Positions 1-48,654 of a stretch of DNA of 48,654 nucleotides are shown piece after piece. Made by a program: the position numbers and the translations under genes. The first letter of the stretch is position 1. Every line of letters starts with the position of its first letter. The notes under the pieces are model-generated. The model worked only from the letters and a program-made list of their open reading frames with translations. It was not told the DNA's origin and searched no databases. Source of the stretch: an uncultured Gemmatimonadaceae bacterium (GTDB lineage Bacteria > Gemmatimonadota > Gemmatimonadetes > Gemmatimonadales > Gemmatimonadaceae); NCBI GenBank assembly GCA_963829055.1, contig CAWHHI010000014.1, positions 1-48,654 on the forward strand, read 5' to 3'.

Positions 1-30
1 CGATCATGCCAAACACGGGCAGGGTACCCC

Positions 31-510
31 ATGATGCTCACACCACAGACGCGCGCACTCTCCAGGGCTCTCGCCCTTCCCCTCGCGCTCGCCCTCACGG
101 CCTGCGGGCCGAACGACGCGGACATCAAGGCCGAAGCTGACAAAGCGATCGCCGGAGTGCAGGGCGCTACGGTTGATGTGGCGAGCGGCGTCGCAACGAT
201 TTCCGGACAGGTCGCCGACGAGGCGGCGAAGACAACGGCGGAAACGGCGGTGAAGGGAGTGAAGGGCGTCAAGTCGGTCGTCGACAACGCGACGGTCGCG
301 CCGCCTCCGGTCGTCATCTCGGCGGACGATTCTCTCAAGACGAACGTTGCGGCTGCGCTGAAGGACTTCCCGACGCTCACGGCGGACGTGAAGGACGGCG
401 TTGTCACGCTCACCGGTGACATCAAGAAAACTGACCTGCCGAAAGCCATGCAGGCCGTATCGGCACTGCATCCGAAGAAGATCGAGAACAAAGCCACGGT
501 GAAGAAGTAA
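31..510 (+). CDS. BON-domain lipoprotein (two BON domains)
   Basis: Intact 159-aa ORF; lipobox LALTAC; two BON-like repeats (VDVASGVATISG / ADVKDGVVTLTG) joined by a APPPVV linker. Confidence 0.85.
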   Translation: MMLTPQTRALSRALALPLALALTACGPNDADIKAEADKAIAGVQGATVDVASGVATISGQVADEAAKTTAETAVKGVKGVKSVVDNATVAPPPVVISADDSLKTNVAAALKDFPTLTADVKDGVVTLTGDIKKTDLPKAMQAVSALHPKKIENKATVKK

Positions 511-541
511 TCCGTCCTCCATTCACGCCGAGCAAATCATC

Positions 542-964
542 ATGCCGACTCTCGAGGACAAATACGCGGAGCTCATCACCGCGGCCAACGCAAGCGGGGC
601 GTCCAATCTCGCGGTGCGCGCGCAGGACAATGTGCTGTACATCGACGGCATGGTGCCGACGGGCGAAGCGAAGGACAAGCTGTGGAGCATCTACGACAAG
701 ATCGATCCGGACTATCGCAGTGGAGATCTCGTTCTCAATCTCAACGTCTCTCCCGCCGCTCCGTCGACGCGTCTCAAGGTGACCACCGAAAGCTCCAATC
801 TGAACATTCGCAAAGGACCGGGCACAGATCAGCCGATCGTCGGCAAGGCCGCGCACAACTCGGAAGTGACGCTGCTCAGCAAGTACAACGAAGAGTGGGC
901 GCTCGTTCGCTCGGCGAAGGGCGAGGAGGGATACTGCTCGCTGAAGTACCTGACTCCGATCTGA
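542..964 (+). CDS. SH3b-domain protein with N-terminal BON/Kbp-like domain
   Basis: Intact 140-aa ORF; C-terminal SH3b signature SNLNIRKGPGTDQPIVG...W...EGYCSLKYL; 31 bp after the BON gene; no signal peptide. Confidence 0.8.
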   Translation: MPTLEDKYAELITAANASGASNLAVRAQDNVLYIDGMVPTGEAKDKLWSIYDKIDPDYRSGDLVLNLNVSPAAPSTRLKVTTESSNLNIRKGPGTDQPIVGKAAHNSEVTLLSKYNEEWALVRSAKGEEGYCSLKYLTPI

Positions 965-982
965 GCCTAACGAGTGCGGCTA

Positions 983-1203
983 GCTGGTTGCTGGGTGTGG
1001 GTGCTGGGGCTGGGTGATGCTGGGTGCCTATGTCATCCCGAGCGTCAGCGAGGGATCTTGGTGAAGGTATTCGTGGCAACGCGGCTACGATGACGTCCAG
1101 AAGGTCCCTCGTCGCTGGCGCTGCTCGGGAATGACACCGGTCGGGCCTCAGCACCCAGGATCACCCAGCGACCAGCACGACCACCCAGCTACCAGCTGCA
1201 GTT
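983..1203. repeat. Composite inverted-repeat element: family-B arms (983-1017, 1161-1203) enclosing a family-A REP-like hairpin (1031-1136)
   Basis: GCTGGTTGCTGGGTG...GCTGGGTGA versus TCACCCAGC...CACCCAGCTACCAGC; inner TGTCATCCCGAGCG...GCTCGGGAATGACA; lies between convergent genes. Confidence 0.8.
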
Positions 1204-1212
1204 GACACCGAT

Positions 1213-3563
1213 CTATGGAACGATCTGAGGCTTGCCGATCTGATATTCCTTCGGCGGCTCCGCGCCCTGCAGGTTCTTCACGAAATAATCCCAGCGCCGC
1301 CGCATGACGTAGTTGTTGTCCACGCCGTAGCCGTGACGCGCGTGCGGCAACATGATCAGATCGAAATCCTTCCCCGCCTTCACGAGCGCGTCGACCACGA
1401 GCTGCGTGTTCTCCGCCGGCACGTTGTCGTCCATCTGCCCGTGCACGAGCATCAGCTTGCCCTTCAGGTTCTTCGCGTACGTCTCGTTCGACTCGGCCGC
1501 ATAGTTGTCGGTCGCGCCGTTCTTCGCGAGCGAGACCCTGATAGCGCTCGCCCCAGTCGTCCTCGTAGTTGCGGTTGTCGTGATTGCCCGACTCCGCGAT
1601 GCCGACGTCGAAGAAGTCCGTGAACTTGAACATCGCGGACGCCGTCGCGAACCCGCCGCCGGAGTGGCCCCAGATCCCGACCTTCTCGCCGTCGATGAAC
1701 GCATACCGCTTGGCGAGCTCCTTGATGCCGGCGACCTGGTCGGGAATCGTGTTGTCGCCCATGTGGCCGTAGTACGTGTCCGCGAACGTCTTCGAGCGGC
1801 CCGGCGTTCCCATGCCGTCGATCGCCACGACGACGAAGCCGAGCTCCGCCAGCGCCTGGTGATCGCCGCGCGCGGGGGAGAAGCTGCGAGGGCCGACGCT
1901 GCCGCTCTGCGGACCGGGGTAGATGTAGTCGATGATCGGGTACTTCTTCGACGAGTCCATCTTCGACGGCGTGAACATCAGATCCGTAGATGTCGGTCTT
2001 GCCGTCACGGCCCTTCATCTTCACCGACGTCGGCGGCCGCCAGCCAGTCGCGACCAGGCGCGAGATGTCCGCCTTCTCGAGCGTCTGCGAGATCTTGCCC
2101 GCTCCGTCGCGGAGCACCGTCACGGGCGGCGTCTCGGGCGTCGAGTACGAATCCACGACGTACTTCCCGTCCGCCGACATCGAGACGCTGTGGTTCGCGT
2201 TCTCCGGCGTCAGCAGCGTCTGTCCCTTGCCGTCGAAGCCGATGCTGTAGAAGTGCTGATAGTACGGATCGCGCCCTGGCTCCTTGCCCTGCCCCATGAA
2301 GTAGATCGATGCGCGCCTTCTCGTCCACGCGCACGACGTCCTCGACGTTCCCGTCGCCGGTCGTTATGCGGTTCTTGAGCTTGCCCGTCGTCAGGTCGTA
2401 CAGGTAGAGGTGAATCCAGTCGTCGCGCTCCGACCACCAGATCAACTCGTTCGACGCCGGCAGCACGCGCCACAGATTCTCGGGCAACGATGCATCGCCC
2501 ACCTGCGTCGCGGCATGTTCCTCGAACAGCGTCTTCACCGCGCCGGTGCTCGCATCGGCCACGCGGAACCACGCCGTCTTGTGATCGCGCGAGCTCGAGA
2601 TGAACGCCAGGTGTGAGCCATCAGGATACCACTGCACGTCACAGATCTCGCCGCCGCAGTTCACATGATCCGACACGGTGGACCGGTGCGCGTCAGGCGG
2701 CATGTCGAGCCGGAGCACGTGCGCGCCGCCGTTAGGCAGCAGGTGGATGATGACGCGGCTGATGCGGAAGATCACGCTGTCGCCCGGCATCGGGTACTTC
2801 CACGCATCGAGCTTCGGGCCACCGACGTTCGTGGACACGAGATACATGTCGCGCACGCCACGACCGTCGTGCTGGAACGTCGCGATCTGCTTCGAGTCCG
2901 GTGACCACGTGAGCACCGGCCGGTCGCTGTGCGCCCAACCGGCATTGTCGGTCGCGTAGCCGAAATCCTTGATGCCGTCGGTCGTGAGCTGCGTCTCGCG
3001 TCCAGTCGCGAGATCGCGCGCCCAGAGATTGTTGTCCTTGATGAACGCCGCCAGTCTTCCCGTCAGGCGACACGCTCGAGTTCTGCGGCGCGCGTCCGCT
3101 CGCGGGCGTCGAGTCGCCGCCGGCGCACGTGTACTGCTGCAGATCGCATTTCCAGCTGCGGTTCTGCAGGCTCACCGTGATCGACCGGTTGTCCTTGCAC
3201 AGGTCGAACGACTGGAACGGCAGTCGATTGCCATCCACCCGTCCACCTGACGCCGCCGCGAGTGCCGCAGCCAGTCGAGTGCGATCGAACACCTCCGCGC
3301 GCGTGCTTTCGCGCGGGATCGACGACGTAGAACGCGCCGCCGTTCGCGATCGTGGACCGGTACCAGAATCGACCGTCGTCGAGCCAGCGCGGTGGACCGC
3401 TGAGGCCGCTCACCAACGACAGGGCCGAGGCGCCAAGATACCGCTCGGCCCGCCCGTAGTCCTCGGCGGTGAGTTGACGAGGCGCTTGCGTGGCGGCCTG
3501 CCCCGACAACGACGAGGCGAAAGGCGCCACGACGATCAGCAAAGCGGCACGAGAAAGGCGCAT
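1213..3563 (-). CDS. S9B dipeptidyl-peptidase IV-like secreted peptidase (frameshifted in this sequence)
   Basis: ORF fragments 3063-3626, 2732-3292, 2005-2916, 1464-2297, 1148-2008 and 1213-1704 join into signal peptide + DPPIV_N propeller + catalytic GIWGHSGGG, QMDDNV, HARHGY. Confidence 0.88.
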
Positions 3564-3644
3564 GTGAATCGAAGGTGAACCGGTGAAGTGGTTACGCAGC
3601 CGGAAGGACACCGGGCTGCTCGACAAGCTACCCCATGGGTTGAA

Positions 3645-5417
3645 ATGGCGGGAGACGGGTCACAGGTCCGGTTCCTGTCGCTCGACCGATCCGGTTCGGC
3701 ATTATCCGCACATCGAGGGCCGGTGTTGGACGCATGGTGCGTCCCGCGAATCGCGGCCCTCGCCGCGAGCACAGGTGGTGGTCGTGGAAGAGAAAGCGAA
3801 CGACACGAACGTTCCAGGAACGCGTCACACGGCTCGAGGGGCGCTTTGGCCGATGCGCGGTCCAGCGCTGATGCACACTCCACCGCGCTGTACTCGGGCA
3901 TTCGGTCACTCGTCACAGAGCTGATCCGGCGTCGCCGCCAGAGCGAGCAGCTGTGCGACACGCTCTCGCGCGTGCTCGAGGCCACGAGCGACGGCTTCGT
4001 CGCCCTCGACTCTCAATGGAGATACACGTACGTCAACGCGCACGCCGGACATATGTTCGGCCGCGACCCGTCAATCGTTGATCGGCAAGAACATCTGGGC
4101 CGAGTTCCCGGAAGGCGTCGGGCAGGCGTTCCAGCAGGAGTACGAGCGCGCCATGGCCGACGGGCAACCGCATCAGATCGAAGCGTACTACCCGCCGTAC
4201 GATCGCTGGTTCGACAATCGGATTTTCCCGTACGCTGGCGGGCTCGCGATCTTCTTCCAGGATGTCACCGAGCGACGCATCGCCGACGATCGGCTGCACG
4301 AGAGCGAGCAGCGCTACCGATCACTGTTCGACCACAACCCCGACGCGGTGTATTCGATGAACGTCGAAGGTCGCTTCACGAGCGCGAACGCTGCCTGCGA
4401 GGAGCTGACCGGACGTACGATCGATGAGCTGATGGCAACTCCGTTCGCTCCCTCGTCGTGCCCGAACATCGCGAGCGCGCCCACCAGCACTTCCTCACGG
4501 CCATCCGTCGGAAGGCGACGAGCTACGACGAGGCCATCCTCCACAAGAGCGGTCGCCGCGTCGAGATCTCCATCACGAAGCTCCCCATTATCGTCGACGG
4601 CAAGGTCGTCGGCGTCTACGGCATCGCGAAAGATCTCACCTGGCAGCGAGAGCTCGAGTGGCGGCTCCAGCAGTCGCAGAAGATGGAGGCGGTAGGACGA
4701 GTCGCCGGGGGCGTCGCGCACGACTTCAACAACCTGCTCACGGTCATCCAGAGCTGTGCGTCGTTTCTCGCCCGCGATATTCCGGAGTCCAACCCGTCTG
4801 CACGCGAGACGTCGAGTCGATTCAGAGCGCGTCGCGACGCGCCGGCGAGCTGACGCAGCAGCTGCTCGCGTTCAGTCGCAAGCAGCTGTTGCGGCCGCAG
4901 CTGATGGACATCAACGGCACGTGCTGGGTTTCGTCGCGACGCTGCGGCGCGTCGTCGGGGACGACCATCGCGATTGAAACGGATCTCGCACCAAATACCT
5001 GGCCGTTTTCGCCGACCCCGGACAGATCGAGCGCGTCCTCATGAACCTCGGCCTGAATGCGCGCGACGCGATGCCGAACGGTGGCACGATACGGGTTGGT
5101 ACCGAGAACCTCGTGCTGGGTCGCGAGGCAGCCGGCAATCCTGCGCCAGGGAACTACGTGGAGATCACGTCGAGGATACGGGGACGGGGATCGACCCTGC
5201 CGTGCTGCCGTACCTCTTCGAGCCGTTCGTGACCACGAAGCCCGCCGGCGTCGGCACCGGGCTCGGCCTCTCGACCGCACACGGGATCGTCGAGCAGACC
5301 GGCGGCGTCATCCGCGCCAGCAGCACGCCCGGAAGTGGCAGCCGCTTCTCGGTCTTCCTGCCGCGGGCCGTGGCGATGATCTGCCGACGCCGCGGTCGCC
5401 TAACGCTGCACCGATGA
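3645..5417 (+). CDS. PAS-PAS sensor histidine kinase (frameshifted; start uncertain)
   Basis: Two PAS domains (SDGFVALDSQWRYTYVN; YRSLFDHNPDAVY), H-box VAHDFNNLL, N-box NLGLNARDAM, G-boxes DTGTG/GTGLGL; no C-terminal receiver domain seen. Confidence 0.85.
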
Positions 5418-5449
5418 ACGCGGCGTGCTTCGGACGGCGCATCCCGCGG

Positions 5450-6390
5450 GACCGCCGATCGCAGGAACCCGATGAGCAGCGGGTTCACGACGTCGGTGCG
5501 CTCCATGAGCGGCAGATGCGCCGGCGCGCTCGATCGGATGGTACTGCGCCTGCGGGATCGCCTTGCGCACACCGTCTCGCGTGGTCGATGGTCACCGTGC
5601 TGTCCTGCATGCCCCAGATGAGCAGCGTCGGCACGCCCATCGCGCCGACGCGTGCGTAGACGGAATCCAGCGGGTCCCGCCATCTCTCCCGGAGCGTGGA
5701 CAGAAGCGCGCGGCCGAATCCTCGATACTGCGTCTGCACGCGATAGCGGGCCTGCCCAGTCCGGCCACCTCGCCGGCTCCACGAAGTCCGATGAGCTGAC
5801 CCGGAGCCATCTTCGGCACTGCGAGGGCCTGCCACAGCACGGGGCCCGACGACAGGAAGACGGAACATGGCAGTGGCGCACCTCGGCTCTCCCCGGCGAC
5901 TGGATCGATCAGCGTCAGCGAGCGAACGCGCTCCGGGTGTGGCCCACGAAGGTTCCCGTCACGGATCCACCCATGGAAAGCCCCATGACATCCACCCGAT
6001 CGCGCCACCCGAGTGAGTCGAGGAGCTGAACGAGCTGACGGTCGTACAGGTCGGCCGTGTAGGCGACGTCGGGACGATCGGAGTAGCCGCGCCCGTACTC
6101 GTCGTATCGAGCGACGCGAAACCCGGCACCCGCGAGCGCCGTGACGGTCGAGTCCCAGATGTACGACGGGACCGAGAAGCCGTGAACGAGCATGACTCGC
6201 TGGCCGCTGTCGGGCCCGGCGACGTCGTAGTGCGTGATGCCGTCGCCTAACGTCACGAACGTGCCCGGCACGCCCTGGCGCGCACCGGCGTCGAGATCGG
6301 CACGCTCGGGGTTCCGCGTGACGTTGAGGTAGACGCGAGGCAGGCGACGGCGATGGCAATCGGCGCGACGATGAGCTTACGGAGTCGCAT
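5450..6390 (-). CDS. Alpha/beta-fold hydrolase (frameshifted; 3' end approximate)
   Basis: LVHGFS, YDEYGRGYSDRP, nucleophile GLSMGG, PTLLIWGMQD, HLPLMERTDVVN across fragments 5915-6271, 5485-5868 and 5165-5881. Confidence 0.8.
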
Positions 6391-6512
6391 GGCGGGTATG
6401 GAGAAGATATTCGGTGGGTACATGGTGAGCTGGCTAATCGCCGCGCGACCGCACCAGATCGAAGTTCCTCATAAATTGCGGTCAGCGCGACCCGCCAGCT
6501 ACCTCTACGCAC

Positions 6513-7434
6513 GTGAAACGTGTCACTAGGCCGGCTCTCTGGGGAATCGACCTCGGAGGCACGAAGATCGAAGGGGCCATTGTCGATCCCGGGCGTGCAG
6601 ACCGAGCCGAGTGGCGCGCGCGGATCCCGACCGAGAGTGCACGGGGCTACGAGCCACATCATCCGGCGGGTGGTCGCGGTCGTCGAGCGACTCGAGCGGG
6701 ACTCTGGCCTCGGCGTCCGCCGGTGATCGGCGTCGGGACACCCGGCGCGATCGAGCCCGACAGCGGGCATGCTCAAGAACTCGAACACGGTCTGCCTGAA
6801 CGGGCGGCCGCTCGCGGCGGACCTGTCGTCGGCGTTAGGCGTCGAGGCGCGGCTCGCGAACGACGCCAATTGCTTCGCGCTCGCCGAAGCGACGCTCGGC
6901 GCCGCCCGCGGCCGCGCGGTGGTGCTCGGACTGATCATCGGCACGGGCGTCGGAAGCGGGATCGTCGTGGACGGCCGAGTGCTCCACGGCCGCCACGGGA
7001 TCGCCGGCGAGTGGGGCCACAATCCGATCTGCGGCGAGACCGCTACCGTGCTACTGCGGGAGCGTCTGGGTGCGTCGAGACGGTGATCTCGGGCCCGGCG
7101 CTCGAGCGATTCTATCGACGCGCGAACCGGCCACGCGCGGACGCTGCCGGACATCGCCCGCCGCGCCGGCGCGGGCGATGCGGACGCCAGCTGAGACGTT
7201 AGGCCGCCTGACGGAGAAGTTCGGCGAGGCGATCGCCGCGGTGATCAACATCCTCGATCCCGGACGCGATCGTGATCGGCGGCGGTGTCGGGAACATCGA
7301 TCGGACCTGTACGACGACCGCACGCGCGAGGCGATCCGCCGCCACCTGTTCAACCCCGACGCTGCGCACCGAGCTTCTGCGCCCGACGCTCGGCGACAGC
7401 GCAGGCGTCTTCGGTGCAGCGCTGCTCCTGCTGA
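6513..7434 (+). CDS. ROK-family sugar kinase (fructokinase/Mak-like; frameshifted, no clean stop)
   Basis: GIDLGGTKIE, ANDANCFALAEA, GTGVGSG, AGEWGHN, CVETVISG, GDSAGVFGAA. Confidence 0.88.
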
Positions 7435-7438
7435 GCCC

Positions 7439-7619
7439 TGTCATCCCGAGGGCGCGAGAGCTCTTGAAGGGCGGACGGCCTCGAGACGGATCGCGCGTCC
7501 CCGAGGCCATGTGCATCCCGAGCGACAGCGCAGGGATCTTCTCGAAAGTGATCGCGGCCAGAATTCGCTACGATGCCATCACAGCAGGTCTCTCGTCGCT
7601 GCTGCTCCTCGGGATGACA
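7439..7619. repeat. Family-A REP-like palindromic element (TGTCATCCCGAG subtype)
   Basis: TGTCATCCCGAG at 7439 and CTCGGGATGACA ending 7619; internal CTACGATGCCATCAC core similar to copies at 1031, 36565 and 38610. Confidence 0.8.
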
Positions 7620-7704
7620 GTGTTGCAATGTTCTGCGTCCGTCTGCGTCGCGCGCGAACCGCGCCTGCGCGGTCTGTGTTCCGTAGTTCGGAGTCGCGCA
7701 ACCG

Positions 7705-9153
7705 CTACTGCGCAGTCCTCGACGTGGTCGTCAGCGCCTTCGTCAGGCGGTACAGGAACTCCTGCCCCTCGTAGTACGACTGAATCCGCATGCGCTCATC
7801 GCGCCCGTGCGCGCGCGCGTCGACCGTCGGATCGGAGAACAAGCCCGACACACCGAACGCCGGTACACCCTGCGCACGGAAGAACCGCGAGTCCGTCGCG
7901 CCCGTCGACATCACCGGAATCACCGGAATGTTGCCCCACATGTCGCGCGTGATCTGCGTGACCGGCTCCATCAGCTCCGGCAGCATCGCACTCGGCGGCG
8001 ACGGCGGACGCTGCGAACGCACGAGCACCTGCACCGTCGTGTCGTTGATCAGCTTCTCGAACTCCGCGCGCACCACCTCCGCCGTATCCGTCGGGAACAG
8101 CCGACAATTGACGTTCGCCTCGGCCAACTGCGGCAGCGCGTTCGTCGCGTGTCCGCCGTTCAACATCGTCGCGACGCACGTCGTCCGAAGCATCGCGTTG
8201 TAGCGCGGGTCGGCGGAGACCGCGGCGATGGCCGCTGGGTCCGCCGGGTTCGCCACGAGCGCCTTCATCGCGCGGCCTAACGCCGGCTCTTCCACGTCGG
8301 CCGTCTTCGCGAAGAAGGCCTTCGTCACCTCGTTCATGCGAACCGGAAAGTTGTGACGTCCAACCTTCGCCAGCGCATCCGCCAGCGCCGTGATCGCGTT
8401 GTCCGCGCGTGGCACGGACGAATGCCCACCACGATTGGTCGCGCGAAGCGTGATGTTCGTCGTCACCTTCTCCGTGGCTTGTACGGAGTTGAACAGCGGC
8501 TTTCCGTTGCGCAACGTCCCGCCGCCACCTTCGTTGATCACGAGCGCGCCGTCGATCAGCTCGGGGTGATTCTTGAGGAGCCAGTCGACGCCATTCGCCG
8601 GACCGCTCTCCTCGTCGGCCGTGAGCGCGATGATGATGTCGCGGTCGGGCACGTACTTCTCGCGCATCATGCGCGTGGCGTTCGCGACGAAGATCGACGC
8701 CATGGCCTTATCGTCCGCCGTACCGCGGCCGTAGTAGTAGCCGTCGCGCTCGGTGAAGACGAACGGGTCGAGGTCCGGGGACCAGTCAGCCTTGAGCGCT
8801 TCGACGACGTCGATGTGCGCGAGCAGCAGCAGCGGCTTCCGCGCCGCGCCTGCTTTGCCGCGGATGCGCGCCACGACGTTGTGCTTTTCGGGACGCGGAC
8901 CGCCGACGAAGATGTCGGCCTCCGGAATCCCGGCATCGCGGAACCGCTTGGCCATCGCGACTGCTGCCGTCGTGACATTCCCCGTCGTCACGCCGGTGTT
9001 GATCTCGATGAGCTCTTTATAGATGTCGTGCGCGAGCTGCTGGTTCGCGTTGAGCGACCCAGGCGTGAAAACCGCGGCGCCCCGCGCCTGTGCGCCGAGG
9101 GCGAGTGGTAGCGAGACGATGGCGGCGATGGCCGCGAGACGTGGGAAGCGCAT
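7705..9153 (-). CDS. M20/M25/M40 family metallopeptidase, secreted
   Basis: Intact ORF; signal peptide; LLAHIDVV, GRGTADDK, ADEE, NEGG, GATDSRF, AHGRDER metal-binding motifs. Confidence 0.92.
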   Translation of the reverse strand: MRFPRLAAIAAIVSLPLALGAQARGAAVFTPGSLNANQQLAHDIYKELIEINTGVTTGNVTTAAVAMAKRFRDAGIPEADIFVGGPRPEKHNVVARIRGKAGAARKPLLLLAHIDVVEALKADWSPDLDPFVFTERDGYYYGRGTADDKAMASIFVANATRMMREKYVPDRDIIIALTADEESGPANGVDWLLKNHPELIDGALVINEGGGGTLRNGKPLFNSVQATEKVTTNITLRATNRGGHSSVPRADNAITALADALAKVGRHNFPVRMNEVTKAFFAKTADVEEPALGRAMKALVANPADPAAIAAVSADPRYNAMLRTTCVATMLNGGHATNALPQLAEANVNCRLFPTDTAEVVRAEFEKLINDTTVQVLVRSQRPPSPPSAMLPELMEPVTQITRDMWGNIPVIPVMSTGATDSRFFRAQGVPAFGVSGLFSDPTVDARAHGRDERMRIQSYYEGQEFLYRLTKALTTTSRTAQ

Positions 9154-9240
9154 GGTTGGGCTGGCAGACGTGGGCAACAGAACCGACTGCAGGCCAACGT
9201 ATCGCGACTCGTCCCGGGCCGACAGTCCAACCCTCCGTGC

Positions 9241-9840
9241 CTACTTGCTCCACGGCGGCGTCACGCCGTTCATCCGCGCGTAGGCGATGAGCTGCCCGAG
9301 ATGCTCATGCAGGTCATCCGTCATCGAGAACGACGTTTCGATGATCGTGTGATCGCCGCCGAACAGCTTCTGCGTCCCCGTGATCGCCGCGGGGTCCACC
9401 GCGCCGATCGACTGCTTCGTGTACGCGAACCCTTCCTTCAGGTGCTTCATCACATCGGCCTTCGTGGACTTCGACTCGAAGGTCTTGAATGCCTCCTGAC
9501 CACGCGGGATGACAGGCGATCGCGCGGCACCGTACGCCATTGGCGCGTAAACGTAGAACTCGCTGGCGACGTGCATGAACGCCTCACCGACAGACCGCAC
9601 CCCGGGCGCCGGACGCCACGTGTACTTCTCCGCCGGAATCGCCTCGGCGAGCGCGAGGAACTTGCTCTGCAGCGTGTCGAGATCCGTGAGGAACTGCTTT
9701 CGGATCTCGAGCGCGGCCTCGCGATTCGGGACGGCTTGCGCGGCCACGACACGCGCCGTGCTCGCGAGCAGACAGCCAATAGCGAAGACACCGACTCGGA
9801 ATGAATGTCGGCCGGCACCGGTCGTGATCGCGTAGCGCAT
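9241..9840 (-). CDS. DinB-family protein with signal-peptide-like N-terminus
   Basis: Intact ORF; YTWRPAPGVRSVGEAFMHV and HEHLGQLIAYARMNGVTPPW motifs. Confidence 0.85.
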   Translation of the reverse strand: MRYAITTGAGRHSFRVGVFAIGCLLASTARVVAAQAVPNREAALEIRKQFLTDLDTLQSKFLALAEAIPAEKYTWRPAPGVRSVGEAFMHVASEFYVYAPMAYGAARSPVIPRGQEAFKTFESKSTKADVMKHLKEGFAYTKQSIGAVDPAAITGTQKLFGGDHTIIETSFSMTDDLHEHLGQLIAYARMNGVTPPWSK

Positions 9841-10030
9841 GGAAGGGAATCCTCGGAGAGGTGGAGAGGCATTGCGTCGCGGCAATGTTCACCCGGAGCT
9901 GCCGCCGCAGTAGTCCGCGGTGGTAAGACGCCCAAGGAGCCCGGTATCCGGACGCTGTGTGGGACGAACGGCCGGACATGCAGCGTGCGACGCGATCCGC
10001 GGCGCCGACCAGCGGCGCGACGCCCCACGT

Positions 10031-10771
10031 TCAGCGGCGTGACGGCAGGCGCCTAACGAGCGGCGAGCGAGCCGCCGATTCTCCGCGCGACAACACGAGT
10101 GCCAGCCGCTCGCCGCCGTTGAACCAGTTGGCCCGCACGGCTCGCTCCGCCGCGGCCGCACCACCCGCGCGAACGGCGGCAACGATCGCGGCATGCTCGG
10201 CGTAGGTCGCGCTGAAGTCCGGGCCGATGAGCGGCGCGTACAACCACTCGTAGCGATCGAGGCGCGGCCGCATCGCCTCGAAGAGCGCGCGAATCGTCCC
10301 GCCGGCGCAGGCATCGTGAAGCGCGCGATGAAACGCATCGTGCCGCTCGAACAACGCATCGTAGTCGAGTGGTCGCTGACGCGTCGCGACTCGGAACGCC
10401 GTGTCGCGGCGGCGCATCTCGTCGGCCAGGCGCTGGCGCTCCACAGACGAGAGATCCGTGACGCCGCGCGCCACGATGCCCTCCAGCGCACCGGCGGCCT
10501 GATAGAGCTCTACCACGTCCGCCGGTCCCACTGGTGCCGCGGCCATCCGCGGGCGAGCACCGCCGCCGTCCGCGACGAGGAGCCCTTCAGCGAGCAACCG
10601 GCGCATGGCCTCGCGCACCGGCGTGCGACTCACGCGCAAGCGGGCCGACAGATCCGCCTCGGTCACTCGAGCCCCGGGCGGAATATCCCCGCCGACGAGC
10701 AGGCGCCGGACGTGGCTATAGGCGTCCGCCGGGCGGAGACGCGCGACGGGCTGGCTCGGAGCGGCAGTCAC
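10031..10771 (-). CDS. GntR-family (FCD) transcriptional regulator
   Basis: HTH EADLSARLRVSRTPVREAMRRL; FCD motifs AFHRAL and EHAAIVAA. Confidence 0.9.
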   Translation of the reverse strand: MTAAPSQPVARLRPADAYSHVRRLLVGGDIPPGARVTEADLSARLRVSRTPVREAMRRLLAEGLLVADGGGARPRMAAAPVGPADVVELYQAAGALEGIVARGVTDLSSVERQRLADEMRRRDTAFRVATRQRPLDYDALFERHDAFHRALHDACAGGTIRALFEAMRPRLDRYEWLYAPLIGPDFSATYAEHAAIVAAVRAGGAAAAERAVRANWFNGGERLALVLSRGESAARSPLVRRLPSRR

Positions 10772-10795
10772 GTATGAGAAGGGAGTAGCGAAAAG

Positions 10796-10814
10796 GTATA
10801 CGAAAAACGTATAC
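10796..10814. promoter_or_regulatory. Candidate GntR operator
   Basis: Perfect inverted repeat GTATACG-AAAAA-CGTATAC in the AT-rich divergent gap between gntR and the S41 gene. Confidence 0.6.
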
Positions 10815-10907
10815 GTTATTGGTGTTGCGCGGCAACCGTTCGGGCGAACCGCGGTGTCGGACCTGATGTGTCAAGTCGCGCTCGTCCTCCATTACCCGGC
10901 TACTCTC

Positions 10908-12308
10908 ATGCGTCGCCTCCCTTCGTACATCACGTGCATCTCACTGGCCGCTATCGCAGCGGCGGTCTTCCTCCGATACCCATCCGTGGTGCGTGCGCAG
11001 GCTCCCGCCTCGAACGCAGCAGGCACGACACAACGTCTGACTGACGTGACACGCCGCGCGGTCGTCGACACACTCGCCGCGCGGCTGCGGCGTCACTACG
11101 TGGATGCCGATACCGGAGCCATGATCGCCGACCGGATGCGCGCGCGGCTCAGCGCCGGCGCATACGACACGATCACGAGCCCGGCACGCTTCGCGGAAGC
11201 GCTCACCGTGGATCTTCGCAGCGTGAACGGCGATCGCCATCTGAACGTCTCGTACGCCCCAACAAGCCCAGGCGCGCGTCCGGGACCGGAAGGCCTTCAG
11301 ATGGGGATCGGCGGGCCGCCGCCGACGGTGCCGACCGGACCGCCGCGCACTGGCCCGGGCGCCGACGCCGCCCGGCGCACCAACTACAGCCTCGGCCGCC
11401 TCGATATTCTCCCCGGCAACGTCGGCTACTTCGACATCCGTGGCTTCGCCGGAGCACCGGAAGTCGTCGGCGCGATCAAGTCAGCGCTCGAGTATCTGCA
11501 GGGCACGGACGCGATCATCTTCGACCTCCGCCGCAACGGTGGTGGCAGTCCGTTCTCGGTGAACCTGATCATCAGCAGCTTCACCACCGGCGACACCGTG
11601 CCGTCGCTCACGGTGAAGAATCGTTCAGGCAATCAGACGTTCACGCGGTACACGTACGCCACCGTACCAACCCCGCGTCGTCCAACCGTGCCGCTGTATG
11701 TCCTCACGAGCGGCGCGACGGCGTCAGCTGGCGAGGACTTCACGTTCGTGCTCAAGAACATGCATCGCGCGACCATCGTCGGCGGAACGACGGCGGGCGC
11801 AGGGCACAACAACGCGAATCTCGACATCGGCGAAGGATTCAACGCGTCGATCTCGTTCACGCGCGTGATGGACCCGAAGACGGGCGCCGAGTGGGAGCGC
11901 GTTGGCGTGACTCCCGACGTGCCGGTGGAGCCCGCGCGCGCACTCGACGTCGCACACGCACTCGCGCTGAAGACGATCGCCGCGAACACTCAGGATCCGC
12001 GGCTACGTCGCATACTGGACCTGACGCGCGAGACCATCGAAGCGCAGGCGACGCCACGCGCGGTTCCGGCTGCGACGCTCGCGAAGTACGTCGGTGAGTA
12101 CGAGGGCGGCCGCACGGCAACCGTCGAGAATGGCCGCCTGATGTTCAGCAATCGAGCTGGCTTTCTGCCGGACGCATTCGCCGCGCTGAACGACTCGACG
12201 TTCGCGTTTGGAGCGATCCGGATTGGATTCGAGCATGACGGTGGCAAGATCCGGTTGCGGATCACACCGCCCGAGGGCGAGCCGCTGACCTACGCGCGCG
12301 TGAAGTAG
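10908..12308 (+). CDS. S41-family peptidase (IRBP-like), secreted
   Basis: Intact ORF; IIFDLRRNGGGSP, TASAGEDF, GGTTAGAG, WERVGVTPD. Confidence 0.9.
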   Translation: MRRLPSYITCISLAAIAAAVFLRYPSVVRAQAPASNAAGTTQRLTDVTRRAVVDTLAARLRRHYVDADTGAMIADRMRARLSAGAYDTITSPARFAEALTVDLRSVNGDRHLNVSYAPTSPGARPGPEGLQMGIGGPPPTVPTGPPRTGPGADAARRTNYSLGRLDILPGNVGYFDIRGFAGAPEVVGAIKSALEYLQGTDAIIFDLRRNGGGSPFSVNLIISSFTTGDTVPSLTVKNRSGNQTFTRYTYATVPTPRRPTVPLYVLTSGATASAGEDFTFVLKNMHRATIVGGTTAGAGHNNANLDIGEGFNASISFTRVMDPKTGAEWERVGVTPDVPVEPARALDVAHALALKTIAANTQDPRLRRILDLTRETIEAQATPRAVPAATLAKYVGEYEGGRTATVENGRLMFSNRAGFLPDAFAALNDSTFAFGAIRIGFEHDGGKIRLRITPPEGEPLTYARVK

Positions 12309-12318
12309 GAGCGCACTG

Positions 12319-12465
12319 GTCATTCCGAGCGGGTTGTCATTCCGAGCGAGCGAGAGCGCAGTCGAGGAATCCCTGGTGTTCCGAGTAGAGGGCCCTCTAC
12401 CGGCAGACGTCTCGATTCCTCGACTCGCTGCGCTCTCTCGGAATGACGCTCCGCTCGGAATGACA
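12319..12465. repeat. Family-A REP-like palindromic element (GTCATTCCGAGCG subtype)
   Basis: Doubled GTCATTCCGAGCG, CGAGGAATC...TAGAGGGCCCTCTA...GATTCCTCG, doubled CTCGGAATGAC; between convergent genes. Confidence 0.88.
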
Positions 12466-12467
12466 AT

Positions 12468-15100
12468 CTACCGATCCACGCGGATTGCAACCAGCGGCGA
12501 CACCCGCGCCGCGCGGAGCGCCGGAACGAGCGTCGCCGCGACCGCCACCACCAACAGCAACACCGCCACTGTGATGAACGAGAGCGGATCGGTGCTCGCC
12601 ACCCCGAACAGCAGCGATGCCATGCCGCGTGCCGCGAGCAGCGCGCCGACCGTGCCTAACGTGATACCCAGCATGGCGCGGGTCATCGCTCTGCGCATGA
12701 CCAGAGTGATGACGCCGCTCGTCGGTGCGCCGAGGGCGACGCGAATGCCGATCTCCTTTCGTCGCTGCGCCACGTCGCCGGCGAATACGCCGTAGATCCC
12801 GACGGCCGCCAACAGCAGCGACACCACCGCGAACGTGCCTAACAACACGGCGGTGAACCGGTCGCGCGCGAGCGTTCCCGACACCAGGCTCTCGAGCGTG
12901 CTGACCCAGTACGTCGGCACCGCCGGGTCCAGCGCCGTCACGACGCTGGCGCAGCGATCGCGTCAGCGTCTCCGGATCGACGTTGCCCCGGACGACGACA
13001 TCCCACGTGGTGCTCGGGAAGCGCGAGCCGGCGAGATACACCGTCGCCCGCGGTGGCGTGCGCGCGTCCATGAGATGAACGTCACCGACGACGCCGATCA
13101 CTTCGGCGGTGATGCCGCCGAACATCGGAATCCGCGCCCGCTTGCCTAACGCACTCCCGTTCGGCCAGAGCGTGCGTGCCATCGTCTGATTGATGACGAT
13201 GCGCGGTGGAGCGCCCGGCACGTCGCGCGTGTCGAACGTCGATCCGGCGAGCAACGGGATACGCAGTGTTCGGAACAACGTCGCGTCCGCGAACCGCATG
13301 TCGGCAACGAGCGAATCGCTGGCGACCGGCGCGCTCGCGTCACCGAGCGTGGTTGCCGGGCCCATGCCGCCGAACGGCCGCGTGCTCACGACACTCGCCG
13401 ACTGCACGCCCGGCAATGCGCGAACGCGTGTCAGGAGCTGATCGAAGAACTGAATCTGAGACTCGGGCGTCCGATAGCGCGGCCCAGAGACCCCGACCCG
13501 CGTTATGACGACGCGGTCCGCATCGAACCCGAGCTCCACCGTGCGCAATGCGGAGAACGTGCGCATCGTGAGCCCCGCGAGCACCGTCAGCACGAGACCC
13601 AGCGCGATCTCCAGGGTGACCAGTGAGCCGCCACGCAATCGCGCTGCCGCTCGCCCGCCACTCTCACGCAGCGTCTGCGCGGCGCCGCGACCTCCGCGCG
13701 CCGCCGCGATCGCCCCAACACCCAGCGAGGCGATCAACGAAACCGCCGCGCTGAACAGCAGCACCGTCCCATCGACCCGAATGGAGCTCGTGCGCGGCAT
13801 CTCCGGCGGGAGCAAGGACATGAGTCCTCGCACGCCGGCGATCGCGGCGACCATGCCAATTGCGCATCCAATCAGCGCCCACGACCGCACTCTGCGTGAC
13901 CAGCTGACGCAGCAACCGCGTCGACGTGGCACCGATCGCTCGACGCACCGCGAGCTCGTGCTCGCGACGACGGACCAGTCCGAGCGTCAGGTTCGCGACG
14001 TTCGTGATCGCCATGAGCAGCAGCAGACCGACGGCGCCCAACAGCACGAGCAAGCGGCAACCGTACGTCGCCCGTGATCTGCTCGGTAAGACCGATCAGC
14101 GACGAAGACCAGCCCTCGCTCTCTTTCACCTCGAGCCGCCCGTTGCGCGGCGATGCCCTCCAACTCGTGACGCGCCGCCTCGATCGAAACCGTGGGCTTC
14201 ACGCGCGCGATCACGAGCAGGAACCGGCCCCACGATCGGTTGTTGTCGGTTCCGCCGAACGGCCTCCAGAACGCCTGCTCGCCGAGCCACGCGAACTGCG
14301 GGGGATCGAAACGCGCGGGCATGACGCCGACGATCGTGTGCGGACGCCCATCGATCGACAGCGTGCGACCGAGCACGGTGCGATCGCGCGGCGAAGTGAC
14401 TGCGCCAGAATCCGTCGCTGAGCACGAGCACGTCCGCCCCGCCCGACCGTTCTTCTTCGGCCGAGAACTCGCGACCTAACGCGGGCGGTACGCCGAGCAG
14501 TCGGAAGTACCCCGGCGACACCTCGGCCCCCATCACGCGTTCGGGGGTCGGCGCTCCAGCGATCGTCGCGGGGAGCGGCACCAGCCCCGCCATGCCGTCG
14601 AACGATCGCGCGCGCTCACGCCACGCCTCGAACGTCGAGACCCCCACGACATTGTGGTCGCTCCCGCGCGCGACGTTGCGCTCCCACAGCACGACGAGGC
14701 GTCCCGGATCGGCATACGGCAGCGGACGGAGCAACACGCCGTGAACGACGCTGAACATCGCCGTCGACGCGCCGATCCCTAACGCGAACGTGAGCGCAGC
14801 CGCGATCGCGAATCCCGGGTTCCGCCGCATCACCCGGAGCGCGTACCGCACGTCCTGAACGAGCTCGTCGACGAGTTGGCTCCGATATTCGTCGCGCGCG
14901 TCATCCTTGAAGCGCTCGGCACCGCCGAAGGCGGCAAGCGCCAGACGGCGCGCTTCGTCTGCCTCGACACCCGCCCGAATGTTCTTCTCGGTCAGCATGT
15001 CGAGGTGAAAGCGCATCTCGCTGTCGAGCCGCTGCTCCATTCCACCACGCCGGAACAGCCCCGAAATTCTCAGCGCGAAATCGCGCACGCGACGACGCAT
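12468..15100 (-). CDS. MacB/FtsX-like duplicated orphan ABC permease (ADOP-type; frameshifted)
   Basis: QRLDSEMRFHLDM, QDVRYALRVMRRNPGF, ALGIGASTAMFSVV, RRKEIGIRVALGA, ARVSPLVAIR across fragments. Confidence 0.88.
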
Positions 15101-15102
15101 GA

Positions 15103-15444
15103 TCAACCCTCCCCCATCTGCAGCACGAGCTCGACGGCGCGAGAGAGCCGCACCCACGACGCGCGCTCCTCTGCGAGCCGCTTCCGTCCGGCGGTGGTGA
15201 GCTTGTAGAACCGCGCCTGACGATTGTTCTCGGTCGTGCCCCACTCGGATGCGATGAAGCCCTGACGCTCGAGCCGGTAGAGCGCGGGATAGAGCGACCC
15301 CTGCCCCACCTGGAGGACGCGCTCCGACCCGACGTCGAGCCGCTCGGTGATTCCCCATCCATGCATCGGTCCCAGCTGCAGGGATTTGAGCACGAGCATG
15401 TCGAGTGTGCCCTGAAGTACGTCGCCCCTGGCCTTGTCGCCCAC
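15103..15444 (-). CDS. PadR-family regulator (acidobacterial type)
   Basis: LQGTLDMLVLK, MHGWGI, GSLYPALYRLE, ENNRQARFY; GTG start with AAAGGAGA RBS; abuts the permease start. Confidence 0.92.
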   Translation of the reverse strand: MGDKARGDVLQGTLDMLVLKSLQLGPMHGWGITERLDVGSERVLQVGQGSLYPALYRLERQGFIASEWGTTENNRQARFYKLTTAGRKRLAEERASWVRLSRAVELVLQMGEG

Positions 15445-15450
15445 ACGCTC

Positions 15451-15471
15451 TCCTTTCGACGTTCGAAAGGA
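15451..15471. promoter_or_regulatory. Candidate PadR operator overlapping the padR RBS
   Basis: Perfect 9-bp inverted repeat TCCTTTCGA-CGT-TCGAAAGGA. Confidence 0.6.
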
Positions 15472-15562
15472 ACAATGAGACACGCGCGTGATATCGTCAA
15501 GAACGACTTTTGTCCGCAGATTGATCTGGCGCGACCGATGGGCCTCTGCCAATCCGTGGACT

Positions 15563-18368
15563 ATGCCTGCAGCAACGATCAGTCACCGCTGTTTCCTTCT
15601 GGGTGCCCTCCTCGCGACGTCCTCGCTGGGGATGTCCTCGCTCGCGACGCGCACCGAGGCACAGACACCGCGACGTGGCGTGCCGGACCCCGGCACCATC
15701 GCGACCGACCAGCGGGTCACACCGGCCGGAGTGCAGAGCGTCTTCGACGGGCGCGTGACCGGCGTGCGGTTCTCCTCCCCGTCCACGCTGTGGGTCGTAG
15801 TTCCGGGATCCGCGTTCCACCTCGCGTGGTCAGACAACCGCGTGATCGCGCATGGCCGATTCGACGGACGATCGGGCGCGCAGGGACTGGCCATCGATCC
15901 CGCGAACGGCCGAGCGCTCGTGACGTCGGTCGGCCGGCTCGGCGCTGGCGCACCGCAGTCTCGACTTCCAGGTTCACGTCCGCCCGCCCGCGCGAACGAG
16001 GTGGCTCAACTGCAGTTCTTCGCGGGAGACGCGACCGGCGACAGCGTCAGGGCCACCAACTCGTCAGGCGCGCTGGGTGATTTCATGGCCGGTGCACCTG
16101 CGGTGTCCGCACGTGCCGGGAGCAACGGGCGACGCGTCGCCGTTGTACCACTCGGCGCAAACGACGCGCTCGCGGTACTCGACGCCGAAACGGGCGCGCC
16201 GATCCGTCGCGTCCCCCTGGGTGTCGCACCATTTGCCGCCGTCCTCTCGAGCGACGGGAACATCGCGTACGTGTCGAATGTTGGCGGCTCGCAGCCCGCG
16301 CCGGGTGAGCGCGCCGCGAAACAGTGCTGTGATCCCAACGCGGAACGCGTGCGCACGGACGCGCGTGGAATTGCTGGCGCGGGAACGGTGTCGCGCGTCG
16401 ATGTCGTCGCCGGCCGCGTGACACATACCATCACGGTCGGACGCCACGCGACGGCACTCGCGTGGGACGAGACGCGCGCACGCCTGTACGTCGCAGGCGG
16501 CAACGCCGACGCCGTGACCGTCATCGACACACGATCGAACACCGTCGTCGCGACGCTCGCGATCGCGCCATTCCGTGAGCGGAAGACCGGGCTCGCGCCC
16601 ACGGCGCTCGCACTCGCGCCCGACGGTCGCACGCTCTACGTCGCACTCGGCGGCGCGAACGCGGTCGCCGTGTACGACGTGACGACGCCCGGCGCTGCAT
16701 CCGGCTGGCGCTTGTTAGGCATGATTCCCACGGCGTGGTACCCGTCGAGCCTCGACGTGTCCAGCGACGGCAAGGCGCTGGCGATCGGCGCGCTGCTCGG
16801 CGTCGGCTCCGGCGACGGTGAGTCCGATGGATCGCCCGGGCGTCGCGGGCGCTACGTGCACGCGGTGCGAGGATCCGTCAGCGTGGTTCCCGTGCCCACC
16901 GAACAGGCGCTCGCGGCCTACTCGACCGCGGTGGCCGAGAACAACCGCCTAACGCCCGTCGGCGCGTCGGGCGGGAACCAGGCGTCACTCGCGCCTCGCC
17001 GCTCGGCCGTCGCGCAGCCGGTGCCCGAACGCCCGGGTGAGCCGACACCCATTCAGCACGTCGTCTTCATCATCCGCGAGAATCGCACGTATGACCAGAT
17101 ACTCGGCGACCTGGGTCGCGGGAACGGCGACTCGAGTCTCACGATCTACGGGCGCGACGTCACGCCGAACACGCATGCGCTCGCGGAGCGCTACGTCACG
17201 CTCGACCATTTCTTCGCGTCAGGCGGCAATTCGGCGGACGGGCATCAATGGCTCACGCAGGCGAACGAGACCGAGTATCCGCTGTGGCCTCTGTATTACG
17301 GGCGCTCGCTATCCATCGGAGGGCGTCGATCCACTCGCCTACTCATCAGGCGGATTTCTATGGGAGAGCGCGCAGGCGAAAGGAAAACGCGTCGCGGTAT
17401 TCGGCGAGTACGCCCCGGCCGCGTCCGACTCGCTTTCGGCCGTGCGCCGCGAGCTGCTCGCACAGTGGCGCGAGCCGCGCGCCGACCGGCCTACGTTCTT
17501 CCGCGCCGAGCTGCAGAAGCGGTATCAGACGCGCTCAGAAATTCCGTCGCTCGACAAGGCACTGATCCGTGAGTACCCCGGGTGGACACAGGAAGTCCCC
17601 GATGTCGTGAAGGCCGAGGACATGCTCGCGCATCTGCGGGATTGGGACCGCGCCGGGGCGATGCCGGATCTCGTGATGTCGATTCTCCCGAGCAATCACA
17701 CCGTGGGGACGACCCCAGGGTGGTGTACGCCGCGGGCGTGCGTCGCCGACAACGACCTCGCGTTAGGTAAGATCGTCGAGGGTCTCACGCACTCGCGATT
17801 CTGGCCGACGATGGCCATCCTCGTGGTCGAGGACGACGCGCAGAACGGTGTCGATCACATCGACGGTCACCGGACAGTCGCGCTCGCGATCTCGCCTTAC
17901 GCGCGGCGTGGCGTCGTGGACAGCACGTTCTACAGCCAGCCGAGCATGGTGAAAACGATTGAGCTCATGCTCGGGCTTCCGGCGATGAGCATGTTCGACC
18001 TCGTCGCGACCGACATGCGAGCGAGCTTCATCGCAGCGGGCGCGCGTCCCGATCTCACGCCGTATGCGGCCCTCGAGCCCACGGTCTCACTCTACGAGAC
18101 GAACCAGCGCGTCGGCGATATCCGTGGCGCGCACTCGGCGGACCGTCGCCGCGCGGCGCTCGCGTCGTCGCGCATGCGTTTCGACGTCCCGGACGCTGCT
18201 CCGTCCGACGCGCTCAACCGCATCCTGTGGCACGAGGCGCGTGGGTGGGGCACGCCGTTTCCGGGCGTTAGGCAGTCCTTGTTCTTCCCGATGTCTCGCG
18301 ACCTCGCGGACGATGAGCGGGAGGAGAAACAGGAGAAAGAGGACCGCGACCGCAAGCGCCCGAAGTAG
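15563..18368 (+). CDS. Bifunctional YncE beta-propeller / phosphoesterase (alkaline phosphatase superfamily); one frameshift near 17300
   Basis: YVTN-like repeats followed by IIRENRTYDQILGDL, SADGHQW, VADNDLALG, VEDDAQNGVDHIDGHR. Confidence 0.88.
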
Positions 18369-18398
18369 AGGAGGTCGATCGGCGCACGCCGGTGACGG

Positions 18399-18737
18399 TC
18401 AGCCGACTGCCTGCAAGCAGACCGCGTCGTTCCAGGCCTGCACCGCGAGCGACTCGACGAGGTCGCACCGACCGGCGAGTAACGCGTTCGTGGGTGAGCA
18501 TCCGTCGAGCTCATCGCGCGGAGTCTCGAGCCACTCACCAATATCGCCGTCATCCGCGAACGCGTCTCGCAGCACCGAGAGCACGAATCGCATCGACGAC
18601 ACGCGGGACGCGACGCGAACGAACGTCGTGTCCACGAGGAGATCCGTCGGCAGCCCCAGCGCTCTCGCCACGGCCGCCGGCGATAGAGACGGTACGTCCA
18701 GGCCGCACAGCCATTGTTGCAATTCGTGTCGTTCCAT
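18399..18737 (-). CDS. Xre/MbcA/ParS-type antitoxin C-terminal-domain protein (DUF2384-like)
   Basis: 112 aa; AGGAGG RBS; motif AFADDGDIGEWLETPRDELDGCSPTNALLAG resembles the F-x6-W(L)-x2-P-x3-L-x-G-x2-P consensus. Confidence 0.65.
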   Translation of the reverse strand: MERHELQQWLCGLDVPSLSPAAVARALGLPTDLLVDTTFVRVASRVSSMRFVLSVLRDAFADDGDIGEWLETPRDELDGCSPTNALLAGRCDLVESLAVQAWNDAVCLQAVG

Positions 18738-18771
18738 GACGCCTCCTGTTCCTACGCGTTCCAATTCGTTC

Positions 18772-19191
18772 CTACCACTTCCGAGCAGCGAGCGACGCCC
18801 AGCCGCGATCGTAGACTTCGTGCGCGCTTGGCCCGGCCGCCGCAATCGCGACGGCATGGCGCGGGCATAACGTGTGGACACCGCGCTCCCACGTATCGCG
18901 GACCGCGGCCGGCGCGCCGCACACCTCGCAGAGCGTCGCTGACAGCTCCTCGAGCGCCCAGAGCAACTCCACGAACGGGCGAGGTCCGCGGACGTCGTAC
19001 CAGGAAAGCCGCCCCCACTTCGCTCGGCAGAGAAATGAGCCTGGCGGCTCCGAAGCCGCGGCCGCCGCGGCCGCGACGCGCACGATTCCCACCCAGCCAG
19101 GTACCGGAGCCAGCTCAGTCGCTCTTCCTACTCCCTCGATTGCGGGCGACGGCCGGCCAATCTCGGAATCGCTGGAACCGGGCGAGCCCAC
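18772..19191 (-). CDS. Small hypothetical protein with putative Zn site (CxxC...CxxH)
   Basis: 139 aa from GTG with AGGAGG RBS; GW...KWGRLSWY...EELSATLCEVCGAP...TLCPRH. Confidence 0.65.
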   Translation of the reverse strand: MGSPGSSDSEIGRPSPAIEGVGRATELAPVPGWVGIVRVAAAAAAASEPPGSFLCRAKWGRLSWYDVRGPRPFVELLWALEELSATLCEVCGAPAAVRDTWERGVHTLCPRHAVAIAAAGPSAHEVYDRGWASLAARKW

Positions 19192-19211
19192 ACAGCCTCC
19201 TGCGGCGTTTT

Positions 19212-19263
19212 GTTCGGCACTTGTTCGGGGTGACAAGGATAAAAGGAACAAATGTCCCCGCAA
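19212..19263 (-). promoter_or_regulatory. Candidate sigma70-type promoter with downstream direct-repeat operator
   Basis: Minus-strand TTGCGG-N16-TATCCT (19263-19236), then direct repeat TTGTTCGG x2 = GTTC-N7-GTTC (19212-19226, + strand). Confidence 0.4.
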
Positions 19264-19273
19264 GCGGCGAGAA

Positions 19274-19430
19274 GCTGGTAGCTGGGTGGTCGTGCTCGTG
19301 CTGGGTGACGCTGGTCGAAAAGGCGAGAACCCAACGGGGTCAGAGTCGATTCGACTCTGATCCCGGGGTTGTTCGGCTGGCCACTCGCGTCACCAGCGAC
19401 CAGCACGAGCCACCAGCTACAAGCGCAGTT
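19274..19430. repeat. Composite element: family-B inverted arms around a GGGGTCAGAGTCGA-T-TCGACTCTGATCCC hairpin
   Basis: Arms 19274-19308 and 19390-19430 match 1161-1203 and 43472-43514; inner 10-bp perfect stem 19340-19360. Confidence 0.78.
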
Positions 19431-19436
19431 CGTTCC

Positions 19437-21761
19437 CTATTCCCTATTCCCGCCATTGGCCGAGGCCACTTCTTTTTTCCAGACGAACCGATGCAGGAAA
19501 TCACCCATGTGATTGAACGTGCCCACCCAGTTGCGGTGCAGCATCGACTCGTGGAGGTCGTCCGGGATCACCTCGAGCTCGTAGTACACGCCGCGCGCGC
19601 GCAGCAGTTGCACGAGGCCCACCGTCTGCGCGAAGTCCACGTTCCGGTCGTCGTCGCCGTGCACCAGAAATACCGGGGACTTCCAGCCATCGATAGCCGA
19701 GATGGCGGACGACTTGTACGAGAGCGAGGCTGTGTCGAGCGAGCTGCCGTAGAGGTGAACGCCCGCGAGGTCCGCGCCGGCCACGAAGATGTCCGAGTTG
19801 CGCGCGAGTGCCTGCGACGTGAGCAGTCCGCCGTACGAAAGACCCCAGATGCCCACACGCGCCGGGTCCACGTCAGGGCGCGTCTGCAGGTATTTGCCCG
19901 CCGCGAGCACGTCCTGATACTCGGAGTTGCCGCGCGCATTCGTGTTCGCCGCCTGCCGGAACGAGCGGCCGTAGCCGATGCCGCTGCGGTAGTTCACCGA
20001 CAGCACGACGTAGCCCTGATTCGCCAGCCACTGGTTCACCGCGTAGGCCCAGTGATAGAACTGCATGTAGTGGTACCCGGGCATCATCTGCCGAGGCGGG
20101 CCGCCGTGCACGAAGATGAGCGCGGGCCGGCGCTCGCCCGCCTTGAGATCCTTCGGCAGGAAGAGCTGGTTGTGAATCTCCAGCCCATCCGGCGACTTCA
20201 CCACCACGATCTCCGGCTTCACGTGCTCGGCCTTCGGAAAATCCTTCGCGAGCGTCGGGAAGATCACGCGCGCCTTGCCGCCGTCCACCGGGACGAGACC
20301 GATCGATGCCGGCGTACTGGCGTCGAAGTACAACACCGCGACCTGCTTGCCTGACGCGAGCGGCTGCGGGTACACCTCGATCCCGTCGCCGGTGGAAATC
20401 CGTCGCGGCGGCGTTCCACCCGCGGTCGGGACAGCCCAGATGTGGCGCCGCTCGATGTCTTCCGCGTTCGTGGTGTAGTACAGCGTCTTACCGTCCGCCG
20501 ACACCGACGCCGATGTCGCATCCTCGATGAGCCCGTTCGTCGTGGTGAGCATCACCGGCTTCGCCGAGGTCGCGTTCACGTCGAGCGAGAAGTAGCGCTC
20601 GAACTCATCGTTGAGCGGTGAGACCGGCAGCAGGAGGTGGTCGCCGGCCCACAACATTCGCTGAATGAAGGCGAACGTCGAGTCGTTAGGTGCGTTGTGC
20701 CACAGCTCGCGCGCGTTACGTGTGCCGACGTCCGCGACCATCACGGAGATCGTGTGACCACCCGCGAACGTGGACCGACACAGGCCAGGGATGAGCGGGC
20801 GTGCTGGAGCGGAGTCGGGGCGTGCGCGGCCACCGCCGCCACCACCGCCCGGACCGAACGGGTTCCCGGTGCCTGCTGGACACACGCTTCGCTGCGCGGC
20901 GCCCGCTCCCGCGGGGCCCGGTGGATTGCCGATACCACCCTCGCCCGCCTGGGCTTGTTGCCCGAATGGCAATCCTGGCCGCCGCGTGAACGCGATACGC
21001 TTTCCGTCCGGCGACCACACCGGCGCGCCGTCGAAGTCCACGCCCGGCGCCAGATAGGTCATCGACCGCGTCTTCATGTCGTAGACGGCGATGAACGAGT
21101 GATTCACGCGATCGCTCACGAACGCGATCTTCGACCCGTCCGGCGACCAGCGCGGATTGCTCTGCCGTCCCCACGCCGTGATGAACGCCTTCTGTCCGCG
21201 ATCCATCGAGTCGGGGGCCGCACCTGGCGTCACGCGACCGCGGTAGATCTGATTGTCTTTCACGTACAGGACGAATCGCCCGTCGGGCGACAGCTCCGGC
21301 GCCCCGCCCTCGGCCACGCGCCACGGCGCGCCGCCACTCGTCCGAACGGCCCAGATGGCGCGCTCGGCGCCAGACGGGTCATGCGACGGATTCGCGATCC
21401 AGCCCTGTCTGTTCGGGGCGGATCCGCGCACGAACACGGCGATCGATCCGTCGTCCGACAGGCTGACGTCGGTCAGGTCTCGGCCATCGTCATCGAGGAA
21501 TTTCGTTAGGCGGACCGGGCGGAAGTCGGGCGCGGAGGCGGTGTACACGTTCCGCATCCCGCGGTCGTACGTCATCCATGCGACGCGATCCGCACGGCGC
21601 GCCGACGTCACCTCGAGCGGCGACGCGGGACTCAGGTATTGCTCGATCGTGGGCTTCGCCTGGGCGACCATGCTCTGCGCGGAGAGCGAGGGCGCGGCGA
21701 CGACCAACGCCGGGACGGCGAGGCGCACGAACCGACGGGCAACTGACGGAAAGCAGATCAT
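19437..21761 (-). CDS. S9 prolyl-oligopeptidase family peptidase with PD40/TolB-like propeller
   Basis: Intact ORF; WSPDG repeats, VHGGP, GIWGLSYGG, HGDDDRNV, DDLHE; ATG 21761 with GGAG RBS. Confidence 0.92.
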   Translation of the reverse strand: MICFPSVARRFVRLAVPALVVAAPSLSAQSMVAQAKPTIEQYLSPASPLEVTSARRADRVAWMTYDRGMRNVYTASAPDFRPVRLTKFLDDDGRDLTDVSLSDDGSIAVFVRGSAPNRQGWIANPSHDPSGAERAIWAVRTSGGAPWRVAEGGAPELSPDGRFVLYVKDNQIYRGRVTPGAAPDSMDRGQKAFITAWGRQSNPRWSPDGSKIAFVSDRVNHSFIAVYDMKTRSMTYLAPGVDFDGAPVWSPDGKRIAFTRRPGLPFGQQAQAGEGGIGNPPGPAGAGAAQRSVCPAGTGNPFGPGGGGGGGRARPDSAPARPLIPGLCRSTFAGGHTISVMVADVGTRNARELWHNAPNDSTFAFIQRMLWAGDHLLLPVSPLNDEFERYFSLDVNATSAKPVMLTTTNGLIEDATSASVSADGKTLYYTTNAEDIERRHIWAVPTAGGTPPRRISTGDGIEVYPQPLASGKQVAVLYFDASTPASIGLVPVDGGKARVIFPTLAKDFPKAEHVKPEIVVVKSPDGLEIHNQLFLPKDLKAGERRPALIFVHGGPPRQMMPGYHYMQFYHWAYAVNQWLANQGYVVLSVNYRSGIGYGRSFRQAANTNARGNSEYQDVLAAGKYLQTRPDVDPARVGIWGLSYGGLLTSQALARNSDIFVAGADLAGVHLYGSSLDTASLSYKSSAISAIDGWKSPVFLVHGDDDRNVDFAQTVGLVQLLRARGVYYELEVIPDDLHESMLHRNWVGTFNHMGDFLHRFVWKKEVASANGGNRE

Positions 21762-21985
21762 TTGGGAGACTCCGACATGGGCATTACGGCACCGGCGGCG
21801 ACACGGCAGGCGGGAGAGCGTAACATGCGCGGGCGCAAGCGGCAATCGACAGGCATTGACCGTCAACTGGACCGTGTTAACGGCGACAATTCCGATACGT
21901 CTCACCTCATGAGATCGATGGCTTTCTTCCAAGCACCTTGAACATGGGTTCGCTCACGAGCCCTCTGTGGAGGTTCAGCAGGACA

Positions 21986-22654
21986 ATGAAACGGCTCATC
22001 CTTTCGACGATGATGGTTTGCGCCACGGTGGCTGGCCTCGGAGCGCAACAGCCCGGCGGCCCCGAGCGCGGGCCGATGCCCGGACCAGGCGCTATGGGTC
22101 GTGGCGGCGCGGGTCCGGTGGACGATCCGGCGCAGTTCCTTCTTGGACATACAGGCGAATTCCGGCTGACCGACGCGCAGGTCACTCGCCTCGCGGCCAT
22201 CGCGCGCCGCTCGACCGAGCGTCGCCGATCCCTGCGAGCGCAGATGGACTCGATGCGACCGGCGCGAACCCCGGGCACCCGTCCCGATTCGGCGACGCGA
22301 GAGCGGTCGCGGGAGCAGTCGCGACAGCGCTTCGAGCAAATGCGTCCGGCAATGGATCGGATGCGCCAGCAGGCACAGGCCGACCGACGGGACGCCATCG
22401 CCGTCCTGACACCTGACCAGCAGGCGCAGGCGTGGGAGCGAATCGCGGCCGTGGGGCGCGGGCAACGTGACGGGATGCGTGGCGCTCGCGGCCCGCGTAG
22501 TGGAAGAGGACGCGAGTTCAGAGGCGGTGGTGCTGGCAGCCCGGGACACGCCGGCTTCCGCGGTGGACCGACGCCAGGCGCAGATCGCCGGCGGCCGGCA
22601 CCGGGACAAGGACAGGGAGCGAGTCCCGATGACCAGCGGCAGAACGAGCCGTAG
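21986..22654 (+). CDS. Spy/CpxP-family periplasmic chaperone-like protein
   Basis: Signal peptide, LTDAQ and LTPDQQ (LTxxQ) motifs, Arg/Met-rich helices. Confidence 0.75.
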   Translation: MKRLILSTMMVCATVAGLGAQQPGGPERGPMPGPGAMGRGGAGPVDDPAQFLLGHTGEFRLTDAQVTRLAAIARRSTERRRSLRAQMDSMRPARTPGTRPDSATRERSREQSRQRFEQMRPAMDRMRQQAQADRRDAIAVLTPDQQAQAWERIAAVGRGQRDGMRGARGPRSGRGREFRGGGAGSPGHAGFRGGPTPGADRRRPAPGQGQGASPDDQRQNEP

Positions 22655-22672
22655 TCGCAGGTGTCATAAACG

Positions 22673-22702
22673 ATGCGGGCGGCCCCGCGGGGCCGCCCGC
22701 AT
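22673..22702. terminator. Probable bidirectional terminator hairpin
   Basis: Perfect 30-bp palindrome ATGCGGGCGGCCCC-GC-GGGGCCGCCCGCAT between convergent genes; no U-tract. Confidence 0.6.
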
Positions 22703-22744
22703 CTCGTGCTACCGCACCTAACGAGTCAGACGATTTCCCGGCGA

Positions 22745-23536
22745 CTACTTCGCCGACTTTGCCCAGTGCGGCGCGGTCGTCCATTTCGACACGTCGAACA
22801 TCGCGGGATCGACCGGCACGTCCACCTTCCAGTCCGAGTACTCCTCCGCCTGCCGGAGCGTGCCTCCCTGGAACATCTCGATTTTCGTCGCGAGCCAGCC
22901 GCCACCTGCCTTGACGTACTTGCCGAGGCGCACGTCGTACGGCGGCCCGTCGCCCGTGGCGAGCATCATCCGGACGAGCAGCTTGCGGTCGGTGCTGACC
23001 CAGAACTGCGGCGAGGTCGTGTCCGCCGCGGACGACGCGCCGACGACCCAGACCGGCGTTCCCTCCCACGTCGCGGTCCGGACGCGGTTCATGTCGACGT
23101 TCATCTGCGACAGCTCCTTCACCGTCTTCGCCACCGGCTGGACGTAGACGCCCTCGATGAGCGGAAGGAACTCGTTGCCCTTCCCGCGCGGCGGCTGCGG
23201 CTGCCCGCCTCGGACCAGGAACAACGAGTCGGGCGTGTAGATCATGCCGTTGCCGGCGGAGAGGTCACCACGGTCGATGCGGAGCTTGGTGCCGGCCGCG
23301 GTGTGGCTCAGCGTCTCGTACCACGTCTCCTTGCGCTCGGTGCCGTCCGGTGCGCGGAGGGTGGTCGTCTGTTTGAACGTGAGGGTGTGGTACCACTTGC
23401 CGGCGTATGCGGACCGCATGGCTTCCAGCACGTCGGCGCCGGTGCGCGGCGCGGCGGCTTGAGCCGTTAGGCGGTTGGCGCCGGGGACGAGCAGCGCGGC
23501 AACGAGAACGGCGCGGCGGGACAGAGCAAGCGTCAT
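22745..23536 (-). CDS. Secreted hypothetical protein, possibly LolA-like beta fold
   Basis: Intact ORF, signal peptide, beta-rich sequence ending VDVPVDPAMFD; fold call is inference. Confidence 0.65.
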   Translation of the reverse strand: MTLALSRRAVLVAALLVPGANRLTAQAAAPRTGADVLEAMRSAYAGKWYHTLTFKQTTTLRAPDGTERKETWYETLSHTAAGTKLRIDRGDLSAGNGMIYTPDSLFLVRGGQPQPPRGKGNEFLPLIEGVYVQPVAKTVKELSQMNVDMNRVRTATWEGTPVWVVGASSAADTTSPQFWVSTDRKLLVRMMLATGDGPPYDVRLGKYVKAGGGWLATKIEMFQGGTLRQAEEYSDWKVDVPVDPAMFDVSKWTTAPHWAKSAK

Positions 23537-23656
23537 GACAGACTCCACGGGGTGTGTCGGTTTGGATTCCGGAGGCGCCGAAGCTTGGCCATCGGTACGA
23601 GGAGCGTCAATCAACCTGTGACGAACCGTTCATCACCGCGCCTCGACGTCCCACAG

Positions 23657-23740
23657 TGTCATCCCGAGCGTCAGCGAGGGACGCTGAGCGCTCAGAGCGC
23701 GCTGAGACCGGACAATGCCATCACAGCAAGGACTTTCTCT
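23657..23740. repeat. Partial family-A repeat
   Basis: TGTCATCCCGAGCGTCAGCGAGGGA identical to the start of the 1031 copy; GCCATCACAGCA core. Confidence 0.7.
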
Positions 23741-23833
23741 TCTGGTCGTCTGCGCTGCTCCAGCGCGGCTCTGACGCTCCTCGTACGGCAGTCTTGCGCT
23801 CCATCCTTCCTACGGCCTCCTTCCTAAGGCCTC

Positions 23834-25430
23834 CTAGTGCGGAGATCCCGACGCCGCACCCACCGCGGCTTCGACCTCGTGACGCTCGCGCGCGACGCGC
23901 GGCAGCGTGAGCGTGAACGTCGCGCCATGACCGAGGTTGCTTTCCACCGTGATGTCGCCGCCCATCGCGCGCGCGAGATCCCGACTGATCGACAGGCCCA
24001 GCCCCGTCCCCTGGCCTTCACGCGTGAAGTTCTGATCCACCTGGACGAACGGCTCGAAGATGTCCTCGAGCTTGCCGGAAGGAATCCCGAGCCCCGTGTC
24101 GATCACGCGCACCGCCGCGACCGCCTCGAGCGTCAGGCACTCGAGCCTAACGTGACCGCCGGCATCCGTGAACTTGATCGCGTTCGACAGCAGGTTGAGC
24201 AGGATCTGCTGCACCTTCTCGGCGTCGATGCGTACCATGATCGATGGGTCACACGGGAGGTACTCGTACGTCAGCCCTCGCGATTGTACCTGCGGCGCGA
24301 CGAGCGCATACATCCCCTCGAGGATGTCGTGCAGTCGACGTCTCCTCGACGTGATACTCGACGTGGCCGGCTTCGATCTTGGCGAAGTTCAGGACGTTGT
24401 TGATGAGTCCGAGCAGGTGACGCTGATTCCGGCGGATGCGCTCCAGGTCGTCGCGTTGCGCCTCGGTGACCGGGCCGCTGATGCCTAACTACAGAAGATC
24501 GACGTAGCCGCCAATGGCGTTCAGCGGCGTGCGAAGCTCGTGCGACATGGCCGCGAGAAATTGCGCTTTCACATTGTTCGCGTGCTCGGCAGCGAGCGCG
24601 CGCGAGGTCGGCCTCGCTCCGCGCCGCGCGCTCGCGCGCCAGCAACGCCTCTCGCTCGATCTCGACGTCCTTGTGGTCGGTGATGTCGATGCACGACCCG
24701 ATGTAGCCGGCGAACTCGCCCGTCTCGGTGATGCGAGGCGCGCCGGAATTGAGAATCCATCGGTAGATGCCGTCGTGACGGCGAATACGCAGCTCGACAC
24801 GGAACGGCGTCCGCTCCCTCGCATGCGTCGGCGTACACCGACTCGATACGAGCGAGATCATCGGGATGCACGAACGGCGACCAGCCACGCCCGACCTGTT
24901 GCGGCAGGGACTGGCCCGTGAAGTCGAGCCACGAGCGACTGAACCAGGTCGGCGTTGCCGCTCACGTCGCCGACCCAGATCATCACCGGAGCCGAATCGG
25001 CCATCGCGCGGAAGCGCGCCTCACTCTCGCGCAGTGCCAGCTCCGCTTCGCGACTGCGCAACAGCGCACGCACCGTGGCGAGCAGCACGGGTGGCTCCAC
25101 CGGATGCGTGAGATAGCCATCCGCGCCGGCGTCGAGGCCGCGCGCACGCTCGCTCGCCGACGTGAAGCTGGCCGAGATGAGAAGCAGCGGAATGTTGGCG
25201 ACGCGCTCGTCGGCCTTGAACGACCGCGCGAGCTCGAACCCGCTCCCGTCGGGCAGGCGCACATCGAGCACGATGAGGTCGGGACGTTCGGCCGCCAGCC
25301 GCATCGCGTCGGCAGCCGTCTCACCCTCGATGATCTCGTACCCGCCTTCATCGAGCACTCGCGTGAGCACCCACCGGTTCGCCAGCGTGTCGTCGACGAC
25401 CAGCACCTTGATGCGCGCGCGGTCAGACAT
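23834..25430 (-). CDS. Hybrid REC-PAS-histidine kinase (frameshifted)
   Basis: Receiver VLVVDD...[13 protein letters not shown] ([17 protein letters not shown]); H-box [26 protein letters not shown]. Confidence 0.88.
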
Positions 25431-26846
25431 GAGATACCTCTGCCGCGGCGGGACCGACCGCCTCGTTAGGTGAAGCCGCTGCCGGCTCGCTGCCGGCTTC
25501 GCCGTACACGATCGGGAGCACGAGCGAGAAGACCGAACCGCGACCAACCTCGCTCTGAACAGTGATCTCGCCGCCGAGCAGCCGAGCGAGCCGCCGCGAG
25601 AGCGGGAGCCCGAGCCCCGTACCCTTCACGCGTCGCTGCATCGGGTTCTCGACCTGCGCGAATTCCTCGAAGACGCGGTCGATGTTCTCGGGCGCGATGC
25701 CGATGCCGGTGTCGGCTACGAAGAAGGCAATCGTGTCGTGCTCGCCCTCGCGAGCCGACACTCGCACCTCACCGCGCTCGGTGAACTTGAGCGCGTTCGA
25801 GATGAAGTTCCGGAGGATCTGCGCGACCTTGGATTCGTCGGTGTGCAGCAGCGGCAGCGGAGGCGGCGGGTCGAACATGAGCGACACCGCTTCGTCCGTT
25901 TCGATCGGACGAAAGACGCCACGCAACGCACCCCACAGGCCATCGACGGTGAACGTGTCGGTGTGAACCTCGGTCCGCCCGGCTTCGATCTTCGCCAGAT
26001 CGAGCCAGTCGTTCACGAGATCCGACAGCGTGTCCGTCGAATGACGCATCATCTCGATCGCGCGACGGTGCCGATCGGTGAGCGGCCCCTCGTAGCCGTC
26101 GAGCAGCAGCCGCGCGACGTTGCGCACCGCGTTGAGCGGTGTGCGAATCTCGTGATTGAGATCCGAGAGAAATCGCGTCTTGAGCTCGTTGACGCGCTCG
26201 AGATACATCGCGCGCTCATCGAGCTCGGCGTACAGCGCCAGCACGCCGCGGTTCGTCTCCGCCAGCTCCAGCGCGAGTCGGTCGCTCTCGGCGTGCTTCG
26301 CGCGAAGCTGCTCGAGCACGCGCAGCAGCTCCTGATTCTGCTGCTGCAATTCGGCCGTGGGGTCGGGCGCGGTGATCGCCGCCATCGCACCCATGACCGC
26401 GTTGATCATTGCCGGCGTCACGTGCACCGCCGCGGGCAGCCGCTTGCCGAGCATCGACCTCGGTCCCGGCGTTAGGCGCGGACTCGAGCGAGAACGTGTC
26501 GCTGAGACGCTGCGCGCCCAACACGCCCAGCCCCAGCCCCGTCGACGAGACGTACCGCCCGTCGAGCACATCGCTGAGGCGCGCGATCCCGGGCCCCTGG
26601 TCCGCGATGCGCGCCAGCGAGCACCGCAGGCGGTCCGTGGTCGATGCGGAACTCGACCTTGCCGCCGCCCGCATACTGATGCGCGTTGCGCGCGATCTCC
26701 GACACGGCGGTGGCGAAGCGAATCTGATCCTGCGCGTCGAGCTTGAACTCCGCAGCCAGCTGGCGCGCCCGCTGCCGCGCGAGCACGACGTCATCTTCGC
26801 GCTTCAGCTCAACCGTCAACAGCGTGTTCGTCGCCATACGCATCAT
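25423..26846 (-). CDS. Histidine kinase with N-terminal RsbT-like ATPase domain (frameshifted)
   Basis: N-terminal DDVVLARQRAR...ATAVSEIARNAHQYAGGG; coiled coil ELAETNRGVLALYAELD; H-box LNHEIRTPLN; NFISNALKFT. Confidence 0.88.
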
Positions 26847-26866
26847 TCCTCATTCATGCAGCGGGA

Positions 26867-27885
26867 TCACGCCGCTGCACGGACGACGACGACCAGCGCG
26901 TCATCGCGCCCGCGCGAAAAGTCGCGATACAGCACGCCGGCCACAACACTCGGATGTCGCGATACGAGGCCGGGATAGCGTGCGAGATCCCACCGCGCGC
27001 TCACGCCGTCCGAGTGCATGACGAGTAGCGAGTCAGTCGGCCAGTCGTACCGGAACTCCTGCATCTTCCGCATCTCGTGCCCCGCGATCCCGTTGTGCGA
27101 AACGAGGCTCTGCGCATCAGCGGTCCCGGTAATCGCGGCCGAGATGTTTCCGAGACCCGCATATCGGACGGCGCCGTCCGACAATGTCAGTTCCGCGACC
27201 GCGACCGCCGCGCCGCGTGTCGCGCGCAATCCAGCGTGCATTGCCGTGACGACCGCCGCCGGATGCTCGGATCGGATGCTCCGCGGCGATCACGACTGCG
27301 CGACGCGACGCCTTCGCCGCCGCTTCGCCATGACCGAGGCCATCCACGACCGCGAGAGAAACTCGGCTGTCTTCCATCACGATTCCCCAGTCGTCGCCGC
27401 ACTCGGACTCTCCACGTTTGGCGACGCGAACGACGCCAACGTCGAACGGCGGCCGCTGATTCGACGTCCCCGCTTCATTCTCGATCCGAGCGCACGAGGA
27501 CGGTCCCACCACCGGGCACCGTGAAGATGTCGAAGTCACTTGCCAGGCGAGCCATCGCCCCCAAGCCATGGCCCGCGGTACCGGCCGTCGAGTATCCGTC
27601 GCCCAGCGCACGGTCGAGGTCAGCGATGCCCGGACCGGAGTCGATCGCGATGAGGTCGACCGCGCGAACGCCGTCACCGACAATGGACCGCAGGATGACC
27701 TCGCCGCGAGTCGCGTGCTTCGAGATGTTGGTTGCCGCCTCGGTCGCGATGATCGCGAGCTTCCCTGCCTCGGTTTCCGTCAACCCTGAGGCCGTCGCGA
27801 TCGCCATCGCGGTGCGACGCGTCTCTCCGATCTGGCTCGAGTCGTCGATCGCTATGGCGAAACCCGATTCGTGCTCCGGTCGCAT
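26867..27885 (-). CDS. RsbX-like protein: HATPase-like domain + SpoIIE/PP2C phosphatase (frameshifted)
   Basis: TEAATNISKHA, IDSGPG, then ECGDDW, VVDGLGHG, TRGAA, GLGNIS, HSDG, GRDDA. Confidence 0.85.
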
Positions 27886-27888
27886 GCG

Positions 27889-28294
27889 CTACTTCCAGCG
27901 CGTGATCACCACGCGAGTTCCCTCGCCCGGCCGCGAGCTGATGTCGAACTCGTTCACGAGCCGGTGCGCTCCGCCGAGCCCGAGGCCCAGCCCGTTGCCG
28001 GTGGTGAAGTGATCGGTGAGCGCTTGCTCAATATCCGCAATGCCAGGGCCCTGATCCTCGAAGGCAACACGAAGTCCACGGCGCGTGCCCTCGGACGAGG
28101 AGCTCGAGGCGCGCGATGCCGCCTCCGCCGTAGTCGATCGTGTTGCGCGCGAGCTCGCTCGCGGCGGTCACCATCTTCGTCTGCTCGACCAGCGAGAACC
28201 CTGCCTCGATCGCCCAGGTGCGGACGATCTGGCGCACGGATACGACGTCGGATGCGGAGCGAAGCTCCAGCGATTCACTCCGAACTGTCGGCAT
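27889..28294 (-). CDS. rsbT: Stressosome Ser/Thr kinase RsbT (frameshifted)
   Basis: DVVSVRQ, QTKMVTAASELARNTIDYGGGG, DQGPGI, GLGLGLGGAHRLVNEFDI...TRWK. Confidence 0.88.
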
Positions 28295-28675
28295 CCCGTC
28301 TCCAGTCCTGCCGCCGCTTCGTCCGATGCCCGTTCCAGCAGCGCCATTCCCTCGATCGACGTTCAGCGCGGTGCGGACACCGGGGAGCGTGAGCCCGAGC
28401 TCGACCAGCGTGATCGCGACGGCCGGCTGCATGCCCACCACGACGGTTTCCGCGTCGAGCACGCGCGCCATCGCCGCGATGTTCGCGATCATGCGACCGA
28501 TGAACGAGTCGACGATGTCGAGCGACGAGATGTCGATGAGCACGCCTCGCGCGCCGGTCTCGCTGATGCGCGTCGTCAGCTCTTCCTGCAGTTGCATGGC
28601 GAGGCGGTCGTGCATGTCCACCTGAATCGTCACCAGGAGCAGATCGCGCAGCTTGAGAATCGGAATGCGATCCAC
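28295..28675 (-). CDS. rsbS: Stressosome STAS protein RsbS (3' end approximate)
   Basis: IPILKL...GVLIDISSLDIVDSFIGR (conserved phospho-Ser context) ...GMQPAVAITLVELG. Confidence 0.9.
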
Positions 28676-28688
28676 GTCGCGTCTCCGA

Positions 28689-29562
28689 TCAGGCGCGCGC
28701 GCGACCGACCTTGTCGCGCTGTCCCGTCATTTCCAGCGCGCGGCGGAACGCATCGGCGAGCGTGGCCTTCGTCGTGACGCTCGCGAGGTCGACACCGAGA
28801 TGCACGATGGTCTGCGCGATCTGCGGACGGATGCCGCTGATGATGCAGTCGGCGCCCATGAGGCGCGCCGCGGTGACCGTCTTGAGGAGGTGCTGCGCCG
28901 TGAGCGTATCGACCGTCGGCACGCCGGTGATGTCGATGATCGCGATCTCGGCGCCCGTCTCGACGATGCGCTGGAGCAGCGACTCCATGACGACCTGCGT
29001 GCGTGCGCTGTCGAGCGTTCCGATCATCGGCAGCGCGAGGATGCCGTCCCACAGCTTCACGACCGGCGTCGACAGCTCGAGCAGTTCTTCCTGCTGCCGA
29101 GGATCACTTGTCTCGCGGCTCTTCTGATAGATCTCGGTCGTGTAGAGCCCGAGCTTGTCGAGCAGCTCGGTGGCCGCCCACGTGGTGCTCGCGAGCTGAT
29201 TCGGCGTCGCCCGCGAGCTCCTTTCGGATCCGGGCGAACAGCGGCCGCTTCAGCGAGAAGACGAACATGGCCGTCTCGCGACGGCGAGAATCCCTGGCAT
29301 GCCGCGAGACCGTGAGAGGTCACCCGAGCATGTCGCGGACGCGGCCGTACGTCGGGCCATGATGTCGCGAGGTGTTGCCGCTTTGCGTGGCCTGCTGCAG
29401 CAGCGCTCAGGAACTCAGTCGCCTGAGCGCGCAGCTCGCCTTCGTTGATCTTCGATCGTGCGCGAGAACGTACGCATCTGCTCGCGCATCCACTCCTCGA
29501 GCAGTTCGGCCTCGTACGTCTTGAGAATGCGTGGCAGTGACGGAGTCGGTTACAGCGCTCAC
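28689..29562 (-). CDS. rsbR: Stressosome STAS protein RsbR with N-terminal globin-like domain (frameshifted)
   Basis: GTG start with [74 protein letters not shown]. Confidence 0.9.
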
Positions 29563-29822
29563 GGTGGTCTCCTCGGTGACACGGCAGTCGGCAGCCGCCA
29601 GCGCTGTGGTGGCAGCGGTCAGTGGCGAGCAGCCAATGCTGGACGGACAGGTCCGCGGCGTCGAATTACCGCTGAGCGGATCGGCGCCAGTCGCGGCAGC
29701 TCTAGCAGGTTCCGTGCGACGAGCCGTTTCGGAACCTTTCCGTCGGGCTCGGGAACTCATAAGGTGCCGGCGTTCAGCTTCAGAACGCCAACTTCAATTC
29801 TCGCACTCTTCGGAGCTGGTCC

Positions 29823-30491
29823 ATGCACCGTGTCGCCGTTCGAAGCGCCATCGCGCTTGCCGTTGCTGCTCCTGTTGCCCTCTTCGCTCGGCCATCAACC
29901 CATCACGAGTAGTGGTCCCGCCCGCTATCACGATCGGCAGCGGACCAGCCGCGCCCGGTCTCCAGACCCTCGTCGTGGCCGGTGGATGCTTCTGGGGTAT
30001 CGAGGCGGTGTTCGAGCACATCAAGGGTGTCACGGACGCGGTTTCGGGCTACGCCGGCGGAACGAAGGCGACGGCCGAGTACGAGACCGTGAGCACCGGA
30101 ACGACCGGGCATGCGGAGTCGGTCAAGGTGACGTACGATCCGGCCAAGGTCTCGCTCGAGAAGCTGCTTCAGGTGTTCTTCTCGGTCGCGCACGACCCGA
30201 CGCAGCTGAATCGTCAGGGCCCGGATGTTGGCCCACAGTATAGGTCTGCAATTTTCTTCGCCAGATGAGGAACAGGCCAGAGTCGCGCGCGCGTACATTG
30301 ATCAGCTGACCAAGGCGAAGGTCTTCTCGAAGCCGATCGTCACGCAGGTCGTGAAGCTCGAGCAGTTCTATCCGGCGGAGGAGTACCATCAGAACTTCGC
30401 GGAGAAGAACCCGACCTATCCGTACATCGTCTACAACGACCGGCCGAAAGTCGCCAACCTCAAGAAGCAGTTCCCGGATCTCTATCGCTAG
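29823..30491 (+). CDS. msrA: Peptide-methionine (S)-S-oxide reductase with signal-peptide-like N-terminus (frameshifted)
   Basis: [49 protein letters not shown]. Confidence 0.92.
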
Positions 30492-30578
30492 TTCTCGACG
30501 AGCTGTGGACGAGCCGTTGGTCTGTTTGTGGTAGCTGATGGCTAGCTCGCTGGTCAACTGCTTGTCACCGCCGAGGAC

Positions 30579-30868
30579 GCGAAGGACCGCTTCGGGCAAC
30601 CATCCAGAACGAAGGTGTTTTGAGAAGAGGCCGGAAACGACTGAAACGGCCTGATGCCATCGCGACCCGGACAGATCGTGGCGCAGGGCCGTCATTGACA
30701 AGGGGAACGGCCTCGCGACGCATTGGTCGCGCGAGGCCGTTCCCCTTTCCGTCACGGCTCGTTGCGGCACCGACTCTCCCGGCATCGGACCGATCCGCCC
30801 GATCCGATGTTTCCGGCCGTTTCCGTTCACACCCTCGGTTCTGGATGGTTGACGAAGCGGTCCTCCGC
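30579..30868. other. ~290-nt nested inverted-repeat element (candidate ncRNA or MITE)
   Basis: Perfect stems 30583-94/30853-64 (12 bp), 30597-610/30838-51 (14 bp), 30629-38/30809-18 (10 bp), 30700-17/30730-47 (18 bp). Confidence 0.7.
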
Positions 30869-30969
30869 GCTCCGTCCCGCGCCTGAAGACGGGCCTGAGA
30901 TTCCCCGATGACCTCCAAGTACAGGTAGCCGATTCCGCCGAGCGAGCCGCGGGTCTACGTTCTCCGGCC

Positions 30970-32371
30970 ATGAGACTGCCCGGCGAACTCAACTCCCTCG
31001 ATCTCATCGATGCGGCGCGCCACGTTGCCGACGGTGACGTGTCGCCGATCGAGCTGACCGCCGCTTGCCTGGAACGGATCGCGGCACTGGACGCCAAGGT
31101 CAACGCGTTCATTACCGTGACGGCGGACGACGCGGTGTACGACGCCGGGGAGCGTGAAGCGGGAGCTCGCCCGAGGCGATGTACGAGCGGCCACTGGCGG
31201 GTGTGCCGATCGCCCTCAAGGACCTGTTCGACACCGCGGGAGTGCGCACGACCGCCGGTTCGAAGTTCTTGGGCGAGCGAGTGCCGGATCAGGACGCCGC
31301 GGTGGTGCAGAAGCTTCGTGACGCTGGCGCCGTCGTCCTCGGCAAGCTCAACATGCACGAATGGGCGCTTGGCGTCACGAACGACAACCCGCATTACGGC
31401 GCGTGTCACAACCCATGGGCGCTCGACCGGATCACAGGCGGGTCATCCGGCGGCTCGGCGGCGGCGCTCGCGGCGGGCATGTGCTTCGGTGCGTTAGGCA
31501 GCGACACCGGCGGGTCGATCCGAATCCCGGCAGCGCTGTGCGGTGTCGTCGGTCTCAAGCCGACATACGGCCGCGTGAGCACTCGAGGCGTCGTTCCGCT
31601 GAGCTGGAGTCTCGACCACGTCGGTCCCATGGCGCGCCGAGTGGCGGATGTGGCGCTGCTGCTGGACGTCATTGCCGGGCGCGATGCCGCGGACCCGGGC
31701 TCGGCCGACATGCCGACGGACACGTATCTCGCCGGTATCGATGACGGCATCGCCGGCTGGCGGATCGGCGTCGTCGCCGACGAATGGCTGGGCGATATGG
31801 ATGCGGAGGTCAGCGCGTCGGTGCGCGCGGCCGTCAGCGCGCTCGAGGCGGCGGGGGCGTGGGTCGATGAGATCGCGGCGCCCGATCTGCCTGACGCCGC
31901 TCGTCTCAATGGGCTCATGACCACGGCGGATGCCGCCGCGTTTCATCGCGAGCGGATGGAACAGGCACCTAACGACTTCGGCAGCGACGTGCTCACGCGC
32001 CTACGGCGTGGTGCAGCATACGGCGCCGCGGACTACGCCGATGCGCGGCGGCGGCAGACGATTCTGCGGCGGACCTTCTCTTCATGGTTCGTGGAGCACG
32101 GCGGCGAGCTCGATGCGGTGGTGCTTACCAACGACTCCAATTGCGGCACCGCGCATCGCCGGCCTCGATGCCGTCGCGACAGCGCCCGGTCCTCACGCGG
32201 CTGACCGCGCCGTTCAACTTCACCGGACTGCCGGCGTTGTCAGTCCCGTGTGGCGTGACGACGGAGGGACTACCGATCGGCCTGCAGATCGTCGGTGCGC
32301 CGTGGGCTGAGCGGCGTGTGTTGCGCGTGGGCCGGGCGTACGAACGGCGTCGGCATCGATGGACGGTGTGA
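30970..32371 (+). CDS. Amidase signature family protein (GatA-like; frameshifted)
   Basis: PLAGVPIALKD, GKLNMHE, GGSSGGS, GSDTGGSIRIPAALCG, GLPIGLQ; no gatB/gatC adjacent. Confidence 0.9.
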
Positions 32372-32390
32372 TGGGAGCGCCGGCTCCACG

Positions 32391-33107
32391 ATGAGACGCC
32401 TGACCCCGGCACGCCTAACGATGTCCCTCCTGATGATCGCGCTCGTGACGATCGGGCTCGCGTGCCGAGGTGCGCATCCCGAGGCCGAGGGATCGTCGCC
32501 GGCCGACACGCGGGCGTTGCTGCTGGCGCCAGAGGGCACGTACTGGCGCGAGCCAGCGCCGGCAGCGGTACACGGTGTCGGTGGAGACGACACGCGGGAC
32601 ATTCACGATCGATGTCGAGCGTGCGTTGGCGCCGCGCGGGGCCGATCGCTTCTATCGCCTCGTTCAGGCGCGGCTACTTCGACGACTCGCGGTTCTTCCG
32701 CGTGGTACCGGCGTTCATCGCGCAGTTCGGCGATCCCCGGCGATCCGGCGATCACACGGGTGTGGCGGGAGCGCGCGATGGACGACGATTCGGTGCGAGC
32801 GAGCAACGTGCGCGGGACGATCGCGTACGCGATGACGGGGCCGAACACGCGAACGACGCAGCTGTTCATCAGTCTCGTCGACAACAGTCGGCTCGACGCG
32901 CAGGGCTTTGCGCCGATCGGCCGAGTGGTGACGGGGATGGACGTCGTCGATCGTTGTACGGCGGATACGGCGAGTCGTCAGGTGGAGGCATGCGCGCGGG
33001 CAAGCAGGATCGGCTGTTGCCGAGGGGAATCGCGCTATCTCGATCGAGATTTCCGTTGCTCGATCACATCGATTCGCGCTGCGCGTCACACGTTAGGCGC
33101 TGCGTGA
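32391..33107 (+). CDS. Cyclophilin-type peptidyl-prolyl isomerase, probable lipoprotein (frameshifted)
   Basis: ETTRGTF, APRGADRFY, FFRVVPAFIAQFG, SNVRGTIAYA, RTTQLFI, GFAPIGRV; lipobox-like GLAC. Confidence 0.85.
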   Translation: MRRLTPARLTMSLLMIALVTIGLACRGAHPEAEGSSPADTRALLLAPEGTYWREPAPAAVHGVGGDDTRDIHDRCRACVGAARGRSLLSPRSGAATSTTRGSSAWYRRSSRSSAIPGDPAITRVWRERAMDDDSVRASNVRGTIAYAMTGPNTRTTQLFISLVDNSRLDAQGFAPIGRVVTGMDVVDRCTADTASRQVEACARASRIGCCRGESRYLDRDFRCSITSIRAARHTLGAA

Positions 33108-33128
33108 AGCGCACGTTGCCACGTGCAG

Positions 33129-34395
33129 CTACTTCGCGAGCTGGATCATATCGTAGTAGGTCTGAACACGACCGTCCTGCACCGCCTTGAGCGTTTCCTG
33201 AACGGACGAGAGCAGCTGTACCGAGCGGGAGTTCGGGACTGCCCGTGCGGAATCCGCCGCCGTTCGACAGCGAGCGAATGAACGTGCTCGTCGAGTCCAG
33301 GGGCAGCGTCGCCACGTTCGCGTAGAACCGCTGCCAGTCGTCGCCCTGCTGAAACAGGTATTGCTCGACGTTGGACGTGTAGAACGCCGTGATCGTTAGG
33401 CGGCGCTCCTTCAGATAGCGGCCAACCGTGCGCAGCGTCTTGTCGCCCGAGAAGTTGCCGACGAGCGGGACAAGCAGGTTGTTCGTCTCCAGTGTCCTTG
33501 AGCGCACCGAAGTTCGCCTCCGTCGCGAGGTAGCTGCGGTTGTTCCCCACGCCGTCGGTCTCGAGCATGAGCTGCACGTACGACGGCCAACGACCGAAAC
33601 CACGGCCGCCGCCGTTCGGGAAGCCGTACGTGATGTCGGGGCCCGCGGTCACGAACGCCCGGTACACGTAGTCGAGCGACTGCAGGTCGGCCGCCGACAG
33701 CGTGAATCCGTGGCGCTTCGTGAGCCAATCCGTGATCGCCGCGAGATTCTTCGCGATACACGACCGTGTCGGCCGGAACGTTCGCGAACGCGTTGAACAG
33801 CGCCTCCGGCGTCACGCCAGACGCGACACCGGCTGGCCTCGGGCGCGAGAAGAGCAGCGAGATGAAGTCCGCGCGGTCCTGCGACATCTCGATCATCGCC
33901 TTGTACATCAGGTGATGGATCAGATTCTGTCGGCGGATGTCGACGATGAACGCGATGCGCGGCTTGAGCGCAATCAGGTACGTGAAGTTCTGATCGGGTG
34001 CGACGCCGAGGTAGACGCCGCCCGGGCGTGTCGTGCGAAGCAGCTCGGGGATGACGTACTGAAACGACGTCTCGTTCGAGACGAAGTTGTCGGAGCGGAA
34101 GATAGCCGCCGGGCTCGGAGAACTCGGTGACCATGCGCCAGAATGTCGAGTCGCTGAGCCGAGCTGGAACCGACGAGCCGTCGGAGATGCCTGTCTCGGC
34201 AACGGCCGAACGGCCGACCGCTGTTCCCGGGGGCGCACCCGACGGGTGCGTGCATCCCGACAGCACGAGCGCAGGCACTAACGCTGCGATGACACCAGCG
34301 CGCTTCGCTGCGCGTGATGCTGCGACGAACGAGCGCGCGAGCGCACTTCTCCGTGGTGGAGCACCGACGAACCTCGTGGAAACGTTCGGGATCAT
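33129..34395 (-). CDS. Hypothetical lipoprotein (frameshifted; start uncertain)
   Basis: Lipobox LSGC; coherent fragments SDNFVSNETSFQ, YLGVAPDQNFTY, IVDIRRQN, FYTSNVEQYLFQ. Confidence 0.7.
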
Positions 34396-34538
34396 TCTGC
34401 GCGGCGGCCCGTTCTTCCGCCAGCGGGGTGCGGCCTCTACCTTGGCGCCACGTCGTGCCCGGGCGAGAGCGGTCGCCAGTGGCGCCCGGCGATTCGCGTT
34501 CCGTCGCTCTGAGCCGCCAGCCGGAGGGTTCTCTTCGC

Positions 34539-36211
34539 GTGCATTCTTCCCCATCGACGGCGACGACGCCCGCCACGCCCCCTTCTTCGTTAGGCGCCTA
34601 CCGGTGGGCCGCGGCCGGCGACGTCAACGCGTTCTTCGGCCTCATCCTCGACAACGTCGTCAACCTGGCGATCCTCGCCGGGATTCTCGTGGGAGCGTTC
34701 GGGTTTCCGGCGGACATCGTCTACCGGACGGATGTTCCCGGGGACCGCACTCGGCGTGATGATCGGCGACCTCGCCTACACGTGGCTGGCGTTCCGACTG
34801 GCCAAGCGCACCGGTCGATCCGACGTCACGGCCATGCCGCTCGGCCTCGACTCACCGTCGACGATCGGGATGGCGTTCGCCGTGCTCGGACCGGCGTTCG
34901 TGGCCGCGAAGGCGCGCATGCCTGTCGCCGATGCGGCGACGCTCGCCTGGCAGGTCGGGATGGCGGCGATGGTGCTGATCGGTGTCTTCAAGCTCGGGAT
35001 GACGTTCGTCGGCGACCGCATCCGCCGTATCGTGCCGCAGGCCGGCCTGCTCGGATCGATCGGCGGCGTCGGTATCGCGCTACTCGGCACGCTGCAGCTT
35101 GGCGAGGTGTTCAGCGAGCCGATCGCCGGCATGGTGGCGTTCGGCATCATTCTCTATGCGCTCGTCGCGCGCATCCGGCTTCCGTTCCGCGCGCCCGAGG
35201 TTCTCGCGAGCGTGGCGGTCGGCGCGGCGATCTACTACACGCTCGGCGCGGCCGGCCTGCTCGTGCATCCGATCACCGATGCCAGTGGCGAACTTTCCGG
35301 TCGCGCTTCCCGATACCGACGCTCGGATTCCTTCAGGGTCTGCCGATCGTGTGCGCGAGTACATTCCGCTCGCGCTGCCGTTCGCGATCCTCACCGTCAT
35401 CGGCGGCATCGACGTCACCGAGAGCGCGCGCGTCGCGGGCGACGAGTACAACACGCGCGACATCCTGCTCGTCGAGGCGCTGGCGACGCTCGTCGCCGGC
35501 GTTGTTCGGCGGCGTGAGCCAGACGACGCCGTACATCGGACATCCGGCGTACAAGGCGATGGGCGGCCGCGCGGCCTACACGCTCGCGACGGGACTCGTC
35601 GTCGGGCTCGGCGGAATTTTCGGCTACGTCGCGTTCGTCGCCGACGTGCTGCCGCAAGCCGGTGCTCGCGCCGATTCTCGTGTTCATCGGGCTCGAGATC
35701 ACGGGGCAGAGCTATCCTCGCGCCACCGAGGCGCCATGCGGCGGCGATCGACGATCGCCGTGATGCCGTCGGTCGCGCAGCTCGTCGCGATCTTCCTGTC
35801 GCAGATCCAGAACGGCGCGCTGATGACGGCGGCGCTCGACCCGGAGCTCGACGGCGCGCACGTCGGGGATTCTGAATCCCGGCGTTCATCCGCACGTGCG
35901 GCGTGATGATCATGCTCGCGAACGGATTCATCCTGACGGCGCTGCTGTGGGGCTCGGCGGCGGCGTTCCTCATCGATCGTCGCATCGGCCGCGCGAGTGC
36001 GGTGCTCGTGGTGTGCGGTATCCTGTCGCTGTTCGGGTTCATTCATTCGGTGCTGCCGTCCGGCGGCGTGTACCTGCCGTGGCACCTAACGACGACGGTG
36101 CTGCCGTACCATTGGGCGATCGGCTACATCGGGCTGGCGGTGTTGTTGATCGCCATGTCGACGACGCGCGCGTATCGGGAGACGGTGGCATTCGAGGCGG
36201 TGTCGGCATGA
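34539..36211 (+). CDS. Polytopic membrane permease, NCS2/AzgA-like nucleobase permease family (frameshifted)
   Basis: GDVNAFFGLILDN, TAMPLGLDSPS, ESARVAGDEY, TPYIGHPAYKAMGGR, ANGFILTALLW; many hydrophobic segments; substrate is inference. Confidence 0.75.
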
Positions 36212-36564
36212 TGAGCGTCTGCACGAGCCAAGTCAGCATGACGCGGAGTTGACGCACGGCATGTGACAGGAGCTTGACGGGATGACCGTCGTCGGTCGTC
36301 GGGGAGCGTGTCGCCGAGGCGCGTAACGTCCAACAGGGACGCAGAATTCGCAGGCGAGCTGCGCGTGCAACGCGAGCGGACGCAGATTCCTCTGCATCCT
36401 GGGCTCGTTGCGGGAGGCGGCCTTGGACGCGACGCGGAGCCTCGGTGTCGATCCTGTCGCATCCTGCCGATCCTGTCATGTAGTTCGTAGCTGCGGTTGC
36501 AGTTGCCGTCGTCCCGCCAAGCGGCCTGGCCATCCTGTCATGCTGTTCCCGTAGGCGACCGGCG

Positions 36565-36641
36565 ACGATGCCATCACACGAGGTCCTCCGTTCGCCGCTG
36601 CGCATCCTCAGCGGCAGGCTCCGTCGCTCCTCGGGATGACA
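36565..36641. repeat. Right half of a family-A repeat
   Basis: CGATGCCATCACA core and CGCTCCTCGGGATGACA end, as in the 7439 copy. Confidence 0.65.
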
Positions 36642-36654
36642 GAGCGTTAGGCGC

Positions 36655-36684
36655 TTGACAGAATCGGCTCGTAGGCGCTATCTG
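36655..36684 (+). promoter_or_regulatory. Candidate sigma70 promoter for the metG leader
   Basis: Consensus TTGACA followed 18 nt later by TATCTG. Confidence 0.45.
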
Positions 36685-36913
36685 TTCGACAGGGCCCGCC
36701 AACGCTGGACCTCCAACCACTCCGATCGTGACGCACCGCCTGACGACTCCCCGCACCTCACCTGTCTCGACCGTTTGCCGCCGTCTGGTAAACGGAGAGC
36801 TCGTGCGTGCGTATGTGAGCCGCCGCTGCGTCGCCTGCATCCTCCCGACCGCCGTCTCAGCGGATCGAATGCGCCGCGCCTGACGCCGCGCCTCGAACCG
36901 CCTGATCTCGGGT

Positions 36914-36944
36914 AACGGCCCGGGCCCACGCGGCTCGGGCCGTT
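36914..36944 (+). terminator. Terminator/attenuator-like hairpin in the metG leader
   Basis: AACGGCCCGGGCC-CACGC-GGCTCGGGCCGTT (13-bp stem, one G-U pair), weak U tail, about 110 nt before the metG ATG. Confidence 0.5.
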
Positions 36945-37053
36945 CGTGCGTCCCGCCTCTCGCCAGTCCGGTCGCAGGCCCTCAGGCCGCGCGCCGGTCA
37001 CGCATTCGCACGACGCGCGCGCCAGCGCGCGCGTCAAAACCGGGAGCACGCCC

Positions 37054-38679
37054 ATGTCCGACTTCTACATCACGACCGCCATCGAGTACGCGAACGGCGA
37101 ACCGCACCTCGGCCACGCCTTCGAGAAGATCGGCGCTGACGCCATCGCGCGATACCGGCGCCTGCGCGGGGATACCGTTCGCCTCCTCGTCGGCACCGAT
37201 GACCACGGGCTCAAAGTCGCGCGCGCCGCCGACGCCGCCGGCCTCACGCCGATCGCGCAGGCGGATCGCATCAGCACCCTGTTTCGCGACACGTGGGACG
37301 CGTTAGGCATCGCCTACGACACATTCGTACGCACCACCACGCCACACCACGCCGCCGGCGTGTACGCGCTCATCGAGCGGATCATCGACCGGCATCCGAT
37401 CGGCCTTCTACGAGCGAGCGTACGAAGGGTGGTACTGCGTCGGCTGTGAAGCATTCCGCACGGACCGCGAGCTCGATGCGGGACGCTGTCCCATTCACCC
37501 TTCACTCGCCATCGAACGGGTCGCCGAGTCGAACTGGTTTTTCCGCCTCAGTGCGCACCAGCATTTTCTGCTCGCGTTTCTGCGTGACCATCCCGACTTC
37601 ATCCAGCCGCCCGCTCGCTACAACGAGATCCTGGCGTTCGTCGAGCGCGGGCTCGAGGACGTATCGATCACACGGGCCTCGTTCGACTGGGGGATTCCCT
37701 TTCCGCTGCCCGACGCGCGCGGACGTCACCAGGCGATCTACGTGTGGTTCGACGCGCTGCCGAGCTATCTGACGGCGACCGGGTATCCCGGCGAGAGCGG
37801 TGAGATCCGGTGGCCGGCGCAGGTGCACGTCGTCGGTAAGGACATCACGCGCTTTCACTGTGTGCTATGGCCTGCGGTACTTCATGCGGCAGGGCTGCCG
37901 CTCCCCGAACGCGTCTGGGCTCACGGATTCGTGACCGCAGACGGCGCTCGGCTCAGCAAGACGGCGGGCGTGTGGATCGATCTCGAGCGCCGCGATCGCT
38001 CGCCACGGCGCCGACGCGCTCCGCTACTTCCTGCTGCGCGAGATTCCATTCGACGGTGATGGCGACTTCAGCTGGGATCGATTCGACGCCCGCTACACCG
38101 CGGACCTCGCCAACACGCTCGGCAACCTAACGAGTCGGGTGACGGCGCTGGTGACCAGACACGCCGCGCGGCCGCGTCCCGGCTCGACCGGTCGCCCCTG
38201 GGATCGACGGCGTGATCGGCGCGGCAGAGGCGGAGCTGGAAGCACGAGTCGCACAGGCGCATGCACGTTACGCCACGGCATTCGAGGCGTTCCGGCCGCA
38301 CGACGCACTGACCGCGGTGTGGGACGCGCTCTACGCGGGGAATGAGTATCTGAGCCGCGTCGCACCGTGGACACTGGCGCGCGACCCGGTGGATCGGCCG
38401 GCGTTCGACCGGACGCTCGCCGCCGCGGTCAGGCTGCTGGCACGGTCGGCGGTGCTGCTGGGGCCAGTAATCCCCGAGAAGGCGGACGAGCTGTGGCGGG
38501 CGTTAGGCGGGCCGGGATCGGTTCACGATCAACGTCTCGCTGATCTCGAGCGGCTTGACCCGACCGGGTGGAGTGTCACGGCAGGAACACCGTTGTTCCC
38601 GAGGGCCCCTGTCATCCCGAGGAGCGCCAGCGACGAGGGACCTTCTGTGAAGTACTCGTGGCCAGGTCGGCTACGATGA
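37054..38679 (+). CDS. metG: Methionyl-tRNA synthetase, short form (frameshifted)
   Basis: FYITTAIEYANGEPHLGH, knuckle YCVGCE...CPIH, YVWFDAL, GKDITRFH, RLSKT (KMSKS equivalent), anticodon-domain NEYL...PW; reading frame runs into the repeat. Confidence 0.92.
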
Positions 38680-38734
38680 CATCACACAAGGTCCCTCGCT
38701 GCGCTCGGGATGACAAACACCGCTCGGGATGACA
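38610..38734. repeat. Family-A REP-like element
   Basis: TGTCATCCCGAG...GAGGGACCTT...AAGGTCCCTCG...doubled CGCTCGGGATGACA. Confidence 0.85.
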
Positions 38735-38789
38735 CGAGCGGGCACCAGTCGTTGCGACTGGTGCCCGCTCCTCCTTCCATCAGAACGAA

Positions 38790-39698
38790 TCAGCGCCGAT
38801 TCGAGTAGCTGTCCCGCCAGTTCAGGTCGAAGCTGTAGTCGCCGTAACCCGGGCGTGGATCGTACACGCGAATCACCGCGGTGTAGTTGTTGTACGAAGA
38901 CGGCTGTTGCACCACGTTCACCGTCCCGCGTCCGTTCAGGTCCGTGACGAACACCTGCACTTCGTTGCGTGGCAGGCCGCCGCGTGCCAGGTCGGCGCGA
39001 ACGTTCTTCACCGATTTGCCGCTCAGCGTGCGATAGTCGACGTGACTGCCCTGGATCCGGATCTCGAGCGCGTCGTCGACCGTACCCGTCCAACGAAGGG
39101 CGCTGACATCGTTCGAGCCGCGGCCATGCCCGCCGTTGCCGTTGCCATGCCCCCAACCACCGTTGTTGCCGTAGCCACCGTTCCCGCGATTGTTGCGATC
39201 ATTGCGATCGTCACGATCATCGCCACCACGGCTCGGGCGAGTCGGGTATCCGCTCTCGTTGCGACCATCCCACGTGCCATTGCCGTTGCTATTGCCGCCG
39301 CGATACTCGTCAGGCGTCCAGTACGCGGTCACGCGATAGTTGTCGACGCCGCTGCTGCGGTCGGCGATGCGCATGATCATCGTGTAGTCGTTGCGAGCGG
39401 AGGGCTGCTGCACCACGTCCACGTCACCGCGACCATCCTGCACACGCACGGTCACGCGGCCGTCCTGCTGCGGGAGCGCACCCGCGACGTCGAGTCGCGA
39501 TCGCTCGAGCGGAATTCGGCCGGCAGTCTGAGTGCGCGCATCGCGACCGTGCATCGTGATGCGGACTTCGCGGTCCACTCGGCCACTCCAATCGAAGAGC
39601 GGTCGCCCCTGCGCGAGCAGTGAGGACGCCGAGGCCGCGAGCGCGGCGACGGACAGAGGAAGGGTGATGAGCGTGCGAGTAAAGCGACGGGCAGACAT
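38790..39698 (-). CDS. Secreted hypothetical protein with two tandem ~100-aa beta domains and a Gly/Asn/Arg/Asp-rich linker
   Basis: Intact ORF, AAGGAG RBS, signal peptide; both halves share W-x-G-x-VD...GRG-x-V-x-VVQQPS-x2-N-x-YT...W. Confidence 0.8.
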   Translation of the reverse strand: MSARRFTRTLITLPLSVAALAASASSLLAQGRPLFDWSGRVDREVRITMHGRDARTQTAGRIPLERSRLDVAGALPQQDGRVTVRVQDGRGDVDVVQQPSARNDYTMIMRIADRSSGVDNYRVTAYWTPDEYRGGNSNGNGTWDGRNESGYPTRPSRGGDDRDDRNDRNNRGNGGYGNNGGWGHGNGNGGHGRGSNDVSALRWTGTVDDALEIRIQGSHVDYRTLSGKSVKNVRADLARGGLPRNEVQVFVTDLNGRGTVNVVQQPSSYNNYTAVIRVYDPRPGYGDYSFDLNWRDSYSNRR

Positions 39699-40002
39699 TG
39701 CCACTCCTTGTAGGCGACGTAGTCGCGATGACGATCGATGTCACACCAGCTCAGTCGCCGGCGTTGCTAACGAACCGATCGCACCTGTGACTAAGGCAGC
39801 CGCCGTGCCGACTGCGGCACACGCGATTTCATCGCGTGCGTCGGAGCGGCGATCGTATCGCAACTCATGGCCGTGATTCGTTTTCCGCTTCGGTCGCCGC
39901 ACGAAGAAGACGACACGACATGGCCGTCGGCCACGGAATCTCGTCCGCCGAGTCGGACAAACTCGCGTCCCCGCGCTGGGACAGTGCGAGGCGTTGCAGG
40001 TC

Positions 40003-40151
40003 GTCATTCCGACCGAGTTGTCATTCCGAGCGAGCGTCAGCGAGTCGAGGAATCGAGACCGTCGCAGTAGAGGGCCCTCTATCGGGACGATCGCGATTCC
40101 TCGACTGCGGCTTCGCGGCTCCGCTCGGAATGACAACCCGCTCGGAATGAC
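40003..40151. repeat. Family-A REP-like element (GTCATTCCGAGCG subtype)
   Basis: Same architecture as 12319-12465, including the central TAGAGGGCCCTCTA palindrome. Confidence 0.88.
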
Positions 40152-40158
40152 GCCTCCG

Positions 40159-42940
40159 TCAGTCTGCTCGCAGCGCCTCCAGCGGACCGACGCGCGCTGC
40201 TCGCGCCGCCGGCAGGTAGCCCGCGACCGCCGCGCTCAGTGCCAGCACCGCGAGCGCAACGACGATCGACGGAATGTCCACCGAGCCCACGCCGAACAGC
40301 TGGTTGCGCAGTAGTCGCGTCGCCGCGATCGCCAGTGGAAGGCCGACGATCGCTCCGCCGACGACGAGCGCCATCGCTTCGCCGAGCACCATCCGGCGGA
40401 CGGTACGCGGCTCGGCGCCGAGGGCCATGCGGAGGCCGAACTCGCTGGTGCGCCTCAGCGTCGCGTACATCATCACGCCGTACAGGCCTAACGCGGCGAG
40501 CGCCAGCGCCAGCGTGCCGAAGAAGCTCGCGACTGTTGCGACGAGCAGGTCCTGGCTGATCGACAGTCGCATGAGCGACGTGAGCGGATCGTTGTCGAGC
40601 ACGACCAGACTCGCATCGACGGCCGACAGCTCCCGGCGCGCGGACGTCACGAGTTTCGCCGGATCACCGGTCGCCTGCAGCTCGAACGTGAACTGCGTCG
40701 GCAGGCCGCCGCCCTGGTAGATGGGCAGATACAATCTCCGCGCCGGTGACTGGCGCAGCTCGTGATCCTTCGTGTCGGCGACGACGCCGACGATCTGGTA
40801 CGTCGCGCTGTCCACGCGGACCCGGTGACCTAACGCCTGACCCTTCTGGAAGTAGGCGGACGCCATGGTCTCGTTCATCACCGCGACGTACGGCGCGCGC
40901 TCGTTGTCGGTCTCGGCGATGTCGCGTCCCTCGATGAGCTTCGCGCCAATGGCCTTGAAGTATCCCGGCCCGACCCGATCGTAGTTCGCGGTGGTATCCG
41001 CCTCGGTTCGTGCCGTGAACCCTTCGACGTACAGTGAGGTGAACGACTCGGTGCCGCTGAAGATCCCGTTTTCGGAGAAGCTCGCGGCGGCGACGCCCGG
41101 AATGCGTCGCACGCGCTCGAGCAACTCGCGCGACAGCTGCGCGAGGCGTTCGCCCTCGAGCCCTGTGGGCGCCGCGTCGACCGTCACGATGAGCAGACGA
41201 TCGCGCGCGAGGCCCGGATCGACGTTCGCGAGGGCCCGGGTGCTTCGCACCAGCATGCTCGTCCCCACAAGCAGGGTGAGCGAGAGCGCGACCTGGAAGA
41301 CGACCAGTAGCTTCCCCAGCCCGAGTCGCCCCGGTGCGCCTAACAAGCCGCCGGTAAGCCCGCGGCTGTTTGCGCGCAGCGTGGCCGCCAGCTCGACGCG
41401 GGTTGCCCGGAGCGCCGGGATGAGCCCAAAGAGCAGCGCGGTAAGCCCGGTCACGACGACCGTGAACGCGAGCACGCGAACATCCAGACGCGTATCCAGC
41501 GGCACGGCACCAGGGCCACCGTCGGCAATGCGGAGCAGCACCGTACTGCCCCACTTGGCGAGCAGCAGCCCAACGCCGCCACCGAACGCCGCGATGAGAA
41601 GAGTCTCCGTCAGGAGCTGGCGGACCAGCCTGACGCGACCGGCGCCAAGCGCCATGCGAACGCCAAGCTCGCGGGAGCGGGCCGCGCCGCGAGCCAACAA
41701 CAGGTTCGCGGCGTTGGCGCAGACGACGAGCAACACCAGCGACACCGCCGCCATGAGTGTGCTCAGCGGCTCGGCGTAGACCGCACGCAGGCCCGAGATG
41801 CCACGCGACCCGGATTCGACGTTGACGGTGCCGTCCCGAACATTTCGGACATGATCACCGTCCGGTGCCGTGGCGAGCAGGGTCTGACGCACGAGCGTCG
41901 GGTAGGCTGACTGCACTTGCTCGAGCGTCACGTTAGGCCGCCGGCGGCCGATGAAGAGCAGCCAGCTCTGCGTCGGTGACGTGAGCCAGTCGCGGCTGTT
42001 GAGTGCCGGCTGCATCGTCAGCGGCATCCAGAGGTCGGTCATGCGGCCGACGACCTCACCGGTGAATCCCGGAGGGGCGACACCCACGATGGTGAACGGG
42101 ATACGGTTCACCGCGATGGTACGCCCGACGACGCTACGGTCCCCGGCGAAGCGGCGCTGCCAGTACGCGAAGCTGAGCACCGCAACCGGTGAGCCGTTGG
42201 CCACGCGATCGTCGTCCACAGTCAGCGGTCGGCCGAGGAAGGCAGGGACGCCGAGGACGGCGAAGTAGTTCCCGCTGACGAGCCGGCCGCGCGGATGCTC
42301 CGCGCCCGATGCACCGCTCCGCCCCGCGCGTGACGAGTCGTCTATCGTGACGTCGAGCCGACCGGCGCGACCCGTGGCCAGCAGACCGGTGAAGAAGCGC
42401 GTCTCCTTCCGAAGCTCGAGGTACTCACGGTACGAGAAGAGGTCGACACGCAACGAGCCGTCTGAACTACTGTTGGTGCGGCGGGAGTCACCGATCACGA
42501 CGAGCTGGTCGCCGTTAGGCACGGGCAGGGGCCGGAGCAGCAACGCGTCGATGAGCGTGAAGATCGCGGTGTTCGCGCCGATGCCGATCGCGAGCGACAG
42601 CACGATCACGAGCGCGAAGCCGAGGTTGTGGCGGAGGGAGCGCATGGCGTAGAGCGTGTCCTGGCGCAGCTCGGTGAAGTAGTTGGCGCGGTTCACGGCC
42701 TTCTCCTGCTGATGGTCGATGTCGAGCATCTCGCGTCGGACGGTGTCCCAGTCGCCGAACTGCTCGGAGTGCCTGCGCGCGAGCGGTGGCGGGGTCCATG
42801 TCCGCGCTCGACGAGGCGGCGGACGCGCATGTCGAGGTGGAACGCGAGCTCGGCGTCGACGTCGCGTTCGACGCGGTGTGGCCCGAGCTCGAGGCGGAAG
42901 AGACGCGGCTTGCGGGTGGCGTGCGGTCGGAGTCGGTCAT
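40159..42940 (-). CDS. MacB/FtsX-like duplicated orphan ABC permease (ADOP-type; N-terminal frameshift)
   Basis: 856-aa ORF: QDTLYAMRSLRHNLGF, LAIGIGANTAIF, RSRELGVRMALGA, RRTSEFGLRMALGA; N-terminal DVDAELAFHLDM in another frame. Confidence 0.9.
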
Positions 42941-42947
42941 GGGCGCC

Positions 42948-43295
42948 TCACGTCGGCACGGGTGCGGTGGCGCGGAGGGCACGTCCGGCGACTTCGACGA
43001 AGCGGTGCCAGGACGAGCTGCCGGCCTGCAGGCGCGCTCGGCCGGCTTTGGCGAGGCTGTAGTACTTGGCCTGGCGGTTGTTGTCGGACACGCCCCACTC
43101 GGCGGTGATGAGTCCGCGGCGTTCGAGGCGGTGGAGTGCGGGGTAGAGCGTGCCTTCGCCGATGAGGAAGGCGGCGTCGGTGGCTTGCTCGATCCATTCG
43201 ACGACGGCGTAGCCGTGTCGGGGTCCCCAGCTCAGGGCCTTGAGGATGAGGAGGTCGAGGGTGCCTCGCATGAGGCTGACGTCGAGGTCGTCCAT
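42948..43295 (-). CDS. PadR-family regulator (acidobacterial type)
   Basis: Intact; RGTLDLLILKAL, RHGYAV, GTLYPALHRLE, DNNRQAKYY. Confidence 0.93.
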   Translation of the reverse strand: MDDLDVSLMRGTLDLLILKALSWGPRHGYAVVEWIEQATDAAFLIGEGTLYPALHRLERRGLITAEWGVSDNNRQAKYYSLAKAGRARLQAGSSSWHRFVEVAGRALRATAPVPT

Positions 43296-43310
43296 GGGTC
43301 TCGTCGAGAG

Positions 43311-43334
43311 GTGGTGCTAAGAGCTTAGCATCAC
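43311..43334. promoter_or_regulatory. Candidate PadR operator
   Basis: Inverted repeat GTGgTGCTAAG-AG-CTTAGCAtCAC, 16-39 bp upstream of the padR ATG. Confidence 0.6.
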
Positions 43335-43471
43335 TCCCATCGCGACGCAAGGGGAGCGGCAGCAAGCTGCACGCTACCTAGCCGACGGCTGCATGCTGCG
43401 GCCGCACGCTGCCCGCTGCTGCTATTAGCACCCAATCGACCCACGCGCTGCTCGCACCGCGGCACTCAGCG

Positions 43472-43514
43472 TCACCCAGCAACAAGCACGACCACCCAGC
43501 CACCAGCCGCAGTT
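43472..43514. repeat. Family-B repeat arm
   Basis: TCACCCAGCAACAAGCACGACCACCCAGCCACCAGCCGCAGTT, highly similar to 1161-1203. Confidence 0.78.
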
Positions 43515-43534
43515 CCCCAGTCCCCAGTGCCGCT

Positions 43535-44399
43535 CTACGGTTTGATCACTCCCAAGCGCTTCGCGATCAGCCGATCGAGGATGCGCGCGGGGAGCGCCAG
43601 CGGGATCGTCCAGTTCAGCAGGCGGCGGCGCACGACTGGGTAGGACGTTCGAGGCGATGGCGTAGTCAGCGCGGTCCATACGGCCTCACCGACTGCGTCC
43701 GCGGGGAGGCCGGCGCGGCCACTCGTCAGAGCCGCGGTCAGGAATCGCGTCAGCAGCGGCTCGTATTCCGTGCCCGCATACCGCGACCCATCCTGCGACT
43801 CGGCCTTGTCCCAGATGGGTGTTGCGACCGAGCCCGGGTTGATGATCACCACGTCGATGCCGTACAGCATCAACTCTCGGCGCAGGCTCTCGGACATTCC
43901 TTCGAGTGCCCGCTTGGACGCCGCGTAGGCGCCGAGGAACGGGGCGCTCAGTCGGCCGGCGACGGAGCTGATCTGGATGATTCTTCCGGGCTTCCCCGTG
44001 CGGGATCGGTCGGCGCCGAGCAGCGGGGCGAACGCCTGCGTGGCCGCAAGCGCGCCGACGACATTCACCTCGAGAGTGCGCCGGACTTCGTCGAGCGGCT
44101 GGTGGATGAGCGGGCCGCCGACCGCTATGCCGGCGTTGTTCACGAGCCCGAACAGCGTGCCGCCCTCCAGCGCCTCGGCAACGGCAGGCACGGAAGCGCG
44201 AATGGCGTCGACATCGGTGACGTCGAACACGAGTGGCGTGAACCGGTCACCCAACTCGGCGCGGACTCGGTCGCCGTCGGCGCCACGCCTAACGCTACCG
44301 AACACGTGGACGCCGTGGCCAACGAGGACGCGCGCGATGGCGAGCCCGATGCCGGTCGACACGCCGGTGACGACGACGCACGGTGCCGGTGCTTGTCAT
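43535..44399 (-). CDS. SDR-family NAD(P)-dependent oxidoreductase
   Basis: VVVTGVSTGIG, LVNNAG, YAASK; probable ATG at 44399 (inside the repeat end) needs a 1-base frame correction. Confidence 0.88.
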
Positions 44400-44540
44400 T
44401 CCGAGCGCAGCCGCGAAGCGGCGCAGTCGAGGAATCGACGATCGTCCCGACAGACGGGCCCTCTACCAGTACGATCAGCGATTCCTCGACTCCGGCCTGA
44501 CGGCCTCCGCTCGGAATGACACAGCTCCGCTCGGAATGAC
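44394..44540. repeat. Family-A REP-like element
   Basis: TGTCATTCCGAGCG...CGAGGAATC...GGGCCCTCTA...GATTCCTCG...doubled CGCTCGGAATGAC. Confidence 0.88.
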
Positions 44541-44544
44541 GCGG

Positions 44545-46094
44545 TCAGTGCGGCGCGCGCTTGATGATCATGCCGGGTCTCGCGCCCGTGGTCTTGCCGT
44601 CCGCGTACACTTCGCCGCCGTTCACCCACACGCGCTCGATCCCGACTGACGTGAGGTGCGGCTGCTGCGGCGTCGCGCGGTCGATCACCGTCGCGGGATC
44701 GAACAGCACGAGGTCGGCGAACATGCCCGGCGTTAGGCGCCCGCGATCGCTTGATCCCCATGTGCTCCGCCGCGAGCGACGTCATGCGGTGCACGGCCTC
44801 CTCGAGCGACATCACCTTGCGCTCGCGGACGTAGACGCCGAGGAAGCGCGGGAAGGCGCCGAAGCCGCGCGGGTGCGGGCCGTCGAGCGAGCCGTCGGTG
44901 CTCAGGTTCGTGTGCGGCCAGCGCAGGATGCGCTCGACGTCCGGCTCCACCATGCTCGTGCCGATGACGCTCTGCGTCGAATCGGCCCGTCTTCTCGCGC
45001 ATCGCCTCGGATTCGCGAATGAGGTCGATGAGCGTCGTGATCGAGTCCGTGCCGCGCAGCTTCGCGATCTCGGCGACCGTCTTGCCGGCGTAGGCGGGGT
45101 TCGGCTCGTAGCGACCGAGCAGCAGGCCGCCCGGCGTGGACGTCTCGGTGAGCGCGAACTCGGCGGACGTGCGATTCTCGAAGTCGCGCTTCGGGAAGAG
45201 GACGGTGAGCGTCGAGTGCCAGTAGAGGTACGGGTAGATGTCGGCGGTGATGTCGACGCCGCTCGCGCGCGCCGCGTCGAGGATCCTAACGAGACTGTCG
45301 GCGTGACCCCACAGCGCGCGCATGGCGAGCTTCGCGTGCGAGATCTGCACGGGGAGCTTCGCCTCGCGGCCGATGGTGATGATCTCGTCGATCGCCTGCC
45401 AGAACGCGAAGTCCTCGCTCCGGATGTGGCTGATGTAGCGGCCGCCGAATGGACGCGACGACCTTGGCGAGCGCGATGACCTCGGCGCGGATCGGAGTAG
45501 ATGCCGGGGTCGTACTCGAGGCCTGACGAGAGGCCGATCGCGCCGGCGCGCATCTCGCTCGCCAGCATCGCGCTCATGCGCGCGACTTCGGCCGGCGTGG
45601 CGACGCGCTTGAAGTCCTCGCCCATCACGGAGTCGCGGATGCTGCCGTGGCCGACGTACATGCCGACGTTGACGGCGGCCGGCGATCTTCTCGAGGCGCG
45701 CGAAGTAGTCGGCGAGCGGGAGCGGTCGAGCCGCCGTCCTGGCCGCCTATAATGGTAGTGATGCCCTGCGAGACGACGGCGAGCGCGTCGGGGTGCTCGA
45801 AGAGGTCGTCGTCGGCGTGGGAGTGCGTGTCGATGAAGCCGGGGGCGAGGATGAGGCCGTGGGCGTCGATGGTACGCTCGCCGGCTGCGCGGGGTCAGGT
45901 CACCGACGGCGGCGATGCGGTCGCCCTCGACGCGGACGGACGCTCGTCGGCCTGGAGAGCCGGTGCCGTCGATGACGTTCGCGTTCGTGATGAGGAAGCT
46001 CGGGCGCGCCGGGGTGGCGGAGCGGAGGGCGATGCCGCGGCGGCGCATCGCGGTTACCACGGCAGGACGCGGCGTAGGTGAACCGGCGGATCAT
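44545..46094 (-). CDS. N-acyl-D-amino-acid deacylase (amidohydrolase; frameshifted, start uncertain)
   Basis: NVIDGTG, LAPGFIDTHSH, GLSSGLEYDPG, SHIRSE, QISHAK, DIYPY, HPRGFGAFPRFLG, ADLVLFDP. Confidence 0.88.
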
Positions 46095-46330
46095 CGGGCG
46101 TCACTCGTTATGCGGAAGGGCTAGCCAGGGCCGGCATCGCGGACGTTCGTGCCTGTCGTGAGTAATCAGTGCGTGAGCCGTCGGTCATCAGTCATTCAGT
46201 CGAGTCGTCAGTAGCACCGCAGCGATGGCGGTTCGTAGCCGTTCGCCAGGCGGGACTGAAAACTGATGACCGACGACTGATCGACGCACGACGTGTTACT
46301 GGCCAGAATTGCCATGAGCCGAGTTCGAGA

Positions 46331-46530
46331 AGATCCCTCGCTTCGCTCGGGATGACAACGGGTGTCATTCCGAGCGGAGCCGCGAAGCGTCGCGAGTGCC
46401 GCAGTTGAGGAATCGCGATCGTACGGAGCAGAGAGCCCTCTACCATGAAGCCAAGGATTCCTCATCTGCCTCGACGTTCCGTGGGCTCCCGGCTCCGCTC
46501 GCTCGGAATGACAAACGGCTCGGAATGACA
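46331..46530. repeat. Family-A repeat cluster (both subtypes adjacent)
   Basis: AGATCCCTCGCTTCGCTCGGGATGACA followed by TGTCATTCCGAGCG...GAGGAATC...GATTCCTC...doubled CTCGGAATGACA. Confidence 0.85.
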
Positions 46531-46610
46531 GGGCCCTGACTTGCGGCCCCTCACGTCCCCGCCAGAGTTGACCCTGTCTCACGAGCCTTCCCGCCCTGCC
46601 CCAGCCCACC

Positions 46611-48650
46611 ATGAGCGTCTTCACCGTTCTCGTCGTCGCCGCACTCCAGGCGCAGACACCCGCCCAGCAGCAGGCGGCCGCCCAGCTTCCGCCCTCGCCC
46701 ATCGCGAAGCTGGTCGTCACGCCGGCCAAGCCGGTGATGATCGCGCAGTGACACGCTGCGGCTCACCGCACAGGCGCTCGACGCGAGCGGGAAGCCCGTC
46801 GACAACGTGCGCTTCCGCTACATTGGGTCGGGCGGCGCGCGGTTCGAGGGGCGGGTGGACACCACCGGCCTCGTTCGCTCCGGCTCGACCGGCACGATCC
46901 CCGTCACCGTCGTCGCCCTGGTACCGGGCACGCGGCCCGTGACCGAAGTGGTCGAGGTGAAGATGCTGCCCGGACCCGCCGCCAAGGTCATCGATCGACG
47001 CCGCGCCGCCGAAGCTCGTCGTCGGCCAGCAGGTCGTGCTCAGCGGCACCGCGTTCTCCGCCACCGGCGATCAGCGCCCCGACAAGCTCGCGTGGAAGAG
47101 CTCCGCGCCTAACGTTGCGCGCGTCGGCAGCGACGGACGGCTCACCGCACTCGCGCCGGGAAAGGCGACCATCACCGGCGACGACCGGTCAGGCATCAGG
47201 CACGCTCGCGCGTGACGGTCGTCGCGAACACGATCGCGTCGCTCGAGATCGCTCCCGCGCCGTCGCTGCGCGCACCGGCGACGTGCTGCGCTTCGCGGTC
47301 ACCGCGAAAGACGCGCAGGGCCGGAAGATCGACGGCCTCACGCCGACGTGGAGCTTCTCGCCCGGCCACGGGACGATCGAGCGACGGCGCGTTCGTCGGC
47401 TACGAAGCGCGGCGAATACACGGTGATTGCGTCGTTCGGCAACGCGTCGCGCAGTCGGCCGTGAACCTACGCATCGCGACGTACGTCGCCCGGCGACGGT
47501 CGTCGGACGACTGCCGCGCTCGCGCTTCAGCACCGAAGAAGTGTGGGTCCACCAGGACGGCAAGCACGCCTACCTCGGCTCCGGCGGCGGCGGCGACGTG
47601 CTGTACGCGATCGACATCAGCGATCCGACGAACCCGATCGTCACCGATTCGGTCATCTCGAACACGCGCCGCGTGAACGACGTGATGACGTTCCCCGACG
47701 GCAAGTTCCTCGTCTTCACGCGCGAAGGCGCGAGCGATCGCAAGAACGGCATCGTCATCTGCTCGCTCGACGACCCGGCGCATCCGAAAGTGATCGCCGA
47801 GTTCACCGAGGGCGTGACGGGTGGCGTGCATTCGATCTTCGTGAACAAGCAGGACAAGTTCGGCACGTTCCTCTATCTCACGAACGACGGCACCGGCGCG
47901 CTGCACATCCTCGACGTCAACGATCCGTATCATCCGAAGGAAGTCGCGCGCTGGAAGACGGAAGGCCGTCCCGACGCCGGCCGCTCGCTGCACGACATCG
48001 ACATCACGGACGGGCTGCTCTACGCGAGCTACTGGAACGACGGGCATCGTCGTGCTCGACATCGGCAACGGCATGAAGGGCGGTTCGCCGTCCAACCCCA
48101 CGATGGTGTCGCAGTTCAAGTACGATCTGAACGCGCTATACAAACAGGTCGAGGTCGACGGCGGCCCGGGCTTCATTCGCGGCACGCACACGGCGTGGCG
48201 CCACAAGAACTACGTGTTCATCGCCGACGAAGTATTTCCGGCGAGCGGCGTCGAAGGGCACGAAGGACGCCGCGGCCGGTCGCGCGTACGGACGTCTGCA
48301 GGTGCTCGACGTCTCCGACATCGCGACATCCGAAGTCCGTCGCGTGGTACGAGCCGGAGTACGGCGGCGTGCACAACGTCTGGGTCGCTCGGCGACACGC
48401 TCTACATGGGCGCGTACAACGCGGGCTTCCGCGTGTTCGACATCTCTGGTGAGCTGCGCGGCGATCTGCGCGCGCAGGGGCGCGAGATCGGCCACCTCAA
48501 CACGGCCGACATGGATGGCCACGTGAAGAATTCGGCGATGACGTGGGGCGTCGTCGTCAATCCGAAAGACAACCTCGCGTACGTCAACGACGACAACAAC
48601 GGGCTGTGGATCGTACGATCGAGCCGAAGAAGCCTGATGTTGTGCCCTGA
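46611..48650 (+). CDS. Secreted Ig-like-domain + LVIVD-repeat protein (frameshifted)
   Basis: Signal-like N-terminus; Ig-like strands (AWKSSAPNVARV); LVIVD-type repeats (YAIDISDPTNP, HILDVNDPYHPKEV, VLDVSD, RVFDISG). Confidence 0.8.
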
Positions 48651-48654
48651 GCGG

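Follow-up and report, generated by a model that had tools for sequence, protein, structure and literature searches.

Why should one short word, GCCTAACG, be written thousands of times into the genes of a soil Gemmatimonadaceae bacterium against the organism's own codon habits? The window, 48,654 nucleotides in length, is the whole of contig C14 in a 20-contig, 7.78 Mb assembly (genome G000, completeness 85.9%). As the original prediction had it, the window holds exactly 45 copies of CCTAAC/GTTAGG at the predicted positions, 24 on the forward strand and 21 on the reverse, whereas dinucleotide shuffles gave a mean of 3.98 and a maximum of 9 and 0 of 100 reached 45. The extension to CCTAACG was also recounted as predicted, in 41 of the 45 against about 2 expected (shuffle mean 2.00, maximum 5). 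The base 5' of the hexamer (n = 45) is G in 34, A in nine, C in one and T in one, and the full 8-mer GCCTAACG, that is G-CCTAAC-G, accounts for 30 of the 45 copies. The copies located by motif scan are listed here, with what comparison to relatives or to other contigs added.

966..972, forward, GCCTAACG; full 8-mer with base 965
2730..2736, reverse, GCCTAACG
5399..5405, forward, GCCTAACG
6246..6252, forward, GCCTAACG
6833..6839, reverse, GCCTAACG
7197..7203, reverse, GCCTAACG
8276..8282, forward, GCCTAACG; conserved in L007 orthologue
10052..10058, forward, GCCTAACG
12655..12661, forward, GCCTAACG; conserved in L004, L005, L006
12838..12843, forward, GCCTAACA, one-off variant
13145..13151, forward, GCCTAACG; gained in this lineage, altering Ile/Leu; opposite strand reads CGATCGGC in relatives
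14475..14481, forward, ACCTAACG
14778..14784, forward, CCCTAACG
16714..16719, reverse, GCCTAACA, one-off variant
16948..16954, forward, GCCTAACG; gain in this genome; CGTCAGGC-type words in relatives
17761..17767, reverse, ACCTAACG
18266..18272, reverse, GCCTAACG; conserved in L006 only
20684..20690, reverse, ACCTAACG, S9 peptidase gene; relatives have GCCTAACG
21504..21510, reverse, GCCTAACG, S9 peptidase gene; GCCTGACG/GCCTCACG in relatives
22717..22723, forward, ACCTAACG
23465..23471, reverse, GCCTAACG; conserved in L001, L005, L006, L007
24146..24152, forward, GCCTAACG; conserved in L001, L005, L006
24484..24489, forward, GCCTAACT; contigs of three other runs have G at 24490, completing the word
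25464..25470, reverse, ACCTAACG, histidine kinase gene
26470..26476, reverse, GCCTAACG; conserved in L005, L006
31492..31498, reverse, GCCTAACG, amidase signature GALGSDTGGS; GCG-TTA-GGC = Ala-Leu-Gly
31968..31974, forward, ACCTAACG, amidase gene
32414..32420, forward, GCCTAACG
33091..33097, reverse, GCCTAACG
33394..33400, reverse, GCCTAACG
34588..34594, reverse, GCCTAACG
36085..36091, forward, ACCTAACG
36645..36651, reverse, GCCTAACG
37301..37307, reverse, GCCTAACG
38126..38132, forward, ACCTAACG
38501..38507, reverse, GCCTAACG
40487..40493, forward, GCCTAACG, MacB/FtsX permease gene
40829..40835, forward, ACCTAACG, permease gene
41339..41344, forward, GCCTAACA, permease gene
41931..41937, reverse, GCCTAACG, permease gene
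42513..42519, reverse, GCCTAACG, permease gene
44288..44294, forward, GCCTAACG, short-chain dehydrogenase gene
44731..44737, reverse, GCCTAACG
45285..45291, forward, TCCTAACG
47108..47114, forward, GCCTAACG

Genome-wide, GCCTAACG was counted 5004 times against roughly 100–300 expected (102 from an order-2 Markov model, 258 from order 3 and 297 from zero order), ranking first among 8-mers whichever low-order model is applied, and CCTAACG occurs 6391 times against 249 (order 2) or 720 (order 3). Comparison of the flanks of dispersed copies showed no conservation beyond the 8 bp, and the word counts showed neither erased one-off variants nor a missing partner word. The original prediction knew of no description of the word and our literature search likewise gave no paper on it.

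Placement was examined in 6477 CDS (5.72 Mb), called with a hexamer model that we trained on the assembly itself, which contains frameshifts. These CDS contain GCCTAACG 4059 times against a mean of 330 in 20 synonymous-codon shuffles within genes and a mean of 183 when codon order was shuffled. The codon-preserving shuffle had been set beforehand as a possible refutation, and the enrichment survives it with an observed to expected ratio above 12, although the shuffles retain the rare codons supplied by the motif itself. More than half of all TTA codons (1583 of 2799, 57%) lie inside the motif, including that for the amidase signature leucine, where window positions 31452–31541 read ...GALGSDTGGSIRIP with GCG-TTA-GGC as predicted. 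Peptide contexts which permit the word are filled to between 11 and 58%: x-P-N-[VADEG] in 893 of 1535 cases, [SPTA]-L-G in 1294 of 5789, [SRGC]-L-T in 599 of 2983, x-V-R-[LPHQR] in 433 of 3991 and TAA stops in 262 of 810. Non-coding DNA makes up 22.7% of the genome and holds 26.1% of the copies, so density is about equal inside and outside genes. On every test run the word holds as a DNA-level signal maintained against codon preference. This part of the original prediction stands; of the origins it offered, an uptake signal and a nucleoid-protein site are both possible and a methylation-driven motif has lost ground.

The copies are spaced more evenly than chance at roughly one per kilobase. 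Pairs less than 200 bp apart number 86 against 308 expected under random occupancy of permissive sites (z −6 to −8), and gaps of 400–3200 bp are in excess of the same expectation. There are nine deserts of at least 9 kb against 1.9 expected. The three largest are probably chimeric or foreign-organism segments rather than islands, thus the impression that foreign DNA is without the word is weaker than it appears.

At orthologous sites in relatives of ∼78% DNA identity, 2–5 of 4–8 aligned copies are kept per relative, control 8-mers being kept at 14–18%. The copies not kept are lineage-specific gains over common-codon words, e.g. GCCTGACG or CGATCGGC, and these gains often take a pair of base changes (CTC to TTA, for example). 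Dense occurrence is confined to part of the Gemmatimonadales, eight of the genomes being word-rich (G000–G006 and G014), and the gradient of density clusters on a gene tree. The same word is used without dialects, at 1.5 per kb in G014, which belongs to another genus, and at 0.16 per kb in G010. Even spacing and conservation would also result if selection maintained binding sites at intervals.

The best reading, which we hold tentatively, is that the word may be a self-tag resembling the DNA uptake sequences (DUS, USS), spread by biased uptake or recombination. A putative sequence-specific protein would recognise this tag, which extends lineage-wide through part of the Gemmatimonadales, in double- or single-stranded form and act on ∼1-kb fragments, most likely during DNA uptake or during recombination after uptake. 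Word-bearing DNA would be taken up or recombined more often, and biased transmission (molecular drive) would in this way carry new copies through the population at any position that protein coding allows, until most permissive peptide contexts were filled and copies lay roughly one per kilobase. We infer the role of the reader in uptake or recombination, and likewise that copies accumulated by drive and not through selection at each site.

The USS of Pasteurellaceae has a 9-bp core and the DUS of Neisseriaceae is 10–12 bp with the receptor ComP; in Haemophilus and Neisseria they occur at ∼1 per kb, symmetrically and evenly spaced. It is to these sequences that the word appears closest in behaviour, being a short non-palindromic word at about one per kilobase, equal on the strands, placed in genes in tolerant frames, more even than chance, common to related species and scarce in foreign DNA. 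It differs in belonging to another phylum, in being an 8-bp word without flanking context or visible dialects, in not being concentrated in terminators or inverted pairs and in matching an integron core. Uptake machinery is present in G000, with matches to ComEC, DprA, a secretin and HHH_3 (ComEA-like), five genes for pilins and a pilMNOPQ/minor-pilin cluster. A search for two of the minor pilins found them in 28 and 29 of 31 relatives irrespective of the word, and since the competence genes found are near-universal their co-occurrence gives no evidence for uptake. Unlike the case of DUS, no ComP_DUS-type receptor was found in the eight word-rich genomes, the search of 31 genomes giving four weak or other matches, all in word-poor genomes. 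Among the genes compared across relatives none followed the word, no paper was found pairing Gemmatimonad* with 'uptake sequence', and to our knowledge natural transformation has not been reported for the phylum.

A less likely but serious alternative is that an abundant protein of the chromosome, serving nucleoid organisation, segregation or repair loading, binds the word, with weak selection on each copy and spacing set by the protein. The even spacing with repulsion below ∼200–400 bp, the conservation at orthologous sites, the identical word across genera without drift and the similar density inside and outside genes would all suit such a protein, but at thousands of sites the selection on a single copy would have to be stronger than that on codon usage, and as much as 58% of the permissive contexts would have to be filled in this way. 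The known parS, matS, NBS and SBS families comprise tens of sites each, not thousands, and no candidate chromosomal protein was found.

The original prediction missed that the word is an integron core site. GCCTAAC and its complement fit the consensus RYYYAAC/GTTRRRY as given in PMC3053210, the wild-type attI1 oligonucleotide described in PMC2811028 includes GCCTAAC, and attC sites of the order, those of this genome included, have as their R'' end the 7-mer with its next base G, GCCTAACG. By our own arithmetic the chance of the top 7-mer fitting RYYYAAC is about 16 in 8192, and this exact match is unexplained by a plain uptake model. The word could thus be the R box for an integron integrase or a relative, the dispersed copies being secondary sites of cassette exchange or landing, or products of the recombinase, which we consider rather doubtful. 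The attC sites of relatives G021 and G019 start with GCCTAACG, end with TGTTAGGC, adjoin intI and fold as ∼100-nt imperfect hairpins, and G000 carries an intI at C20:208011-208961, which scores 265.7 bits where the cut-off is 265 and is accompanied by attC sites starting with GCCTAACGC. Of 31 genomes in the order, 22 have an integrase match at E ≤ 1e-40, but these matches do not follow the word: they are found in word-poor genomes and not found in G002, G004 and G010, and the integrase of G014 is in three out-of-frame pieces. Unlike attC, the dispersed copies are single 8-mers in ordinary genes on both strands, without L box, partner arm, hairpin, conserved flank or nearby integrase, and orthologue alignment indicates that they are substitutions, not insertions or cassette junctions. 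Inverted pairs at 40–150 bp are not enriched (78 and 65 against 157 direct), synteny-block ends lie 14–1673 bp from the nearest copy, and genomic cassette insertion is described as requiring only GWT (bioRxiv 10.1101/2022.09.11.507474). We know of no mechanism by which a recombinase multiplies its own site.

It is improbable that the word arises from a bias of mutation or repair associated with a DNA methyltransferase, an origin suggested for HIP1 and of the kind seen in very-short-patch repair, and a methylation-driven origin is weakened by several results. HIP1 (GCGATCGC) of cyanobacteria is palindromic and co-occurs with cognate methyltransferases; like it, the word is a hyper-abundant octamer in the genes of one clade against codon preference, but it is asymmetric and no methylase tracking it was found. 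The short asymmetric form with A near the 3' end is that of type IIG, III or BREX-type targets, and C8:73551-78317 encodes a single type IIG/DrmMI-like methylase together with an SNF2 helicase. Orthologues of this methylase, however, are present in 29 of 31 relatives with or without the word, their identity declining with distance and not with the word. Profile searches of G000 (85.9% complete) found no C5 methylase (PF00145), no N4/N6 methylase families (PF01555, PF02384) and no Vsr. Bias acting site by site predicts random spacing among permissive sites, which the spacing test rejects, and it sits poorly with the survival of every one-off variant and with gains needing two substitutions.

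That a recombination or translocation motor reads the word as a polar signal is very improbable. Chi and KOPS/AIMS are polar relative to replication, and like them the word is short, asymmetric, frequent, spaced on the scale of fragments and readable by a DNA motor, but it fails the polarity test. As the original prediction noted, strand bias is absent, both in the window (24/21) and genome-wide (2457 forward, 2547 reverse). Across the clear replichore switch on contig C16, where genes on the forward strand fall from 81% to 22%, the word counts are 161/203 and 233/229 (forward fractions 0.44 and 0.50), the fraction is 0.47–0.50 on C4, C11 and C20, and the correlation with GC skew is weak (Pearson r = −0.19, 137 bins). 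The enrichment is also far above that of Chi.

A systematic base-calling or assembly artefact can be dismissed as far as contigs can show, even though the assembly has the look of error-prone long reads (7.8 Mb in 20 contigs, with split genes) and its C5–C7 runs are 9- to 45-fold scarcer than the median for words of equal G+C, because the word respects reading frames and recurs in the contigs of other studies. A stop falls between two coding stretches in only 64 of 6389 copies, whereas about one in four would be expected of an artefact blind to frame, and of 843 motif stops with coding upstream 64 also have coding downstream, compared with 312 of 4984 control stops. Nor is a partner word missing from the counts. 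The word is present at 0.7–1.2 per kb in 15 contigs from other studies, many with names in the style of short-read assemblers (k141_, NODE_), and at 2501–5112 copies in six genomes of the same genus (260–1170 contigs). Contigs from four public runs cover window positions 12001–32000, and among the 40 differences listed (549 more are unlisted) the sole one touching a copy completes the word.

A recount of the window found every one of the 45 CCTAAC/GTTAGG hexamers claimed for it, each at its own coordinate, 24 on the forward strand and 21 on the reverse strand, and the extension of 41 of them to CCTAACG was exact. Dinucleotide-preserving shuffles of the window gave a mean of 3.98 hexamers (largest 9) and 2.00 copies of CCTAACG (largest 5). 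When the 45 copies were aligned, 34 were preceded by G and 9 by A, and 41 were followed by G. The full octamer GCCTAACG, referred to here as the word and counted on both strands, makes up 30 of the 45. The genome under study (G000; 7.78 Mb in 20 contigs, 66.7% G+C, the window being all of contig C14) contains 7103 CCTAAC hexamers, and 7103 of its 7780 CTAAC pentamers lie inside the word. Genome-wide, CCTAACG was observed 6391 times vs 249 (order-2 Markov model) or 720 (order-3) expected, and GCCTAACG 5004 times vs 102 (order 2), 258 (order 3) and 297 (zero order), ranking first among 8-mers under all three models. A maximal-order Markov ranking is blind to the word because its own sub-words are saturated by it, and low-order models were used in its place. 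In a logo of all 7103 copies the information was confined to positions -1 to +6 and did not exceed 0.17 bits elsewhere, therefore the unit is 8 bp and is not part of a longer repeat. The word does not fit a dispersed repeat of the REP or MITE type, given an 8 bp unit only and the location of 74% of copies within called genes. Further over-represented words in the genome, TCCTAAG (71 vs 4.8), TGTCATCC, TCGGAATGA, TTCCTCGACT and TCCGCTCGGA, probably belong to families of dispersed repeats.

Genes were called with a self-trained hexamer model, giving 7376 genes and a coding share of only 77% because the assembly carries frameshifts. In 6477 confident CDS (5.72 Mb) 4059 copies were observed, compared with 330 after synonymous shuffling within each gene (n = 20) and 183 after shuffling of codon order, and therefore the observed to expected ratio is not close to 1 under codon-preserving shuffles. 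The word is read in four frames, while two further frames act as stop codons. More than half of all TTA codons (1583/2799, 57%) are within the word, in keeping with the use of otherwise scarce codons suggested by the original prediction; in the amidase of the window, for example, GCG-TTA-GGC codes for the A-L-G of GALGSDTGGSIR.

Codons inside the word, reading frames of the word and occupancy of permissive contexts by the full octamer
CTA codons inside the word: 779/3919 (20%)
CCT codons inside the word: 1177/8636 (14%)
AGG codons inside the word: 520/5987 (9%)
Frame NCG-TTA-GGC: 1621 copies
Frame CCT-AAC-G: 1225 copies
Frame CTA-ACG: 800 copies
Frame GTT-AGG: 559 copies
Word as the stop codon of a called gene: 520 copies
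Context x-P-N-[VADEG] with full octamer: 893/1535 (58%)
Context [SPTA]-L-G with full octamer: 1294/5789 (22%)
Context [SRGC]-L-T with full octamer: 599/2983 (20%)
Context x-V-R-[LPHQR] with full octamer: 433/3991 (11%)
TAA stops with full octamer: 262/810 (32%)

Occupancy drops where more codons or rarer codons are required, a pattern which looks like a strong DNA-level force balanced against a codon-level cost. The density of the word is similar in genic and non-genic DNA, the 22.7% of DNA outside genes holding 26.1% of copies.

Five loci syntenic with the window were compared with it at 77-79% DNA identity. The window copies identical at the orthologous place numbered 2/5, 1/4, 4/8, 5/8 and 2/7 per relative, with control octamers at 14-18%, and several other orthologous copies differ at the first base only (A for G). 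At places where the relative lacks a copy it carries a word of ordinary codons, GCCTGACG, GCCTCACG, CGTCAGGC, CGATCGGC or GCCTCGGC, and thus copies arise by substitution, sometimes in two steps. Some gains change the amino acid (Ile to Leu) and private gains are found in both lineages. By these alignments the process writing the word is old and ongoing.

The phylogenetic spread was examined in 30 relatives. Counts in the seven genomes of the genus all lie in the range 2501-5112, and the six besides G000 are in 260-1170 contigs. A genome of another genus, G014, has 6360 copies in 5.1 Mb and G010 has 605; most other relatives have 3-65, which is below the reversed-word control. DNA fetched from G014 (1.5 per kb) and G010 (0.16 per kb) carries the same word and not a dialect of it, and no dialects were seen in 54 loci of at least 12 kb from word-poor relatives. 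CCTATTC in locus L017 was rejected as a dialect, being a local heptad repeat; at L017:13200-13390 tandem (CCCTATT)n repeats form two inverted blocks. G030 looked mildly enriched (345 vs 147 for the control); in 41 kb of its DNA the word did not rank among the top ones. Of 150 genomes sampled evenly across the phylum, the count was more than twice the control only in G114, G124 and G159, of the same family, and in G167, of a sister family; outside the order this held for 0/44 genomes. Together with G010 these four are independent cases of intermediate density. The tallies of 31 genomes include G013 and the 150-genome sample includes G078 and G117 (flagged unpublished), and no claim is made on these alone. 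In an S9 peptidase tree of 22 rows, from which loci shorter than 7 kb and those with partial matches were omitted, the rows that bear the word cluster, and high, middle and low densities intergrade. This single-gene tree suggests that the word arose once, long ago, and later decayed.

The uptake sequences of Pasteurellaceae and Neisseriaceae occur about once per kb, are strand-symmetric and are placed where coding allows. They show spacing on the scale of DNA fragments, conservation with turnover and one word per clade, and they are scarce in foreign DNA. The word shares all of these features. Like the DUS of Neisseria and the USS of Haemophilus, it is short, non-palindromic, present about once per kb, equally frequent on both strands and evenly spaced. 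By this analogy we tentatively favour the reading that the word is an uptake-sequence-like tag spread by biased uptake or recombination. Drive of this kind would account for the near-saturation of permissive sites better than would selection acting site by site.

The spacing of copies was compared with an exponential distribution, from which 978 gaps below 200 bp were expected and 408 were found. A stricter null, in which 14,298 permissive peptide sites were filled at random with class-specific rates, gave 308 expected pairs closer than 200 bp vs 86 observed (z -6 to -8), with gaps of 400-3200 bp in excess, so the copies are more even than random. Given too few close pairs, a copy makes a further one less likely over the next few hundred bases. 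This effect fits either a function exercised at the level of the DNA fragment or a binding protein with spaced sites, and a mutational bias operating site by site would not produce it. That the word is a spaced chromosomal binding site is somewhat improbable in our judgement.

The search for a reader of the word included known uptake genes. Unlike the DUS system, no ComP-type receptor is present in the word-rich genomes: ComP_DUS (PF16732) was found in 0/8 of these and in 4/31 genomes overall, all of them word-poor. We know of no identified receptor for the USS, and for that reason the absence of PF16732 does not exclude an uptake role. The genome under study has ComEC, DprA, secretins, an HHH_3 match (ComEA-like) in a short frame of 81 aa, five pilin genes and a pilMNOPQ and minor-pilin cluster, with minor pilins at C12:399334-401752, all of which are widespread genes. 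Two of the minor pilins recur in 28/31 and 29/31 relatives. Four members of the genus (G001, G003, G004 and G005) belong to a pattern of two paralogous minor-pilin gene pairs, ∼51-64% and ∼35-39% identical to those of G000, G004 having the distant pair only. None of the genes tested (ComP_DUS, integron integrase, type IIG-like methylase and the two minor pilins) tracks the word.

In the word-poor relatives G021 and G019 same-strand runs of the word every 500-1300 bp were fetched and folded and proved to be integron cassette arrays. The array units start GCCTAACG(G/A/C)AT.GCGC and end ...GCG(C/T)(T/C)TGTTAGGC, each folding as an imperfect hairpin of ∼100 nt, and the arrays adjoin integron-integrase genes (G021:C80; G019:C26, 446 bits). 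Loci L083-L086 (G021:C95, C43 and C80; G019:C3) are large chromosomal cassette arrays of word-poor Gemmatimonadales, in which the attC sites are highly uniform. Further same-strand runs occur in G089, G093 and G140, and strand-skewed counts in genomes of family f2 (e.g. G145, 62 vs 6) probably reflect cassette arrays. The genome under study has an integron of its own:

C20:119252-208961, integron region
C20:208011-208961, minus strand, intI, 265.7 bits vs a cut-off of 265
C20: 119252, 119425, 163144, 173526, 183883, 189214, 191803, 192697, 202790, 205102, 205717 and 207189, attC sites beginning GCCTAACGC.T.AAGTT

These dozen or so attC sites, all on C20:119-207 kb, end CGTTAGG(C/T) or CGTTAGCC. 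Short cassette-like ORFs lie near intI on its 3' side and same-strand runs of the word lie on both flanks.

In the literature the integron inverse core is given as RYYYAAC and the core as GTTRRRY (PMC3053210), an oligonucleotide of the class 1 attI1 site contains GCCTAAC (PMC2811028), and integrons are on record for Gemmatimonadota (PMC8618304). GCCTAAC fits the inverse core and GTTAGGC the core, and both are identical to the attC arms in G021, G019 and G000. The chance of a top 7-mer fitting RYYYAAC is about 16 in 8192 by our own arithmetic. The hyper-abundant octamer is thus identical to the R'' end of the attC sites of this order.

While this identity favours a reader of the integrase type, the predictions of a direct integrase role mostly fail. 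An integrase (E ≤ 1e-40) is found in 22/31 genomes irrespective of the word; it was not found in G002, G004 or G010, and G014 has three out-of-frame pieces. The dispersed copies have no conserved flanks and no partner arm, inverted pairs are not enriched among them, and they arise by substitution. Insertion into genomes by an integrase requires GWT only, according to a preprint (bioRxiv 10.1101/2022.09.11.507474). Synteny-block ends are not at copies, and copies as rearrangement breakpoints were rejected on the same observation. Reading of the word by a protein of the integrase type is accordingly unlikely. Adjacent copies are direct or inverted at the chance ratio of 2:1:1 at all distances above 40 bp. 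Inverted pairs were rejected as proto-attC sites or terminators, being not enriched, and most matches were the true attC sites of C20, plus two perfect hairpins. At C4:2853-3242, close to the start of the contig and within 4.4 kb that lack the word, an ORF for a truncated intI N-terminus (profile positions 2-104, 105 bits) was a candidate stand-alone binder, set aside since it resembles a decayed integrase.

The uptake reading and the integron match could be combined if the reader, whether an uptake receptor or a DNA binder derived from an integrase, recognised the cassette R-box, so that the chromosome and soil cassettes would share one tag. We offer this as a speculation with the odds against it. 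If true, the match to a recombinase core fixed across bacteria would explain a word without dialects across genera, and natural transformation, self-recognition and integron cassette traffic would be joined in one mechanism.

Production of the word by a methylase or by repair bias is very improbable. No match to PF00145, PF01555, PF02384 or Vsr was found in the genome (85.9% completeness). The sole DNA methylase detected in its 7.8 Mb is a frameshifted N6-adenine enzyme of the type IIG/DrmMI-like class adjoining an SNF2 helicase at C8:73551-78317 (L118:9551-14317). Its orthologues, ∼1000-1130 aa where complete, are present in 29/31 relatives with an identity that tracks kinship and not the word. 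In a search with the C-terminal piece of the methylase the G000 frame was shifted and relatives were matched only through stop codons. A conserved, orphan-like methylase-helicase pair is unusual for a defence gene. Unlike the palindromic HIP1 of cyanobacteria the word is asymmetric and has no cognate methyltransferase among the matches, and it does not fit that type of word.

A Chi-like signal is even harder to support, as orientation bias relative to replication is absent. The absence of strand bias noted in the window holds genome-wide (2457 forward vs 2547 reverse octamers). The turning point of the cumulative GC skew of C16 is at 560,910, where the share of genes on the plus strand goes from 81% to 22%; this site is likely an origin or terminus, and its gene-strand bias is of unusual strength. 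To one side of it there are 161 forward and 203 reverse copies of the word, and to the other side 233 and 229. The forward fraction is 0.47-0.50 on long segments of C4, C11 and C20, or 0.44-0.50 including both sides of the C16 switch, and in 50-kb bins (n = 137) the word correlates with GC skew at -0.19. With no orientation bias across the skew switch, polarity like that of Chi or KOPS is therefore excluded.

An artefact of base-calling at a modified motif or of assembly can be dismissed for practical purposes, given the frame-respecting placement of copies, the absence of any missing word, the presence of the word in contigs of other studies and the concordance of contigs from public runs. 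The assembly appears to be long-read and error-prone, and many indel errors are suspected. Split or truncated genes include the amidase (window 31179-32204), a MacB permease (window 12397-15475) and a methylase, C5-C7 runs are 9- to 45-fold under the median of words of equal G+C, and CheckM-type completeness is 85.9% though there are only 20 contigs. Since one strand of the word contains TAA and the opposite strand TAG, errors blind to the reading frame would disrupt genes at about one third of genic copies. Coding potential on both sides of an in-frame stop was observed at 64/6389 copies. Of motif stops with coding DNA upstream 64/843 were also coding downstream, compared with 312/4984 ordinary stops, and in the positive control 3470/3974 in-gene positions were coding on both sides. 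No partner or neighbouring word was missing from the G000 word counts, as would be left if an artefact had erased it. A protein search of public genomes placed the organism in Gemmatimonadaceae and gave 80 loci from many studies; in 15 the density of the word is 0.67-1.26 per kb, many of these being on contigs named in short-read-assembler style (k141_, k101_, NODE_), and most of the rest carry none. Twenty public runs from 14 studies of soil, rhizosphere and sediment hold 22-53% of words sampled from window 19000-27000, thus near relatives are widespread. Contigs of four runs span window 12001-32000 and, among 40 differences listed of 589, only one touches a copy, at 24490. This comparison rests on contigs and not raw reads, and supports the sequence without proving every copy. 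At window 24490 a T to G change in contigs of three other metagenome runs makes GCCTAACT the full word, which is a within-species polymorphism at a copy.

To our knowledge sequence-tagged genomes are confined to two proteobacterial families, with uptake sequences, and to cyanobacteria, with HIP1, the mechanism of which is unsolved. Within the limited literature searched no paper was found on the word in such a sense, in line with the original prediction, nor any pairing Gemmatimonad* with 'uptake sequence'. A third case, in an abundant and little-cultured soil phylum, with a word that fills up to 58% of permissive contexts and equals an integron core, would show a wider spread of genome writing and offer a new system for finding a reader. 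It might also link DNA uptake with gene-cassette exchange.

The word marks own as opposed to foreign DNA and could serve binning and the detection of horizontal transfer in Gemmatimonadaceae. Nine stretches of at least 9 kb in the genome lack it, vs 1.9 expected. The three largest, all at contig ends, are:

C6:6855-55038, word-free stretch of 48 kb
C6:591810-623330, word-free stretch of 31.5 kb
C11:7378-44055, word-free stretch of 36.7 kb

Both C6 stretches have 70-73% G+C. Prophages or islands were rejected for all three because housekeeping genes are present (aroC, trp genes, DAHP synthase, ftsK, def, fmt, glnA, folD and greA). For 5/7 tested genes of the word-free stretches a second copy was found elsewhere in the genome at an identity of only 47-59%. 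The absence of the word has thus revealed ∼116 kb of sequence that probably represents chimeric joins or contamination from another organism rather than islands.
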